This document shows positions 1-52,200 of a stretch of 52,200 nucleotides of DNA, piece by piece. This DNA comes from a virus (taxonomy: Duplodnaviria > Caudoviricetes). Every line of letters starts with the position of its first letter. Within the stretch, counting starts at the first letter, position 1. Made by a program: the position numbers and the translations under genes. The notes beneath the pieces were generated by a model that searched no databases, was not told the origin of the DNA, and saw only the letters and a program-made list of their open reading frames with translations. The stretch covers positions 1 through 52,200 of the IMG/VR virus record IMGVR_UViG_3300024261_000044; one strand, 5' to 3'.

Positions 1-555
1 GTTTAAGGCGGGCTCACTTGACGGGTTAAAAAAGAAAGCTTTAAAATCATACGTAGATGGTTTATCAACCAACTCTATGGAGAAATCTGTTTCTAACAAA
101 CCGGTTTCTCTGTTGTATCCTGGGGTATCATCCCCAATACTTAAAGAAAATAATACATTATAATCTGAGGACGTTGATAACTTATAGAAAATATCTACTT
201 TACCAAGTATACCTGTAGAGGGTTGTAAGTTACTAAAAGCAAAGATTCCTTCACTGCCTTCCCCCTGCTGCCCTGAAAATGGGCTACCTTCAGTAACCCC
301 TAATGACGGAGAAGTTTGAAAAATTAGAGGAGCTGTGTCCTCTGCATCGAATTCGTCTACAATACTAACGTTTATACTGTCGTCGGATGAAAATCCCATA
401 CCATAGAATTTTATAAGGTACGGACCAGTTACTAAATTTTTAAATTCGTAAAAACCATACTTATCTGTTACATCTACGTCAACTCTAACATTATTGGAAT
501 TGTAAATGGATGCCATCACGCCACCTTTGTCTAATCTAGACTTATAAGAAGCCAT
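1..555 (-). CDS. Virion/tail-associated protein, 3' end outside window (MASYKSRLDKGG...)
   Basis: Frame is open from ATG 555 to the window edge. It is absent from the ORF track because no stop lies in the window. 'VTDKYGFYEFKNLVTGPYLIKF' resembles a CnaB/prealbumin-like beta-sandwich. Lies in the tail operon. Confidence 0.7.
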   Translation of the reverse strand, partial: MASYKSRLDKGGVMASIYNSNNVRVDVDVTDKYGFYEFKNLVTGPYLIKFYGMGFSSDDSINVSIVDEFDAEDTAPLIFQTSPSLGVTEGSPFSGQQGEGSEGIFAFSNLQPSTGILGKVDIFYKLSTSSDYNVLFSLSIGDDTPGYNRETGLLETDFSIELVDKPSTYDFKAFFFNPSSEPALN

Positions 556-561
556 GGCTTA

Positions 562-981
562 CTAACCCTTATCTGATATTTTTGGCTTTCCTGTGATGGA
601 AATACTACCAGTAAATGCGCAGTCATTATTAGGTGAAGTATCGTCCGGGTCAAACGCATCAATAATCATAGTTCTGGTTGACCCCTGTGCCGCCGTAATG
701 TCTACCTTTATAGATTGAGAAAAAATACCCGTACCGGAAACTTCTAGTATAGCAGCCATAGATTTTTGCTCATTTTGATATATTCTTATTATTGCTGGGT
801 CAGTACCGCTAACTCCGTCTGCACCCTTACAATCAAAAGTAATGCTAGTAAGTGTAAAGTCTACAGTTAAGTTTTCTCTGTGAAGTTCTCTAGCTTTTTC
901 TGTAATTCCAGAAAACCATTTATCACCAGTTGTGAGCCCAGAGGGCTCATTGTCTAACACCATTTTTTGTGTAAATCCCAT
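562..981 (-). CDS. Small tail-fibre-associated protein (139 aa)
   Basis: AGGA ribosome-binding site upstream; ends TAG; beta-rich; follows the tail fibre gene. Confidence 0.6.
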   Translation of the reverse strand: MGFTQKMVLDNEPSGLTTGDKWFSGITEKARELHRENLTVDFTLTSITFDCKGADGVSGTDPAIIRIYQNEQKSMAAILEVSGTGIFSQSIKVDITAAQGSTRTMIIDAFDPDDTSPNNDCAFTGSISITGKPKISDKG

Positions 982-990
982 ATCTATTTC

Positions 991-3900
991 CTATACGCTA
1001 AAGCTTGTTGAATGCCTATTAATTTTTGTTTCTCCCTTAGTTGAACTACCTGTAGAGTCTTTTATAAGAACATCTTTACCAGTTTGCTCTCCGTTACCCA
1101 TAGTAATTTCATCCCCATTTTTGTCGAAAGCATCAAACGTAACGTCACCAGTACCCGTGTCTTTAGTCACCAAACCTGAAACTACAGTTACATTAACTGG
1201 CATCTGTACGAGAATTTGATCTCCCGGAGCAATGCCTCCACCACCACTTACTATGTCACTATATAGTTCTGTGCCTACAGGCTGCTTATTTTGTAAAGGT
1301 CTTACTTTTACATACCACATAGAAGGCGTATTAGTAGTTACGGGGGTAAGTTTATTTCCCGTTATAAATTTTGTGACACTTGTATCTGATGCTGAAAATG
1401 AAGGATTTTCTGTTTTTGAATAAACTACTTCAAATTCGTGTGCACTATTCTGACCATCTGAAGAGTCGTACCACCCACTGCCAACAATCTCAATATTAAA
1501 CCCAAAGACACTGCTCGTCAATGAAATGCCTGCTGCTGTAGTTATGTTCGGAAGTTCATGTAAATAATTTTGTGAGTAGGAAACAAAGCCTGACCCATCA
1601 TGATCCGGGTCATACGTTCCTGCTGCCATCCTCTCAAAGCTAGTTTCTAAGTATGAATTTTTACCTTTTAACTCAAAATACCATCTTTTACCAAGATTTA
1701 GTTTTACTATGTAATTTGGGTTTGTTACAAATTCAGAGTCTAACATATACGTTTCTACATATCCCGTAGGCTGTGAGGTATTTGTATCCAGCTCAATACA
1801 TTTTAATACGTACCCATCGGAGTACCTATCTACAATACGAGCAGTGGATGCTGAGTCTTGGTCACTTTGTGTAAAAGTTGTTCCTACGGTAATTTCAATA
1901 TCTGTACCATTATCTACTATATTAGTTATTTTGTAAGAATTAGAAGTTTCTTCTAAATACAGGGTCTTTCCGTCGGTTAGCAGTAAATCGTTACTAGACA
2001 TAGTAAAATGAGTAAGCTTCACAGTATTTCCTCCTACGGAAGGTGCCTGGCCTGCTACAAAACTTAGTGCGTCATAGTTCCATTTTAGAGAAATAAATCC
2101 AGCTTGTTCTTCTTTATTGGAAGTTGGGTATACGTCGTAAAGTCTGAAGTTGGTTAATGTTGTGGGAGTACCTGCTACTGTAGCCACTAATCTTTGGTTG
2201 TCAGTTCCAAGCCCAAGATAGAATTCTTCATTTGCCACGCCACTTATATATACATTAGATCCTACGTCACCTCCACCTAAAGTAAGTCCGTAAATAACGG
2301 CATCATGTAAAGTTGTCACTCCAGTAAATTCAGATGACTGGCCTATACTTGCTCCTCCAGTTCTAACCTCATTTGCTTCAATATCCAGTATATTCATATT
2401 AGCATACCCCCATTCAAAAGAGCGGGTACCGCTTAAAGTAGGGTTTTGGGCCAAATCTATGCTATCTGCTAAAATTTTGGGAGAGTATAAAACTCCGTCT
2501 GAACTTTTAAAAGAAGCCACCTGTCCACCAGGACCAGTGATTTCCATATCTGGCCCGTTTACTTGGAAGTTAAACCCACCTGAAGTAGCTATACCGCCTA
2601 AGTTAAAGTTTGTTACGCTTCCAGTATCATTAAAAAATCGCGTGTCACCTTTAACCAGTAATCTCGAATTTTTAGTATTTAAAGTCTTGTTTATGCCTAA
2701 TGATAAGTTTCCGGACCTGTCAAATCCTGCGACCATATTAGTAAAAGTTTGCCCGGATGCAGTAGGTATATTTAAATTTTTTATTGACGCTTCGTTTATT
2801 GTAGATGAATTACTAATATCTAAATTTTCTATAACCCCGTATTCATTATATAAAGTCTGTATAGATGCGGCCCCGCCAGAAACAGAAAGTCCACCATCCC
2901 CGACAATGTTAACTTCTTGAAGCTGTGCAAACCCACCAGTTAAATTTTGTATTGTTCCCAAGTTATCTACTGTGAGGTTCCTAGATACCTCTGTATCTTT
3001 TGAGTACATAGTATTAGATGCTTTTATATTTCCAGTAACATGTAGCATCTCTTCTGGAGATACGTTGTTAATTCCTATGTGACCATCTGAATTCCTAACT
3101 AAAATTCTATCGTTACTTCCAGTTTTTATTACTAAATTTGATGTAGAGTCTGTTTCAATAAAAGACTCGTTTGTACCTGTGTACATACTAACAGAGCTAG
3201 TACCTTCAGAATTATGGATAGTTAAAGCTTTCCATAAATTTGATGTTTGCTTAATATGTAAAGAAGATGTGTCTGTGGAAGAGGGTACATACCCTATACC
3301 TACAGACCCGTCTGTTTTTAAGTACAGTTGATTGTTAGTTACTGAGCTACTGTACACAGCTTTTAAAATTAAATCTTCGTTATATGAGCTAACCTTCCCT
3401 GCATTAATTACCACTTCTTTATCAAAATAGTATCTCGGCATGTCGGTATTAAAGTGAGATCACTCGCTATTCTGTGCACCAATAGTAGTGTACCCATACC
3501 TAGTTTGTAGTTTTACTGCACCACCCTGTTGGTCACCTTGTATACTCCCTCCAGTATGTAAAGCTTCTTGTGGGTTTTTATTGTTAATACCTACCTTACC
3601 GTCCCCAGTGATGGTGACTACCCCAGCAACAGAGCTTCCATTAGGTGATAAGTTTATAACGTCTGGAGAACCTTCTGTATAAAAAATACCGTGGTCAGGG
3701 CTGCTGGTAGAGTAAGCAATTCCAAATGTTGCGTTAGCTTGGCCTCCCATATACACTCTTCTAGACACGCTAGGGGTAAGTTCTATGTTACCGTCTATTG
3801 TTAACTCGGAAGTAGGCACACTAGTTTTTATTCCAACTTTTCCTTCACTTTTATCCACAATAAATACATTGTCAGATACTAGTATGTCATCACCAAACTC

Positions 3901-4647
3901 AACCTTACCTTGTTGCTTGTAGTTTCCAGTAGAATCCCTATCTTTTAAAATTACATCATTTTCGTTTAAAATACTCTTTGATAATTTCAATGAAGATAGG
4001 CCCCGTAAATCGATGACTCCTAATGAGCTAGATGTCCATGTTTTACTAGAAGAGTCCAAAAACGTAAATGTACTATTCTTTAATAGTCTACCTGTGGAAT
4101 CAGTTTTTACTATTGCTAACGGTATTTCATCTAAAGGGTTTACTATAAAAGCTGAATTTAAATTATCTCCTGAAACTAAAACTTTAATTGAGGGTAAAAA
4201 GGTATCAGTATATAATGTGTTTCTTTTAGAGTAAGGTGTTTCTCCAGATGTATCATATAAAAATGCATTCATTGCTGATACTGGATTACTCCCAACTTCT
4301 TGGAAGGATCCTTTTATTAAGTACGTAGTATCTGCTTGTGTTGTTACACCTAAATCCGGCAATGAAAAGTAAGTGCTTGCTTCTAAGTTTATTAAACTTC
4401 CATTATTTAAGTATGCTTTTCCCGGTTGAACTAAAAATTGAGTTGGGACACCACTTGTTGGCTCAGAAAAGATTTGAAAAGTTGAGTCTGAAAAAGGTAT
4501 TTCCCCGTTTACTACGTCAATTGGGATTGCAAAAGAATTAAATAATATGTTTAATCTTTTATATAGGTTAGATTGTACGGCAAATTGAAGATCGTCAAAT
4601 ACTTTTTCTAAATTTTGTACTGTTCCGGATGGTATTTTTATTCTCAT
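991..4647 (-). CDS. Tail fibre/virion structural protein, about 1218 aa with TGA=Trp (TGA at 3460)
   Basis: ORFs 3460..4647 and 991..3441 share a frame, joined as IGAQNSE*SHFNTDMPRYYFDK. Carries repeated GxVGIxxxxP..LxVxG fibre repeats and C-terminal FN3-like segments. Ends TAG. Confidence 0.8.
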
Positions 4648-4662
4648 TTTATTTTATCCTGT

Positions 4663-7386
4663 TTATATTGGGGCTATTCATTCTACTGTACAATTAAATA
4701 ATGCACAATACTCCCTACCCGATGTTTCATGCTCAACAAATGTAAGTTTTTTATAACCAGGAGAAGTGGTTTTATGCACACCTTGTAACGATCAGTATTG
4801 AACAGTATTACCGTTAGAGTTGAAATCAGATGTGAACGCTAGTCCTACTGTTACACCGTCTACTAGACACTTTATGAATGACTTAGCATTGTCAGCAGAA
4901 TTGTAATTTACTCCAAGATTAGCTATTATTCTGTAGTACCCCGCTTTTGGTCAGTAAGTGTATCTGGTACCCGTCGTTTTTTCAAATGGAGCAACCACAG
5001 TACTAGCATTTTCGGCAGAGGTAGAACTATTTCACCCAACTGCACCCGGACTATCTGTCATGAAGTGTCTACCGTTCCCGCTGTTATAAGGAACAATTAT
5101 TGTCGTGAAAGGAGCGTGATAAGCTGGACTTACGTCGCTAGGTTTAATTTGAAAAAGTTGTGATTGCACAAGACTTGCATCTTTCAAGTCATTCCCTCGG
5201 AAATCTATGCTCTTATTTACTTCTATATCAGAACTAGATGGAGAGGTTAAACTATTTATAATTAACGACTCAGTAACTGTTAGCTCACTTGCAGTAAAGG
5301 AATTAGATACGATTAAATCTTCTATATTTATGGTTCCGGCAGATACTATACCTTCTGCTTTGATTCTTCCGTTAACATGAAGCATTATATCTGCAGCTGG
5401 AGTAAACTCTTGAGAATTACTAATTCCAATCTTGCCGTTGTATGCTCTTAAGAATACATCATTGTCGGTATTAGATCCTCTTTTAAAACGTAAAAATGCT
5501 GACCCATCATCGTCCTGCATTTCTAGGACGGGACTACCCGCAATTGTACTTGTCATAATATAGGACGTTGGGTCTTGTACTCTAAAACCTAGGTTTAAGC
5601 TTGTCGAATACACATCTAACATTCGCTCTGGATTATTAGTATTAACACCTACCTTTCCAGAAGTATCAATAATAAACTCTGGTACGGAGTTGGCTGTTTG
5701 TTTAATTACATAATCACTTGCATCCCCGCCAGAACCGTTTGAGTCGTCCATACCCGTTAACCAATCTAGACTGCTATCACTATCAACAAAATTTACGGTT
5801 CTTTGTCCCGTACCTTTAATTCTTACAATAGAGTGGTCTTCTCCTTCAAAGACTGCAGAAACATCATCGTTGGAAGTGTCATTAGACAAGTACACATGAA
5901 GTTTACCTTCTGGGGTTGATTCGTTAATCCCTACTCGACCATCCCCGGTTATAGCTATGTCCTCCCTCTCACTTGTACTATTTACAAATTTTAAAGTACC
6001 GTTTTGGTTTTGTATCCTAAAGTCGTCTCCAGAAGTATCATGTATTTCTAGTCTAGCGTCTGTGTTAGAAATTCTTATAGACCCATTTACTTCTAAAGCC
6101 TGATTTGGGTCGTTAGTATTTATACCTATCTTTCCAGCATCAGTTATTCAAACTCGTTCAGCATTATTTGTTTTAAAAATTAAATTATTACTTTCCGTAC
6201 CTATTCAGTTGTAGCCAAACGTAGAGTCTTGGTCTTCAAAAGATATAAATGACCCTGTACCACTGTTTTTTACTCTCAATATGTTCCCAGTAGTGCTTGT
6301 TACGTCTATGTCTAAACCGCTCACAGTTGGTGAGACTGTTCCTATGCCTTGATTACCTGATACATATAGGTCATCTGATAGAGTAGATATACCAGTTACT
6401 CCAAGACTGCCGACTAAAGTTGAGTTACCGTCTACATTTAAATTGCTATCAAAATCCACATTACCGGTGGAAAGAAAAGTTCCATCTACTTTTGTATCGC
6501 CAGACACATGTAATTTGTAAGTACTAAGCCCACTATCTGTGTGTATGCCGACATTTCCACCTGCACTGAGTACTATACCATCCGTACTTCCGAACAATGA
6601 ATTCTGAATAATTCTGAAGGTACCGTTGTCATGTCTACCTACGTAGGATTTAGTTCCAGTACTGTCTGAAAATTTTACTGCTTTGTATGAAGAATTTTTT
6701 ATTGTTATATAAGAGCTATTATCAGAGCTCTCAAAAGTTGCAAGGTTATCACTTGAATCATAAACAGAAAGTGGGTCAGGTGAAATACTTGTAACACTAC
6801 TTCCTATGGAAAGGTTTTCTGACATTAGTACCTGTCCTTGAACATCCATTTTAAACCCAGATGTTAAAATATTTCCTTCTCCGAAAGTTAAAGTTTGTCC
6901 AGTTTTTACAAGTTTCACATCAGAATCAAGAGACACTTCTAAAGTACCATGTGGTTGGTTAGGAGTCCAATCTGTCGTTATACCGTTAGATCCTGAGATT
7001 GTAATAGTACTAACATTGTTCGTATCGTCTACAGATAACTCGTAGGAAGAATAGTTATTATCATTATCTTCTGGAGAATCAAACTTTATTAAAGTACTAT
7101 GAAGGTCTTTCCTACCTATATTTAAAATATTATCCCCAGCCACTCCCAGGCCAGTAACGGAATTATCGGATGTTATAGTTTTATTCTGTAAAGTTTGGGT
7201 TGCGCTTGTCCCGACAAGTACACTACTAGAAGGAGCATTAGGGCCTATCGCTTCGTAAGTTTCTGATGTTGAGTCATCTACGTCAAACACAGTTAAATCA
7301 GCATCGATACTAGTCATGTTACTATTCATAGTATTCATACCTTCTCTTGGTGTCATTCCTGACGTAATTAATGTTATATTTGCCAT
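4663..7386 (-). CDS. Tail fibre protein, about 907 aa with TGA=Trp (TGA at 6205, 6148, 5032, 4951, 4792, 4678)
   Basis: ORFs 6205..7386 and 5032..5895 plus the gaps form one frame with no TAA/TAG until 4663. Contains several GNVGI/GKVGV...LHVxG repeats. Ends ...CTVE*IAPI-TAA, 15 nt before the next ATG. Confidence 0.8.
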
Positions 7387-7412
7387 ATTTTTTTTCTTAT
7401 CCTTTGTCTAAA

Positions 7413-9320
7413 TTAAGGTAAATCTTCGTAAGGTAACTCCGCATCCCATAAAGTCCAGCTATTTTCTCCTCAGGTTGCTCACTCACTTGTGCCAGAAACT
7501 TTCACTAAGTGCTCTGTCTCAACCGAATTGTCTGAATCATAAGTTGTCAGTTTAAACTTATACAACCTATGAGTTGGAGGAACATTAGAAACGGTAGCTG
7601 ATAACTCCAAGCTTGTTTCATTAGTCATAGTAACCCCTAGGTCACTGCCACCATAACTTTCTATAGGCTCAACTAGTTCTCACTTATAGCTTAATATATC
7701 GTCTTCAGGGTCAGAAACCAAGCCCGAAAGTAAAATATTTGCTGAGGATGACGTAGGGTCATACCATTCAGAATCTGAGTAAGTAACTACTTCAGGAGGT
7801 AAGTTAAAAACATTAGCTATTAATCCTGGGGGTACTCTGTCTGTAATAAATTTATCTATAAATAACTTGTGTCCTTTGAATATGTTTTTTACACGGTTAG
7901 TAACTTGTATACCTAAAGTATGGTAGAACTCTTGAGGATTTGATACCTCTCCTGAATACCGACTTTCATCATCTATAATGCTTATTTTACCACCCTCGTT
8001 CTCGTGGTACGCACATTGATAATAAATAGTATTTGGTGTGTCTTTTAAGGGAGTAAAAAATACGTCCCCTACTTCGGACTTCGCATTCTCAACAAACCTG
8101 TTTTCTTCATCTTTTATGGGGTACCCACCTCTAATGTCTGAAGAAAAATAAAAAGCATGGTTGTTAGAATCTACTTCAAATTTATACCGTTTTCTTCTAA
8201 CTAATGACAAAGACTTTCTTTTTTCACCGTCTAGTGAGAATTGATTTTTTCCGCCATCATGATACCCAACGTCACCAATCTCTTTTATTGATGTTGTTAC
8301 TTTAAAGGTATCTCCATCTCTTGTTAGTATTCCAGATATCATAGAAGGATTGCTATCATAATCATACATTGATACCCCAGATATCAAAGAAGAAAATTTG
8401 TCTATTTCATCTCCCACTGATGGGGCGAAGTATGATTCATTTGTAACTTCATAAACTATGTCACCAGTTAATCCAGATATAGTAATGTAATTACTAGTAC
8501 TATTACTTGTTAAACTAGACACTGTTCCAGCCTCATAACTAAAAGGTACACCTAAAATAAGGGAGTATAAGTTTTGTAAATTTTTTAAAGTCGGGTGTTT
8601 CTTTGACGTAGAGTACATTGCATGAGATAACTTAGTTAGGTGTAAGGCCCATTCTTTTTGTTTTTCTAAGTAATTTTTATTTTCATTATTCCATCCACTA
8701 ATAAAGGGCTCGTACCGACCACTTAAAATTATTCTCTCTGGGTCAGGTTCTCCAAATGCTGAGAAAAATACCCCCGTTAAAGATGGGACGAGACTTATGC
8801 CCTCAACAGAGTAGAAGTTTTCACCATAGTTATTAGGCATTTGGTTTGTATTTAAATTTACTCCGCTCCCCGTTGTAGAATAAGTCCCAGCTTCACTTTC
8901 GTAAGAATTGATGTCAGTTAAAAATTTTAAATAGTGTAAGTTATGTATCTCGTAGTCTGTGCCCTCCTGTAAAACTTGCCCAGTACTAATTCCACTCAAT
9001 TCAGGAATTGATAAATACATATCATCTCCAGGTAGTTTATAATAATGCACACCACTAACCATACTCACAGTATTTTTTTCATCACCCTCAAAAGTTACAT
9101 CATATATTTGATGTCCGTGCTCTATGTACCCTCTAGATAAGTCTAAATATTGTGTAAGGTTAGCTTGATATAAGTCGTATGTTAGCCCCTCTGTACCCTC
9201 AAACAGTGCAATTCAAAAAGCTTCTATTCTTTCCTTACTTTCTTTATCAAGTTTACCGTAGAAAGTCCCTAAGATATCTCATAAAGACGAAACATTAATA
9301 TTTGGGTCAGGTGAAAACAT
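7413..9320 (-). CDS. Baseplate wedge/structural protein with cupredoxin-like and PKD-like domains, about 635 aa (TGA at 9279, 9213, 7680, 7479, 7470)
   Basis: ATG 9320 directly follows the upstream TAA. MFSPDPNINVSSL*DILGTFY...IEAF*; PKD-type SDPEDDILSYK*ELV; ends SE*AT*GENSWTLWDAELPYEDLP-TAA. Confidence 0.75.
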
Positions 9321-10940
9321 TTAAACCTGTGATATTCCTACTAAACTTTCATCGTTAGCATAAAACCTTCCTACTTGAGTTATAGACATCTCGTATGCTT
9401 GGCCTCTTACTGATAAGACATCGCTCACAAACTCTGTATTAAAAGATTTCACAGATACGTCCATGTCTAAATTTACATGAGTAGCACCATTAGCATACAG
9501 TAAGTCTACAAAGTCTGACTTGTCGAAAGAAGTCCTTTCTAGAGAATTTATATAGTCTTTAAACTTATCTTTCATAAGAACTTCATCTACCCCCCCAGAG
9601 TACTCTAAATCGTTGATTTGAATTATATGTGGAGGCATTGCTTTTACTAACATATCGGATGCCGGAAATTTAAAGTTTTCTCCAATTATTAAGGAGTTAG
9701 CAGAGGATCCAAATGACCAGTGTCTGTAAGTTATATCTACCTCTGTCCCTACACTATCCTCCTCAAACAGTATTAAGAAGTTTGTTTTGTTGGAAAATGC
9801 AAGTGACTTGTCTACAATAGATATATTGTACGACGACGGGTCAAACTCTTCTTGAGAATAATGCTCAGTTAATGAAAGTATCTCCACAACATAAGGGTCG
9901 AAAGAAGATATGTTACTTGTAATTATTTGGTTACTGTCACTGACTGTGCCAGTAGCTACACCTACCTGGTAATTACTAGGGTCATGGATGTATATGTCAG
10001 TAGAATTCCCTCTATGTATTCCGTCTAAGTTAGTATTGGAAACTTTTATATAGTATGTAACCAGTGAGTGCTCAACGTCTCTATCTAAGTCTGCTCCAGG
10101 GTATTCAAAGTCTGGGCCTGAGTTAGCAGCGGTTGCGGCTAAACTAATAAAACCGTTGTCATCTTTATACCAGCTAATTGGTTCCACAGATGATTGTATC
10201 TTTTGCAAATCTCTATCGTCGTCTATAGTATGAGAATGGGAGCCTAGTGATTCTCACTCAGAATTTTTTACATTTCAAATGCCTAGCTTTACCTTACTAT
10301 GTGGGTAGGTTACTTTATCTGATTCTGCAGCATATAACACGGGATCATACCCTACTCCGTAATAGTCTACAGTTAATGGCCCACTGTCCGGAAACTCTAA
10401 GCTATCCAATTTAAATTTAAATAGCTGCATAGGAAATGTCTCTTCGAAAGACTCAATAATTAAGTTATCATAATACCACTCAGAATTTCTAGTTTGCGCA
10501 ACTGCTAATCCAAAGTGTTCCCCCTTAGCAACAGGTATGTAAGGTGGGTATGTTTGACCTCTATTGATAATTGCAGTGTTATCTGCAAACTCAGTAAATT
10601 CTTCTGAATCAAATATCCAAGCTTTAGTAGCCATCTTCGGCCAAACCTTCATTTGAAAATCATACCATTTATTAGGCTCTATCCAAGATTTAGCTGCTTG
10701 AAGGAATTGATTTTTACCTGATGTCTGATCAAACATCTGATCATGGCCAACCCACACCTCTTCCTGAAGTATATCGTTGTCAACTAAGTACACATTATAT
10801 TTTCAAAAGTTTTTATTGTCTTTTATCTTCCCTATGTACCCAGATGCTTCCTTTACTGTCATTCCAGTATGTTCTGCAAACACAGCTAAGTCACCCACGT
10901 AATTTGGGCTATAAGGGTCTTTTGATGTATAAACTGGCAT
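9321..10940 (-). CDS. Baseplate protein (probable C-terminal partner of the J-like protein), about 539 aa (TGA at 10803, 10275, 10254)
   Basis: ATG overlaps the upstream stop (TAATG) and has a GGAGGT Shine-Dalgarno. Joins ORFs 10275..10793 and 9321..10208 via KLGI*NVKNSE*ESLG. Confidence 0.75.
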
Positions 10941-12562
10941 TATAAAGCACCTCCCGCAATTTGTTGTTCGTCTTCGTGAGTTGCACCATTAGGATCATTT
11001 AAAAACTCTCCTGGACCTAAGACTTGATTATTCTGCATTCTTATTAAAAATCCGGGCTGTTTCCTCCAGGCTATGCCGTATCCATCATGTGGTAAGTGAG
11101 GGCTAGAATTTCTAAGTGATGTAATATAAGACATCTCACCATTCTCTGTCTTATCATTTGTTTTAAATCTACAAGTTGTTGTAGTACCTGTATGTTGTGA
11201 TAGGGGCTTATGAAAAATTGGTGCCAGATTATTATAATTTTCATTACTAATCATGCTAGATAATTCCTCATATGCAGCATCAGTTGTACCTGCCATTACC
11301 GACCCTACAAGTGAGTATATATTTTGCAATTCTGCCAACCCTATTTGTATATCGCCTGTATAATCTGGAGAATTTGGGTCCTGACTTAATGACTTACCTA
11401 GTCTTAAAACTCCAGTGTCAGCACCAGAGTCGTACCCAAGACCAATCTCGTCTAAGTACGCAAGCGTATTACTTGGGGTTATGCCGTCGTGCATCTGCCA
11501 TTGACCAGAGTTAAGTACAGTAGCAAAGTGCATTTGTAATTCCTCTTGTATATCAGCCGTCTCTGCTCCCCCAATGAAGTTAAAGTATTCTCTAGCTAGA
11601 ACAAATTGATCTTGTCTAGAGTATTCTATGTCGTTCTTTTTATACAAACCTTCGTACATAGAATCAGAAAATTCATTTATCCACCCATCTGGGCTAGGAA
11701 AAGCAACGTCAGCAGATTCATCAATATCTACAAAAACATCAGAATACGCAGCGTGTTTTTTATCGTATAGACCGTCGTGTTTTCCGGAGTACACAAGATA
11801 AAAATCTTCATCTTCATAAGATGAGACTTGCTCAGTAAGATTGGTTAAGTCCCTTTTCATTAATGGGTGTCCTGCACCAACCACGTCTATAGCTACAATA
11901 CTAGAATATGAACTTTTTAGTTTAGATTTTATACCATATGCTGATGCTAAGGAAGTATTATTTATTTCATCTTTTAGTCTTTGTAAAAAACTTTCGTTGT
12001 CTTCATGCTGTACCCCACCCACAAAAGCTTGCACATTAGTTATATATAAAGGAGTAAACCCTAAACTATTAGATTTTGTAACAGTACCTGACTTCATGTT
12101 ATAATCATCTCCAGGATTCACAGCCTTAATTGGAATCTTACCTGTATCATAATTTGGGTAGTCTGAGGTATTTTGACTCATCTGATACTTAGTTATGCTA
12201 AATTCTGATACGGTCTCGAATTTTAAGTTACCAGACGTATCAGTAAACATAATACCTTTTGGTAGCTCTATAGCCCTTGGAGCTGAAAAATACATATATA
12301 TAAAACCCGATGAAAAGCTCCCTGACTTTCTTTCTACTAAGTAGTTTGAGGCTATAGCATCTAGCTCTTCCTCAGATAACTTAGATATATCAGTTAAAGA
12401 TTGTTTTTTAAGAAATTCTTCGTGATCCAACTGGTACGGAGTCAAAATAGATGTTAAAGGATTAATTAAAATATCGGATATAACACTCCCCTCGCGTACG
12501 TCTATAGTATTATCTAATTCCTGTATCCTTTTTCTTATGTAATTTGGAATATTTATTGGCAT
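10940..12562 (-). CDS. Baseplate J-like (wedge) protein, 540 aa
   Basis: DVREGSVISDILINP, LDAIASNYLVERKSGSFSSG, GGVQHEDNESFLQRLK are typical baseplate J/gp6-like segments. No TGA. Confidence 0.75.
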   Translation of the reverse strand: MPINIPNYIRKRIQELDNTIDVREGSVISDILINPLTSILTPYQLDHEEFLKKQSLTDISKLSEEELDAIASNYLVERKSGSFSSGFIYMYFSAPRAIELPKGIMFTDTSGNLKFETVSEFSITKYQMSQNTSDYPNYDTGKIPIKAVNPGDDYNMKSGTVTKSNSLGFTPLYITNVQAFVGGVQHEDNESFLQRLKDEINNTSLASAYGIKSKLKSSYSSIVAIDVVGAGHPLMKRDLTNLTEQVSSYEDEDFYLVYSGKHDGLYDKKHAAYSDVFVDIDESADVAFPSPDGWINEFSDSMYEGLYKKNDIEYSRQDQFVLAREYFNFIGGAETADIQEELQMHFATVLNSGQWQMHDGITPSNTLAYLDEIGLGYDSGADTGVLRLGKSLSQDPNSPDYTGDIQIGLAELQNIYSLVGSVMAGTTDAAYEELSSMISNENYNNLAPIFHKPLSQHTGTTTTCRFKTNDKTENGEMSYITSLRNSSPHLPHDGYGIAWRKQPGFLIRMQNNQVLGPGEFLNDPNGATHEDEQQIAGGAL

Positions 12563-12572
12563 TTCATGTCCT

Positions 12573-13001
12573 CTAGATTGTCACTAGTATTGAGTTGTTT
12601 GCATTTGTTAAAACATTTATTGAAATAAGTCATCCACCAAAAGTCTCATCGTACTCTATTGATTCCACAGACAACTCCTGTAAGGTTTCATAATCTGATA
12701 AATTTGAGTAATCATTTTGTTCGTTTATAAGTTCCTCTTCTACATCTTTTAAAAGAATAGAAAAAGTATTTTTAAATTGTTTTGCTTCATCTAAAGAGAG
12801 AGCAGTAAACAACCCATAAAAATTTGTACCTATTTTGGTATTAAAAGCGTCCGACCCCTCTATTGTAAATATACGCTTTATTATCCTTTGAATCAAGTTA
12901 GAAACTCCGTCTACTTGCTCTGGGGTACCGGGGAAGAATGTTACCATTCGACTATCTGCGGACCCTACGTAGTCAATCAGTTTAAAATCTACTAATCCCA
13001 T
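12573..13001 (-). CDS. gp25-like baseplate wedge/sheath initiator, about 142 aa (TGA at 12630)
   Basis: VDGVSNLIQRIIKRIFTIEGSDAFNTKIGT is gp25-like. Readthrough adds *LISINVLTNANNSILVTI-TAG, completing the terminal beta strands and ending 10 nt before the next gene. Confidence 0.7.
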
Positions 13002-13003
13002 AA

Positions 13004-15100
13004 TTAATTTGCTCCTATTGCTCTAGCTGTCGCTAGTTTTTCAATAACGTCCTTTACTTGTGTGTATAATTTATCTATTAAAATGTACGCATCTTCTAAC
13101 TCATTCATAGTATCTTCAGCATCCTCATTCCATACTTTAAAATCAGCAAGCCCTTCTCCTAATCCCATAAGCTTTGCTGATGCCTCCTGTGCTTTTTCTC
13201 TCACTATTCTGGTAGGATCCCCTATTGGAAACCCCTCCATAGTTTTTATATTTAAACATCCCAGTAACTCACCTAAAGCACTTCCCTCTAAGGAGTCACC
13301 ACTTAAAGTAGCGACTATGTTACTTATATTTCCCAGAGATAATGGCCCTTTCATAGACTCTGGCATAGTAGATATTAAGTCGTCATACTTCTTTTTTAAT
13401 TTAGGGAAGTCATTAACTTGCTCTACAGAAGACATAAAAGATAAACAATACCCGTACAAAGCATCATCATGCAATATTTGATTGGTGATACTACTTTGCA
13501 CACTTTTTAATTGCCCGATAGTTCTTGAGTTTACTCCACCTAAAACAACACCCATTATTCCCATACCTACAGGAGTTAATGATACTTGAGATTGTTTAAA
13601 AGCATTTTTAGCAGATTCTTTTTTATTAAACGTATCTTTTATATAAATTCTTAAATTTTCAAACCTTTCCTGTGCTACATCAAAAGATTCTAGATCATCT
13701 TGGGAAGAAGGTACAGGGTTTCCGTCTTCATCCGCTTTTTCACCTATAACAGCTTTTAGTTGTGTTTGAGCGGAAGTTAACTTAGTTACCCAAGACCTTT
13801 TTTTTCCAAATGCTCCTATTTTTGTTTTTGTATCCTTATCCAAAAAACCTTTAACATCTACGCTCACGTCAGAAATCGTACTTAAAGCTGGACTTAATAA
13901 CAGAGTAGTAGAACTTCCTAGAATCTTTAGTATTCCCCAATTAGATGAGAATAAAGTTATGGCGCCATTAGCAACGGATACAGAACCCATTACTCGTTTT
14001 CAATGCGTATTCTTTTTTGAAGGATCACTCATGTAATTCATAGCATGTTCTGTTTCTTTTTTTCCAGCAATAGATGACCCGATTTGGTTTGAAAAATCAT
14101 TCGAAGACCCGCTACCTAAATTTAGCATGTCTCTTGTATACTTAATAGCAGTAATCGGCATTAACTCTACTAGCCTATCTATAACCCCTGAGATTGAGCT
14201 CTCAAGTAAAAATGTTTGTAAATCTTTTGGGAGTACTGGAGTAACTTCAGACATAAAATTTGTAAAGGCAGTATTTTGTTCTTCTATGTACGACTCTTTT
14301 TCTGCATCTCCTATATTTGATGGTACACTAAAAAATCTGTCTTGTATATCATTCTTAAGTAATGTAGGTGATAAAATTTCAACAGAAGAAACATTCATCC
14401 CATACTTATTAAAAATAGGTATAATTTCATCTTTTCTTTTTTTAATCTCTTTGAAAAAGTTTCCCGACAGCGAATCTATTGCTTCTTCAAGACTAGTAGA
14501 AGCAGTCTTTAAATAAGAAGTTCTTGGGAAAGACCCATTTTGTGACTTCATTCTGTTTATTTCACCACTAACGATTTTGCCTGCTCTTTTTATGTAATAT
14601 TGACTACTAGTTATTTCTTTGAATGGGTCGTCACCTCGCCTTCCGTGTATAGTATTTTTTATACTTAGAAGTACAGTAGCAACAGATGCGACGTCATTCT
14701 TTAAAATAAACCCAAGCTCTTTTCTTTTCTCTAGCTCAGCCATTAAATGTTGGACTGCGTAATATTGAATAATAATTTCTATCCTAGCTGCTGAACCTAA
14801 AGCAGCAGCAACTGCTCCAAGAACAGCTCCGAAACCTTTTGACATTAGATCGCTAACAAAACCATTTACATAGTCTCTAGCTACATCCTTTGCCATGTGA
14901 GCAACTATGATTGATAAAGCTGCAAGTACTGACCCACCGGACTTTCCCAATAAGTCATCTATAGCATCTTCGACTCTTTCCACCATCTTAGCAGTTTCAT
15001 CGGCAAGAACCTCTAAGATACTTGATGGATCACATGGATCCTCTATTTCAAATCCTAGGTTACCTAAGGTTAGTGCTAGTGTCTCAAGAGGTGCAGCCAT
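13004..15100 (-). CDS. Hypothetical helical structural protein, about 698 aa (TGA at 14000)
   Basis: ORFs 14000..15100 and 13004..13990 are in frame, joined as KKNTH*KRVMGS. Confidence 0.65.
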
Positions 15101-15822
15101 TATATCAGTCCTTTAATATCCTTAGCAATTTTATTCTGACGTTTTTTCATATCTCCCGCTTTTAATCCTAACTTAGACCTTAGGTTCTTGGACGTCATTC
15201 GTGGCATTCCGCTCAACCCAAATGTATGTTCCATTATTTTTTTATCTACAGGATCTGCATCAAAATATACAAATTGTATTGCCTGTTTTAAAATAGGGTC
15301 CACGTCCTCATTTCTAGCATAAAAATAAAAACCACCGGCATCATCAGAGTCCTGCAACTCAGCCATAGATAAATCCTTTCTCTGTTCCAGCTGCAATCTT
15401 TCTATTTCACCGATAGCAACATTCATAGAATCAGATAATTCCTCTACAGTTGGTGGCCTACCTTTACTGTCTTCTAAATTGTCGTATATAGTATTATATT
15501 TACCAATTATCAAAGTCCTATTCTCAGGGATATGTCCTACATTCTGGTAATTCATAACACTACGACTTAATTTTTTTAAGTAGTTAATTACATGAGTATT
15601 TAATTGAGACATTGTAGGGTCATAAGTATCAATTGCCTCGCCTGTTAACCTCTTTGCCTCCAGCTCTATGTAAGACCTTGGAAGCCCAGATGCGGCCCAT
15701 TTATTTGATTGCATCATAACTATAGGCGTTAATGACTGCACTAACTCTATCTTGGCCTGTTTGTCACCACCTTTGTACCTATTAAAAAGTTCTAATTCTT
15801 GCTGTTTTGAGTATGTGTTCAT
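15100..15822 (-). CDS. Phage sigma-70-family sigma factor (putative late sigma)
   Basis: ELELFNRYKGGDKQAKIELV (region 1.2/2.1), AIDTYDP, GRPPTVEELSDSM (region 3), C-terminal HTH-like region 4. No TGA. Confidence 0.75.
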   Translation of the reverse strand: MNTYSKQQELELFNRYKGGDKQAKIELVQSLTPIVMMQSNKWAASGLPRSYIELEAKRLTGEAIDTYDPTMSQLNTHVINYLKKLSRSVMNYQNVGHIPENRTLIIGKYNTIYDNLEDSKGRPPTVEELSDSMNVAIGEIERLQLEQRKDLSMAELQDSDDAGGFYFYARNEDVDPILKQAIQFVYFDADPVDKKIMEHTFGLSGMPRMTSKNLRSKLGLKAGDMKKRQNKIAKDIKGLI

Positions 15823-15838
15823 AAATTTGTCTGATTAT

Positions 15839-16972
15839 TTATTTTATATGTTTTGCTTTTAATGAGTATAACTTCTCTGGTAAAGTATGTAACTTATTTA
15901 TTAACTCAGAAAATTTAAAGGAGTCATCTTTTATTTCGTCATCGGCTATACTTTCTATAGCACTAAGGATAGTGGTAAAAAACGTTTCTACGTTAGACTC
16001 ACTTGCTCCAAATACTACAGCCAAAATTGGTGATATATACGAGTCTGAATTTGAGTAAAATTTTAACACCGCCTCTTTACATGCCACTGCCCTTTCCCTC
16101 ATCTCTTTTACGATGTTAATTGATGGATCAATCTTTTTAAATATATCATCAATTTTCAAAAAGTACTCTGGCCCATAATCCACAAATTCCCTAATATCTT
16201 GCCCGCCAAGTACCTTATCAGAGTACATGTTGAGAGTTATAAAGTTATTTAGTGGGCCTAGTATTGAGTCTATTTTTTTAACGTACTGCGAGATTACCTT
16301 ATCTATGTCTACAGACGGGACGTACATGTTTCTCAAATCATTCTCAGATAATACCTCAGGTGCGCCGGCATCGAGGCTGTGGTTTGTGACTACTCAAGAC
16401 ATATTAAAAGTAACAATTTTATCTGCATTCGACGAGTAGGTCGAATTAAAGGAAAGAGGATACCCCTCGACCTGATGATTACCTATAACAATGTATGCTA
16501 TCTGGTTATTTTTTACTAGTTGTGTGCCCCTTATTACGTCATTATACATTTTTATTAAGCTACTACCATGAAAGTACTCATGCTCTCTCTCACTCCTAGT
16601 AGACCTATAGTCTACTGCTGCTCCAGAAAAGTTATATACTCTCGCAGAGTCCCCAAAAAAAGAAACACTAGATGCTCCAAACGTATTTAATATTTGTGAT
16701 CTTTCTTGAAGGTTGAAAGAAAATGCCTGCAATGTAAATTTATTAGTCTGATATAAAATTTTATGCCCACCTTTTACATAAATATGGGCCCCTATGCCCT
16801 GCTCCTCTGAATTTATAGACTCAGCAAGATGTGTAGGAGACTCTTTTTTACTTAAAGGGATAAGTATATTTTTATGGTCCCCAATATTTTGCATAGCTTT
16901 GGGGAAATCAAGATTCGTGCTGGCTGTACCATTTGCTAGTGCTTCTCCCTGGGTTTTAAGCTTAGATGACAT
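15839..16972 (-). CDS. Tail tube initiator/baseplate-like protein, about 377 aa (TGA at 16394)
   Basis: ORFs 16394..16972 and 15839..16336 are in frame, joined as VTFNMS*VVTNH. FTLQAFSFNLQERSQILNTFG...FFGDSARVYNFSG is tube-fold-like. Confidence 0.6.
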
Positions 16973-16975
16973 TTG

Positions 16976-19678
16976 TTACCTCACTAAATTTATTTTATTT
17001 GATTTACGTTCTGAATTTCTAATAAAGGCTTCTAATACGTGATTTAACCTTAAGTAAGAATATGGTTTATCTATATTTTCGCCTAAAGTTTTTTCTACCT
17101 GGGATGGGTCTGCTTCTTTTGCATCGCCTTCTTTTTTACTATCAAAAGCACTAATAGCCTCTAACCACTTATCAATCTTATCTTGTATTTCTTGTAAGGT
17201 ACTCTTCAAGCTTATAACTTCTAGACTCGTACTTGCATGTAACTTCGCATTATTTTCCTCTTCAAGAGTTGGAATGACTCTCCCTATTCCCATAATTGTG
17301 TCTTCATACGTTTTCTCTATTCCCATAATTGTGTCTTCATACGTTTTTTTACTTCGTCTTAAATTCTTTATCTTTATGTTTACTTGTCTCACAGTGAAAG
17401 AACTTTTGTCGTCACTTCCATGCTCCGTGACTACAAAAAGATTATCTGGAGAGTCCGGTGTTGTGTTTTTAGCTTTTTTATGAATATTTATATCATGTAA
17501 AATAGTAGAAAGTTGCTTATAATCTGTATCAGCACTGTCAGGGTAGTTATTTTGAGCACCAATAAAATTTAGATAATCTCCCTGAGTTATTATAGGACGA
17601 TAGTTTACTCTAGACATAAATGACTGAGACGCAGTTGTGCCAGCCACTTTTTTATATAATTTTTTTAAGTTTATTATAGACTGGTAAAGATATTTACTGT
17701 ACTTAAGAGAGTCCGATTCATTGCTGTCATTTGGTTCGAATCCCTTTATTGATATAAGTGGGTAATTGTCTTCTTTGCTGCCCCTTATGTAGCTAAAAAT
17801 AGATTGGTCATATCTGTCAGTTTTAACAAATTGGTCGTCAGGTGCTGCTGACCTAGTTTTTAAAGTTTCATTTATTTCTTTTGAGTAACCCCTATTATCT
17901 TGTAATTTTTTTCTCTCCGATATTTTTCCAAATAGCATGTACGTATATATATCTGTACCTACGTTAAAATAGCTATATAACTCGTTATCAAAATAACCAC
18001 TAAAAGAGACAGGGGCCATATCAGCAGAGAAATCATTTATAGCATATTTTTCTCAAGATGATTCCCCTTCACTACCTGACGATGGCGAGAATATTCCTGA
18101 AAAATCATCATCATAAATTAGTACTGTATTTTTGAAAGTAATGGTACTTTTAGCCCCACCCTGGGCAGATATGGAAGTTTGTATGTCCGTTATAACCCCG
18201 ACAATCGAGGGCTCACCCGGATCTAGTATAACTGCTGGCATGCCACAAAACCTATTTGGATTTCACACGGCATCTAATGTAAGAGACCTGAAGGCAAATT
18301 TTTGTTTAGCAAAAGATTGAAGAGATAACTCTCTAATTATTTTTACACCTTCAGACCCTTTTCCTATATAGTCTTCTCGTGTTGTGGGTCTTTCATCGTC
18401 CCCGTCTGAAATTACGTTCCTTATCAGCCCTGCTATTCCGACACCATTCAGTTTCATCCTATGGGGACGTATGCCCCTATATGTCTCTTCTATATTATGT
18501 GAAGTAGATAACGTAGGATTTTCATTTACAGTCGAAGCTTGAGGCCCAATTTGGACTTTTGAGGCAGGTAAAGCAAGGTTTTCATACACAGTTGAAACAG
18601 ATGGTACTGCATAAATCGTACTATCTGTGTAGGTCTCTCCTTGTTTAGGAGAAAAACTGTAAGTTAATTGAGTATAAGCTCTTGTAGGTTCAGACATGTA
18701 TTTCCTATCATACCTAAATGCTGAAACTTGGTCTGAGAAAAACACGTTACATAATGCCGGAGGACTCCATTCTTGTGACGGAGCTACCAAGCACCTGAAG
18801 GGTACTTTAGAGTCACCACCTGACGGAGAATACCCCGAAGTTGGCGACGCAGGTGCTAGTAATGAATATCTTATTTCCTTCAAAATAGTCAGTATTATAT
18901 ATAGTAAACTTGTTTTTCTAGCACTTTGTCCGAGTGTTTTTAGAACTTTTACAAGAAGAGCATTCTTCATCCCATCTAAGTTAGACATGTTTGGAAAAGA
19001 TATAATACTATCTTTTAACCCCATAGACGAATTTAAAAATTGGAAGAATAAGTCGGTACCTTCAAAGCTTGTTAATATATCTTGAAGAAGAGAATGTCAG
19101 TCTGATTTATCCTCTCCCTCCGAATAGGACTGTATTAGTTTCTGTATAGTATTTATAACTCCTCCTAACATAGCTATACTTTCAAAACTTTCTGATGACG
19201 TATTATTATTATCAGGTATATCTCCAGAATTCTTATACATACTTGAGGTTATTTGCCCGGAGTCAGTTTCAGTATTTATAAAATTATACATACCATGTTC
19301 ACTGATAGTTAGGTCATCAAACGGTACAACATCTTTAGAAACATGCTCTATATCACCTCACCTAACTATTAAGTTAGTACACGATAGGCTAACTGATCTA
19401 GATGATCCTGTCTTTTGATACCCTACAGAATTAACCTCCCCTTCGTATATCAGAACGGATTCTGATGCTCCCTGAGGAGTAGTATTGGGGCCAAATAACT
19501 GGACTATAGTTCCGGGTAAAATTCTGAGTGCGCCTGTACCTACTCCAAAAGAAAGTTTTAGAGCTGGAAATCCGGATTCATTCTCTGAAATATTTGCAGA
19601 GGCAAATGGAACTTTAACTCCTTCTAAAAAAAGTTCGAAGTTATCAAATAAGTTAATAGTTGGGTTAGTTATTTTCAT
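16976..19678 (-). CDS. Baseplate hub-like protein, about 900 aa (TGA at 19358, 19097, 18263, 18053)
   Basis: Five track ORFs lie in one frame separated only by TGA. N-terminal FELFLEGVKVP...IYEGEVNSVGY and LDAV*NPNRFCGMPAVILD resemble hub/late-control-D proteins. Position is directly downstream of the tape measure gene. Confidence 0.65.
17284..17347. repeat. In-frame 33-nt tandem duplication (31 bp identical)
   Basis: ctattcccataattgtgtcttcatacgtttt at 17284 and 17317; encodes KTYEDTIMGIE KTYEDTIMGIG. Confidence 0.95.
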
Positions 19679-19681
19679 ACG

Positions 19682-22600
19682 TTAGAACTCTACCTTTAAT
19701 TGCCCATCTACAAACGTAAATTGCTTTTGAGACAACTCTACAGCTTCTCTTATCCTACCTTGCGTGTCAACAGCTTGTGCGTCCATGGCGCTTATGGCAC
19801 CATCCTTTACAAATTGTCGTAAGTCTTCTTGTCAGTCTTTACCCCCAAATATTGAACTTTCTTTAGCTAAGTTGTCTTTCATTTTATCATCTATCTGCTT
19901 CATTGTCTCCTCTTTTTCCCCCGAAGACATATTTATTACACCGCCGTCATTCTCTACTATCTTCCCGCCCTCGGCAACAGTTTGGTACGACAATTGCTTT
20001 ATAGCTTTTTCTTGGTCAGCACTAAGTCTTTGCCCATCAAAAACACTGGTAAACATTTTTCTGGCTTTTTGTAGATCCTCTGCAGCCAGCCCAGCTTTAA
20101 ATGAATCTATTTCTCCTTTATTATTAGTCATTTCTTCTGCTACCTTATACATTGCTGCTGAACTTTCTTTGCTACCAACTGCTGCCACATTCACAGACAA
20201 TTCATTTGGATCCACGCCTTTATTTATTAACATCTTCATGAGATTTGTGTACTCTTCTTCACTTTCTATATCTCCGTACGCTTCTGTAAATCCCAGAATA
20301 TCGCTTACTTCACCTACTAATCCTTCCTCCCCCATTTTTTCTAAAGCATCCTTTAGATCTCCACCGTCGAGCTGCAGTTTAGACTTCTTCATGGAGCCTC
20401 CTATGGATTTTATTATACTTTCCCCTTTGGTTTTGTTGTTGTAAGCAATGTCTATATTTTTTTGTAGCTGTTTTTTTCCTACATCATACCCAATTGTTTC
20501 GGACGCCGGCGGAAGAATACCCTTCTTTCCTTCCGACCCTGCATTAAGACTAGAGTGAACTCCCATCCTTATGTCGCCGACCTGGCCTTCCTCACCCTCT
20601 TTTATATGATCTTGCAAGGTTCCAAAAGTTACTTCGCCAATATTTGATCCCTCAGCCAGTAGATCATTGTCGTTAACATACGTTCTTACAGCTGCGTCCA
20701 TACCTTCCAATGACCTCTTGAAGCCTCCTTTTTTTGTAGCATCTGCAACTTTTGCCATTATGCTGTAGTCAGGGTACTTCTCATCGGACTTAGCATTTTG
20801 AGCGTCCTGTAGTTGTTGAGAGTAATTTAAACCTTTTCTTAAATCAGCAACTGTTGTATTTTTAAGTGTAAAGTCTCTTTTGTAATCAGCCCAATCCCCA
20901 AGAGCGTCTTTTCCCTCTTTATCTTGGGTTGCAAATACCTCAGCTTCATCTAAATTTAGGTAGTTACCGTCTGCGTTTGACCTTATGTATTCTTCTCTGG
21001 TTTCCTTATATTCATCTGAGTTTTTTCTTTCAACGTCAGACACAACATCAGATGCAGTTAATATACCTGTACCATGTTTTAACTGCTCCTCAGAATACCT
21101 ACCTGTAAACTTGGTTGTAGTTTTATTTCCCCACCAGTCAGATATTCCTTCAGAGATATCCCTTCCTCCACCTACTAGGTTTCTCCCTAATGTTCCTAAT
21201 GGGGCAAATGTTCTTCCTGTGGCTTTGCTTGCCGCCTCAAACCCTGTTGCTATCCCGTGAGCTACTACACCAGACCTAGATGAACTGTTTAAGTCTTGGT
21301 GTGCGTTAATAGCGCCAGCCATAGTTTGTTGATTTTGATTCTCTGATCCAAAAGTAGCATCCATCATCATGCCTAATCCAGTTCTTGCGTCAACACCCTT
21401 CATTAACATTGTAGCGCCTAAAAATGCTTCAGGAGTGAAAGTCTGGTCAATACTATTAAAAAAACCAACAACATCTGATAAGGCAGCATCTGCCCTATTT
21501 TGTGGTCCCATAGCTTGAACATTTCTTCCCTGGCTTGCTATAGCAGAAAACATATTTATCGGGTCTTGCATTAGGTGGCTTGCACTATTTAAAACATCTT
21601 TAGGCATCATTGGGACATTACCGCTTGTGCCGAATTCCGCTGCCTGCCAAAATCCCAGGGACCCTGGACCTTGCATCATAGATGCATTCTGGCTACTTGA
21701 AACCATACTTGCCCTATCTCCCATACTCATGCCTCTATTTACTTGTCCAGCAAAACCTTCGTATTGAGCCCCAGACCTAAGTATACTTTCTAAACCAGAT
21801 TGAAAAGACTGTGCGGGAGTCACTAAGTTTTGTGCTCCTAAAAGACCCATAGCTTGCATTTCATTACCAGCATTTGTCACAGTGTTTAAAAATTGGGTGG
21901 GGGACTGTCCCATGGACGTAGCTGTTCCTGCAAATTGTGCGCCCCAAGCTCCAATACCGTCAGTACCTTGAACCCCAGATTGTTTTATTGAAGCCATAAT
22001 TTGAGTAGCTTCCTGCATTGTAGTATTAAAAGCATTTTGAAATAATCTTAAGTTACTAACAACATCATCTGCTTCTTTTCTAAATTCTTCTGCGTTACTG
22101 ACTCCTTTAAATCCGCCTGCAGCACCAAAGTCCATGACAGCTGACTGTGCGACTTGACTATCTATACCTTGTAGCCTATCCGTTACCCCGTGTGGTCTAC
22201 TTAAAATACCGTTCGCCATCCCAATGGCATCATCCATTCCTATATTACCAAAAGAACTAGAAGCTAATGATTGTAATCCTCCGGCTAAACTTTCTGCTTG
22301 CCTAGCTGGTGCCATTATAGCTTGTTTAGCTAAATCTTGTCCTCAACCAGCGAGACCTCCGATTACTGCTCCGGCTGGGCCACCAAGCATTAAGCCGCCA
22401 AGAGCTCCACTGAACTTGCTAAAGTTATCCATACCAAAGTTGGTGACAGATTGAGTGAATTGATCCGCGTTAGCCGACCTATATTCATTGTACCCAGTTG
22501 AGGAGTTCGGGTCATACCCTATGCCTAGGCCGCCAGTAGCTTGGCCTAAGAAAGAAGAATTTGATATATTTTGCTCTCTCGTTGATAGAGAAAAGTCTCC

Positions 22601-22945
22601 AGCATTTGTGGCCATGCTGCCAGTCATTCGCTGAAACCCAACCTGTGCTACGTCAGAAACTCTTGATGCAAAGTCTTTTACTTCATTTAGAGAGTTATTT
22701 ACAGTATTAGCAAACGTGTTTTGAAACTGACTTGTAGACTGCAAAACTTCAGGCACAGAAAAAGATGGAGGTGTGCTTGCAAATCCTGCTGGAGTAGCAG
22801 CAGCGCCTCCTAGAGATGAAAATGCAGACGCCCCACCTGACTGTGAGTTCACAGCTTGAGATACCCTTTCTCTTATACTATCTAGCTGACCAGCTAAATC
22901 AGAACTATCTAGCTCAATTTTATACTTTAATACTTTTTCTGCCAT
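19682..22945 (-). CDS. Tail tape measure protein, about 1087 aa (TGA at 22343, 19832)
   Basis: Ala/Gly/Gln/Met-rich and helical, with GGPAGAVIGGLAG*. Follows the chaperone pair. Readthrough ends at TAA 19682, 3 nt before the next ATG. Confidence 0.8.
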
Positions 22946-22950
22946 GACTA

Positions 22951-23367
22951 CTATTCCGTATAATTCCCCATGTCTTTTATATTTATGTTACTAAAATCTT
23001 CGTCTTTTATGTCAGTTCCTTTTTTAGACAAATTACCCAAAGATTTTCCTTTAAAAAGACCTCTGAAACCTTTCAATTTTTCATCTATATTATCTTTTGT
23101 AATATCTTCTTCTTTATCAGAAACATCTGTTACAAAAAATACATTATTATAGTATCTTTTTAATAGGTCATTAAATTTTTGTACTTGATCCGAAGATCCT
23201 GTATCAAGGGTAGCAGCCTTAGCAATTATCGCTGTTTTTAAGTATTCACCCTGCATGTCGTGGTCTAAGCCACTTAAAAGAATAAGTTCTTTTAAGCTTC
23301 CTCTTTCCCCAAGTTCAATTCCCCTGACTTTTGCTCTAAGTCTTTTGGCATTGAACTTGTTTCGAAA
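22951..23367 (-). CDS. Tail assembly chaperone, -1 frame (gpT-like part of a G-T fusion)
   Basis: The frame of ORF 22951..23256 stays open back through the slippery site T TTT TTC (23364-23370) inside the upstream chaperone gene. Confidence 0.7.
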   Translation of the reverse strand, partial: FRNKFNAKRLRAKVRGIELGERGSLKELILLSGLDHDMQGEYLKTAIIAKAATLDTGSSDQVQKFNDLLKRYYNNVFFVTDVSDKEEDITKDNIDEKLKGFRGLFKGKSLGNLSKKGTDIKDEDFSNINIKDMGNYTE

Positions 23368-23723
23368 AAAGTTTTTTCGATCTCCTCTCCAGTTATTGCT
23401 TCGCCCAACTCTTTTTCAAATTCTGAGTGCTCCTTAGTAAGTTTATCAAGGACAAAGCTTGGCTGATTCTCCAAAAAATCTTTTGCATCTTTTATAGAAT
23501 TGAAGGAGTTTTTATTGTACTTTTTTACAGTATATGATAATAACATTAAGCTGTAAGTATGGAGTACAAAAGCTGAGGAACCCGTTATTTCACTCATACT
23601 GTCCTCTATTTTTAATTGATCTTTAGCTGATAGGTTTTGTAAAGTAACCTTTATCTTACCACTAGCTAACTCTACGTCCTTCGTAGCGTAGCCATTTTCG
23701 AATACCTGTTCTAAAAAATTCAT
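23292..23723 (-). CDS. Tail assembly chaperone (gpG-like), 143 aa
   Basis: Small acidic protein upstream of the tape measure gene, with a slippery heptamer near its 3' end. Confidence 0.7.
   Translation of the reverse strand: MNFLEQVFENGYATKDVELASGKIKVTLQNLSAKDQLKIEDSMSEITGSSAFVLHTYSLMLLSYTVKKYNKNSFNSIKDAKDFLENQPSFVLDKLTKEHSEFEKELGEAITGEEIEKTFFETSSMPKDLEQKSGELNLGKEEA
23364..23370 (-). other. Programmed -1 ribosomal frameshift heptamer T TTT TTC
   Basis: X XXY YYZ pattern in the correct phase (ACT TTT TTC). The -1 frame runs into ORF 22951. Confidence 0.75.
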
Positions 23724-23778
23724 ATATTTTGTTTGATTTATTTTATTATGTTTTATTAATTTACTTCTCTATACTTAA

Positions 23779-23807
23779 AATATAAACATTGTATACCGCC
23801 AAATCAA
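23779..23807 (-). promoter_or_regulatory. Sigma70-like promoter for the chaperone/tape measure/baseplate operon
   Basis: TTGATT-17 nt-TATATT on the minus strand in the divergent intergenic region. AT-rich background lowers specificity. Confidence 0.4.
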
Positions 23808-23826
23808 CGTATATTTATTCAAAATT

Positions 23827-23841
23827 TGGTATAAGAATAAT
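23827..23841 (+). promoter_or_regulatory. Repeated promoter-like motif TGGTATAAGAATAAT (copy 1)
   Basis: Identical 15-mer at 39366-39380. Each copy heads a plus-strand gene run. Confidence 0.65.
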
Positions 23842-23890
23842 GTAAAGAGGGGTTCTCTTTTCGAATTTTTCACAACTAAAGGAGATAAAC

Positions 23891-24067
23891 ATGAGACTTG
23901 AATATCTGAATAATTGTATTATGCTCGCCATTAATGGGAAGTGCTACTGCTTATTAACACACTACAAAAGTGTGCATAGCTGCGTAGTAAAAGTTTTTGG
24001 TTTTACAATTTGGGATACTTTTATAGACCCATTCACAGGTAGGAGGGAGTGGTTCAAAAAGACATAA
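23891..24067 (+). CDS. Small hypothetical protein (58 aa, Cys-rich)
   Basis: AAGGAGA ribosome-binding site; MRLEYLNNCIMLAINGKCYCLL...REWFKKT-TAA. Below the ORF-track length cut-off. Confidence 0.6.
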   Translation: MRLEYLNNCIMLAINGKCYCLLTHYKSVHSCVVKVFGFTIWDTFIDPFTGRREWFKKT

Positions 24068-24103
24068 CTGTCTTTTTACAATAAAAAAAATCAATGGAGG
24101 ATT

Positions 24104-25486
24104 ATGGAAGTATTAATAGTAATAAAAAATAAAGTATCTATTCTTGGTTTTCCTAGTGATGTTCTTGATGAGATAAAAAAACATCTGACTATAAATAACC
24201 CTCTTTTCCATAAAAGGTTAGATATGGGATTGCAGAACTGGGGAGTTCCATCGTCATTAAAATACTGGGATATTAGCAAAGATAATGATAATCTCATAAT
24301 AGTTCCTGTCGGTGCTTTGGGGGAAATTCTAAAGATAGCCCACGCGCACGAGATAAAAGTAGTAGAATCCGATATTCGTGACCAAAGGTTAAGTAACCCA
24401 AAAACAACCTACTTTTCTAAATTAGAGTTTATTGGGGAGTTACGCGAGTACCAAGAAGACATGGTAAAAGCATGTATGAGTAAAACGATTGGGGTTGTGG
24501 AAGCTATGACTGGGTCAGGAAAGACTATATGTTTTGTAAATTTAACTTTGAGAAGAAAAGAACCTACATTAATTCTTGTGCACACGCTTGAGTTAGCAAA
24601 TCAAACTATAAAATCGTTTGTAAAATTTTCTAATTTAAAAGAAGAGGATATAGGATTTATAGGAGATGGTAGATTTGAAGTAAAACCCATAACGGTAGGG
24701 TTACATCAAACAATGTCTAAGCTGAAGACCGACAGATTTAACATAATAAATGAAAGGTTTGGACAACTCATTGGTGACGAAATTCACATTGTGGGCGCTG
24801 AAACCTGGTTTCGCACTTTAAACAACTTGAATGCAAAGTTCAAGTTTGGATTTACCGCCACACCTAAAAGGGACGATGGGTTAACAAAAGTGATACATTT
24901 TGCATCTGGCCCCATAATACACAAAGTTCCAAAATCAGCATTAAGTGGTTTCTTAATAACCCCTGAAGTAGAGCAAATAAAAACTCAGTATGAATTTCAA
25001 ATGTTCTCTACCCAAGAATACCAAGAAATGATAACTGACCTATCTCAGGATGATGACAGAAATGATTTTATACTAGACCATGTACAGAGTGACGATAGTA
25101 AAGGTAAATATAAGGTACTTCTTTGCACAAGAATATCACAGGTAGAGTATTTAAATAATGCTCTTGGGGATGAAAGTGTTATGCTAACATCTAAGATGAC
25201 TAAGAAAAAAAGAAACGAGGTAATGGACGAATTATACGCCGGAGAAAAGAAAATTGTTATCTCAACGTATGGTTTATTTTCAACTGGTATCGACATACCA
25301 CAACTAGAAATACTGTATCTTTGTGCTCCAATTAAGTCAGAAGTTAAGCTTCGGCAAGCTGCTGGAAGGCTTATGAGAATATCAAAAGGAAAGAAAAAAG
25401 CAAAGATAATTGACTTTATTGATCAAAAAATTGATATATTAAAGTATCAGGGATACCATAGAAATAGAATTTTTAAGAAATTATAA
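24104..25486 (+). CDS. Superfamily 2 DNA helicase (UvsW/XPB-like)
   Basis: LREYQ, TGSGKT (Walker A), DEIH, TATPKR, GIDIP, QAAGRLMR. Confidence 0.9.
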   Translation: MEVLIVIKNKVSILGFPSDVLDEIKKHLTINNPLFHKRLDMGLQNWGVPSSLKYWDISKDNDNLIIVPVGALGEILKIAHAHEIKVVESDIRDQRLSNPKTTYFSKLEFIGELREYQEDMVKACMSKTIGVVEAMTGSGKTICFVNLTLRRKEPTLILVHTLELANQTIKSFVKFSNLKEEDIGFIGDGRFEVKPITVGLHQTMSKLKTDRFNIINERFGQLIGDEIHIVGAETWFRTLNNLNAKFKFGFTATPKRDDGLTKVIHFASGPIIHKVPKSALSGFLITPEVEQIKTQYEFQMFSTQEYQEMITDLSQDDDRNDFILDHVQSDDSKGKYKVLLCTRISQVEYLNNALGDESVMLTSKMTKKKRNEVMDELYAGEKKIVISTYGLFSTGIDIPQLEILYLCAPIKSEVKLRQAAGRLMRISKGKKKAKIIDFIDQKIDILKYQGYHRNRIFKKL

Positions 25487-25500
25487 CAAAGGAAACTAAT

Positions 25501-25698
25501 ATGAAAGAAATAAAATCTTTGTCGCATGATACCGACAAAAACACAGAAGTAAAAGACAAGATAGGAGATATAGAGAGTAGACAATATTATGTATCTATAT
25601 CTGGTACTATAGAAGTTCTCCCTAAATCACGAAGTAGGTTATCTGACATTACAGGCTATAACTCCGAAGTTATGAGGGAGTTTAGTTCTGATGATTAA
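25501..25698 (+). CDS. Hypothetical protein (65 aa)
   Basis: AAGGA ribosome-binding site; packed within the operon. Confidence 0.55.
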   Translation: MKEIKSLSHDTDKNTEVKDKIGDIESRQYYVSISGTIEVLPKSRSRLSDITGYNSEVMREFSSDD

Positions 25699-26212
25699 AG
25701 TAATAAATGTAGAAGGTAATCCAACATTAAAACAACAAAGTATAGATTGTAAAACTACGAACGGTAGTTTGATGGGCCCCGTCACGGGTAAGGATTTAAA
25801 AGTATGGGATCAGTGTACAATAGAAGTTGTTACAGACTTAAAAGACACAGCTGAATCTGTATCTGATAAGTGTTTAGGCCTAGCGTCTAATCAAGTTTGG
25901 GATAAAACATCTCCACCATTGTCAGTGTTCGTAGTTAGAGTTTTAGACAGCACAGGTAATGGTTGGGAATGGAAAGAGTTTATTAACCCAACTGTAAATG
26001 GGACAGGTAAAAAATATAAATCAGAAGAGGGTTGCCTCAGCTACCCTGACCAGAAACCTAAGAAGGTTACTAGAAGAAAAAACGTTGAGATATCATACTA
26101 TTCACTAGATGATGCCGAACAAAGGCGAAGTATGAAGCTGTACGGAAACCTCACCTATCTACCGACCATCATTCAACACGAGTACGATCATATACAAGGA
26201 AGGACTATATAA
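25691..26212 (+). CDS. def: Peptide deformylase
   Basis: CLGLASNQ (motif 1), EGCLS (motif 2), QHEYDHIQG (HEXXH motif 3). Confidence 0.9.
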   Translation: MIKVINVEGNPTLKQQSIDCKTTNGSLMGPVTGKDLKVWDQCTIEVVTDLKDTAESVSDKCLGLASNQVWDKTSPPLSVFVVRVLDSTGNGWEWKEFINPTVNGTGKKYKSEEGCLSYPDQKPKKVTRRKNVEISYYSLDDAEQRRSMKLYGNLTYLPTIIQHEYDHIQGRTI

Positions 26213-26216
26213 TACT

Positions 26217-26579
26217 ATGAGTAATAAATACGACTTTAGTGATTTAGGAACACCTCAAAATAATGACGATTTAAAAGACAGGCCCAACTTTAGAATTGTA
26301 AAGACATGCGGTAATTGTAAATATTTCATGTCATTTACGAGAATAAAAAAACACGGGAATTGTGGAGTAACTAACATGAAATTAAAAAAAATAAATAAAA
26401 GTAGGAAAGAGTGCTATGATGACTCTATACGTAACCAAATAAAAAGTGATTGGCCTAAATGTCACGCTACCACAGTTTGTGAAAACCATCTTTTAAGATC
26501 TAGATCTTACAATATAGCTATGGTTTCGGAATGGTGTGATGTAGAGTTTGGAGTAGACGGGATGGTAAGGGAAGACTAA
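26217..26579 (+). CDS. Hypothetical Cys-rich protein
   Basis: CGNCKYF...C...C..H pattern; translationally coupled to the next gene. Confidence 0.6.
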   Translation: MSNKYDFSDLGTPQNNDDLKDRPNFRIVKTCGNCKYFMSFTRIKKHGNCGVTNMKLKKINKSRKECYDDSIRNQIKSDWPKCHATTVCENHLLRSRSYNIAMVSEWCDVEFGVDGMVRED

Positions 26580-28057
26580 TGGGAACTCAAATTATAAAGT
26601 TACTGAATTCCTACGGTTTTGATGCTTGGTTGTGTGGCGGAACTGCAAGAGACATATACTTAGGAATAGAGCCAAGTGGTTTTGATGTTGCTATAAGAGC
26701 TAACTTAAAGGAGCTTCGTGCAGCATTGACCCCCAAAATACTGAAAATAAATCAGTACGATACGTCTGTAACTATAAAGTACAAAGATAGGGAGTACTGT
26801 CTTTACCCATTAAAAAAAGTAAAACTGCAGAATACTTACTATAACTATTCTTTTACTAATAGTTTGGAAGACGACGCTGCATCTAAAGACTTTACGATAA
26901 ATGCCATATATTTTAATCCTCTAAAAGATGAGTGGATAGATTTCTACGATGGTATTAAGGATTTGAATAATAAAACTATAAGGTTTGTTGGAGACCCCTA
27001 CCAGAGAATACTTGAGTCTAAGGTTAGACTGCTTAGGTGCATATCTTTATGTAGTATCCTCGGTAAATCTTGGAAAATAGATGACGCATCCTTAAAAGCT
27101 GTGCAGGATAATAAGTTAAAAATTGCTGGTTCTCCTTCCAAACAAATATTTAATGAATTTAAAAAAGTATTTACCAGATGTGAGGCACCAAGTAGGTTTT
27201 TCTCGTTAATGGTGAAGTCTAGGTTGGATGAGGAGTTATTTACAGAACTAAGTTCTTGTATTGGCATTGAACAAAGTAATAAAAGGAAAAACTTAGATTT
27301 GTACCAGCATATAATGTACGCATTAGACTCTGTCCCTCTAAATCATTCAAATACGCTATTATTAAGAACCTCTGCTCTTCTTCATGACATCGGGAAACCC
27401 GCTACTGAGGTGTATACTGATACGGGAATGCACTTCTACAATCATGAAAATGTTGGAGCATTTGTAGCTGAGAAGATATTAATGCAGTGGGGGTACCCAA
27501 GTTCTACTATAGAGACAGTTGTTCTTCTAATAAAAAATCACTTATTTGATGCATCTTTTAGAAAATCAGAGGCATCAGTAAAGAAACTAGTTGCAAAAGT
27601 CGGGGAAAATAATATACATAACTTACTTGATCTACGTATGGCTGATAGAATGGGATGTGGACGTCCTGATATATCAATGAAACCTGTAGATATACTAAGG
27701 TCAAAAGTTAATAAATTATTAGCTAAGTCATCTCCAGACAAAATAAAAATTAAATTATCTAACTCACAGATTGAGTCTATAATAAAAAAGACAACTGATA
27801 ATGTCGACGAAGCAGTAGGTAAGGTTAGGGAATATCTTGAACAAAAGCTTGTTATAGGTAAGTTACAAAACAAGCCTCAGAACTTAAGACGCGCAGTTTA
27901 TAAAATAAATCATATAAGATGTCCACTAGATAAGCCACATCTTTTTCATACCTGGTCTGAAAAGCAAAAAGGAAATGCTGATATATTTCCTGACGGTAGG
28001 CTAAGGTGCGGAGTTTTCTGTAACTTTTTATGTGACAACGTAGAAAAATCAAAATAA
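26579..28057 (+). CDS. CCA-adding enzyme/poly(A) polymerase-family protein with HD domain (nucleotidyltransferase motifs degenerate)
   Basis: AWLCGGTARD, KDFTINAI, IRFVGDP, LLHDIGK, FYNHENVGA. Confidence 0.85.
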   Translation: MGTQIIKLLNSYGFDAWLCGGTARDIYLGIEPSGFDVAIRANLKELRAALTPKILKINQYDTSVTIKYKDREYCLYPLKKVKLQNTYYNYSFTNSLEDDAASKDFTINAIYFNPLKDEWIDFYDGIKDLNNKTIRFVGDPYQRILESKVRLLRCISLCSILGKSWKIDDASLKAVQDNKLKIAGSPSKQIFNEFKKVFTRCEAPSRFFSLMVKSRLDEELFTELSSCIGIEQSNKRKNLDLYQHIMYALDSVPLNHSNTLLLRTSALLHDIGKPATEVYTDTGMHFYNHENVGAFVAEKILMQWGYPSSTIETVVLLIKNHLFDASFRKSEASVKKLVAKVGENNIHNLLDLRMADRMGCGRPDISMKPVDILRSKVNKLLAKSSPDKIKIKLSNSQIESIIKKTTDNVDEAVGKVREYLEQKLVIGKLQNKPQNLRRAVYKINHIRCPLDKPHLFHTWSEKQKGNADIFPDGRLRCGVFCNFLCDNVEKSK

Positions 28058-28060
28058 AAA

Positions 28061-28429
28061 ATGTTAATTGCTTTTTTAATAATTTTAATAGCAGCTCTGA
28101 GCTTAAATCTATTTTATACTTTAAGAGCAGTGAAAGGTTTGAAGTCTAAGTACTCTAAAGTTCTTTCTCAAAAGAAAAGTAGTGAAGTTGTTACGGGCCA
28201 TATAGCAGAACAACTTGCTCCATTTTTAGATAACTTTCCTTATGACCCTAAGCAAGTAAAATTCTTGGGCCAACCAATAGATTATATCCACTACGGAGAT
28301 GACCAAATTACTTTTATTGAAGTAAAATCTGGTAAGTCTAGGCTATCAAAAAAGCAAAAACATATAAAACAATTAATCGAAAATAACCAAGTCTTTTGGG
28401 ACGAAGTGAGAATACATGGGAAAAATTAG
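28061..28429 (+). CDS. Archaeal-type Holliday-junction-resolvase-like PD-(D/E)xK endonuclease with N-terminal hydrophobic helix
   Basis: GHIAEQLAPFL, FLGQPIDYI, FIEVKSG. Confidence 0.8.
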   Translation: MLIAFLIILIAALSLNLFYTLRAVKGLKSKYSKVLSQKKSSEVVTGHIAEQLAPFLDNFPYDPKQVKFLGQPIDYIHYGDDQITFIEVKSGKSRLSKKQKHIKQLIENNQVFWDEVRIHGKN

Positions 28430-31154
28430 TACAGATACATTTAAAAAGCTTTTCGTCCACAGGGACGATGTCTACGCTATACAACAAACAAAAGGTTCTT
28501 ATATTCCAGTAAAAGAACCTGTTGACGATGATATTATGAATGCACACTTGGCTGGTCGTCAAACAATTGGACTTTACCAAGTAAAGCCTGAGGAAAATAC
28601 AGTTAAGTGGGCTTGTCTAGACATTGATCTTACTAAGTCAGTGTGGAGCAATGAAAATTTTAATCTAGATGACTGGAAAGATAAGTTATTAGAACAAGCA
28701 GAAATTTCAAAGAAACTTCTTAGTAATAAGGGTATACCTTCTTACATAGAATTTTCAGGAAATAAGGGGTACCATGTGTGGGTTTTCTTTGAAAATCCCG
28801 TACCGTCAAGTATTATAAAAAGTGGTTTTGAGGGTATATTCTCAAGTATGCGCCCCACTACGAACGGAATTGAGTGGGAAATATTCCCCAAGCAAACCCA
28901 GGTAAATAAAGGATCTTTTGGAAATCTTGTAAAAGGGCCTAATGGGTACCACCATAAATCTAGAGTATTTAGTGAGTTTATAGATAACTTGTCAGTGAGT
29001 ACAGTTAACTACGCTGATACAATGTCGTTTTCTAATGAATCTGCACCATACACAGAGCCTCTAAAAAAATGCGAAGCTTTACGAAACATGTGGAATACCT
29101 GCGTAGACCAGGAAGAGTCACCTAATTTTTTCAATGAAATAGTTGGGTATATGTTTACAAACATGGGTGAAGAGGCTGAAAAGTATGCTACTCAAAACTT
29201 TTTTAGTAAAATGAAAAACTATGACCCAGAGGTCACTAAAAAAAACATAGCAGTGATGAAAACAAAGATGAGGGAGGAGGAGGGGGAAGGATACCTTCCC
29301 ATTACTTGTGAAAAGTTACAGGATGGTAAATATGGGAGCATTTGTTCACAAAGGTGTACCGCTATTGGTAGGGCAAAAAGTCCGATAGCTTTTTACCACT
29401 GGTCTACTCAAGAGAAGGAAGTGGATATTAATGCTTTAGACAAATCAGACTTTCTTTTCCGCAAAGGAAATTCTTACTATGAGAGGTTACCTGGAAAGGA
29501 AGACACGAAGATAAAAAAACTTTCTAGCTTTACAATGGAAATAACAAAGGATACTACAATCAGCACAGGCATGGCTGAATTTGATAAAAGAATATTTGAA
29601 GGTAACATACGAAAAGAAAAAGATGAGATAGAGTTCGAAATTTCTTCAGATGATTTTTCTAACGATGAAAAATTAAAAGGTTTTGTTTATAAAACTCTAG
29701 GGCCTAACCAACTACTTATAGAAAACATACCTTCTATAAAAACAGCTATCCAAAAGTATGCTAAGTCTAAGGCAGTCTTTATACTAAAACAGTTTGGGTT
29801 TAATGATCTAAAGGGGGACGATAAGTATCCTCACAAATATATGAGTCCGTCCGTTATTATAGACAAAAATGGTATAAGAAATAATGATGATACCCTGGTT
29901 AGTTTAGAGGGGGAAGAATTCGCAGAGTACCTTGACTTACAAATAATAGACGATGAAACTTTTATATCTTTAAAGAAGCATATTCAAGAAGATTTGATGA
30001 AAATTGTAAACAAAGAAGTTACATACGGTGCCCTATCATTTACTTTCTTACCCATTTTATTTCCTTTTTTAGAGGGTGATAGAACAAAGTTTACATACTT
30101 TGTTAGAGGAGAGTCAGGTACAGGTAAGTCTTACACAATGGAAGCATTTCAACATTTCTATGGTAAGTTTGAGTCATTTCCTACATGGAGTTCTACATCA
30201 AACTCACTAGGACGAATAGGATACTTTATGAAAGATACTTTATTTATGATAGATGACTTCAAAAAGAGAATGTTCTTCAAACCAGGAGCTTTTGACGGTG
30301 CTATGACCCTAATGCAAAACTATGCAGATAACACAGCCAGATCAAGGATGACTGCTAACATGGAATTAGCAAAGACATTTATTGTTAGAGGGTGGCTTGC
30401 TTCCACAGGCGAAGATACGCCATCCGGTGAAGCATCTAATTTAGCAAGAATGGTCCCAACTACGTGCAATACTAAGTTTAAAGACATGGTAAAAGGACGT
30501 AGGATTCAAGAAATGAAGCAGTTCTACCCAGGATTCACTGCTAGATACCTACACCATGTATTTAATATTGCTCCAGTACTAATAAACAAATCTATGCAAG
30601 ATAATATGGACCATTTTTACTCCAAAATAGCTGGGCAATCTAATGATATACGGATAGCCAGAAATGTATCTCTCTTAGCGACAAGTTTTAAATTTGTATC
30701 AGAATTTGTATGGAGTAAGAAGAGAGCAAAGGAAGCACAAGAAGAGTTTTTATCCTTACTAGACACTCAGATAATTGATGTTGCACTAGAAGCTGCTGAG
30801 GAATTAGCATCGGATAGGTTCTTAAAAGTACTTCAAGAGCTTTTATCCAGCGGGAAAGTAAGAATGTTACCAAATTATATGGAAGATGTGGAAGAGAACA
30901 ATCACACGCCAATAATAGGATATTGGGGAACACGCAAAGAAGTAGAGCAGCCCGTTGGTTACTTAGTCGTTAGCCTAGCTTTTAAAGAAATTCAATCATT
31001 TCTAAGAGCATCTAACGAGAGTTTGACGCACACAAAGAAAGCTATAATACACGAGCTTTACGAAAACGGAATGATTTATGATAAAACAGTACAGTCAAGA
31101 AAAATGCAGGGAAGATCTGTGCGAGTAATTACAGTTAAACCAGATTATTTATAA
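28416..31154 (+). CDS. Primase (AEP-type)-helicase fusion
   Basis: WACLDID, EFSGNKGYHVWVFF in the N-terminus; Cys cluster; Walker A GESGTGKS and Walker B IDDFK. Confidence 0.85.
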   Translation: MGKISTDTFKKLFVHRDDVYAIQQTKGSYIPVKEPVDDDIMNAHLAGRQTIGLYQVKPEENTVKWACLDIDLTKSVWSNENFNLDDWKDKLLEQAEISKKLLSNKGIPSYIEFSGNKGYHVWVFFENPVPSSIIKSGFEGIFSSMRPTTNGIEWEIFPKQTQVNKGSFGNLVKGPNGYHHKSRVFSEFIDNLSVSTVNYADTMSFSNESAPYTEPLKKCEALRNMWNTCVDQEESPNFFNEIVGYMFTNMGEEAEKYATQNFFSKMKNYDPEVTKKNIAVMKTKMREEEGEGYLPITCEKLQDGKYGSICSQRCTAIGRAKSPIAFYHWSTQEKEVDINALDKSDFLFRKGNSYYERLPGKEDTKIKKLSSFTMEITKDTTISTGMAEFDKRIFEGNIRKEKDEIEFEISSDDFSNDEKLKGFVYKTLGPNQLLIENIPSIKTAIQKYAKSKAVFILKQFGFNDLKGDDKYPHKYMSPSVIIDKNGIRNNDDTLVSLEGEEFAEYLDLQIIDDETFISLKKHIQEDLMKIVNKEVTYGALSFTFLPILFPFLEGDRTKFTYFVRGESGTGKSYTMEAFQHFYGKFESFPTWSSTSNSLGRIGYFMKDTLFMIDDFKKRMFFKPGAFDGAMTLMQNYADNTARSRMTANMELAKTFIVRGWLASTGEDTPSGEASNLARMVPTTCNTKFKDMVKGRRIQEMKQFYPGFTARYLHHVFNIAPVLINKSMQDNMDHFYSKIAGQSNDIRIARNVSLLATSFKFVSEFVWSKKRAKEAQEEFLSLLDTQIIDVALEAAEELASDRFLKVLQELLSSGKVRMLPNYMEDVEENNHTPIIGYWGTRKEVEQPVGYLVVSLAFKEIQSFLRASNESLTHTKKAIIHELYENGMIYDKTVQSRKMQGRSVRVITVKPDYL

Positions 31155-31909
31155 TGGAAATACACCCGTTGTACAGTAGCAGCTCAGGTAATTGTTGTAA
31201 AGTGGCCTCTTCGGAGGCTACTTTGCTTATAGACGCTGGAGTGAGCTACAAAAAAATACTTGAAGCATCTGAAGAAGATGACTTAGAAATATCCGCCCTG
31301 TTTATAACACATGAGCATCATGACCATGTTGCTGGGGCAGGTGTTGTAGGTAGGAAACAGGGATGTCCTATTTATATACCAGAAGAATCATTCATTGCAA
31401 AAGAAAAAATATTTAAAAATTGTGATGTACAGTTCATAAAAGGTGGGGATGAAATCAAAGTAGGAGATATGTTAGTAAAAGCATACACTACTAAGCATGA
31501 CAGTAAAGCAAGTTTAGGCTACACAATCACAGATACCGGTACAGATAAAAAGTTTGGCTACTTAACTGACTCCGGAAGCATATCAAAAGTAATGAGGGTA
31601 GCTTTAGAGTCTTGTGACGCATACTTTCTAGAGGCTGATTACGATCAACAAATGTTAGATGACTATGAAAAGTATGATGAGTTATTAAAGATGAGGATAT
31701 CGGGACCTTTTGGTCACTTAGGTAACCATCAAATATCGGAGTATATAGAGAATGATGTTGATTTGGGTAGCGTAGAGTGGATTGCTTTCGGGCATCTAAG
31801 TTCCAGAACAAATACGCCAGATACCGTGTTAAAATTAATGAAAGATACCTTCCCTGAGTTTGAAAGTTTGTTTTTAATAGCGCCAATATCAGAACCATTG
31901 TTGCTTTAA
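31154..31909 (+). CDS. Metallo-beta-lactamase-fold hydrolase (YycJ-like nuclease)
   Basis: SSSSGNC, LIDAG, THEHHDH, GHLS. Confidence 0.9.
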   Translation: MEIHPLYSSSSGNCCKVASSEATLLIDAGVSYKKILEASEEDDLEISALFITHEHHDHVAGAGVVGRKQGCPIYIPEESFIAKEKIFKNCDVQFIKGGDEIKVGDMLVKAYTTKHDSKASLGYTITDTGTDKKFGYLTDSGSISKVMRVALESCDAYFLEADYDQQMLDDYEKYDELLKMRISGPFGHLGNHQISEYIENDVDLGSVEWIAFGHLSSRTNTPDTVLKLMKDTFPEFESLFLIAPISEPLLL

Positions 31910-31977
31910 TTAGGTGAATTAGTTATATTAAAGAGAGAAGTAAAATAAATTAATATAACTAATAATCACAAAATTAA

Positions 31978-32634
31978 ATGGAAACTATTACTTTCGATAT
32001 AGAAACTGTACCTCAGACAGAGCTAAGTAATATCCAACAGCATGAGCTGGATAAAAAGTTAGAAAGAAGGTTCTCGGGGTCTAGTGAACCAACCACAGAA
32101 GAATACGAATCTGCAAAGTCTTTGATAATGGGAACCAACCCATACTTTGGGGAAATAGTATGTATAGGATTAATGAAAACTACAACAGATGGTAAGTATG
32201 ATACTATTGGGTTAACAGGAGATGAAAAAGATATTTTATCTAGGTTCTGGAAGATAGTGTCAGGTTTTAGGGGTCTATTTATATCATTCAATGGGTTGTC
32301 TTTTGACGTTCCTTGGATTATAAAAAGGTCGATGAAACATGGATTGAAAGCTACTAACCAAAGTTTTTTAAACACTAAGAAATTCTTTAAGTACCCTCAT
32401 TGGGATGTTCATGTTATTATGGCAGACTATGATAGGTTTAAAGGGGCCAGCCTTAGATTGACATGTGATCACCTCGGAATACCCTCTCCCAAAGAAGAAG
32501 AAATAACTGCAGAGAACGTATCTGTAGCGTTTAAAGATGGGAGGATCAAAGAAATAAAGGAGTATTGTTTAAGAGATGTTCAAGCAACATACAACGCATA
32601 CTTAATATCAAAAAATTACACTTTTATAAAATAA
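31978..32634 (+). CDS. DnaQ/PolB-like 3'-5' exonuclease
   Basis: FDIET, FNGLSFDVP, YCLRDV (Exo I-III). Confidence 0.85.
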   Translation: METITFDIETVPQTELSNIQQHELDKKLERRFSGSSEPTTEEYESAKSLIMGTNPYFGEIVCIGLMKTTTDGKYDTIGLTGDEKDILSRFWKIVSGFRGLFISFNGLSFDVPWIIKRSMKHGLKATNQSFLNTKKFFKYPHWDVHVIMADYDRFKGASLRLTCDHLGIPSPKEEEITAENVSVAFKDGRIKEIKEYCLRDVQATYNAYLISKNYTFIK

Positions 32635-32657
32635 AATAATATAACCAAGAAAACTAG

Positions 32658-33596
32658 ATGAGCTTATTTGAAAAAGCAAAGCCAAGAGCAGAAAGACTAA
32701 AAATGCTTATATACGGTGCATCAGGGACTGGAAAATCGGTAGTAAGTCTACACTTTCCTAAGCCTGCTGTAATCGACACAGAGAGGGGAACTGAGCACTA
32801 TGGAGAATACTTTGACTTTCATCGTATTCAAACAGTTAGCCCTAAGAAAGTTAATAAAGCAGTAGACGAGCTACTAAAGGATCCTGCGGGGTTTAAAACT
32901 TTTGTAATTGATTCTTTCAGTAACTTATATGACTCAATCATAGAAAAGCAAGTAGCAAAAATGAGAATAAAGTCTGGGAACCCTAATTATGAAATTAGGC
33001 CTCTAGATTATAAATTCATTAAGTCAGACGTTAAGATTTTAATTACAAAAATGTTATCGTTGGATATGAACATTATCGTAACAGCTAAATCAAAACCCTT
33101 GTATAGTACTGATAAGGATGAATTTATGCAGGTGATAGGAACTACGCCTGAAGGCCCTAAAGATTTGCCCTACCACTTTGATATAGTGCTCGAACTGTAC
33201 ACAGACGAAGAAGGTAACCACATGGCCAAAATGGTGAAAGATAGAACAAATAAGTTACCTCATGAATTTGAGTTTAACTATAAATCTTTTACTCAGTTTA
33301 TAGGAATAGAAGGGTTAGAAAGAGAGGCTGTAGTATTTAATCAACAACAAAACCTAGAACAAAATGAAAGTATGGGAAGAAGTGTTGATATAGAATACAA
33401 AGGTAAAGAATTAAAAACAGCGGGAGTAAAGGCTGATACCCTAGAAAAAATAGAAGATGCTGCTAGCGGCCTGGACCAAAAAGACTTAAAAAAGAAACTA
33501 AAAGCTGACTACATGGTAACAAGTGTGCTGGATCTAAAACAAGACGAAGCTGAGTTATTATTATCAGATTTAACAACAAAAACCAATAATAAATAA
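32658..33596 (+). CDS. AAA_24/Sak4-like ATPase (single-strand annealing recombinase)
   Basis: LIYGASGTGKS, IDTERG, VIDSFS; adjacent to an SSB-like gene. Confidence 0.8.
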   Translation: MSLFEKAKPRAERLKMLIYGASGTGKSVVSLHFPKPAVIDTERGTEHYGEYFDFHRIQTVSPKKVNKAVDELLKDPAGFKTFVIDSFSNLYDSIIEKQVAKMRIKSGNPNYEIRPLDYKFIKSDVKILITKMLSLDMNIIVTAKSKPLYSTDKDEFMQVIGTTPEGPKDLPYHFDIVLELYTDEEGNHMAKMVKDRTNKLPHEFEFNYKSFTQFIGIEGLEREAVVFNQQQNLEQNESMGRSVDIEYKGKELKTAGVKADTLEKIEDAASGLDQKDLKKKLKADYMVTSVLDLKQDEAELLLSDLTTKTNNK

Positions 33597-34027
33597 TGGG
33601 TATTAACTTTAAAGAAGTAGGGGAAACTCAAAGGAGTGGAGATGGGTTTGAGCCATTGCCAGAAGGACGTTACAACTTAGTAGTGGAGAATGCCGAACTG
33701 ACAACTGCGTCTACAGGGAATGAAATGATAAAAACTACGTTTCATGTAACGGATGGTATCTTTATAAACAGAAAACTGTGGAGTAACTTTGTTTTGACTC
33801 CTAAAGCTTATGGATTTTTATTTGGATTTCTACGAGCAGCAGGTAGCGACTTAGTAACCAAGGAAGATGTTGAGCCAAATGAGATCGCCGATGGTCTTGT
33901 TGGATTGAAAGTCTCGGCATACACAGAACCGGGTAAAACTCCGAACGGTAATCCTACTAACCCTTTATCAAAATATAAAGGTATAATTGAAGGTGAGGAA
34001 CTTACTGGTGCAAGTTTATTTGAGTAA
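33596..34027 (+). CDS. DUF669-like single-stranded DNA-binding protein
   Basis: FEPLPEGRYNLVVENAE, STGNEMIK; acidic tail; Sak4 partner position. Confidence 0.75.
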   Translation: MGINFKEVGETQRSGDGFEPLPEGRYNLVVENAELTTASTGNEMIKTTFHVTDGIFINRKLWSNFVLTPKAYGFLFGFLRAAGSDLVTKEDVEPNEIADGLVGLKVSAYTEPGKTPNGNPTNPLSKYKGIIEGEELTGASLFE

Positions 34028-34048
34028 TAGCTTGTAATAAGTTTGTGT

Positions 34049-34079
34049 AAAGGCGGGTATAATTTATGCCCGCCTTTTT
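34049..34079 (+). terminator. Rho-independent terminator
   Basis: aaaggcgggtataa-t-ttatgcccgccttt hairpin followed by a T tract. Confidence 0.8.
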
Positions 34080-34111
34080 AAATTTTATAGTTTAACTTAA
34101 GGAGATGCAGC

Positions 34112-35287
34112 ATGATTAAATTATTCGTAGGGATACCAACAATAAATCGAGCAGATCTTTTGCACGAGAGCTTAGATGATCTAGCTACGAATTTACCCGA
34201 TCTTTACCAACTATGTATAATTGATAACGGGGGACAAGATATATCAGTACCTAATAGTTTAAAAGACATTACAACAATAATACGTCCAAAACATAATTTG
34301 GGTGTCGCAGGCAGCTGGAACTTTTTAATTGACAAATTTTTTAATAGTAATGGGGACCATCTTCTTATATTAAATGATGACATTGTTTTAACTAAAACAT
34401 CGTCTGATTTAAAAAAGATCGTAGAGACACATAAAAATTATAGCGTAATCTATAGTAAGTTGGGTTGGTGCTCTTTTTTTATCTCTCAAAAAGCTATTGA
34501 TGCAGTAGGTTACTTTGACACTACTTTTTATCCGGCTTATTTTGAGGATAACGATTACATCTATAGACTTAAACTAAGTGGAGCTTTTCCCGTGATTGAT
34601 GAGGGGTGTAACCCTAGTATATACAGAGGGTCCATGACTATTCAAAAAGATCAATCATTGAATAGAGATTTTTATGCTCTAAGAGAACACTACAATAAGA
34701 AATGGGGTGGACCTCCGGGAGAAGAAACTTATGCATCTCCTTTTGGTGGAGTTAATAAAAGATTCCATGACTTATGTAATAGCCAATCAGACATAAATGA
34801 GCACCTTCAGACCCTTAAAAATCTTGCATCAGAAGTTAACCATGTAACAGAGTTTGGTGTCCGGCACGGAGTATCAACAATAGCGTTGATAATGGGTGAA
34901 CCAAGTATTTTAAGGTCCTATGACATAGATAAGAAGGATGATGATGCAAGTTCATTGATAATATATGCCAAGGAAAAGGGTATAGACTTTAAATTCGATG
35001 AAGAAGACACTTTGAAGTTAGAGATAGATAGGACAGAGCTCTTATTTATTGACACATGGCATGTATACCAACAATTGATAGCTGAATTAGAAACGCATCA
35101 TTCGAAAGTAAGTAAGTACATAGTAATGCATGATACAACTTCGTTTGAACTTACTGGCGAGGACGGGAAAAGTAAGGGTCTGTGGATAGCTGTTGAAGAA
35201 TTTATATCTCATCACAATGAGTGGTCTATCTTTAAGAGGTACACTAATAACAATGGTCTAACCATTCTTATAAAAAATGAAAGTTAA
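34112..35287 (+). CDS. GT2 glycosyltransferase fused to class I SAM methyltransferase
   Basis: IIDNG, NLGVAGSWN, LNDD, YFEDND (GT2); TEFGVRHGVST, LLFIDTWH, IVMHDT (methyltransferase). Confidence 0.8.
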   Translation: MIKLFVGIPTINRADLLHESLDDLATNLPDLYQLCIIDNGGQDISVPNSLKDITTIIRPKHNLGVAGSWNFLIDKFFNSNGDHLLILNDDIVLTKTSSDLKKIVETHKNYSVIYSKLGWCSFFISQKAIDAVGYFDTTFYPAYFEDNDYIYRLKLSGAFPVIDEGCNPSIYRGSMTIQKDQSLNRDFYALREHYNKKWGGPPGEETYASPFGGVNKRFHDLCNSQSDINEHLQTLKNLASEVNHVTEFGVRHGVSTIALIMGEPSILRSYDIDKKDDDASSLIIYAKEKGIDFKFDEEDTLKLEIDRTELLFIDTWHVYQQLIAELETHHSKVSKYIVMHDTTSFELTGEDGKSKGLWIAVEEFISHHNEWSIFKRYTNNNGLTILIKNES

Positions 35288-35753
35288 TGAACTAGAAAAA
35301 TCTGCTAATGCAGCAAATTGGAAGTATAGAAAGAAGAAGAAAGCACTTATACTGAAGGTACCTGTACCAATCCTTTACACGCGAAAGGGCTTAATTGCAC
35401 AAACTAGTACAGTAGACTACACAGGATTAGTTCCCCCTAACGGGAGATTTGTAGCATTTGATGCGAAAGAAACTCAGATAAAAACATCTTTTCCATTAAA
35501 AAACATAAAACAACACCAATTGATGTACTTAGAATTGGTGGAGGAGCTTGGAGGTTTAGCGTTCTTTCTCATACATTTTAAAAAAATGCATAAGCGTGCA
35601 TTTGTGACGCCTATATCACTGGTGTCTAAGTATTGGTATGGTGATGGAAGAAAGTCCATACCATATAATGATTTTAAAGACGAGTGGTTAGTGGAAGCTG
35701 ACGACTACTTAACATTACTAACCGATAAAGACACATGGATTTACGATTTATAG
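35277..35753 (+). CDS. recU: Holliday junction resolvase RecU
   Basis: LKVPVP, STVDYTG, FDAKET, NIKQHQ. Confidence 0.85.
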   Translation: MKVNELEKSANAANWKYRKKKKALILKVPVPILYTRKGLIAQTSTVDYTGLVPPNGRFVAFDAKETQIKTSFPLKNIKQHQLMYLELVEELGGLAFFLIHFKKMHKRAFVTPISLVSKYWYGDGRKSIPYNDFKDEWLVEADDYLTLLTDKDTWIYDL

Positions 35754-35962
35754 AAGAGATAGTTCAAAAGAAAAATGTGGTGCAGATAGTACATGACTCA
35801 CTAGTAGGTGGTGGGGTTGGACATATTGTATGTTACAATGAAACATTTGTCATGTTAAAGCCACACACTAATGAAGAAATAATAAAAGAATTTGGGGAAC
35901 CTACACCATATACTATATTGATACCCACTAAAAATATTAAATTAATAATGATTTTAACATAA
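35735..35962 (+). CDS. Hypothetical protein, possible Sm/Hfq-like fold
   Basis: 75 aa; G-x-I-x-x-(Y/F)-(N/D)-x-x-F-V-M-L...I-x-x-x-x-I pattern. Confidence 0.45.
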   Translation: MDLRFIEEIVQKKNVVQIVHDSLVGGGVGHIVCYNETFVMLKPHTNEEIIKEFGEPTPYTILIPTKNIKLIMILT

Positions 35963-35975
35963 CCAAAAGAAGAAA

Positions 35976-36377
35976 ATGACTGAATCAAAAATGATAGTAA
36001 AATATAAAAAATTACGGAGTTCAGTGAAAGGACCATCTATAGTACACGATAACTCTTCCGAGCTAGGTTTATTTGTAAGTGAAAAAATAGTCGTGGCAGG
36101 TCAAACAGTAAAAAAAATAAAAACAGGTATCTGTTTAGAGATACCAGATGGATACTTTGGCAAAATTTGGGATAGAAATAGTGTTGCTATAGAGCACACC
36201 TTATCGGTAAAAGCAGGTATTATAGACAGCTCTTTTAGGGGAGAGGTAACAGTAATAATGTCAAATACAGGAGCTTATCCTATAACATTATTACCTGGAG
36301 ACCCTATAGCACAAGTAACAATCTTAAAAACCCATGACTTTAAACTAGAGGAAGACGACTCTTTATCGGAGGATTAA
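35976..36377 (+). CDS. dut: Trimeric dUTPase-like protein, degenerate and lacking motif V
   Basis: IKTGICLEIPDGYFGKI, GIIDSSFRGEV, GDPIAQ. Confidence 0.75.
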   Translation: MTESKMIVKYKKLRSSVKGPSIVHDNSSELGLFVSEKIVVAGQTVKKIKTGICLEIPDGYFGKIWDRNSVAIEHTLSVKAGIIDSSFRGEVTVIMSNTGAYPITLLPGDPIAQVTILKTHDFKLEEDDSLSED

Positions 36378-36379
36378 GT

Positions 36380-39361
36380 ATGAGCAAATTTTCATTATCA
36401 GAAAATTTTATATCTAAGTATAAAAGAAAGAAACCACCTTTTGGGTTTAACGGTTTAGGAGAACTTGTATACTACAGAACCTATAGTAGAATAAAGGACG
36501 ACGGCAAAAATGAGCGATGGTGGGAAACAATAAAACGTGTTGTTGAGGGAACCTACAACATCCAAAAGGATTGGATTGAACAGCACAGGCTAGAATGGAA
36601 CCCACAGAAGTCACAATTTTCCGCACAAGAGATGTATGACCGCATGTTTCATATGAAAATATTGCCCCCAGGTAGAGGTTTATTTGCACAAGGGTCGGAC
36701 ATTATAAGTAAAAAGCGTTTGACGCCCGCCTTGTTCAATTGCTGTTTTGTCAGTACTGAAAATATAGCTAAGGACCCCTCTTACCCATTCATGTTTGCTA
36801 AAGATATGTTAATGCTTGGTGTGGGAATGGGGGTAGATCTAAAGGGGGCAGGTACCATAGATGTACGAGAACCGTCTAAAGAAGAAGAGATTTTTGTTAT
36901 ACCAGACACAAGAGAAGGGTGGGTTGAGTCACTAGGACTGGTCATTGGGGCCTATTTTGGTAAAAATAAAACTCCTATTATGGATTACTCATTAATTCGT
37001 CCTGCAGGCTCTCCTATTAAAACGTTTGGTGGGACTGCTTCAGGTAGCGCACCTTTAAAAGAATTTCATTCTGCAGTATGTAAAACATTAGATAAAAATG
37101 TCGGCAGTTTAATTACGCAAACCACTATAGCCGATATATTCAATCTTACGGGAAAAGTAGTTGTTGCGGGAAATACAAGAAGGTCAGCTATCTTAATAGC
37201 AGGTGATACTTCAGAAGAGTTTTTAAACTTAAAAAACTACGAAGTGAATCCCGGAAGAGTTGACTACGGTTGGTCATCTAATAATAGTGTAAATGCTACA
37301 CTAGGTATGGACTACAAAGATATAGCTGAGAGCATTCGTATTAATGGAGAGCCTGGGTTGTTGTGGTTAGAAAATGCACATAATAATAAGAGGATGGGAG
37401 ATACATCTAATGGATTACAAAAAGATGACAGAACACAAGCCACAAATCCATGTGGTGAGATATTCTTAGAGAGCGCAGAAAAATGCGTAGCAGGTGACAC
37501 TCGCTTACAATTAAAAAGCGGTAATGCAAAAATTAAAAACATTGTTGGTAAAGAAGTAGAGATATGGAACGGGGAAAATTGGTCCAAAGTTACACCTTTT
37601 AAAACTTCTACGTCGTCTAAGCTTTTAAGAATTACTATGACTGATGGGTCAGTTCTTGAAACGACGGACTACCATAGATTTAGTGCTTTACCCTCTGGCA
37701 GTGTTAAGTTTAAAACTGTAAAAGCCTCAGAGCTTAGAAAGGGTTACAGACTTCCTGATTTCACTTTAGGCGGTATTGAGGGGGAGTATTATCCTAATGC
37801 CTTTGAGTACGGTTTAATGGCAGGTGATGGTTGTGTTTATAAAGAAAACCCCATAGTAACTTTATGTGGAGATAAGGTTAAATTAAAGAATCTTAATGTA
37901 AAAGGAAAGTGGGGAAAGCCTCAAATAAAGAAAGAGTGTAAAGACCCCATAAACAGGCTATATTTAAAATCTGTTCTGGACGTTGATAAGTCCACTGATT
38001 TACGTAAAATGAAAGGGCTTCCTGATTTTGTTTTTACTATGGATAAGAAATCAATATTAGAGTTTACAGCAGGGTACATAGAGACTGATGGCACAGTTCT
38101 TAAAAATAAATATACTGAGCACTATGTTTTATATGGTAAGGAGCTACAAATGAAGGACATGCAAGTTCTTTTACGGCGTGTTGGAATTAATTACACTGCC
38201 GCATTTGAATGCTCCCCTAAAGGATTTAAAACAAATAAGGGAATTCGAAACTATGCTTTATGGGGGCTCAGAATTCACTCTCATGACTGTAAATCTATCC
38301 CCACGCGATTAAAAAAGATAAGAAATTTTGGCACTGGGTATTCAGAGAACAACGCATATAAAGATTCAAAGCCTGTAAGTAATAAAAAACACCAGTCTAT
38401 TAGATCTATTGAGGAGTTACCGGGTACCCATCCTACATTTTGTTTTTACGAGCCCCTTACGGGAATGGGTGTTTTTGGAAATTCTTTAACTTTTCAATGT
38501 AATTTATGTGAGGTCTTCCCTGACAAACATGAATCTAAAGAAGACTTTATAAAATCTTTAAAGTACGCTTATCTATACAGTAAAACTGTGACACTTTTAA
38601 ACACTCATTGGCCACAGACTAATGCAGTCATGCTAAGAAATAGGAGAGTAGGTACCAGTGTGAGTGGTATTGCGCAATTCTTAACAAACCAGAATTTACC
38701 TACTCTAAGAGAGTGGTTGAACGATGGGTATGATGCTTTAAAAGAGTATGATAAAATATACTCTAATTGGTTAGCTATACCCCGAAGTATACGAATAACA
38801 ACTAACAAACCAAGCGGAAGTATCAGTTTACTAAATGGTAGTACTCCTGGTATACATTACCCTGAGTCACGTTTTTATATAAGGCGTATGAGAATAGGTA
38901 ATCATAGTCAGCTGCTAAGCCCTTTAGAAAAAGCAGGTTACACAGTAGAGCCCGCAGTAGGGCAAGAAGAATCCACGTCAGTGGTAGAGATACCGGTAGA
39001 CGTCGGAAGCGGTATACGCCCACTAAATGAAGTGACGATGTGGGAGCAACTAGAATTAGCAGCTTTTATGTCAGAGAACTGGGCAGATAACGCGGTGTCA
39101 GTGACAGTAACATTTAACCCTGAAACTGAGGGCCACGACATTGAAAGGGCATTAGAGCACTATCAGTACAAACTAAAGTCGGTTTCCTTTCTTCCCCGTA
39201 CGAAGATTGGTGCATACGCTCAGATGCCATATGAATCAATAGACGAAGATACCTACAATAAAATGACGCAAAGTCTAAGTAAATTAAGCTTTGGAACCGT
39301 GAAGGATGAAGAAGCTAATGTAGAAAAATTTTGCAACAATGACACCTGTGAAATAATATAA
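36380..39361 (+). CDS. nrdJ: Class II (adenosylcobalamin-dependent, monomeric RTPR-type) ribonucleotide reductase with intein
   Basis: YYRTYSR, PPGRGL, ALFNC, AGNTRRSA, TNPCGEI, KPSGSISLL, C-terminal FCNNDTCEI. Confidence 0.92.
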   Translation: MSKFSLSENFISKYKRKKPPFGFNGLGELVYYRTYSRIKDDGKNERWWETIKRVVEGTYNIQKDWIEQHRLEWNPQKSQFSAQEMYDRMFHMKILPPGRGLFAQGSDIISKKRLTPALFNCCFVSTENIAKDPSYPFMFAKDMLMLGVGMGVDLKGAGTIDVREPSKEEEIFVIPDTREGWVESLGLVIGAYFGKNKTPIMDYSLIRPAGSPIKTFGGTASGSAPLKEFHSAVCKTLDKNVGSLITQTTIADIFNLTGKVVVAGNTRRSAILIAGDTSEEFLNLKNYEVNPGRVDYGWSSNNSVNATLGMDYKDIAESIRINGEPGLLWLENAHNNKRMGDTSNGLQKDDRTQATNPCGEIFLESAEKCVAGDTRLQLKSGNAKIKNIVGKEVEIWNGENWSKVTPFKTSTSSKLLRITMTDGSVLETTDYHRFSALPSGSVKFKTVKASELRKGYRLPDFTLGGIEGEYYPNAFEYGLMAGDGCVYKENPIVTLCGDKVKLKNLNVKGKWGKPQIKKECKDPINRLYLKSVLDVDKSTDLRKMKGLPDFVFTMDKKSILEFTAGYIETDGTVLKNKYTEHYVLYGKELQMKDMQVLLRRVGINYTAAFECSPKGFKTNKGIRNYALWGLRIHSHDCKSIPTRLKKIRNFGTGYSENNAYKDSKPVSNKKHQSIRSIEELPGTHPTFCFYEPLTGMGVFGNSLTFQCNLCEVFPDKHESKEDFIKSLKYAYLYSKTVTLLNTHWPQTNAVMLRNRRVGTSVSGIAQFLTNQNLPTLREWLNDGYDALKEYDKIYSNWLAIPRSIRITTNKPSGSISLLNGSTPGIHYPESRFYIRRMRIGNHSQLLSPLEKAGYTVEPAVGQEESTSVVEIPVDVGSGIRPLNEVTMWEQLELAAFMSENWADNAVSVTVTFNPETEGHDIERALEHYQYKLKSVSFLPRTKIGAYAQMPYESIDEDTYNKMTQSLSKLSFGTVKDEEANVEKFCNNDTCEII
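37484..38497 (+). mobile_element. Intein with LAGLIDADG homing endonuclease (338 aa)
   Basis: Begins CVAGDT after NPCGEIFLESAEK; block B LETTDYHRF; LAGLIDADG-like YGLMAGDG and AGYIETDG; ends GVFGNSLTFQ before CNLCE. Confidence 0.9.
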
Positions 39362-39365
39362 TATA

Positions 39366-39380
39366 TGGTATAAGAATAAT
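39366..39380 (+). promoter_or_regulatory. Repeated promoter-like motif TGGTATAAGAATAAT (copy 2)
   Basis: Identical to 23827-23841. Followed by a perfect 9-bp hairpin (39381-39403). Confidence 0.65.
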
Positions 39381-39404
39381 ATAGTAAGTATGCGACTTAC
39401 TATG

Positions 39405-39436
39405 AAATGGCCTATAAATTTTTATAGGCCATTTTT
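39405..39436 (+). terminator. Rho-independent terminator/attenuator
   Basis: aaatggcctataaa / tttataggccattt inverted repeat plus T tract. Confidence 0.75.
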
Positions 39437-39499
39437 GTTTATCAAACACACACTAATAATAGCAATAATAAGATAAACAATAAATCAAAAAGAAAACAT

Positions 39500-39895
39500 A
39501 TGAGTTTTTTAAATTTAAAAGTAGGAAGTCAACTAAGAAAAGTTACTGTTATAAACGCAGAAAAAGTGGAAGTAGACGTACGTGGTGAAACATCAGAAAA
39601 AATTAGGTTTTCTGTGTCCCAGCCAGATGGAAAAAGCTTCCAAATTTCAGACGTATGGACAGAAGACAATAAGGGAAATAAGAAAATTCAGGGGCTTTGG
39701 CTATCACTAAACCATGAAGGTAATATATCGCCAAACAGCTCCCTAGCTAAATTAATGAGGTATTACAAAATCTCAGATCTAAATGAATTAATTGGTAAAG
39801 AAGTAAATGTATACCCAGATAATGACAACTTTTTAGTTATGACATCATGTAAAATGGACGAAGAAAACTTGGAAAAATCTAGCTTATTTGAGTAA
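39500..39895 (+). CDS. Hypothetical protein, possible OB-fold/SSB-like
   Basis: Beta-rich, with 'SSLAKLM...DLNELIGKEVNV' and an acidic tail ending SLFE, like the DUF669 protein. Confidence 0.55.
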   Translation: MSFLNLKVGSQLRKVTVINAEKVEVDVRGETSEKIRFSVSQPDGKSFQISDVWTEDNKGNKKIQGLWLSLNHEGNISPNSSLAKLMRYYKISDLNELIGKEVNVYPDNDNFLVMTSCKMDEENLEKSSLFE

Positions 39896-39911
39896 AACCA
39901 AAGGAAACAAA

Positions 39912-41987
39912 ATGAATACAACACAACACTTACTACCCGCTATTAACGGGTTGTATGAACTAAATCTTACTGATAAAAATATAGAGGATATAAACTCTAA
40001 AGTAAGTAACTTACAGAACAAAACAATTGAGATGTTTAAGGGTGATGGGGATGAAAGTAAGGTAAGTACTGTTTTAAATGCCTTAAAATACCAGGTAAAG
40101 GGGTCATCAGTTATTGTGTCCTCCGGGTATGGATCAAGTGTTGATATACAAAAAACAACGCACAACTACTTTGTAGAAGATGGGCAATATAGACATTGGG
40201 GCGATAAGACAGAATTTTTTAAATTTTCTCCTTCGTACGGTACAGATATTTACTTTGAAAACATAAAAGACTCGGATTTTGAAGCTCTTTATGTGATATC
40301 ACATATTCTTACTAATACGTCCTTTCCTGATATTTTAAATAAAGTGTTTAAAAATGTAAGTGATTTTAGGGTAGAGTACGAACGTAACTTAAAAACTGCT
40401 TGGGACTCGACGCACATACCTGTGGAAAAAGAAGATATTGATAAACTATTAGGATCTTTTTTTAAAGGAGGAAAGTTAACAACAACTGCTCCGAGTGAAA
40501 AGACAACTAGACTTCTAAATAGTAACCCCAACCTATATTTCATAGCTCACGTATTGGAGCTAGATAATTTTAGAGGGTATGTTTCTTATTACTCTTCTAC
40601 GTACGGTTATGGTACGAGATATAACTCGTTCTTTAGACTTGTGCCTCACTCTGACCCGTCTTATGACTATGTAGACGTGGGTAGGGTATACTACTTGGGT
40701 TCTGGTACTCATTTACACTACTCAGGTAGAAATGAAAAAAGAATGGTACCTCTAGGTAATCTAATTTTTACTGATCCTGAGCCTACTTTGCCAAATAGGG
40801 TAGTATTAAGCAACTATCTTCTCGGGAAAAATGGTGATTATGTTGAATTTCTAGATAACAATTCTTTGAACATCCTTACTAAGAGAGAACTACAACGCTC
40901 TGCTAGAAAAGAAGCCAAGTCTAAAGCTAAAAACAAACTCCGAGAAAAAATAGAAAAGAGGTTACAGACTTTATTAACACCAGGAAAGTCCCTTAAACTG
41001 AATGGAGTTACCTACTCAGATGAAAAAATAGAGTACGAAGGACAAGTCTTAAGGTCAGATATACCAAACTTAACTTATAAAATCCTGAATACGCTATCTC
41101 GTGCATATAGTTTAGACGATGTAAACTTTGACCAAGCTTTGCCTATATTTTTATCATACGTCTCTGATTCAGAAGGAATCGGAAATGTAGGGGAGGTCTC
41201 ATTTAAAGTGGAGAAAAGAGTTAGTACCAATACCCTCGGTTTTACGGCCACAAGAATTTATGTAAATAATAAAAGAATAAATTCTGATGAGGTGGAGTCT
41301 GTACTAGAGAGGGGTTTGTGTTTTACTAACCAAGCAGACTTTGACTATTTTATAGCCTCTGTTAGTAAATGTTCCCTAAAAATACATACTTATCTTCAAG
41401 TAGGTGTTGATATAAATGTTCGTGATGAGTTTGATAATATCACGGTAGCTTTAAAGTTACCTCTGGAAAGAAGAAAGAATATAAACTACCTCGTGATAAA
41501 CGATGAGTCTTATAGAGTAAAAAATACTCAGAAAGTCATAGGATTATCTAGAAAAGGATCCATGATGGATGTGGTGAACACGCTTCTTGACGGTAAGTCT
41601 GTAGAGGGCGTGGAAGTTGACAGTATAAAAGGAATTATTTCTTCTGGTAAGAAAGCTTATGTAGATGCTATAGAGAAGAGTAAGGAACTTTTAACTGACA
41701 CAGAAAAAACATTCAACATCGAAGAAGAGACAGTTACCATGGGCGACGGTTCTTCTAAAACTGGGTACCTTATAAAAGGGTCTTTGAGAAAATACTTCAT
41801 AGACACTGGAGGTAAGGAACAAATAGATACTAACGATCCTCAATGTGGAGTATATTCTTTCCCGGAAGGAAGGTATATTTGTATTGTGGATAAGTCATCC
41901 AGCCAGGTAGGCATGGATAAATTAGTAAATAGAATATACGCACTTCACAACGACGCTTTGGTCGCAAGTGCTATTAACACATTATAA
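39912..41987 (+). CDS. Large hypothetical protein linked to the Ubl module (about 691 aa)
   Basis: ATG 39912 follows AAGGA and is preferred over TTG 39888. No recognisable family. C-terminal GRYICIVD...RIYALHND segment. Confidence 0.7.
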   Translation: MNTTQHLLPAINGLYELNLTDKNIEDINSKVSNLQNKTIEMFKGDGDESKVSTVLNALKYQVKGSSVIVSSGYGSSVDIQKTTHNYFVEDGQYRHWGDKTEFFKFSPSYGTDIYFENIKDSDFEALYVISHILTNTSFPDILNKVFKNVSDFRVEYERNLKTAWDSTHIPVEKEDIDKLLGSFFKGGKLTTTAPSEKTTRLLNSNPNLYFIAHVLELDNFRGYVSYYSSTYGYGTRYNSFFRLVPHSDPSYDYVDVGRVYYLGSGTHLHYSGRNEKRMVPLGNLIFTDPEPTLPNRVVLSNYLLGKNGDYVEFLDNNSLNILTKRELQRSARKEAKSKAKNKLREKIEKRLQTLLTPGKSLKLNGVTYSDEKIEYEGQVLRSDIPNLTYKILNTLSRAYSLDDVNFDQALPIFLSYVSDSEGIGNVGEVSFKVEKRVSTNTLGFTATRIYVNNKRINSDEVESVLERGLCFTNQADFDYFIASVSKCSLKIHTYLQVGVDINVRDEFDNITVALKLPLERRKNINYLVINDESYRVKNTQKVIGLSRKGSMMDVVNTLLDGKSVEGVEVDSIKGIISSGKKAYVDAIEKSKELLTDTEKTFNIEEETVTMGDGSSKTGYLIKGSLRKYFIDTGGKEQIDTNDPQCGVYSFPEGRYICIVDKSSSQVGMDKLVNRIYALHNDALVASAINTL

Positions 41988-42009
41988 CAAATAATCACGG
42001 TAAGAAAAT

Positions 42010-42258
42010 ATGAACGAAAACAAAAATAACATTTCAAGCGAGTTATCAGAGGTTACAATAAAAATTGTGTCAACTAATGGGCACGACGAGTGGTCTGGAA
42101 TACCTGTTGCAGCCCTAGAAAAGATAAAGTATGAATCAGAAACTACGGGCCGATGGGCTTATATTGACGGAAACCATAAAACACCTGACTCAATTACTTT
42201 AGAAGATGTGATAGATGCGGAAGAAATCATGATGGCTAACGCGTTAGTTGGTGGATAA
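42010..42258 (+). CDS. Ubiquitin-like (beta-grasp) protein ending in Gly-Gly
   Basis: 82 aa ending EIMMANALVGG-TAA; WAYIDG strand; directly upstream of JAB and E1. Confidence 0.8.
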   Translation: MNENKNNISSELSEVTIKIVSTNGHDEWSGIPVAALEKIKYESETTGRWAYIDGNHKTPDSITLEDVIDAEEIMMANALVGG

Positions 42259-42259
42259 G

Positions 42260-42688
42260 ATGAATTTTAGCATTTCAAGAGACATACTCTATGAGATGAC
42301 AAGTTATGCAAATAGTAGCCCCGACGAAATTGTTGGGGCTATGGTTGGCAAAAAACAAGGTAACTCATGGAAGTGTGAAGAGTTTATACCACTAACTAAT
42401 ATAAGTACAGAGAACAAAGAAGTACATTATGTACCGGACCCTAATGAATTTATGAGTATGTTAAGAAAAACTACTCATGTTTCTTCGAGCGCAGAAAGTG
42501 ACTTTTTAGGAATTATGCACTCTCACCCAAATAACCGGCCAATACCCTCTGTTACAGATGTTCAAGGAGCAGGTTACACGGGGGTATATATTATACACTC
42601 ACCTAAATTTAAGGAAACTAGGGCCTATTATTACGATGGTAATGAGTCTAACCGTAACTGGGACCCTATAGAACTGGAGACAAATTAA
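42260..42688 (+). CDS. JAB/MPN+ (Mov34) metallo-isopeptidase
   Basis: PDEIVG (catalytic Glu) and HSHPNNRPIPSVTD (HxH-x7-S-x2-D JAMM motif). Confidence 0.9.
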   Translation: MNFSISRDILYEMTSYANSSPDEIVGAMVGKKQGNSWKCEEFIPLTNISTENKEVHYVPDPNEFMSMLRKTTHVSSSAESDFLGIMHSHPNNRPIPSVTDVQGAGYTGVYIIHSPKFKETRAYYYDGNESNRNWDPIELETN

Positions 42689-43282
42689 ATGAGACATGTA
42701 CTAATAGTAGGAGCAGGAGGAATAGGAAGTTGGTTAGCAGAGCACCTCTTTAATCTAGAATTGCACGGCCAATTTCCAGATGATATGGTATTTACTTTTG
42801 CAGATGATGACACGGTAGAAAATAAAAACTTATCATACCAAAATTTTTCATTAGAAGACATAATGGATGAAAAATCTGAATCACTGTCAGCAAGGTACGG
42901 ATTTAACTCAATTACCAATCGTATAGAGAAGGAAGAACAGTTAATGAATTATGATGGAATTGTATGCTGTGTCGACAACTCTAAGTTTAGGAAGCTACTA
43001 TTTAAGTATGTGGATAAATACGACAATATTTTTTGGATGGATATGAGAAGCGAGGGACGAGATATAGCTATTTTTACTAAGAGTAAGAAAAATACTCTTG
43101 ACGTAATGATGAAAACATTGCCTAAAGAAGACGTAGAAAATGGCAGTTGCCAGAGACAGTGGGAGTTTGAAAATAATATAATACAACTTGGGAACAGAAT
43201 AGTGAGCAGTATCGGAGCACAGTTTATTTTAAACTGGGTTAGGGGAGATAAAAACACTCATAATTATATTGCCCACTTCTAA
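42689..43282 (+). CDS. ThiF/MoeB/E1-like adenylyltransferase
   Basis: VLIVGAGGIGS, DDDTVENKNLSYQ, CCVDN..R; candidate catalytic Cys in NGSCQ. Confidence 0.9.
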   Translation: MRHVLIVGAGGIGSWLAEHLFNLELHGQFPDDMVFTFADDDTVENKNLSYQNFSLEDIMDEKSESLSARYGFNSITNRIEKEEQLMNYDGIVCCVDNSKFRKLLFKYVDKYDNIFWMDMRSEGRDIAIFTKSKKNTLDVMMKTLPKEDVENGSCQRQWEFENNIIQLGNRIVSSIGAQFILNWVRGDKNTHNYIAHF

Positions 43283-43302
43283 ATTATTAGTTATATTAAA
43301 GT

Positions 43303-43563
43303 ATGAACATAAATTCAATCAAACAAGATGACGGTAGGCAAAAAAGAGCACAGAGCATAGACTTTGGTGAAATTAGGAATACTCAAAGTCCGGTAGGACC
43401 AGATTATGGAGATAAGTTTGATCAAATATTTCATAACTGGGATAACCCTGATAAATGCAGGGGGTACATTAACTGCTCTATTTGCCAAAAGTTACAGGAC
43501 GATGGAAAAGCCGTTAGACAAGATGATGATAAAATTTATCATTTAAATAAACAAACCAAATAA
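43303..43563 (+). CDS. Hypothetical protein (H..C....CxxC)
   Basis: ORF directly after E1, with a possible Zn-binding cluster. Confidence 0.55.
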   Translation: MNINSIKQDDGRQKRAQSIDFGEIRNTQSPVGPDYGDKFDQIFHNWDNPDKCRGYINCSICQKLQDDGKAVRQDDDKIYHLNKQTK

Positions 43564-43568
43564 AACAA

Positions 43569-43772
43569 ATGAATTGGAAAGAAAAACTAGTAAGTAGGAA
43601 ATTATGGGTTGCATTAGGTGGAGTTTTCTCTGTACTTATTGTAGACTGGGCAGGGTTAGACCCTGCAATGGCTCAAAACTTAGTTGGAGCTATCACTACA
43701 ATTGTACCTTCGTATATCGCGGGACAAGGAGTGGTCGATGCTATGGGAGCATACTTTCAAGCAAAAAACTAG
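43569..43772 (+). CDS. Putative holin/small membrane protein
   Basis: KLVSRKLWVAL start and two hydrophobic helices ending YIAGQGVVDA, typical of SRK(F/L)W-type holin-like proteins. Confidence 0.6.
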   Translation: MNWKEKLVSRKLWVALGGVFSVLIVDWAGLDPAMAQNLVGAITTIVPSYIAGQGVVDAMGAYFQAKN

Positions 43773-43791
43773 TTCAAACATTTAAAACAAT

Positions 43792-43823
43792 AAAGGGCGC
43801 GTCATTGATGTGCCCTTTTTTTT
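43792..43823 (+). terminator. Rho-independent terminator
   Basis: aaagggcgcgtca-t-tgatgtgcccttt hairpin plus T8. Confidence 0.8.
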
Positions 43824-43837
43824 AATCAAAAATAAAT

Positions 43838-44656
43838 ATGGATGCATTCAGTTATTATTTAAAATCTATTATACCTAGTACACCTTTAAGTAAAAAGGCA
43901 GAGAGGGTATTAATAAAGAAAGGAAAACTCGGTGACATGGCTGCTAGGGAAAAAGTAATAACATCTAATTTAAAATTTGTTATTAGCGTGGCTAAGAAGT
44001 ACCAAAATCAAGGACTTACAATAGACGAGTTAGTATCAGAAGGTAACTTAGGCCTAGTAAAAGCATTTGAGAAGTTCGATATTAGTAAAGATGTAAAGTT
44101 TATTACTTACGCTGTGTGGTGGATTCGTCAAGCTATATTTAATTCACTGCATGAAAATGCGAAAATTATTAGATTGCCCTTGAATAAAATTTCTAACATA
44201 ACGAAAGCTACTAAAGCTTCCGAAAGGCTAGAAAATAAATTAGGAAGATATCCTTCGATAAATGAATTAGAAGAATACTTAGATGGAGATACGACAGCCA
44301 TAAGAGACATGAAGTTTAATTACACAGTTATTGGTCTTGATACTCCACATACTGAAAATAATGAAACTTTAAATGAGATTATACCTGCTGACTTGTCTTA
44401 TGGTGTTTTAAAAACAGACGGAGAGTTTAAGAAAGAACTCACTCATATCCTAAAAACATTTCCTGAGAGGGAGAAGAGCATATTAAAAATGTATTATGGT
44501 ATTGAACAAGTTAGGCCATATACGTTAAAAGAGATTGGTGTAGATATGGGGTTAACTAGAGAAAGAATAAGGCAAATTAAAGAGAAAATATTAAAAAAGT
44601 TGCGGAGTAAGAAGTATTCTAAAACTTTGGAGGATTTTTTGAGATGGGATACGTAA
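43838..44656 (+). CDS. RpoD/SigA-like sigma-70 factor (no region 1.1)
   Basis: NLKFVISVAKKYQNQGL, EGNLGLVKAFEKFD, FITYAVWWIRQAI, IRLPLN, LTRERIRQIKEK. Confidence 0.92.
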   Translation: MDAFSYYLKSIIPSTPLSKKAERVLIKKGKLGDMAAREKVITSNLKFVISVAKKYQNQGLTIDELVSEGNLGLVKAFEKFDISKDVKFITYAVWWIRQAIFNSLHENAKIIRLPLNKISNITKATKASERLENKLGRYPSINELEEYLDGDTTAIRDMKFNYTVIGLDTPHTENNETLNEIIPADLSYGVLKTDGEFKKELTHILKTFPEREKSILKMYYGIEQVRPYTLKEIGVDMGLTRERIRQIKEKILKKLRSKKYSKTLEDFLRWDT

Positions 44657-46401
44657 CAACGGAGTCGGAATTGGTAGAAGCTATGTCTTACTTAAAGACT
44701 CAAAGCATTGTAGCGGTTGACACAGAAACAAATGGACTGGACCCGGTACTAAATAAAGTACTATTATTGCAAGTGGGTACAGAACATAAACAATTTGTGT
44801 TTGATGTTTTCAAACTAAATACTAAAATTTTTACAGTGTTACATTGGTTAACAGAAAAAGATTTAGTTAAGGTTTTACACAACGCAAAGTTTGATTATAA
44901 AATGATAAAAGGAAATTTTGAAATAGAGCTTACAAATATGAGATGTACTATGCTTGCAAACCAACTTTTAACGACCGGGAAAAAATTAAGTAGCGGATTG
45001 GATTCTGTTCTGTATAAATACTTAGGGGTTGAAGTTAGTAAAGCCGAACAAAAATCTTTTATTGATATGAGATTAGGATCAACTTTCACAGAAAGCCAAA
45101 TAAAGTATGCTGGCGATGATACTAAACACCTAATTCCTCTATATAAAAACATGCAAAGACTTTTAGAAAGTAGAAACATGGACGAACTGTCAAGATTGGA
45201 GTATAGGACAGTTGCTCCTACAGGGGATATGGAGCTAAATGGGCTTTTTTTAGATAGGAAGAAGTGGACAGCTTTGAAAGTAGAAGCTGAGGCTGATGCA
45301 GATATTGCTAAAAAAGGTTTAGATAAATACTTCGAACCTTACTGTGGTCAGTTAACTTTGTTTGAGGATGTTGATATAAACTATAGGTCACCAAAACAAT
45401 TATTACCGATTCTAAGTAAAATTACTGGTATGAATATAACTTCAACAGGTGAGCAAGAGTTAAAAAAAGTAAATCACGAAGTTGTGGACTTTTTACTAGA
45501 CTATAGAGAAAAGCAGAAGCGTATTAGTACGTATGGAGAAGAGTTTTTTAGAAAATTTGTAAGTTCATACGACGGTAGAATCCACTCTAACTTTAAACAG
45601 CTCGGTGCTGACTCTGGTAGGTACTCAAGTACTCAACCTAACTTACAAAATATTCCAAGTGACGAGAGATACAGGTCAGCTTTTACGGCACAAGACTCTG
45701 AGTATAGAATTATTGCTGCTGATTATGCTAGCCAAGAAATTCGGGTACTGGCATATATAAGCAAAGAGCCTGGACTAATAAATGCTATAAATAATAAAGT
45801 TGATCTACACACAAATTCAGCAAGCCTAATATATGGAATTCCATATAAGGACATTACTAAGAAACAACGTAACGCTGCTAAAGCGCTTACATTTGGTTTA
45901 ATATACGGTATTGGTCCTGGAAGACTTGCAGAGAATTTAGGTATTAGCTTTATGGAAGCTAAAACTTTAATGAATAAATATTTCTCAACATTCCCAAATA
46001 TTAAAAAGGTACTAGATCAGGCAGTGTCTGCGGCAAAGAAACTAAAGTACGCTCTTTCGCCTTTAGATAAAAGACGAAGAGACTTGTCATCTTTTGATTG
46101 GGATGATAAGAGGCAGGTTTCTCATGCATTAAATATTTCTAAAAATATTATATGCCAAGGAGCATCTGCATCAATAACTAAGTTAGCGTTATGTCTGGTA
46201 AAAGAAGCTATAGATAGTGGTGAGTACGATGCTAAAATAGTTAATGTAGTTCATGATGAAATTCTAGTAGAGGCTCATGAAGACGATGCCGATGACGTAG
46301 GAAAGCTTTTAGAAGTCGGGATGATAGAAGCATTTGAGCACTACTGTCCTGGAATAGCTATGGAAGTAGAAGCTGTAATAGATAACCATTGGGTACACTA
46401 A
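44644..46401 (+). CDS. polA: Family A DNA polymerase (3'-5' exonuclease plus polymerase, no 5'-3' exonuclease)
   Basis: VDTET, HNAKFD, SGRYSSTQPNLQNIP, ADYASQEIR, RNAAKALTFGLIYG, VHDEI. Confidence 0.95.
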   Translation: MGYVTTESELVEAMSYLKTQSIVAVDTETNGLDPVLNKVLLLQVGTEHKQFVFDVFKLNTKIFTVLHWLTEKDLVKVLHNAKFDYKMIKGNFEIELTNMRCTMLANQLLTTGKKLSSGLDSVLYKYLGVEVSKAEQKSFIDMRLGSTFTESQIKYAGDDTKHLIPLYKNMQRLLESRNMDELSRLEYRTVAPTGDMELNGLFLDRKKWTALKVEAEADADIAKKGLDKYFEPYCGQLTLFEDVDINYRSPKQLLPILSKITGMNITSTGEQELKKVNHEVVDFLLDYREKQKRISTYGEEFFRKFVSSYDGRIHSNFKQLGADSGRYSSTQPNLQNIPSDERYRSAFTAQDSEYRIIAADYASQEIRVLAYISKEPGLINAINNKVDLHTNSASLIYGIPYKDITKKQRNAAKALTFGLIYGIGPGRLAENLGISFMEAKTLMNKYFSTFPNIKKVLDQAVSAAKKLKYALSPLDKRRRDLSSFDWDDKRQVSHALNISKNIICQGASASITKLALCLVKEAIDSGEYDAKIVNVVHDEILVEAHEDDADDVGKLLEVGMIEAFEHYCPGIAMEVEAVIDNHWVH

Positions 46402-46766
46402 TGAAAAATAATAAAAGAAAAGAAAAGAAAGAGAGCGCAATAGATTACTGTGAACGATTTTATCCGAGCATGATGGAGCGCTTTAAGGAAATACAGCAAG
46501 AAGACTACAAAGTTTTTTGTGAGAAGCAAATGGACTACGGCCCTGGAAATATAAGTTTAGGGACAGGCCTTGTAGACGAAAGTGAAGTAAGAATGAGTTT
46601 AACAGGGCTTATAATTAGAATGAATGATAAAGTTCAAAGATTACTAAACTTGGTTGTGAAAACAATGCGGGAGCCGCAGAATGAGTCTGTTGTTGATGCT
46701 TTTGGTGACTTATCTGTTTATGGAGTTATATCAAGGATTGTTTCTGAAGGAAAATGGGCTAGATAA
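46401..46766 (+). CDS. DUF1599/nucleotide-modification-associated domain protein
   Basis: KQMDYG, IRMNDKVQRL, NESVVDAFGDLSVYGVI; TAATG overlap with the polymerase gene. Confidence 0.7.
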   Translation: MKNNKRKEKKESAIDYCERFYPSMMERFKEIQQEDYKVFCEKQMDYGPGNISLGTGLVDESEVRMSLTGLIIRMNDKVQRLLNLVVKTMREPQNESVVDAFGDLSVYGVISRIVSEGKWAR

Positions 46767-46775
46767 AAAATAAAG

Positions 46776-46808
46776 AAATAGGGAGGATAAATTCCTCCCT
46801 ATTTTTTT
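46776..46808. terminator. Bidirectional terminator between convergent blocks
   Basis: aaatagggagga-taaat-tcctccctattt, with A-rich and T-rich flanks. Confidence 0.85.
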
Positions 46809-46829
46809 AACTTAAAAACCTAACGTCTT

Positions 46830-47507
46830 CTAAACAGGTGAGTCAGGTGCTACTGTATTAGATGATACTTGATCACTAACTTGTATGGGAATTAACTTAG
46901 AAGTTCTAAGCCCAATATTCTCTAACAAAATAGTTTGTTGACTAGCAACAGAAAATTGATGTGATTGAATTCTACAATTTTCTAAGTAAAATCCACCATA
47001 TCGTGATGTTCCTGCCCCATCATTATCCATATCTTCAAGAATAAAAGCTAACCCCATCGGTCTATTAAAGAATTCTGCTGCCAAGTTTATAAAAAACTTG
47101 CTAGACTTTTCAGAAGTCGTATAGGGTAATCCGGGTGCTCTATCGTCATCCTCCCCTTTAAACACTGAAGAAGCGAAATCTGTGTTAGCATTAGAATACA
47201 ATGCACGCATTAATGATTCTCCATCAAACAAAATTCTCGACACAGCAACCTGTACTACTGTTCTACCTGGAATAAACACTGGTTCCCTAGAACCAATTTC
47301 AAACAATTGTTGAATTTGTTTATTCTGCGAAACCGTAGCATTCTGAATTAATCCCACAGGGATAAGCTCAGCTTCTGGGTTTGTCATGTCATCGTACCTT
47401 GGAGTACCTGCGCACAGAATAACTGACTCAGACGAGAGAAAATCTGTAGAATTCGTAACTGATTGTACATTACCGGATCTAAAATCCCAATTTTGTAAAT
47501 TTTTCAT
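46830..47507 (-). CDS. Tail tube protein
   Basis: Follows sheath; AGGAGG ribosome-binding site; PVGLIQNATVSQNKQIQQLFEIGS, YLENCRIQSHQFSV. Confidence 0.8.
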   Translation of the reverse strand: MKNLQNWDFRSGNVQSVTNSTDFLSSESVILCAGTPRYDDMTNPEAELIPVGLIQNATVSQNKQIQQLFEIGSREPVFIPGRTVVQVAVSRILFDGESLMRALYSNANTDFASSVFKGEDDDRAPGLPYTTSEKSSKFFINLAAEFFNRPMGLAFILEDMDNDGAGTSRYGGFYLENCRIQSHQFSVASQQTILLENIGLRTSKLIPIQVSDQVSSNTVAPDSPV

Positions 47508-47517
47508 TTTCTACCTC

Positions 47518-49140
47518 CTAAAATACCATTTTTATTTTAATGTAGTTAACAGGATACTTTACCAAGAGACTAAGTTCTACTTGAATAGTATCTGGATTAG
47601 CATCGTCCTGTTTTACGCTTGCAACCTGCAAGTCATTTAATACCCCAGCTCTTACTAAGAATAGGCCTTGACTGATAAGAACACTTTCTAACATCTTTAA
47701 AAATGCTGGTGTTACTACATGTCTACCAATATAAGGATTTAATCCTTTCCTTAAAAATTTAGCTGTGTAATCTAAAGCTTTAGTAACACTAAGCTCTCTT
47801 TTAGCAACACTCGTAACGTCCGTACTAGTTTGATGTCTAGAAACAATAGGAGCAGAGCTTGAAGATTGGGTCATAATATAAGTACCGCCTTCAGCCATGA
47901 TGTTCATCTGAGCCTCTGTAAAGTAATCTTGAGACCCGTAAGTTCTGGAAATTCCTGAAATAGGAACATTAGAAAGAGGTGCTTCTGGTGCTATCCCTAC
48001 ACATAACCCAGCACTTGCTGCATTAAAGTAAAAACCAGGAACAGGAGCAAAGACATCCAAACTATGGAATCCAGCCGAAATTAATTCTGCATGAACTGCG
48101 CTTGTAATCTTATCGCCTGCTTTATAATTTTTACTGCCTACGGATTTAGGGCCCGTAAATAGGGCATAAGCTCCGCGGTCGGACATATCGAATCCAGAGT
48201 GCTCTCTAAAACTTGCATCAACCCAATCAGGATGAATCGTAGATATATGTCGTGTTTCTCCTACGTATGCTACATCGGGATGTATCATAAACATTCTTTT
48301 AGACTGAAATGTTGCATTATTAGATCTTAAAGTTTCTGCTACAGTAGTTTTTTCACTAGTACTGTTACTTGCATAATTTCCATATGCTACTTCATCCGTT
48401 AAGAATACAATTCGTTCTTTTTTATTTATTGCATCAGAGTATGACTCTACGTGAGATTTCCATCCACTTGACCCCGCACTACTGTCTAAAACCCCAATAG
48501 CATATACCTCTTCTAACGCTAATGCTGATCGTGCACTAGACATTTCTGTGGAAATATTGGATACACCGCTAATACAAAAAGTATTAATAGATGCAGAGGC
48601 ATTATCTTGTGCTAAAAGCGCACCATATGCTAGCGGATTCCAACTTACAATTTCTCCACCAAACACGTCTTTTATATCGTCCGGACTTGCTAAGCTTTTC
48701 TTAAATCCCATTGCTTCGACATTATCAGCTCTAAAACCAATTTTTACCGAGGCAAGTTCATAGGCTTCACCAGAAGGTGTCACTATGCCAGATACAAGAG
48801 TAATATCTCCTGTAGCTGCATTATAACTCCAATCAGTTCCTTTTACAAGATGTTTTTTCTCCGTACCGTGGCCTACAATTGGAGACCCGTACATGTCTAC
48901 AATAATAAGATCCTCATCATTCACAGAAACTAAGGAATTAAAATCTGAGTTTATGCCGCTCAAATTTATGGTCATGCTAACTCCAGAATAACTAACAGAA
49001 TACTCAGATGAATCCAGAGTAGGGTCCTGCCAATAATATCCTTTACCAACAACAACTGCTTCTAAGTCAGGAGCAACTAAAACCGGTGTAGCCGTATTTT
49101 GTACTTGAGTTACTTCAACTCCAGGTTTGACATACGCCAT
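47518..49140 (-). CDS. Tail sheath protein (about 540 aa)
   Basis: MAYVKPGVEV start after GGAGG; RELSVTKALDY; C-terminal YPVNYIKIKMVF. Confidence 0.9.
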   Translation of the reverse strand: MAYVKPGVEVTQVQNTATPVLVAPDLEAVVVGKGYYWQDPTLDSSEYSVSYSGVSMTINLSGINSDFNSLVSVNDEDLIIVDMYGSPIVGHGTEKKHLVKGTDWSYNAATGDITLVSGIVTPSGEAYELASVKIGFRADNVEAMGFKKSLASPDDIKDVFGGEIVSWNPLAYGALLAQDNASASINTFCISGVSNISTEMSSARSALALEEVYAIGVLDSSAGSSGWKSHVESYSDAINKKERIVFLTDEVAYGNYASNSTSEKTTVAETLRSNNATFQSKRMFMIHPDVAYVGETRHISTIHPDWVDASFREHSGFDMSDRGAYALFTGPKSVGSKNYKAGDKITSAVHAELISAGFHSLDVFAPVPGFYFNAASAGLCVGIAPEAPLSNVPISGISRTYGSQDYFTEAQMNIMAEGGTYIMTQSSSSAPIVSRHQTSTDVTSVAKRELSVTKALDYTAKFLRKGLNPYIGRHVVTPAFLKMLESVLISQGLFLVRAGVLNDLQVASVKQDDANPDTIQVELSLLVKYPVNYIKIKMVF

Positions 49141-49258
49141 TATTTTTTCCTCCAATTATAATATTATAATATTGTTATTAAACTGAGCTCTAGCTAGATT
49201 TGCTCAGCTGTAAATTACAACGTCTTTTGTTGCAATTTGATACACTCTAGCACTGTAT

Positions 49259-50161
49259 TTATGATTCTCCTACGAGAACAAATCCTCCTCCTGATGTTAC
49301 AAGAACATCATTCTCATCTGGTATGTCAATAAGCATACCGTCTACAACCCTATAATACCCATATACGCTATTTATTGGTACAGAATAATGTGCTGAAGAC
49401 ACCCTTACAAAAGTTACGTTGTCATGCGAATCTCCTGATATAGCGTCTAAGTACGATCCTGTAATAACTGCGTCACTGCCAGGATCAACTTCGAAGATGA
49501 TATCCGTTGCATACGGCAACTCAACTCTGTAGTCTATACCCTCATACTGCTCCACGTCGTCTTTCCACACTCGCATGTTGTACTGTTTTTCTCCACTACG
49601 AATTTCCTTTTGAGTCAAATACTGCATTTGTACTGCGACTGCCGACAAGTCAATACCTGAACTTGATTTTAAAATTTGCTCTTCTCCAAAAGAGAGAGAC
49701 TGAATTTTATGAATTCCATTTGCTCTTAAGTCTGTTTTATGTGCAGTTAAAGCTGTAAATACTAAATTTGCTAGCTCTTCTGCCAATACACCATGTTTTG
49801 CCACACAAGTTATTGTGACGGATGCTCTTAATAAATCAGTAACTGAAGAATTCTTTATCGAGTCGGCAGACCCTAACGGGCCAGCTAACGTTTCCTTTCC
49901 ATCTTTATATAAAAATTCAGGATTTGCACCAGACCTAGAAAAATTCGTGAAAGTCCAAGCCATCGCCCCCCTAGAAATTATTAACGCAGGCTTTTTTTCT
50001 ACTACGCCTAAATCTATTGCATTTTTATCTGCTATTATTAACTTAGTGTCCCTCACGTTTGAATTCCAAGAAAACTTAGAGTCCTCTGAGAATAGCTCTT
50101 GTAAGAAAGTAATAAATAAATATTTTACATCTAAACTTAAATTACCTGTACTAACAGCCAT
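49259..50161 (-). CDS. Tail terminator/completion-like protein
   Basis: Upstream of sheath; KKPALIISRG, ASVTITCVAKHGVLAEELANLV. Confidence 0.55.
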   Translation of the reverse strand: MAVSTGNLSLDVKYLFITFLQELFSEDSKFSWNSNVRDTKLIIADKNAIDLGVVEKKPALIISRGAMAWTFTNFSRSGANPEFLYKDGKETLAGPLGSADSIKNSSVTDLLRASVTITCVAKHGVLAEELANLVFTALTAHKTDLRANGIHKIQSLSFGEEQILKSSSGIDLSAVAVQMQYLTQKEIRSGEKQYNMRVWKDDVEQYEGIDYRVELPYATDIIFEVDPGSDAVITGSYLDAISGDSHDNVTFVRVSSAHYSVPINSVYGYYRVVDGMLIDIPDENDVLVTSGGGFVLVGES

Positions 50162-50358
50162 TATAAACCTTCTATTTCCTTAAATAAATAACTTTTTAAA
50201 TCCTTTGGTATTTGATTATGTACCACCTGTACACTAGTAGTAGATTCTATGTTATCTTTCATGCCTCCTTCAACTTCAGATAATGCTTCCATTTCTACTT
50301 CTTTTAAAATAGTTTCCTCTTCGTTTTTCAGGCCTAAATCGTCTATAATAAACTTCAT
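50161..50358 (-). CDS. Small hypothetical protein (65 aa)
   Basis: TAATG-coupled to the next gene. Confidence 0.55.
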   Translation of the reverse strand: MKFIIDDLGLKNEEETILKEVEMEALSEVEGGMKDNIESTTSVQVVHNQIPKDLKSYLFKEIEGL

Positions 50359-50363
50359 AATTA

Positions 50364-50392
50364 AATGTACCTAAGAAGTTAAAAATTGTCAA
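50364..50392 (-). promoter_or_regulatory. Sigma70-like internal promoter
   Basis: TTGACA-17 nt-TACATT, with the -10 box ending 5 nt before ATG 50358 (near-leaderless). Confidence 0.55.
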
Positions 50393-50400
50393 GTTTTATT

Positions 50401-51186
50401 TTAAACAACTGCTATACTGTAAATAAGATCATCTTGGGAAATTAAGTTTAATTGGGCACTTTGTTCAATAATAAACCCTCCTTTCTCAATAGTTCTTATA
50501 TTTTTTACAATTCACCGTTTATTTACATCGTCCACAATTACATCCCTAGGCTTCAGTGGGGGAAAATTTAACATGGTAAGAAGAGTATCGCTTGGCATCC
50601 ATTCCCCAAACATAGTAATTTGGTTTACTTTTGGGGAGGGGCTTAGCATACCTTTTACATCTATTGGTGTAAAATATCCTTCTAGCCAGCCTGTACCATA
50701 ACATGTGCTGCAGTTGTCTGTAACTCTCATGAGGGTATCATCCCAACATTCCGTACATCTAGTTCCTCATGATCTCTTTTTTAATACTTTCAAAGGTCTG
50801 CCAGAATATTTTTTTAATGCTAAAGACTTCCTTCTTAAAGCATGTTTTATTACTTTATCAACACTTATATCTTTTACGTACGCAGGCATGAATGGCACAA
50901 CATTTGTTTCGGCCGTATCAGAGTCAGTAAGTTTTATTTTATAGTACCAATTCCGATGCGGATCGTAAAGACCAGATACTCCAGTATCTGTATATGAATA
51001 TGTGGTTGCAGAAAGTCCGGATGCTATGTGGTCATAGTCTGTTATTTCTCCTAAGTTTGGGGATTCTGACCTGTATACATCTATATTATAATCTGATATA
51101 AGTTCAAACGTAGGTTCAAATTCTCATGTCAGTGTAAAACTATTTATGTCGAAAGAGTTGACATCTAATGACTTTAATACTAGCAC
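50401..51186 (-). CDS. Neck/head-closure-like protein with FN3-like domain and Zn finger, about 261 aa (TGA at 51124, 50767, 50512)
   Basis: GTG start 1 nt after the upstream TAA; SFTLT*EF...VYRSESP (FN3-like); KKRS*GTRCTECWD...CSTCYGTGW; DVNKR*IVKNI. Confidence 0.75.
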
Positions 51187-51187
51187 T

Positions 51188-51682
51188 TTATTTTACAGTT
51201 TCCCAGTAGTCTGTCCCGTATTCTGACCCAACACCTCCGTAGGCCGCATCGATATTAGCACTACGTTTCATGTTTGATACTCCGCGAGAATACTTAGTTA
51301 TTAAGATATTGAAATAGTTAATATACCGCCCATATTTGTCCATATCCTGCACAGTCACGCCTCCTCCATCTCGGTAAGTAAGGGTGTTACGAGATGACAT
51401 TATACCTTTACTCGTCAGAACTTGTAAAGTAGCACCCATTTTTAAAAGGTTTCAGCTTGGAACTTGAGCAAATGATTTATAATTTGATGATGGGGAGAAT
51501 TCATAGTTTATCTCATCTAGAGTGTCTTGAAGAGCATGATGTAACTGTTCATCCGTAGACTCTTGAACTTCTTCTAGAACATTTAGCTCGGCTGTATCAT
51601 TTAACCACTTTCGTAGCCTATCTACAAATAGTTGGTCATCAAATGATATATAATTTGTAATTAAGTCTGATCGTGTTGGCAT
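51188..51682 (-). CDS. Head-tail adaptor/neck-like protein, about 164 aa (TGA at 51452)
   Basis: ORFs 51452.. and 51188..51439 are in frame, joined as QVPS*NLLKMG. Start MPTRSDL follows AGGGA. Confidence 0.65.
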
Positions 51683-51844
51683 ATTTTTGTCCCTACTGTT
51701 AATTATTATAATATTCCTTACTTTAAATTTACTGTCAATTGCTAATATAGTCAAGCTGTACTATTAAAGACATAATATCATTCACCTATACAAAATTATA
51801 CAAGTGTTTAATCCACTGTTAAACAGGTTAAACTTGTATAGTAT

Positions 51845-52200
51845 CTATCTTACCGCACTAAACTTTTTAGTTACGCCACCAATTATAACCTCTAATTGAC
51901 CGCTCTTGTTGAAACTTATAGATGTAACGCCAGACAAATGGCTATTTCCTGTTGCTCCAGCAATTGGAATATGTTTATTCCCAGCGGTTGTAGGGTGTCC
52001 TATATTCTTTAGATTATTTTTTATTGCTAATTTATGTTTCTTATCAAGATTGTTATCTTTACTTAGTTTATATGTTAACTCCTTGCTTTCTTCAATTCTA
52101 CCTATATGCCATGAAGCAACTGATTTTTGGAAAAGTAAATGATGGTCCTCATTATAACCCAAGTACTTATTAGTTACGTTTTTTGAGTTTTCTAAGAATT
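51845..52200 (-). CDS. Partial gene (5' end outside window), TPR-like helical C-terminal region
   Basis: Frame is open to the window edge; FQKSVASWHIGRIEESKEL; ends TAG. Confidence 0.55.
   Translation of the reverse strand, partial: FLENSKNVTNKYLGYNEDHHLLFQKSVASWHIGRIEESKELTYKLSKDNNLDKKHKLAIKNNLKNIGHPTTAGNKHIPIAGATGNSHLSGVTSISFNKSGQLEVIIGGVTKKFSAVR

Follow-up and report, generated by a model that had tools for sequence, protein, structure and literature searches.

Late genes of a cosmopolitan marine tailed phage with in-frame TGA codons at tryptophan positions

Introduction

Stop codon reassignment in the late genes of phages has been described mainly for gut communities. In the genomes described by Borges et al. 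(10.1101/2021.08.26.457843), e.g., of the Agate and Jade clades, TGA is read as tryptophan. According to these authors, TGA codons at tryptophan positions are concentrated in the structural genes, the replication genes keep to the standard code, and genes no longer end in TGA. Standard-code genomes occur among the close relatives, and the recoded state is patchy on the tree. The genomes have a size of about 200 kb with many tRNAs, and the suppressor tRNA is located next to the lysis cassette. All these features were found again in the phage analyzed here, the last one in its relatives.

A suppressor tRNA(UCA) has been reported in only 15–35% of the code-4 genomes, so that such a tRNA is supportive but not obligatory.

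In crAss-like phages a standard-code block is likewise combined with an opal-reassigned late block (Yutin et al., 2021, PMC7886860; Mgcod, 10.1101/2022.06.29.495998). These are podoviruses, whereas the phage described here has a contractile tail and encodes DNA polymerase A and an AEP primase. Outside guts and rumen, alternative codes were found in 0–0.65% of jumbo phages, with a threshold of 10% for the gain in coding density (PMC13037316).

A third system is represented by the phages of Mycoplasma and Spiroplasma, which share code 4 with their hosts. They also read TGA as tryptophan and lack TGA stops. There, TGA should occur in every class of genes.

Here, positions 1 to 52,200 of the record IMGVR_UViG_3300024261_000044 were analyzed. 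This stretch of 52,200 nt is called the window in the following and represents about a quarter of a myovirus genome of approximately 200 kb. The phage is a new marine member of the known group with late-gene stop codon recoding. It differs from the gut phages of Borges et al. in its origin from seawater, in its light recoding (28 of 81 late tryptophan codons, with about 5 points gained in coding density), in that neither RF1 nor a tryptophanyl-tRNA synthetase (TrpRS) was seen on the window fragment, and in an extra arm of the tRNA(UCA) of its relatives, which is not known from the description of the suppressor tRNAs given there.

The Phage, Its Relatives and Its Habitat

The source is a widespread marine tailed phage with a contractile tail, as seen from the sheath and baseplate J genes. 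It was found in at least 20 marine runs from at least 16 studies among the runs listed. Three relatives were used for comparison. G001 is an independently assembled contig of 64 kb (rated 31% complete) with 80% identity to the window. Between the two, 42 of 43 genes could be paired, and the orthologues are 69–94% identical over their full length. G002 is syntenic with the window, 97% complete and recoded. G005 uses the standard code, and 45 of its 192 called genes (23%) end in TGA. In a tree of the neck protein, recoded and unrecoded lineages of the family interleave.

Cultured relatives are distant. A megablast search of positions 1–25000 against 50,697 phage records gave no cultured relative, and tblastn of the sheath protein against cultured phages returned six remote partial matches (27–30% identity), so that even the nearest ones align over no more than the C-terminal third to half of the sheath, with at most 30% identity. 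A search for direct terminal repeats gave none, and the completeness of the record is thus not demonstrated. Extension of the genome via the last G001 gene in IMG/VR recovered G001 itself only. Likewise, no contigs overlapping the window ends were found, so that no position can be given for the tRNA of this phage. For the host, the neck-protein family gave no relative in species-representative genomes, and an Atlas search with the sigma factor returned mostly viral clusters and no host signal.

In-Frame TGA Codons and Coding Density

Translation of the window with table 4 resulted in 44 frames, of which 43 are complete genes and one runs off the left end. A preliminary description, made from the sequence of the window, had listed 28 in-frame TGA codons in 11 genes, and exactly these 28 positions were recovered. 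All 11 genes are located on the minus strand (Table 1), with 24 TGA codons in nine genes at 991–22945 and four in two genes at 50401–51754. In-frame TAA or TAG codons were not found in any of the 44 frames. Of the 43 complete genes, 34 have TAA and nine have TAG as the stop, and none has TGA, for which the binomial probability at the rate of G005 is 1e-5.

It had further been claimed that the readthrough genes end in TAA or TAG close to the next start and fill the apparent intergenic gaps. This holds, as the gaps at 991–22945 are 0–26 nt long under table 4 and 99.7% of the region is covered, compared to 89.2% for table-11 fragments of at least 80 aa. The proposed comparison of both tables was made over the entire record with rough gene calling, and the coding density rose from 0.902 (table 11, 54 gene calls) to 0.952 (table 4, 44 gene calls). 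With about 5 points, the gain stays under the 10% required in some surveys, and hence the frequency of such light recoding in the ocean is probably underestimated.

The statement that standard annotation misses the true proteome also proved correct, since the 11 virion genes are split into about 30 fragments under table 11. Databases thus contain wrong gene calls for tail-fibre and baseplate proteins of a marine phage with global distribution. According to the preliminary description, stop-recoded phages are known mostly from guts. The kind of phage is indeed a known one, but its source here is seawater. Late-gene opal recoding, which is rarely reported outside guts, is therefore not confined to them.

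Table 1. Features of the window. TGA codons are read as sense codons; site codons in G001 refer to the TGA positions given.
Position	Strand	Product	Length (aa)	In-frame TGA	Site codons in G001	Evidence and remarks
991..4647	-	Late protein, distal tail-fibre-like position	1218	1 (3460)	TGA	G001 orthologue 85% identical; no family match in family profile searches
4663..7386	-	Tail fibre protein	907	6 (4678, 4792, 4951, 5032, 6148, 6205), vs 2 TGG	TGA 2, TGG 2, TAT 1, AGG 1	PHROG tail fibre families, E = 2e-8 and 4e-6
7413..9320	-	Late protein with PKD-like domain	635	5 (7470, 7479, 7680, 9213, 9279)	TGA 3, TGG 2	PF22352 (K319L-like PKD), residues 527-602, 28.9 bits (cut-off 27); TGA 7680 inside the domain
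9321..10940	-	Late (baseplate-region) protein	539	3 (10254, 10275, 10803)	TGG, TGG, TGA	G001 orthologue 92% identical
10940..12562	-	Baseplate J-like wedge protein	540	0		PF04865, E = 3e-10; phrog_6, E = 2e-21; G001 orthologue with one TGA facing a TGG of the window
12573..13001	-	Small baseplate protein	142	1 (12630)	TGG	phrog_975, E = 7.5e-4 (weak match)
13004..15100	-	Late protein, no family assigned	698	1 (14000)	TGA	
15839..16972	-	Late protein, no family assigned	377	1 (16394)	TGA	
16976..19678	-	Large late protein, putatively hub-like (from position)	900	4 (18053, 18263, 19097, 19358)	TGA 2, TGG 2	33-nt tandem duplication at 17281-17346
19682..22945	-	Large Gly/Ala/Ser-rich late protein, putative tape measure (from size and position)	1087	2 (19832, 22343)	TGG, TGA	
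24104..46766	+	Replication/nucleotide-metabolism block, 23 genes		0, also none as stop		Pfam matches: helicase, peptide deformylase, AEP primase, exonuclease, RecU, class II ribonucleotide reductase, JAB, ThiF, DNA polymerase A
26579..28057	+	CCA-adding enzyme (tRNA nucleotidyltransferase and HD domain)				PF01743, E = 1e-19; PF01966
43838..44656	+	Phage sigma-70 family factor				PF04542, PF04545, PF04539; nearest Atlas clusters mostly viral
46830..50161	-	Three late genes		0		Include tail sheath 47518-49155 (phrog_2839, E = 1e-8)
50401..51186	-	Conserved neck/head-tail region protein	261	3 (50512, 50767, 51124)		phrog_2806
51188..51754	-	Late protein	188	1 (51452)	TGG	

TGA Codons at Tryptophan Positions

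The comparison with homologues supports tryptophan as the amino acid encoded by TGA in the late genes. At the 28 TGA sites of the window, G001 has TGA (14), TGG (12), AGG (1) or TAT (1), i.e., TGA or TGG at 26 sites, and the two exceptions are both located in the fast-evolving tail fibre. In the reverse direction, the 26 TGA codons of G001 face 14 TGA, 11 TGG and one TTT in the window. TGA and TGG are thus freely exchanged. An alignment of homologues had been suggested as a check on the assignment, and in the neck protein the columns of the TGA codons 50512, 50767 and 51124 contain tryptophan in 30, 16 and 34 of 34 homologues; the second one is aromatic in 29 of 34. The four TGG columns of this protein match these values, with tryptophan in 20–31 of the 34. 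At 51452, tryptophan is found in 36 of 46 related loci. Across 79 related loci, the TGA codons of the subjects within the alignments face W in 51 of 81 cases and Y, H or F in 26. Similarly, the TGA codons of G002 face W in G005 at 28 of 51 sites, and its TGG codons show a like profile (90 of 155). The peptide contexts that had been quoted in favor of tryptophan are all present in the translations.

Translation continues beyond the TGA codons, as judged from the pattern of substitutions. Among the differences between the window and G001, those at the third codon position prevail on both sides of the first TGA of each gene (positions 1:2:3, 775:477:2215 downstream and 241:116:832 upstream).

Early and Late Genes

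The labels early and late rest on gene functions. In the late genes 28 TGA and 53 TGG codons were counted, versus 0 and 79 in the 23 plus-strand genes (7201 codons; Fisher p = 4.6e-10), although these 23 early genes contain 457 TGA triplets out of frame. The replication block contains TGA neither as sense codon nor as stop and thus reads identically under both codes. The designation as a code-4-type phage therefore fits the late genes, the only ones with TGA as sense codon, but not the genome in a uniform manner.

Based on this, a two-state genetic code can be proposed, in which about one in three tryptophan codons of the late genes is TGA. The early genes would be read correctly whether the cell takes TGA as stop or as tryptophan. 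The host would use the standard code, and an opal-decoding tRNA-Trp(UCA) would be supplied by the phage late in infection from the unsampled part of its genome. Until this tRNA has accumulated, in-frame TGA codons would truncate the virion proteins, resulting in a translational lock on the late functions as in the model of Borges et al. The sigma-70 family factor may drive late transcription, and the CCA-adding enzyme of the phage might mature or repair the opal-decoding tRNA. Taken as a whole, with TGA as tryptophan in the late genes, a standard-code host and a phage-supplied tRNA-Trp(UCA), we consider this explanation probable at roughly 85%.

Decoder tRNA in the Relatives

The window contains no tRNA, and neither the window nor the 64 kb of G001 gave a suppressor tRNA, a release factor or a TrpRS, so the decoder is inferred and not seen. 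A gene for a CCA-adding enzyme is present on this record, which has no tRNA gene. A lysis gene was not found on the fragment either. The relatives have 21–32 tRNAs each. In G002, ARAGORN predicts 29 tRNAs, including a tRNA(UCA) between the holin and amidase genes, and in the standard-code G005 there are 21 and no tRNA(UCA). In recoded relatives the tRNA-Trp-like tRNA(UCA) adjoins the endolysin gene, directly upstream of it or of the gene after it, and the tRNA-then-endolysin/p356 order was found in six lineages of the family. Two recoded lineages (L361/L383 and L376/L377) have no tRNA at the endolysin position, and an Rfam scan (E up to 0.01) of L361, L376, L363 and L364 gave no tRNA.

UGA is the leakiest stop codon and is naturally read by tRNA-Trp. 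Instead of a dedicated suppressor, the host tRNA-Trp(CCA) could misread it, maybe with a phage factor, and lead to low-level late readthrough. The lack of any tRNA in the 52 kb window and about 12 kb of additional G001 sequence is in line with this, as are the two recoded lineages lacking it at the usual site. However, the tail fibre gene contains six TGA codons and one late gene of G001 contains ten, and the yield of full-length protein falls as a power of the readthrough rate, which makes leaky readthrough implausible for structural proteins. There is also no local readthrough signal around the TGA codons: the following base is A (11), G (11), C (4) or T (2), resembling the base after TGG, and no favorable sequence context was found. 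Together with the tRNA(UCA) of the recoded relatives this renders leaky readthrough improbable.

In G002, nothing pointed to a further decoding route. This genome also has a tRNA(CUA), but with TAG recoded (code 15) the coding density hardly rises (0.797 to 0.802). There was also no sign of Hirsh-type suppression by its tRNA-Trp(CCA), the cloverleaf of which seems to be of the usual type with an anticodon stem of 5 bp.

Genetic Code of the Host

The host itself might have code 4, as in Mycoplasma or Spiroplasma, and the phage would then simply share it. Such a host would suit the loss of TGA stops (0/43) and the record without a suppressor tRNA; moreover, 22 of 27 cultured phages assigned to table 4 infect such hosts, as reported by Cook et al. 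(2024, PMC11210395). Yet it gives no reason for the split between the early genes, with TGA at 0 of 79 tryptophan codons, and the late genes with 28 of 81. It also does not agree with the standard code of the close relative G005, with the interleaving lineages in the neck-protein tree, or with the tRNA(UCA) which the recoded relatives encode themselves. Code 4 is not known to us from any free-living bacterium of the marine plankton, and such a host seems very unlikely. A standard-code host is inferred indirectly from the relatives, in particular from G005 with its 23% TGA stops.

Other Amino Acids and Assembly Errors

TGA might stand for an amino acid other than tryptophan, i.e., glycine (code 25), selenocysteine or cysteine, or serine via a Sec-like tRNA. 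Some code-25 phages are reported in Borges et al. (10.1101/2021.08.26.457843), and the tRNA(UCA) of G002 has a long extra arm and scores 48.5 bits with the Rfam tRNA-Sec model (cut-off 47). Ordinary long-arm tRNAs of standard-code relatives reach 45.7 bits, however, and the G002 tRNA has its acceptor, anticodon and T arms in common with tRNA-Trp, so that, also in view of the Trp-like TGA columns, its reading as tRNA-Sec was dismissed. None of the 28 TGA sites faces a Gly, Cys or Ser codon in G001, and the TGA codons of G002 face serine at one and glycine at none of 51 sites. Among the 79 related loci, glycine is found in three rows at one variable column only and serine in six. Glycine is absent from each of the three TGA columns of the neck protein (0 of 34 homologues). 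Selenoproteins are likewise not indicated, given up to six TGA codons per gene, no cysteine at the tested columns and no conserved downstream context. An amino acid other than tryptophan is thus hardly credible.

The TGA codons are real DNA. Raw reads with TGG at these sites had been named as a possible sign of systematic assembly error. Marine contigs from four further runs (three of DNA, belonging to other studies, and an RNA library) were compared over 3400–22400, where they retain all 24 TGA sites and show no TGG; the contigs from the RNA library are taken as sequence and show neither transcription nor translation. Of about 41 variant places in this region, none of the 40 listed falls in the 24 TGA codons. 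Sequencing or assembly errors or decaying pseudogenes, for which nothing was found in favor, can practically be dismissed, since the independent, 80% identical assembly G001 shares TGA at 14 of the 28 sites, the four other runs agree, and purifying selection persists downstream of the TGA codons.

A Five-Arm tRNA-Trp as Possible Decoder

The interleaved recoded and standard-code lineages, together with the candidate decoder tRNA in the lysis cassette, make it testable how a standard-code cell charges a UCA tRNA with tryptophan. Phage tRNA(UCA) can insert tryptophan at UGA in vitro, as described for UGA-suppressor tRNA/TrpRS pairs in PMC12636597, where 9 of 31 tested ones worked with E. coli enzymes alone and others needed a phage TrpRS. 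The tRNAs of that study were predicted with tRNAscan-SE, those longer than 100 nt being flagged as low confidence, and its account of them, unlike the tRNA(UCA) found here, does not mention a second anticodon-like arm.

The unusual tRNA(UCA) of the relatives, which copies the Trp anticodon loop in its extra arm, is the most novel lead of this analysis. It has a Trp-type acceptor end (A1 or G1 paired with U72, G73) and a tandem-duplicated anticodon arm, resulting in five arms. In the first copy the anticodon is UCA, and the second has a Trp anticodon loop with the consensus xUCCAAx. Tentatively, UGA could be decoded by such a five-arm tRNA-Trp in this family and in many other TGA-recoded phages, and the phage of the window would then carry one next to its endolysin gene, but we regard this as rather doubtful. 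More speculatively still, the second arm would let the host TrpRS, which reads the CCA anticodon, charge the UGA-decoding tRNA, either as an identity mimic or by an alternative stacking of the two arms, and a phage TrpRS would then be unnecessary.

In the descriptions of recoded phages considered here no five-arm tRNA is mentioned, although the clade and tRNA lists of Borges et al. and PMC12636597 might include the phage group or the tRNA. The reversed order of the two arms did not occur in 41 pattern matches. The motif was absent from all 61 long-arm tRNAs for Leu, Ser and Tyr of the same loci and present in 21 of 27 long tRNA(UCA) that were selected solely by their anticodon arm. The extra stem covaries and was recovered by RNAalifold unaided in 52 distinct sequences, although part of the five-arm tRNA collection came from searches selecting for the motif. 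Finally, under code 4 the coding density rises by 4 points or more in 25 of 28 loci hosting such tRNAs.

Genomic Context of the Recoded Genes

The entire virus record comprises the 52,200 bases of the window. A terminal repeat was searched for in it and not found, and at least its left end cuts through genes. The genes are arranged in two virion blocks, termed late, and an intervening replication block, termed early, with both labels derived from gene functions. The GC content ranges from 34 to 42%, and the GC skew flips with the coding strand.

Features of the window and the evidence for their assignment
Feature	Position	Strand	Evidence or content
Virion block 1	1-23723	-	structural-gene matches
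Virion block 2	46830-52200	-	structural-gene matches
Tail fibre	late blocks	-	PHROG, E = 2e-8
Baseplate J	late blocks	-	PF04865, E = 3e-10
PKD-domain protein	late blocks	-	
Tail sheath	late blocks	-	PHROG, E = 1e-8
Replication and nucleotide metabolism, 23 genes	24104-46766	+	between the two virion blocks
Early-block products		+	helicase, peptide deformylase, CCA-adding enzyme, AEP primase, exonucleases, RecU
Further early-block products		+	class II ribonucleotide reductase, JAB/ThiF pair, sigma-70 factor, DNA polymerase A

No close kin of the window was found among the cultured phages searched. A relative from IMG/VR, G001 (64,007 b), is collinear over the whole window at approximately 80% nucleotide identity. 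Its completeness of 31% (CheckV) implies a genome size near 200 kb. At least 20 marine or seawater runs, drawn from no fewer than 16 studies, contain the stretch 4600-10950, with a share of words of 0.59-0.99; the phage is cosmopolitan and, over 4600-22400, very uniform.

In-Frame TGA Codons in the Late Genes

In the preliminary description, 28 in-frame TGA codons had been reported in 11 genes, and a script found exactly these coordinates, with none missing and none in excess. Reading TGA as tryptophan (table 4) joins the minus-strand ORF fragments to tightly packed genes, as had been claimed. In the region 991-22945, the coding coverage rises from 89.2% under the standard code (table 11) to 99.7%, and adjacent genes are spaced by 0-26 nt. 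All 43 complete genes end with TAA (34) or TAG (9), which also agrees with the earlier claim.

Recoding is heavier in late genes outside the reach of the window, as an 839-aa late gene of G001 (L003:2981-5497), which lies past the window's right end, contains 10 TGA and 11 TGG codons.

A 900-aa late gene of the window carries an exact-frame 33-nt tandem duplication (17281-17346), the copies of which are 97% identical and encode a repeated 11-residue peptide. Within this duplication, at 17313-17318, contigs from other runs have breakpoints or joins.

TGA Is Read as Tryptophan

Four independent lines of evidence agree that TGA encodes tryptophan in the late genes of the window. For the comparison with G001, 42 of the 43 genes could be paired, 51845-52162 being without an orthologue. 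Opposite the 28 TGA codons of the window, G001 has TGA (14), TGG (12), AGG (1), and TAT (1), and the 26 aligned TGA codons of G001 face TGA (14), TGG (11), and TTT (1) in the window. A TGA codon in G001 lies opposite 11 of the 124 TGG codons of the window. These exchanges show that TGA and TGG behave as synonyms.

The proposed check of homologue columns was performed for the neck protein (50401-51186) using 34 homologues with 32-91% identity. Its three TGA columns hold tryptophan in 34, 16, and 30 of these homologues, some of which may themselves be code-4 gene calls. The column with 16 tryptophans is aromatic in 29 of 34, and the TGA columns are indistinguishable from the four TGG columns of the same protein. 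The same tryptophan pattern was seen at the DNA level in 80 related IMG/VR loci, most of which have no TGA inside the alignments.

The differences to G001 located after the first TGA of each gene are distributed over codon positions 1, 2, and 3 as 775:477:2215, and those before it, with the same bias, as 241:116:832. This persistence of the third-position bias indicates that the parts downstream of the first TGA are under protein-level selection.

The alternative that the TGA codons are systematic assembly errors, which had been raised beforehand, was checked with contigs from three DNA runs and one RNA library over 3400-22400. They differ from the window at about 41 places in 19 kb, and none of the 40 listed places falls inside the 24 TGA codons of this stretch. 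Readings as glycine, cysteine, selenocysteine, or serine are supported neither by the G001 codons nor by the homologue columns nor by the alignment of the relatives G002 and G005. A special sequence context around the TGA codons of the window was not found.

Early Genes Are Readable Under Both Codes

The late genes contain 28 TGA and 53 TGG codons vs. 0 TGA and 79 TGG codons in the 23 early genes (Fisher p = 4.6e-10); out of frame, TGA occurs 457 times in the early genes. Moreover, TGA is not used as a stop in any of these 23 genes. In the standard-code relative G005, TGA terminates 45 of 192 crudely called genes, and at this rate the chance of finding no TGA stop among 43 genes is P = 1e-5 and among the early genes alone P = 0.002. 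Since TGA occurs neither as sense codon nor as stop, the early genes fit both codes, whereas the late genes need TGA to be read as tryptophan. The same early/late pattern is described for gut phages by Borges et al. (10.1101/2021.08.26.457843), who interpret it as locking late and lytic functions at the level of translation.

On the early strand, a glycosyltransferase gene (34112-35287) is poorly conserved, with 50% identity over 209 residues to its G001 counterpart. The latter contains one TGA opposite a TTT of the window, the sole early-strand TGA seen in the window and G001.

The window is a well-supported, real case of the known recoding of late genes. It differs from the published cases in its seawater habitat and its light recoding, and its relatives differ from them in an unusual tRNA. 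According to a jumbo-phage survey (PMC13037316), alternative codes are used by 5.8-8.8% of the jumbo phages from gut and rumen, compared with 0-0.65% of those from elsewhere, based on a 10% density threshold, of which the window phage would fall short.

Recoded and Standard-Code Lineages in the Family

The neck-protein family search retrieved 80 IMG/VR loci. Homology-supported in-frame TGA codons were identified in the group of G002 (7 TGA vs. 2 TGG in 418 aligned residues), in L042-L044 (6), and in L025 and L037 (3-4), while most other loci have none. In a maximum-likelihood tree of 42 distinct neck-protein sequences, all 12 rows with TGA lie within one clade of 24, interleaved with 12 TGA-free rows. 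Well-supported branches force at least three state changes, with labels from a single TGA being weak.

The recoded relative G002 (205,518 b, 97% complete) shows synteny to the window, and its protein identities to it are 23-70%, mostly 30-60%. Its coding density gains 10 points under code 4, whereas that of G005 (179,902 b, 89% complete) falls. Tryptophan of G005 lies opposite 28 of 51 TGA and 90 of 155 TGG codons of G002, which is the same profile. Another tRNA of G002 (105393-105469; L122:5393-5469) is of normal length and has the amber anticodon CUA, although code 15 hardly alters the coding density of this genome.

Position of the Putative Decoder tRNA

Neither a tRNA nor another Rfam family was found in the window or G001. 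The window encodes a CCA-adding enzyme, and its relatives possess 21-32 tRNAs. In G002, a 97-nt tRNA with UCA anticodon is located at 70650-70746 (L120:10650-10746), outside the main tRNA cluster and flanked by a holin (PF11351) and an Amidase_2 endolysin. No tRNA(UCA) was found in G005.

The order of tRNA(UCA), endolysin or p356, and an actin-like volactin gene recurs in six distinct lineages. In five of them, every locus gains 5-29 density points under code 4; in the sixth, the gain is 5.5-6.4 points for two long loci and 1.2 for a short one. A tRNA at the endolysin position is absent in two other recoded lineages and also in lineages with little or no code-4 gain. The window and G001 lack lysis-region genes, which fits a tRNA on a part of the genome that was not sampled, and we infer that the decoder of the window phage is encoded there.

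The volactin gene of G002 (L120:12744-13724; PF25216, E = 3e-70) was also found in 70 other IMG/VR loci. Both in the window's phage family and in numerous further large phages, its position immediately after the lysis genes is conserved.

A tRNA(UCA) With a Fifth Arm

The tRNA(UCA) of G002 resembles the tRNA-Trp(CCA) of the same genome in the acceptor, anticodon, and T arms and has an additional hairpin in the variable region. A scan of IMG/VR with its 15-base anticodon arm alone, covering at least 80 loci, yielded at least 36 tRNA(UCA), and 27 of these, among the matches listed, are 93-100 nt long. Among the same matches, 21 of the 27 long tRNAs contain TCCAA in the extra arm and the remaining six resemble genuine tRNA-Sec. 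This is the only unbiased frequency, because the other scans for further examples selected for the motif itself. The motif was found in none of 61 long-arm tRNAs for leucine, serine, and tyrosine of the same loci, and no such tRNA was among the 41 hits of a control pattern in which the order of the two loops was reversed.

In 36 distinct examples, the motif lies within a 7-nt loop, mostly CTCCAAA (16), which is the anticodon loop of tRNA-Trp, or GTCCAAA (16). The stem closing this loop has 5 bp, and many different pair types occur at each of its positions. When 52 distinct sequences were aligned, U72 and G73 proved invariant and the first base was A or G. From these sequences, RNAalifold predicted the extra stem unaided, with double changes in 27, 16, and 5 sequences at three predicted pairs. 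The code-4 density gain is at least 4 points in 25 of the 28 carrier loci of at least 5 kb. In the window's family, the tRNA is located directly upstream of the endolysin gene or of the gene following it.

Judging from sequence, TGA-recoded phages carry a tRNA-Trp-like tRNA(UCA) in which the anticodon arm is tandemly duplicated, the second copy having a CCA-type loop (xTCCAAx). That this five-arm tRNA decodes UGA is possible, with the odds rather against it. The second arm could mimic an identity element for TrpRS; alternatively, its presence could reflect stacking of the arms in two different ways. A description of this five-arm architecture was not found in the accessible text of the literature searched.

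Further Observations in the Early Block

In the region 42010-43282, an 82-aa ORF precedes first a gene resembling JAB deubiquitinases and then one resembling ThiF/E1; by its gene content, this stretch looks like a phage version of a ubiquitin-like conjugation set. For the class II ribonucleotide reductase (36380-39361), the alignment with the G001 orthologue covers no more than 652 of 993 residues, with 63% identity, and nucleotide similarity to G001 is absent over approximately 36.7-38.5 kb. One of the two copies may carry an insertion, e.g., an intein or intron.

What the first reader, a model, noticed from the sequence alone, without database searches (positions are those of the whole stretch)
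23891..46766. Replication block is code-neutral (no TGA as sense or stop), implying a temporal genetic-code switch
Seen: all 27 plus-strand genes are intact in the standard code and end in TAA (24) or TAG (3). Together they hold about 80 TGG codons and no in-frame TGA. In a host that natively read TGA as Trp, an AT-rich genome should use TGA here too. Inference: the host uses the standard code. Early genes are translatable under both codes, while structural genes need a phage-induced UGA-to-Trp switch late in infection, acting as a translational gate on virion assembly. No suppressor tRNA(UCA), TrpRS or release factor 1 is visible in this window.
Basis: partly seen in the sequence, partly recalled or inferred. 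Interest (0 to 1): 0.85.

Follow-up and report, generated by a model that had tools for sequence, protein, structure and literature searches.

The report
Phage fragment written in two codes
This is about a quarter of a roughly 200 kb tailed phage whose tail genes read the stop codon TGA as tryptophan while its DNA-replication genes avoid TGA altogether, a layout already described for other recoded phages.

Summary
The 27 plus-strand ORFs of 23891-46766 carry 84 TGG, no in-frame TGA, and end in TAA (24) or TAG (3). The minus-strand tail and baseplate ORFs carry 28 in-frame TGA against 53 TGG (Fisher p = 1.8e-10).

TGA there means Trp. It swaps with TGG in a relative 79% identical in DNA. It aligns with W in standard-code relatives.

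Standard-code relatives end 17-38% of the orthologous replication genes in TGA; the window ends 0 of 27. Six other recoded relatives show the same split.

The window is only about 25% of the genome and holds no tRNA, release factor or TrpRS. Near-complete recoded relatives carry a long-armed tRNA(UCA), at a site that would lie just beyond the window's left end.

The timing and the "gate" remain inference, and the highest-copy virion genes avoid TGA. Verdict: a real feature and a new member of a known kind.

The parts
23891..46766 (+). Replication and nucleotide-metabolism block of 27 ORFs. It has no TGA as sense or stop, so it reads the same under code 11 and code 4.
   Evidence: Families.
24104..25486 (+). 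DNA helicase (ResIII plus Helicase_C)
25691..26212 (+). Peptide deformylase
26579..28057 (+). CCA-adding tRNA nucleotidyltransferase with an HD domain. This is a tRNA-maturation enzyme sitting in the early block.
28416..31154 (+). AEP-type primase
36380..39361 (+). Class II ribonucleotide reductase, 993 aa, with an inserted LAGLIDADG-like segment
   Evidence: The orthologue in the close relative is 664 aa.
43838..44656 (+). Sigma-70 family factor with regions 2, 3 and 4
44644..46401 (+). Family A DNA polymerase with 3'-5' exonuclease
1..23723 (-). Tail, baseplate and tail-fibre block. It holds 24 in-frame TGA read as Trp in 9 of its 15 ORFs. All stops are TAA or TAG.
4663..7386 (-). Tail fibre protein, 907 aa, with 6 in-frame TGA. 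Under code 11 it breaks into pieces.
10940..12562 (-). Baseplate J-like protein, with no TGA
15100..15822 (-). Second, divergent sigma-like protein inside the late block, with no TGA
   Evidence: Sigma70_r3, below cut-off. It is 54-60% identical in relatives.
46830..52198 (-). Sheath block. The sheath (47518-49155) and two neighbours have no TGA. ORFs 50401-51186 and 51188-51754 hold 3 and 1 TGA.
23724..23890 (.). AT-rich divergent intergenic region between the late block and the early block. It holds no RNA gene.

Best explanation
The window is about a quarter of a roughly 200 kb contractile-tailed phage whose genome is written for two translation states.

- **Early block.** The replication block (23891-46766) has been cleared of TGA both as a Trp codon and as a stop. 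Its proteins therefore come out the same whether UGA terminates or is read as Trp.
- **Late genes.** About half of the late, mostly low-copy virion genes (tail fibres, baseplate parts, tape-measure-like protein) use TGA for roughly a third of their Trp codons. They can be made full-length only when UGA is decoded as Trp.
- **Likely decoder (inferred).** It is most likely a phage-encoded tRNA with anticodon UCA. In related recoded genomes this tRNA lies between the tail-fibre genes and an amidase gene. That position maps just beyond the window's left end.
- **Likely charging and host (inferred).** The tRNA is presumably charged by the host TrpRS, and the host most likely uses the standard code.
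- **What is shown and what is not.** The sequence partition, TGA = Trp, and the link between the tRNA and recoding within the family are shown. Inferred are the presence of the tRNA in this genome, the host's code, the early-then-late order, and any regulatory benefit.
For: 1. **Partition.** Plus block 0 TGA against 82 TGG in the 26 ORFs of at least 60 aa. Minus blocks 28 TGA against 53 TGG, p = 1.8e-10.
2. **TGA = Trp, close relative.** Of 24 TGA in 1-23723, the relative G001 (79% nt identity) has TGG at 9, TGA at 12, AGG at 1, TAT at 1, and 1 is unaligned. Ten window TGG are TGA in G001. No TGA corresponds to TAA or TAG.
3. **TGA = Trp, standard-code relatives.** Against G002, 13 of 22 spanned TGA sites align to W and 6 to F or Y. 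With TGA masked as X in seven recoded contigs, 123 of 224 TGA sites align to W, against 639 of 1007 TGG sites. Ser takes 2, Gly 2 and Cys 1.
4. **Coding density.** Block 556-23723 goes from 0.912 to 0.994 and from 24 to 14 ORFs under code 4. The early block is unchanged.
5. **TGA stops removed.** 0 of 27 here, against 8/21, 4/16 and 3/18 orthologues in standard-code relatives.
6. **Pattern conserved.** Six other recoded contigs have PolA about 50-91% identical to the window's. Their early-block orthologues hold TGA/TGG of 0/74, 1/61, 0/68, 1/72, 1/63 and 3/53. Their late-block orthologues hold 38/29, 29/36, 56/63, 26/59, 24/53 and 7/4.
7. **Share of genes with TGA.** About a third of genes in near-complete relatives: 87/267, 97/276 and 89/280. 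Borges et al. report 26-71% for phages on standard-code hosts and about 90% on code-25 hosts (passages read).
8. **The tRNA(UCA).** It is present at the same site in G016, G017 and G020 and in further lineages, with compensatory changes in its stems. It is found in 5 of 5 recoded locus clusters and in 2 of 9 standard-like ones (corrected). It is absent at the syntenic site of standard-code G002.
9. **tRNA maturation.** The early block encodes a CCA-adding enzyme.
Against: - No tRNA of any kind is in the window or in the 64 kb close relative. The decoder of this lineage is therefore unseen.
- The family's tRNA(UCA) has a long variable arm, and Rfam scores it as tRNA-Sec (48.5 bits against a cut-off of 47). 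Such tRNAs are usually charged with Ser, yet Ser aligns at only 2 of 224 TGA sites. Which enzyme loads Trp is unexplained.
- No TrpRS or RF1 is found in relatives that are 97-100% complete.
- The early/late split is not absolute. Relatives hold 1-3 TGA in early-block orthologues. TGA-rich cargo genes lie on the replication strand of G001 and G016.
- Several late genes have no TGA. A gate on all structural genes is therefore not what the sequence shows.
- The host is unknown.
- Gene models are longest-ORF calls, not a trained gene finder.
Confidence: 0.8

Rival explanations
1. The host itself reads UGA as Trp (a code-4 bacterium), and the phage simply follows it. On this view the TGA-free replication block is a recent import or a codon-usage quirk.
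For: All stops in all 48 complete ORFs are TAA or TAG, as expected in a code-4 setting. No switch machinery is visible in the window.
Against: - 0 of 82 early Trp codons are TGA, against 28 of 81 late ones.
- The same split is seen in six diverged relatives, so it is not a recent import.
- GC content is alike in the blocks, 0.34-0.38.
- Only 11 of 49 ORFs hold TGA. Borges et al. report about 90% of genes for phages on hosts that share their code.
- Sister lineages use TGA as a stop.
- Recoded relatives carry their own tRNA(UCA).
Confidence: 0.05
2. There is no regulatory gate. TGA has drifted into whichever genes tolerate it, namely genes expressed once the suppressor tRNA is around and needed in few copies. 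It is purged where decoding is absent (early genes) or too slow (high-copy genes). The partition is then a passive by-product, not a timing device.
For: - TGA is missing from the highest-copy virion genes. In three near-complete relatives TGA/TGG is 0/2 for the major capsid gene in each, 0/5, 0/7 and 0/5 for the portal, 0 TGA for the tube, and 1/6, 0/8 and 0/4 for the sheath.
- TGA is frequent in the terminase (3/6, 14/9, 8/9) and in tail fibres.
- TGA and TGG swap freely between close relatives.
- Two phage sigma factors already provide transcriptional timing.
Against: This reading still needs two translation states, so it differs from the main one only in whether the pattern is adaptive. Sequence cannot separate the two. 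Borges et al. argue for enrichment in lysis genes in other clades. That is not seen here: the amidase next to the tRNA has 0, 1 and 0 TGA in the relatives.
Confidence: 0.4
3. UGA is read through all the time at a low level by the host (a leaky release factor 2, or near-cognate tRNA-Trp), with no phage factor and no switch.
For: No decoder is found in the window or in its close relative.
Against: Genes with 5-6 TGA here and up to 32 in a relative could not yield useful protein at a read-through of a few percent per site; that rate is established knowledge, recalled. The tRNA(UCA) tracks recoding within the family. Early genes would not need to lose their TGA stops.
Confidence: 0.04
4. The contig is an assembly chimera of two phages with different codes, or TGA encodes Sec or Gly.
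For: None beyond the Rfam tRNA-Sec label of the relatives' tRNA.
Against: The same gene order and the same code split occur in at least six separately assembled contigs. TGA aligns to W at 123 of 224 sites, to G at 2 and to C at 1.
Confidence: 0.01

Closest known systems
Stop-codon-recoded phages with standard-code-compatible early genes (Borges et al., bioRxiv 10.1101/2021.08.26.457843; TGA-recoded 'Agate' and 'Jade' clades). I read passages through.
   Same: - TGA aligns with Trp.
- In-frame TGA accumulates in structural genes but not in the neighbouring replication genes.
- Close relatives use the standard code.
- A suppressor tRNA sits near a lysis gene.
- The proposed order is early standard-code translation, then a switch.
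   Different: - This is a different lineage. The closest cultured capsid proteins are about 30% identical (Salmonella phage Arash and Vibrio phages).
- No RF1 or TrpRS, unlike Jade.
- The standard-code relatives in hand are not depleted in TGA stops (17-27%), whereas that paper's close relative used TGA at 2.7% of genes.
- The amidase and the high-copy virion genes are TGA-free.
- The tRNA(UCA) has a long variable arm.
Block-wise multiple genetic codes in crAss-like phages (Mgcod preprint 10.1101/2022.06.29.495998; Yutin et al., PMC7886860). I saw only the search listings and abstracts.
   Same: The genome is divided into blocks, one readable by the standard code and one needing a reassigned stop.
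   Different: Those are podovirus-like Crassvirales of about 100 kb, mostly with TAG reassigned to Gln. Here it is a roughly 200 kb contractile-tailed phage with TGA reassigned to Trp.
Sec-like and 'allo' tRNAs with anticodon UCA (Mukai et al., PMC5389517). I read passages through.
   Same: The relatives' tRNA(UCA) has a long variable arm and reaches Rfam's tRNA-Sec cut-off.
   Different: Those tRNAs insert Ser, Cys, Ala or Sec, and 'tryptophan' occurs 0 times in that text. Here the codon aligns with Trp. The acceptor end (A1-U72 in 3 of 5 sequences, G73) resembles the phages' own tRNA-Trp(CCA).

Membership tests
TGA-to-Trp recoded phage with a dual-coded genome | In-frame TGA in conserved genes, aligned with Trp in relatives | tested here: met
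   9 TGA-to-TGG and 10 TGG-to-TGA swaps; 13/22 and 123/224 sites align to W.
TGA-to-Trp recoded phage with a dual-coded genome | Coding density and ORF length rise when TGA is read as sense, but not for TAG or TAA | tested here: met
   window 0.898 rises to 0.947 under code 4, against 0.912 with TAG as sense and 0.917 with TAA as sense; block A rises from 0.912 to 0.994. The whole-window gain is below the 10% cut-off used by one survey, because half of the window is the neutral block.
TGA-to-Trp recoded phage with a dual-coded genome | Early and replication genes are free of the reassigned codon | tested here: met
TGA-to-Trp recoded phage with a dual-coded genome | A phage-encoded suppressor tRNA for the reassigned stop | tested here: inconclusive
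   Absent from the window and from the close relative's 64 kb, but the window is about 25% of the genome. Present in related recoded genomes.
TGA-to-Trp recoded phage with a dual-coded genome | The host uses the standard code | not testable with these tools
   Indirect evidence only: standard-code sister lineages and one phage-like contig in a Bacteroidales MAG.
TGA-to-Trp recoded phage with a dual-coded genome | The switch of decoding happens during infection | not testable with these tools
   Needs time-resolved expression data.
Phage adapted to a host that shares its altered code (code 4 or code 25) | The reassigned codon is used in nearly all genes | tested here: not met
   11 of 49 ORFs in the window and 32-35% of genes in near-complete relatives, against about 90% reported for code-25 phages.
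Selenoprotein genes | TGA aligns with Cys or Sec in homologues | tested here: not met
   Cys at 1 of 224 TGA sites.

The most novel reading that the evidence does not exclude
In this uncultured family of roughly 200 kb phages, UGA would be turned into a Trp codon by a single phage part: a tRNA(UCA) with a long variable arm that looks like tRNA-Sec. It would work without any phage TrpRS or release factor, and it sits at the border between TGA-rich tail-fibre genes and a TGA-free amidase-to-portal operon. If this tRNA really carries Trp, it would be a class-II-shaped Trp tRNA, a kind I found described in none of the papers I saw. The window's TGA-free early block and TGA-free high-copy virion genes would then mark the limits of what this one tRNA can support. 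The window's own lineage has not been shown to carry it.
Probability: 0.4. Interest if true: 0.6.

Novelty: new member of a known kind. Interest (0 to 1): 0.32.

Why it matters
The window adds a clear case of a phage genome that is readable in two genetic codes, from a lineage far from the gut clades where this was first described. It comes with standard-code sister genomes that serve as controls. This suggests that early messages are still being translated after UGA has become a sense codon.

For annotation, the whole family needs code 4 for its late genes. Otherwise tail and baseplate proteins are split into fragments.

The unexplained tRNA(UCA) in the relatives is the part most worth an experiment.

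Tried and rejected
- **Finding the decoder for this lineage.** All of the following failed. ARAGORN and Rfam on the window and on the 64 kb relative. A covariance model of the family's tRNA(UCA) run on the window, G001, G006, G007 and G002 (the best window hit was 15 bits, E = 0.92, inside a coding region). IMG/VR scans with a tRNA-cluster neighbour, the polynucleotide kinase, with the capsid protein and with the actin-like gene next to the tRNA. The one metagenome scan. None returned a contig that overlaps G001's ends.
- **Unrelated recoded phages.** The kinase scan turned up other TGA-recoded phages with tRNA(UCA) (L147, L150). They have no PolA match to the window, so I dropped them.
- **Guess about RF1 and TrpRS.** I guessed that the 356-aa and 326-aa ORFs beside the relatives' tRNA were RF1 and TrpRS. 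Pfam shows an unknown protein and an actin-like 'Volactin'.
- **Host.** The genome-collection scan gave one contig labelled as a Bacteroidales MAG. Shine-Dalgarno-like motifs precede 10 of 27 plus-strand and 11 of 20 minus-strand starts, against about 11% at random sites. Neither result settles the host.
- **Trees.** Sheath, helicase and primase trees leave the standard-code G002 in an unresolved polytomy with the recoded lineages. One origin or several origins of recoding cannot be told apart. Rows with under 70% query coverage were left out (G002, G006 and G007 for the primase).
- **Faulty regex.** The regex was wrong and missed the 3' end. It found nothing and missed L304. L304 holds the tRNA, and I corrected the tally by hand.
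- **Literature.** The searches found no paper that links a Sec-like tRNA to Trp recoding in phages. This is a weak negative. Supplements were not seen and may list such tRNAs.


Full report
**What the window is**

The 52,200-base window is a whole contig with no terminal repeat. CheckV rates it 25% complete.

Its gene content is that of a large contractile-tailed phage, in three blocks:
- **Minus-strand block 1-23723.** Baseplate J, tail-fibre and baseplate-wedge-like proteins, and a long tape-measure-like protein.
- **Plus-strand block 23891-46766.** Helicase, peptide deformylase, CCA-adding enzyme, resolvase-like nuclease, AEP primase, metallo-hydrolase, exonuclease, Sak4-like ATPase, DUF669, a glycosyltransferase, RecU, dUTPase, class II ribonucleotide reductase, a JAB/ThiF pair, a sigma-70 factor and a family A DNA polymerase.
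- **Second minus-strand block 46830-52198.** It includes a tail sheath.

GC content is 0.34-0.42 throughout, and the skews flip with strand.

**The observation**

It is correct. The 26 plus-strand ORFs of at least 60 aa hold 82 TGG and no in-frame TGA, and stop in TAA (23) or TAG (3). The 58-aa ORF 23891-24067 adds two TGG and one TAA stop.

With TGA read as sense, the 22 minus-strand ORFs hold 28 TGA and 53 TGG, and stop only in TAA (14) or TAG (7). Fisher's test gives p = 1.8e-10.

Coding density under code 11 and then code 4:

| Block | Code 11 | Code 4 |
|---|---|---|
| 556-23723 | 0.912 (24 ORFs) | 0.994 (14 ORFs) |
| 46830-51754 | 0.894 | 0.968 |
| Replication block | 0.971 | 0.958 |

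**TGA is Trp**

- **Close relative.** An IMG/VR contig of 64 kb (G001) matches the window at 74-82% nucleotide identity over both late blocks and the right-hand part of the early block.
- **Swaps with TGG.** At the 24 TGA of block 1-23723, G001 has TGG 9 times, TGA 12 times, AGG once and TAT once; one site is unaligned. Ten window TGG are TGA in G001. No TGA faces TAA or TAG.
- **Standard-code relatives.** G002 (131 kb), G003 (189 kb, terminal repeats) and G005 (156 kb) gain no coding density under code 4.
- **Alignment to W.** Single alignments to G002 run across the TGA sites: 13 of 22 sites face W and 6 face F or Y. This includes the sites I first suspected of being gene ends (13004-15100 codon 367, 15839-16972 codon 193, 12573-13001 codon 124). 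With TGA masked as X in seven recoded contigs, 123 of 224 sites face W, against 639 of 1007 for TGG. Ser takes 2, Gly 2 and Cys 1.
- **One site unconfirmed.** Codon 396 of 991-4647 is not spanned by any alignment. The G002 counterpart is one ORF of 1,353 aa.

**The block is neutral in both senses**

The standard-code relatives use TGA stops freely: 35 of 154, 68 of 250 and 39 of 225 ORFs. Among orthologues of the window's plus-strand genes, 8 of 21, 4 of 16 and 3 of 18 end in TGA. The window has 0 of 27, which has probability 9.6e-4 at a rate of 0.227. The early genes have therefore lost TGA stops as well as never gaining TGA sense codons.

I read this as selection for correct termination after UGA has become a sense codon. 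That is inference.

**The pattern is conserved**

Capsid and polymerase scans of IMG/VR show a large family of roughly 200 kb phages. Some members are recoded.
- G006 and G007 are fragments.
- G016, G017 and G020 are 205-210 kb and 97-100% complete.
- G016, G017 and G020 gain 0.07-0.09 in coding density under code 4 but little under code 15.
- G016, G017 and G020 are collinear with the window.

TGA and TGG counts in orthologues of the window's genes:

| Contig | Plus-block orthologues (TGA/TGG) | Minus-block orthologues (TGA/TGG) |
|---|---|---|
| G016 | 0/74 | 38/29 |
| G017 | 1/61 | 29/36 |
| G020 | 0/68 | 56/63 |
| G001 | 1/72 | 26/59 |
| G006 | 1/63 | 24/53 |
| G007 | 3/53 | 7/4 |

The Fisher p values range from 4e-5 to 2e-16.

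The split is not perfect. A few early-block orthologues in relatives hold a TGA. G001 has TGA in two cargo genes on the replication strand. G016 has a TGA-rich island there.

About a third of all genes hold TGA in the near-complete genomes: 87/267, 97/276 and 89/280.

**Which late genes use TGA**

In the window, the sheath (5 TGG), its neighbour 46830-47507, baseplate J and the sigma-like 15100-15822 have no TGA.

TGA/TGG counts in the three near-complete relatives:

| Gene | G016 | G017 | G020 |
|---|---|---|---|
| Major capsid | 0/2 | 0/2 | 0/2 |
| Portal | 0/5 | 0/7 | 0/5 |
| Sheath | 1/6 | 0/8 | 0/4 |
| Terminase | 3/6 | 14/9 | 8/9 |

The tube gene has no TGA in any of the three.

TGA therefore sits mostly in low-copy late genes. 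This fits costly or slow decoding at least as well as a purpose-built gate. Blocking any essential low-copy part would still block assembly.

**The switch**

The window holds no tRNA, no RF-1 domain and no TrpRS-family domain. G001 holds no tRNA either.

The family carries clusters of 17-29 tRNAs.

*The tRNA(UCA) in relatives.*
- G016 and G020 have a tRNA with anticodon UCA that ARAGORN labels SeC.
- G017 has a homologous one that ARAGORN misses and Rfam finds in part.
- Further lineages have it too.
- It is GC-rich (0.53-0.61), and its anticodon loop and its 3' end, with G73 and an encoded CCA, are conserved.
- It has a long variable arm. Sixteen of its 25 predicted pairs show compensatory changes among five sequences.
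- Rfam scores the G016 copy as tRNA-Sec at 48.5 bits, against a cut-off of 47.

*Where it sits.* It lies between the TGA-rich tail-fibre genes and a TGA-free run of amidase, unknown protein, actin-like protein and portal. That is 7-14 kb beyond the point where the window's left end maps. G001 stops about 5.8 kb beyond that point.

*Link with recoding.* By clusters of the neighbouring actin-like gene, 5 of 5 recoded loci have the tRNA, and 2 of 9 standard-like loci have it (corrected). G002 has none at the syntenic site.

*Other machinery.* No RF-1 domain or TrpRS-family protein is found in G016, G017, G020, G002 or G003.

*What loads Trp.* This is open. From recall, TrpRS reads G73, the first acceptor pair and the anticodon. 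The acceptor ends of these tRNAs resemble those of the phages' own tRNA-Trp(CCA). Also from recall, SerRS reads the long arm. The alignments speak against Ser.

**Host**

Nothing here names the host.
- The closest cultured capsid proteins are about 30% identical. They belong to Salmonella phage Arash and to three Vibrio phages.
- A 204 kb contig with a capsid protein 86% identical to G002's is filed in a Bacteroidales MAG.
- The tRNA-Trp(CCA) of G016 is 85% identical to that of E. coli.

All of these bacteria use the standard code, which is established knowledge. A code-4 host is unlikely given the partition and the standard-code sister lineages, but it is not excluded.

**Comparison with what is known**

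In that model the early genes are compatible with the standard code, phage-made suppressor tRNAs and sometimes RF1 or TrpRS follow, and recoded structural and lysis genes are then translated. [quoted passage not shown]

Block-wise dual coding is also the subject of the Mgcod preprint and of the work on crAss-like phages (listings and abstracts only). A 2026 survey reports recoding in jumbo phages (passages read).

This window is therefore a new member of a known kind. Four points go beyond the published picture as far as I saw it:
- TGA stops are lost relative to sister genomes that are not depleted in them.
- The high-copy virion genes and the amidase are TGA-free.
- Phage RF1 and TrpRS are absent.
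- The shape of the tRNA(UCA) is unusual.

Supplementary tables of those papers were closed and may already list such tRNAs.

**Verdict**

Interest is modest. The tRNA(UCA) of the relatives is the most promising thread.

Noticed in passing
Relatives: L260:10650-10746, L271:5786-5883, L280:16160-16258, L302:4027-4121, L305:7843-7937, L308:7669-7766, L310:1138-1235: A conserved, GC-rich tRNA with anticodon UCA and a long variable arm. Rfam scores one copy as tRNA-Sec at 48.5 bits. It sits upstream of an amidase gene in TGA-recoded members of the family, although TGA aligns with Trp and not with Ser or Sec.
   Followed up: partly
Relatives G016:105393-105469 and G017:115365-115439 (loci L262, L282): Both recoded genomes also carry a tRNA with anticodon CUA (ARAGORN label 'Pyl'). 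Yet reading TAG as sense adds little coding density. Its role is unknown.
   Followed up: no
window 36380-39361: The ribonucleotide reductase is 993 aa, against 664 aa in the close relative. It has a weak LAGLIDADG match at residues 559-606, and the middle of the gene (about 36695-38524) does not align with the relative. This is probably an intein or another inserted homing element.
   Followed up: no
window 42248-43282: Adjacent JAB-domain and ThiF-family (E1-like) genes lie in the early block and are conserved in relatives. This could be a ubiquitin-like conjugation or deconjugation pair.
   Followed up: no
window 15100-15822: A second, divergent sigma-like gene sits inside the late structural block and has no TGA. 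It is the best-conserved protein of that block (54-60% identity in relatives).
   Followed up: partly
window 9321-12562: Baseplate J and the next gene are separate here, with an overlapping TAATG at 10938-10942. In G002, G016, G017 and G020 they form one ORF of 1,017-1,050 aa.
   Followed up: no
window 26579-28057 and 25691-26212: A CCA-adding tRNA nucleotidyltransferase and a peptide deformylase lie among the replication genes. These are translation-related functions made early.
   Followed up: no
window 17100-17200 (within 16976-19678): The protein contains a directly repeated 11-residue stretch (KTYEDTIMGIE/G twice), which looks like a small tandem duplication.
   Followed up: no
Relatives G003, G015, G016, G017, G020: These phage genomes each encode a tmRNA next to the tRNA cluster (ARAGORN).
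   Followed up: no
Relatives L260:12744-13724 and L271:7939-8925: An actin-like protein matches Pfam 'Volactin' at about 238 bits and is conserved between the amidase and the portal gene in this family.
   Followed up: no

What the first reader, a model, noticed from the sequence alone, without database searches (positions are those of the whole stretch)
39912..43282. Phage-encoded ubiquitin-like conjugation module: large unknown protein + Ubl-GG + JAB + E1
Seen: four tightly packed genes (gaps of 22, 1 and 0 nt). They encode a 691-aa unknown protein, an 82-aa protein ending LVGG, a JAB protease with a full JAMM motif and a minimal ThiF/E1. The run sits downstream of its own copy of the 15-mer promoter motif and ends at terminator 43792. 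Established: E1 adenylates Ubl C-terminal Gly and JAB cleaves after it. Bacterial versions serve sulfur relay (ThiS/MoaD) or anti-phage defence (CBASS Cap2/Cap3, Bil systems). Inference: the Ubl already ends in GG, so JAB would act as a deconjugase. No thiamine/molybdopterin, desulfurase or rhodanese gene is in the window. This points to a phage-run reversible protein-tagging system, for example modifying host proteins or countering host Ubl defences. I do not know of a characterised phage example.
Basis: partly seen in the sequence, partly recalled or inferred. Interest (0 to 1): 0.9.

Follow-up and report, generated by a model that had tools for sequence, protein, structure and literature searches.

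The report
Phage-encoded ubiquitin-like tagging cassette
A widespread uncultured marine phage carries its own small ubiquitin-like tag, an activating enzyme, a trimming protease and a large new protein whose tail is predicted to hold the tag next to a never-changing cysteine, a kind of machinery so far studied only in cells.

Summary
The four genes are real and lie exactly where reported. The 82-aa protein is predicted to be a beta-grasp. Its Gly-Gly is kept in 28 of 28 related viral loci, with 1-3 extra residues in 5. The JAB has a complete JAMM motif. The 197-aa ThiF-type E1 has an invariant Cys.

The order large protein, Ubl, JAB, E1 recurs in all 28 loci found through the large protein and in 33 of 35 found through the E1. 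A second lineage of 85-100 kb viruses carries a shorter homologue of the large protein together with the E1 and, in 17 of 44 loci, a Ubl-GG.

A complex prediction passed its controls (0.62 against 0.00). It places the Ubl tail against the invariant Cys657 loop of the large protein.

No E2 family, rhodanese, MoaE or ThiG was found in the window or four relatives. The Cys domain is not a recognisable E2 by sequence profiles or by fold search.

Best reading (about 0.55): a phage-run E1, Cys-carrier, Ubl and JAB conjugation pathway whose targets are unknown. A sulfur-carrier role is not excluded.

This scan has noted the same cassette on other DNA. My paper searches found no description of it.

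The parts
39366..39380 (+). 15-mer TGGTATAAGAATAAT, a candidate phage promoter element. The second exact copy lies at 23827.
   Evidence: two exact copies plus one with 2 mismatches; 0 of 100 shuffles reached 3 matches. Function is not tested.
39404..39435 (+). Hairpin of 14 pairs followed by a T-rich tail, between the 15-mer and the first gene of the unit.
   Evidence: terminator-like scan. RNA-library contigs of two runs break between 39352 and 39464. This is a weak hint only.
39500..39895 (+). 131-aa conserved protein of unknown function. It is the first gene of the unit and ends 16 nt before the large gene.
   Evidence: No Pfam or PHROG family. A homologue lies directly upstream of the large gene in 26 of 28 related loci.
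39912..41987 (+). Large protein (691 aa). It has a variable N-terminal half (residues 1-339), a conserved central region (340-560) and a C-terminal Ubl-binding Cys domain (about 561-691).
   Evidence: a family of about 700-aa viral proteins with no Pfam match. Mean pairwise identity is 0.18 in the N-half and 0.41 in the C-half. AlphaFold2 model: pLDDT 83.3.
41592..41984 (+). C-terminal domain of the large protein, with the motif YICIVDK...VGxDKxVNRxYALxND. The codon of the invariant Cys657 is at 41880-41882.
   Evidence: The Cys is kept in 28 of 28 homologues and in 32 of 32 short homologues of a second lineage. It forms the predicted interface with the Ubl tail. Thirteen of the 34 interface residues are invariant, against 3.3 expected.
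42010..42258 (+). Ubiquitin-like beta-grasp protein, 82 aa, ending LVGG directly before the stop.
   Evidence: AlphaFold2 pLDDT 82.4 with strand-strand-helix-strand-strand-helix-strand order. The best Foldseek PDB hits are NEDD8, ubiquitin and SUMO (probability 0.99-1.00, E from 2.2e-3).
42260..42688 (+). JAB/JAMM metallopeptidase, 142 aa.
   Evidence: Pfam Prok-JAB 4.2e-13. The nearest NCBIfam model is desampylase, at 62.5 bits, below its cut-off of 130. E23, H87, H89, S97 and D100 are invariant.
42689..43282 (+). Minimal ThiF-type E1 adenylyltransferase, 197 aa. The codon of the invariant Cys154 (motif SCQ) is at 43148-43150.
   Evidence: Pfam ThiF 4.5e-14. G8xGGxGS14, D39, D41, K62, D96 and C154 are invariant. 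The SCQ Cys is present in 34 of 34 E1s aligned from both lineages.
43303..43563 (+). 86-aa protein with an invariant His plus three Cys (FHNW.NP..C.....C..C), a candidate zinc-binding accessory protein.
   Evidence: Homologues lie just downstream of the E1 in 10 of 20 distinct related loci.
43569..43772 (+). 67-aa membrane-type protein resembling holins, the last gene before the terminator.
   Evidence: PHROG holin families at 3.8e-4 and 1e-3. Present in part of the relatives.
43792..43818 (+). Terminator-like hairpin (12 pairs, 6 of them G-C) followed by a T run.
   Evidence: Contigs of two RNA libraries end between 43780 and 43845. This is a weak hint only.

Best explanation
The cassette is a phage-encoded ubiquitin-like conjugation pathway.
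1. The minimal E1 adenylates the C-terminal Gly of the 82-aa beta-grasp protein. This step is inferred from the ThiF/E1 family.
2. The E1 probably takes the Ubl onto its invariant Cys154. This step is inferred.
3. The Ubl then docks on the C-terminal domain of the 691-aa protein, with its LVGG tail beside the invariant Cys657, which would receive it as a thioester. This step is predicted, not shown.
4. The conserved central region and the variable N-terminal half of the large protein would choose the proteins to be tagged. This step is speculative, and the targets are unknown.
5. The JAB peptidase trims the 1-3 extra residues present in some family members and removes the tag from conjugates.

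The large protein would thus do the work of an E2, perhaps of an E2 and E3 in one, without being a recognisable member of the E2 superfamily.
For: Components:
- ThiF and Prok-JAB matches are above their Pfam cut-offs.
- The catalytic residues of both enzymes are invariant in 21 sequences.
- The Ubl is predicted to be a beta-grasp (pLDDT 82.4), and its best PDB fold hits are NEDD8, Ub and SUMO.
- GG is kept in 28 of 28 loci and in one more divergent locus.

Linkage:
- All four genes lie in the same order in 28 of 28 loci found through the large protein.
- Large protein, Ubl and E1 are present in 35 of 35 loci found through the E1, and the JAB in 33 of them.
- A second lineage of 85-100 kb viruses has a short homologue of the large protein upstream of the E1 in 36 of 44 loci. 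The other 8 have less than 1.5 kb of upstream sequence. hhalign gives probability 95.6%, E 1.1e-8, over 241 columns.
- That lineage has a Ubl-GG in 17 of 44 loci.
- One Cys of the large protein is kept in 28 of 28 and 32 of 32 sequences, while the neighbouring Lys661 is not kept in the second lineage.
- The E1 Cys is kept in 34 of 34.

Binding:
- The complex prediction of large-protein residues 340-691 with the Ubl scored 0.62 (runs 0.62, 0.67, 0.55), against 0.00 for the best of 3 controls.
- That mark was reached by 58 of 80 solved complexes and 2 of 110 mismatched pairs. These counts hold only roughly because my own alignments were used.
- The runs agree in at least 72% of contacts, and the partner pLDDT is at least 82.
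- Interface residues 657-666 and 669-691 touch Ubl residues 76-82.
- Thirteen of the 34 interface residues are invariant, against 3.3 expected (p 1.5e-6). All 6 invariant Ubl residues other than Met1 are in the interface.

No sulfur partners in the window and four relatives (3 at least 97% complete):
- Rhodanese 0 of 5 and MoaE 0 of 5.
- ThiG and ATP_bind_3 0 of 5 above cut-off.
- Aminotran_5 borderline in 1 of 5.

No separate E2: Prok-E2_A and Prok-E2_D 0 of 5.
Against: - No biochemical step is shown.
- The Cys domain matches no E2 model in Pfam, NCBIfam or PADLOC.
- hhalign against a Prok-E2_D alignment gave probability 0.15%.
- Foldseek of the whole model against the PDB listed no E2 among its 50 best hits, and none had E below 0.09.
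- A Ubl tail docked into a partner is also what sulfur-acceptor enzymes such as MoaE or ThiG look like, so the predicted complex does not separate conjugation from sulfur transfer.
- The E1 carries Tyr50 where E1 and ThiF enzymes have the Arg of NLxRQ. It also lacks the zinc CxxC pairs and any E2-recruiting domain.
- Within the 200-kb lineage the cassette sits in a block that is syntenic as a whole (RNR to sigma factor to DNA polymerase). Co-occurrence there is therefore partly inheritance.
- In the second lineage my HMM found no JAB within 5 kb. Only sub-cut-off Prok-JAB matches were seen, in 3 of 5 genomes.
- The complex prediction used my own alignments, so its calibration holds only roughly.
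Confidence: 0.55

Rival explanations
1. E2-less tagging in which the large protein is the substrate or a scaffold. The E1 activates the Ubl and passes it directly to lysines, as in archaeal SAMPylation or Thermus TtuB. The large protein would be the main target or a non-catalytic Ubl receptor rather than a thioester carrier.
For: - No E2 family was detected.
- The nearest JAB model is the desampylase of an E2-less system.
- Invariant Lys589 and Lys661 lie in the predicted interface.
Against: - Lys661 is replaced in the second lineage (ICIDN), whereas the Cys is kept in 32 of 32.
- An invariant Cys beside the tail is not needed in a mere substrate.
- The large protein's C-terminal half is as strongly conserved as the enzymes.
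Confidence: 0.2
2. Sulfur-carrier pathway. The E1 adenylates the Ubl, a host persulfide donor converts it to a thiocarboxylate, and the large protein is a new sulfur-using enzyme, for instance for a thiolated nucleotide or cofactor. The JAB matures the carrier.
For: - The Ubl tail pattern (hydrophobic residues, then GG) and the single-domain E1 resemble ThiS/ThiF and MoaD/MoeB, and ThiF models are among the NCBIfam hits.
- Five of 19 Ubls need trimming after GG, as CysO and QbsE do. The comparison with CysO and QbsE is recalled and comes from no call.
- The cassette sits among nucleotide-metabolism and replication genes.
- A tail docked into a partner fits an acceptor enzyme.
Against: - No rhodanese, MoaE, ThiG or PP-loop enzyme scored above cut-off, and a desulfurase-like match was borderline in 1 of 5 genomes.
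- Only one Cys of the large protein is shared by both lineages, so an Fe-S sulfurtransferase of the TtuA type is unlikely.
- Fourteen of 19 Ubls need no maturation, yet the JAB is retained.
- The host could supply the sulfur, so the absence of donors is weak evidence.
Confidence: 0.13
3. The E1 makes a stable C-terminal adenylate or another small-molecule adduct on the Ubl, in the manner of MccB, or the cassette is a decoy that soaks up host Ubl-defence enzymes without conjugating anything itself.
For: - MccB is among the PDB sequence hits of the E1 profile (6.6e-5).
- Arg-to-Tyr at the NLxRQ position suggests altered nucleotide handling.
Against: - The invariant Cys residues in the E1 and in the large protein, and the retained JAB isopeptidase motif, have no role in this scheme.
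- Nothing in the data links the cassette to host Bil or CBASS proteins.
Confidence: 0.05

Closest known systems
Bil systems (BilA Ubl, BilB E2, BilC JAB, BilD E1), a bacterial anti-phage defence
   Same: A separate Ubl with C-terminal Gly, a JAB peptidase, an E1 and a Cys-carrier step in one operon. In Bil the tag is put on a phage tail protein. This comes from passages of PMC11601596 read.
   Different: - This cassette is encoded by the phage, not the host.
- The E1 is a single 197-aa adenylation domain, not the IAD-AAD-CYS enzyme described for BilD.
- There is no recognisable E2.
- The candidate carrier is the tail of a 691-aa protein of a family with no Pfam model.
Archaeal SAMP / UbaA / HvJAMM1 and Thermus TtuB / TtuC: E2-less systems with a dual role in sulfur carriage and protein tagging
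   Same: A small ThiS/MoaD-like Ubl ending in GG, a simple E1 and a JAMM that removes the tag. The JAB's best NCBIfam model is desampylase (3.7e-17).
   Different: - Both scores lie below the cut-offs: JAB 62.5 against 130 bits, and UbaA model 14.8 against 450 bits.
- Those systems have no dedicated Cys-bearing partner protein.
- Here a partner is conserved in two viral lineages.
PRTRC cassettes of conjugative elements (ThiF-type E1, Prok-E2_D 'protein B', JAB, Ubl, ParB)
   Same: A mobile-element-borne minimal E1 with a JAB and a Ubl. PRTRC_ThiF is the best NCBIfam hit of the E1 (2.2e-12).
   Different: - The score of 46.9 bits is below the cut-off of 144.75.
- No Prok-E2_D is present in 5 viral genomes.
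- hhalign of the Cys domain against Prok-E2_D gave 0.15%.
- No ParB was seen.
Bub (6E/DUF6527) operons
   Same: A diverged bacterial Ubl pathway with a JAMM, a homodimeric minimal E1 and unusual carrier chemistry. This comes from passages of PMC11601596 read.
   Different: Bub E1 and E2-like proteins lack catalytic cysteines and are fused (BubAB, BubCD). Here the E1 and the partner both keep an invariant Cys, and all four proteins are separate.
Lambda and T1 tail-assembly TAPI Ubl with the TAPK JAB domain (Iyer et al. 2006, PMC1779556, passages read)
   Same: A phage-encoded Ubl with a conserved C-terminal Gly next to a JAB peptidase. The JAB here also hits PHROG tail-protein families.
   Different: - That system has no E1 and sits in tail genes.
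- The Ubl there is a domain that is cleaved off.
- This cassette has an E1 and lies in the replication block.

Membership tests
Ubiquitin-like beta-grasp modifiers (ThiS/MoaD/ubiquitin superfamily) | Beta-grasp fold | tested here: met
   AlphaFold2 with 19 sequences: pLDDT 82.4, order strand-strand-helix-strand-strand-helix-strand. The best Foldseek PDB hits are NEDD8, Ub and SUMO with probability 0.99-1.00. E is only 2.2e-3 and TM 0.47-0.50, and 0 hits reach E of 0.001 or below.
Ubiquitin-like beta-grasp modifiers (ThiS/MoaD/ubiquitin superfamily) | Exposed C-terminal Gly-Gly | tested here: met
   28 of 28 loci. 23 end at GG and 5 carry 1-3 more residues. One further divergent locus ends MGG. 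In the second lineage 17 of 17 detected Ubls keep GG, 12 of them with 1-2 extra residues.
Ubiquitin-like beta-grasp modifiers (ThiS/MoaD/ubiquitin superfamily) | Match to a sequence model of ThiS, MoaD, ubiquitin or a bacterial Ubl | tested here: not met
   0 families in Pfam, PHROGs, PADLOC and NCBIfam for the window protein. No relevant NCBIfam model among 19 members at E up to 10.
E1 / ThiF adenylyltransferases | ThiF Rossmann domain with the GxGxxG loop and the catalytic Asp | tested here: met
   PF00899 52.6 bits against a cut-off of 28.1. G8, G10, G11, G13, D39, D41, K62 and D96 are invariant in 19-21 sequences.
E1 / ThiF adenylyltransferases | Arg of the NLxRQ motif | tested here: not met
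   Tyr50 is invariant (NLxYQ) in 21 sequences. It aligns to Arg in PDB ThiF-type and MccB chains.
E1 / ThiF adenylyltransferases | Catalytic Cys of the crossover loop | tested here: inconclusive
   One Cys (C154, motif SCQ) is invariant in 34 of 34 E1s of both lineages. The PDB alignments cover only residues 2-111. Its equivalence to the MoeB, ThiF or E1 Cys therefore rests on my recalled reading of those sequences.
JAMM/MPN+ metallopeptidases | E...HxH...S..D zinc site and a Prok-JAB model match | tested here: met
   PF14464 49.6 bits against a cut-off of 25. E23, H87, H89, S97 and D100 are invariant in 21 sequences.
E2 / UBC superfamily (including Prok-E2 A-E) | Match to an E2 sequence model | tested here: not met
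   - No E2 family for the large protein or for 19 C-terminal domains in Pfam or NCBIfam, nor for the whole large protein in PADLOC.
- Prok-E2_A and Prok-E2_D: 0 of 5 viral genomes.
- Prok-E2_B: 0 in the window.
- UQ_con: 0 of 5, but its control rang nowhere.
- hhalign against Prok-E2_D: probability 0.15%.
E2 / UBC superfamily (including Prok-E2 A-E) | UBC fold | tested here: not met
   Foldseek of the full 691-aa model against the PDB gave a best E of 0.096 and no E2 among the 50 listed hits. The helix, beta-meander, Cys, helices order is compatible with one.
E2 / UBC superfamily (including Prok-E2 A-E) | Active-site Cys that meets the Ubl C-terminus | tested here: met
   This is a prediction only. 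Ubl residues 76-82 touch residues 657-666 of the large protein, with a score of 0.62 against 0.00 for the best control. Cys657 is invariant.
Bil (BilABCD) | [quoted passage not shown] | tested here: not met
   The E1 is 197 aa with a single ThiF domain. There is no E2 model match. The BilD architecture comes from PMC11601596 passages.
Type II CBASS Cap2/Cap3 | Fused E2-E1 (Cap2) acting on a CD-NTase | tested here: not met
   PADLOC E1-E2 models match only the adenylation part of the E1, at 5.7e-7 or weaker. The NCBIfam Cap3 model scores 19 bits against a cut-off of 200. I did not search the window for a CD-NTase.
Sulfur-carrier pathways (ThiS-ThiF-ThiG, MoaD-MoeB-MoaE, TtuB-TtuC-TtuA) | A sulfur donor or acceptor enzyme encoded with the carrier | tested here: not met
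   Rhodanese 0 of 5. MoaE 0 of 5. ThiG and ATP_bind_3 0 of 5 above cut-off. Aminotran_5 borderline (21.2 bits) in 1 of 5. Host enzymes could substitute.
Pfam DUF7737 (PF24879) | Match above the gathering score | tested here: inconclusive
   Sub-threshold matches in 5 of 19 C-terminal domains (best 4.1e-4; 18.9 bits against a cut-off of 27). In 2 of 5 genomes of the lineage the only match falls on the tail of the large gene. There were 0 matches above cut-off. I could not obtain DUF7737 sequences for a profile comparison.

The most novel reading that the evidence does not exclude
Viruses of prokaryotes run their own ubiquitination-like cascade, using a new class of thioester carrier that is not a UBC-type E2. 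A small Cys domain is fused to a conserved central module and to a fast-evolving N-terminal half that picks targets, making it an E2 and E3 in one protein. The phage would use it early in infection to tag host or phage proteins reversibly. The core of carrier, Ubl-GG and E1 is old enough to be shared by a marine lineage of about 200-kb phages and by a separate lineage of 85-100 kb viruses that encode a TFIIB-like protein and a chaperonin.
Probability: 0.35. Interest if true: 0.9.

Novelty: new variant of a known kind. Interest (0 to 1): 0.75.

Why it matters
Ubiquitin-like conjugation in bacteria has so far been characterised only as a host weapon against phages (type II CBASS, Bil) or as sulfur chemistry. 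Here the whole kit belongs to the virus. It is a core gene set of an abundant marine phage lineage: near-identical copies occur in 20 listed runs of 16 studies from 2012 to 2025. It also comes with a conserved partner protein that matches no known family.

If the partner is a thioester carrier, it would be a new solution to the E2 step. It would also show that phages tag proteins during infection, as many eukaryotic viruses do.

The four proteins are small and separate, and could be tested by co-expression in E. coli.

Tried and rejected
Searches that found nothing:
- blastn of the cassette and tblastn of the large protein against 50,697 phage records gave no match.
- The E1 gave only 7 weak partial hits there.
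- The first viral-contig scan, with the single protein, found nothing. The alignment-based scan worked.
- The PDB sequence profiles of the large protein and of its tail found nothing meaningful: 0 hits, and a best E of 0.63 to 14-3-3 proteins.
- The ESM Atlas gave no usable hit in two calls.
- Foldseek of the large model against the PDB gave nothing significant.
- Against BFVD it matched only three unnamed viral proteins of 416-452 aa. I take these, untested, to be short homologues like those of the second lineage.
- Ten divergent family members had no Pfam domain.

E2 membership:
- A single-sequence hhalign of the large protein against one short homologue gave only 5.7%. The profile version gave 95.6%.
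- I collected Prok-E2_D sequences and compared profiles, with a negative result. Prok-E2_D was found in 1 of 101 Bacteroidales genomes.

DUF7737:
- The matches are weak and below threshold.
- No paper holds the word.
- No member was found in 61 genomes, so no profile test was possible.

Literature and supplements:
- The search for the PDB code of the best E1 hit returned only unrelated papers.
- Supplementary files of papers were closed and not consulted. Operon tables of the Bil and Bub papers could list viral members that I could not see.

RNA-library contigs:
- They cover the whole cassette in 4 runs, but DNA can be present in such libraries. Two runs (X17, X19) have contigs running through both putative unit ends.
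- The bin 43853-44000 without cover in X14, and the contig breaks, are not evidence of transcript ends.

Reading considered and rejected: the Cys domain as a papain-like peptidase. No His is conserved in it in either lineage.

Full report
WHAT IS THERE. The window is an IMG/VR viral contig of 52,200 bases, estimated 25% complete. Between a class II ribonucleotide reductase gene and a sigma-factor and DNA polymerase I pair lie seven plus-strand genes:
- a 131-aa gene (39500-39895);
- the 691-aa gene (ATG at 39912, end 41987);
- an 82-aa gene ending LVGG (42010-42258);
- a JAB gene (42260-42688);
- a 197-aa ThiF gene (42689-43282);
- an 86-aa gene (43303-43563);
- a 67-aa gene (43569-43772).
The 15-mer is exact at 39366 and 23827. 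A strong terminator-like hairpin lies at 43792-43818, and a second hairpin at 39404-39435.

THE KNOWN PARTS.
- The JAB matches Pfam Prok-JAB and the E1 matches ThiF, both above the curated cut-offs.
- The nearest NCBIfam models are the archaeal desampylase for the JAB and the PRTRC ThiF for the E1. Both are far below their cut-offs, so neither protein is a member of those families.
- In 21 aligned sequences the JAMM residues (E23, H87, H89, S97, D100) are invariant. So are the E1 nucleotide loop, D39, D41, K62, D96 and a single Cys, C154 in the motif SCQ.
- The Arg of the E1 motif NLxRQ is invariably Tyr.

THE UBL.
- It matches no sequence family.
- With an alignment of 19 distinct homologues, AlphaFold2 gives a confident model (pLDDT 82.4) with beta-grasp strand order.
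- Its best PDB fold matches are NEDD8, ubiquitin and SUMO, at probability 0.99-1.00 but modest E and TM values.
- GG is kept in 28 of 28 related loci. 23 stop right after it and 5 add N, C, N, NAN or Q.
- A more distant locus has a 72-aa protein ending MGG in the same slot.

THE LARGE PROTEIN.
- It has about 40 homologues of about 700 aa in a word-based search.
- Its C-terminal 135 residues define a family of 446 representatives at E of 0.001 or below. Among the 150 listed, the domain lies at the extreme C-terminus in nearly all, mostly of proteins of 600-800 aa.
- None has a Pfam domain.
- The N-terminal half is poorly conserved (mean pairwise identity 0.18) and the C-terminal half well conserved (0.41).
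- The model is confident (pLDDT 83.3) but has no significant PDB neighbour.
- Its only BFVD neighbours are three unnamed viral proteins of 416-452 aa.

LINKAGE.
- All 28 viral loci found through the large protein carry large protein, Ubl, JAB and E1 in this order. The 131-aa gene lies upstream in 26 of them. Several loci are duplicates; 20 are distinct.
- These loci share the whole replication block, so this alone could be inheritance.
- I therefore searched from the E1 side. Of 277 viral stretches that encode a relative, the best 80 were kept.
- The 35 closest all have the large protein and the Ubl, and 33 have the JAB.
- The other 44 belong to contigs of 85-100 kb (the 5 checked are 93-100% complete) with a TFIIB-like zinc-ribbon protein and a Cpn60/TCP-1 chaperonin.
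- In 36 of those 44, a protein of 385-485 aa lies upstream of the E1. The remaining 8 have too little upstream sequence to judge.
- Its profile aligns to residues 443-691 of the large protein with hhalign probability 95.6%, E 1.1e-8.
- 17 of the 44 also show a Ubl with GG, 12 of them with 1-2 extra residues.
- My HMM found no JAB in these flanks. Three of 5 complete genomes have only sub-cut-off Prok-JAB matches.
- So a core of large-protein C-half, Ubl-GG and E1 travels together in two very different virus groups.
- In one genome for each of 185,579 bacterial and archaeal species, only two contigs encode the large protein. Both show the phage gene order.

THE CYSTEINES.
- Cys657 of the large protein (motif YICIVDK) is kept in 28 of 28 homologues and in 32 of 32 short homologues (motif ICIDN). 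The neighbouring Lys661 is not kept in the latter.
- No His is conserved in this domain, which argues against a Cys-His peptidase.
- The E1 Cys is present in 34 of 34 aligned E1s of both groups.

PREDICTED BINDING.
- Large-protein residues 340-691 were folded with the Ubl. The runs scored 0.62, 0.67 and 0.55, and the best of three controls scored 0.00.
- That mark was reached by 58 of 80 solved complexes and 2 of 110 mismatched pairs. These counts hold only roughly because my own alignments were used.
- The runs agree in at least 72% of contacts, and the partner pLDDT is at least 82.
- The interface is the helix 582-601, the loop 657-666 and the helices 669-691 of the large protein, against Ubl residues 18-25, 46-56 and 72-82, which include the LVGG tail.
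- Thirteen of the 34 interface residues are invariant, where 3.3 are expected (p 1.5e-6). All six invariant Ubl residues other than Met1 are in the interface.
- This supports binding but does not show it. A tail docked in a partner would also fit a sulfur-acceptor enzyme.

IS THE CYS DOMAIN AN E2? Not by any test I could run.
- No E2 model matches in Pfam, NCBIfam or PADLOC.
- Prok-E2_A and Prok-E2_D are absent from 5 viral genomes.
- hhalign against Prok-E2_D gave 0.15%.
- No E2 appears among the 50 best PDB fold hits of the whole model.
- The order helix, beta-meander, Cys, helices is compatible with a loose likeness.
- Five of 19 domains give sub-threshold matches to DUF7737, which I could not follow further.
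- I therefore call it an E2-like carrier by proposed function only.

CONJUGATION OR SULFUR? In the window and four relatives (100, 100, 97 and 89% complete):
- Rhodanese 0 of 5 and MoaE 0 of 5.
- ThiG and PP-loop ATP_bind_3 0 of 5 above cut-off.
- A class V aminotransferase borderline in 1 of 5.
The host could supply these, so the sulfur reading is weakened but not excluded. That 14 of 19 Ubls need no trimming while the JAB is retained favours a deconjugating role. The 5 with extensions show that trimming also occurs.

OCCURRENCE.
- Near-identical copies of 39500-43800 are held by all 20 listed runs, from 16 studies of marine or seawater samples dated 2012-2025. Six of the runs are RNA libraries.
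- Contigs of four RNA libraries cover the cassette at 99% identity or more. This does not prove transcription.

LITERATURE.
- Four full-text searches listed only host-encoded systems and the 2006 comparative analysis: 33 papers; 45; 11; 29. For these I saw titles and the starts of abstracts.
- I read passages of PMC1779556. It describes the lambda and T1 tail Ubl-JAB pair but no phage E1.
- I read passages of PMC11601596. It places CBASS, Bil and Bub on the host side.
- I found no description of this cassette.

EARLIER NOTES OF THIS SCAN.
- The same arrangement was noted on other DNA several times, with the tail of the large protein proposed as an E2-type carrier.
- I tested that claim only in part. 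The predicted binding and the Cys conservation agree with it. E2 membership I could not confirm.

VERDICT.
- Best reading, confidence about 0.55: a virus-encoded pathway of E1, Cys-carrier, Ubl and JAB, with unknown targets.
- Rivals: E2-less tagging with the large protein as substrate (0.2), a sulfur-carrier pathway (0.13), and other readings (0.05).
- It is a new variant of a known kind of system.

Noticed in passing
window 36380-39361: The class II (B12-type) ribonucleotide reductase gene carries an insertion of about 330 aa (residues about 375-706) that every related locus with this gene lacks. There the two halves are contiguous. The insert gives a weak LAGLIDADG-like match (19.7 bits, cut-off 22.5), so it is probably an intein with a homing endonuclease.
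   Followed up: partly
window 39500-39895: A 131-aa protein with no family lies directly upstream of the large gene in 26 of 28 relatives and shares its promoter-like motif. It may be a fifth component of the cassette. My HMM did not detect it in the second lineage.
   Followed up: partly
window 43303-43563: An 86-aa protein with an invariant His and three Cys (a likely zinc site) lies just after the E1 in 10 of 20 distinct relatives. It could be an accessory or adaptor.
   Followed up: no
window 43569-43772: A 67-aa holin-like membrane protein (PHROG holin 3.8e-4) sits inside the early/replication-side unit, just before the terminator.
   Followed up: no
L005 9489-10310, L007 9542-10348, L008 8874-9554: In some relatives an extra ORF of 226-273 aa is inserted between the Ubl and JAB genes. 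It looks like a mobile insertion. The window lacks it.
   Followed up: no
L067-L110, for example L084 1243-5555: A second lineage of 85-100 kb viral contigs carries, in one block, a Ubl-GG, small zinc-ribbon proteins, a short homologue of the large protein, a TFIIB-like zinc-ribbon protein and the E1. A Cpn60/TCP-1 chaperonin lies a little over 1 kb downstream of the E1. A TFIIB-like protein suggests archaeal viruses, which I did not test.
   Followed up: partly
window 39500-43800: The phage is common in the sea. All 20 listed runs, from 16 studies (2012-2025, marine or seawater), hold at least 92% of the sampled words. The exact E1 protein was seen on 65 contigs.
   Followed up: partly
window 991-22945 (note e1-6320002 of another reader): Another note on this window says the minus-strand virion genes read TGA as Trp while the plus-strand block that holds this cassette avoids TGA. 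I did not test this. All cassette genes are open in table 11.
   Followed up: no
L028 7543-8139: In one relative the JAB carries an N-terminal Cys-rich extension of about 50 aa.
   Followed up: no
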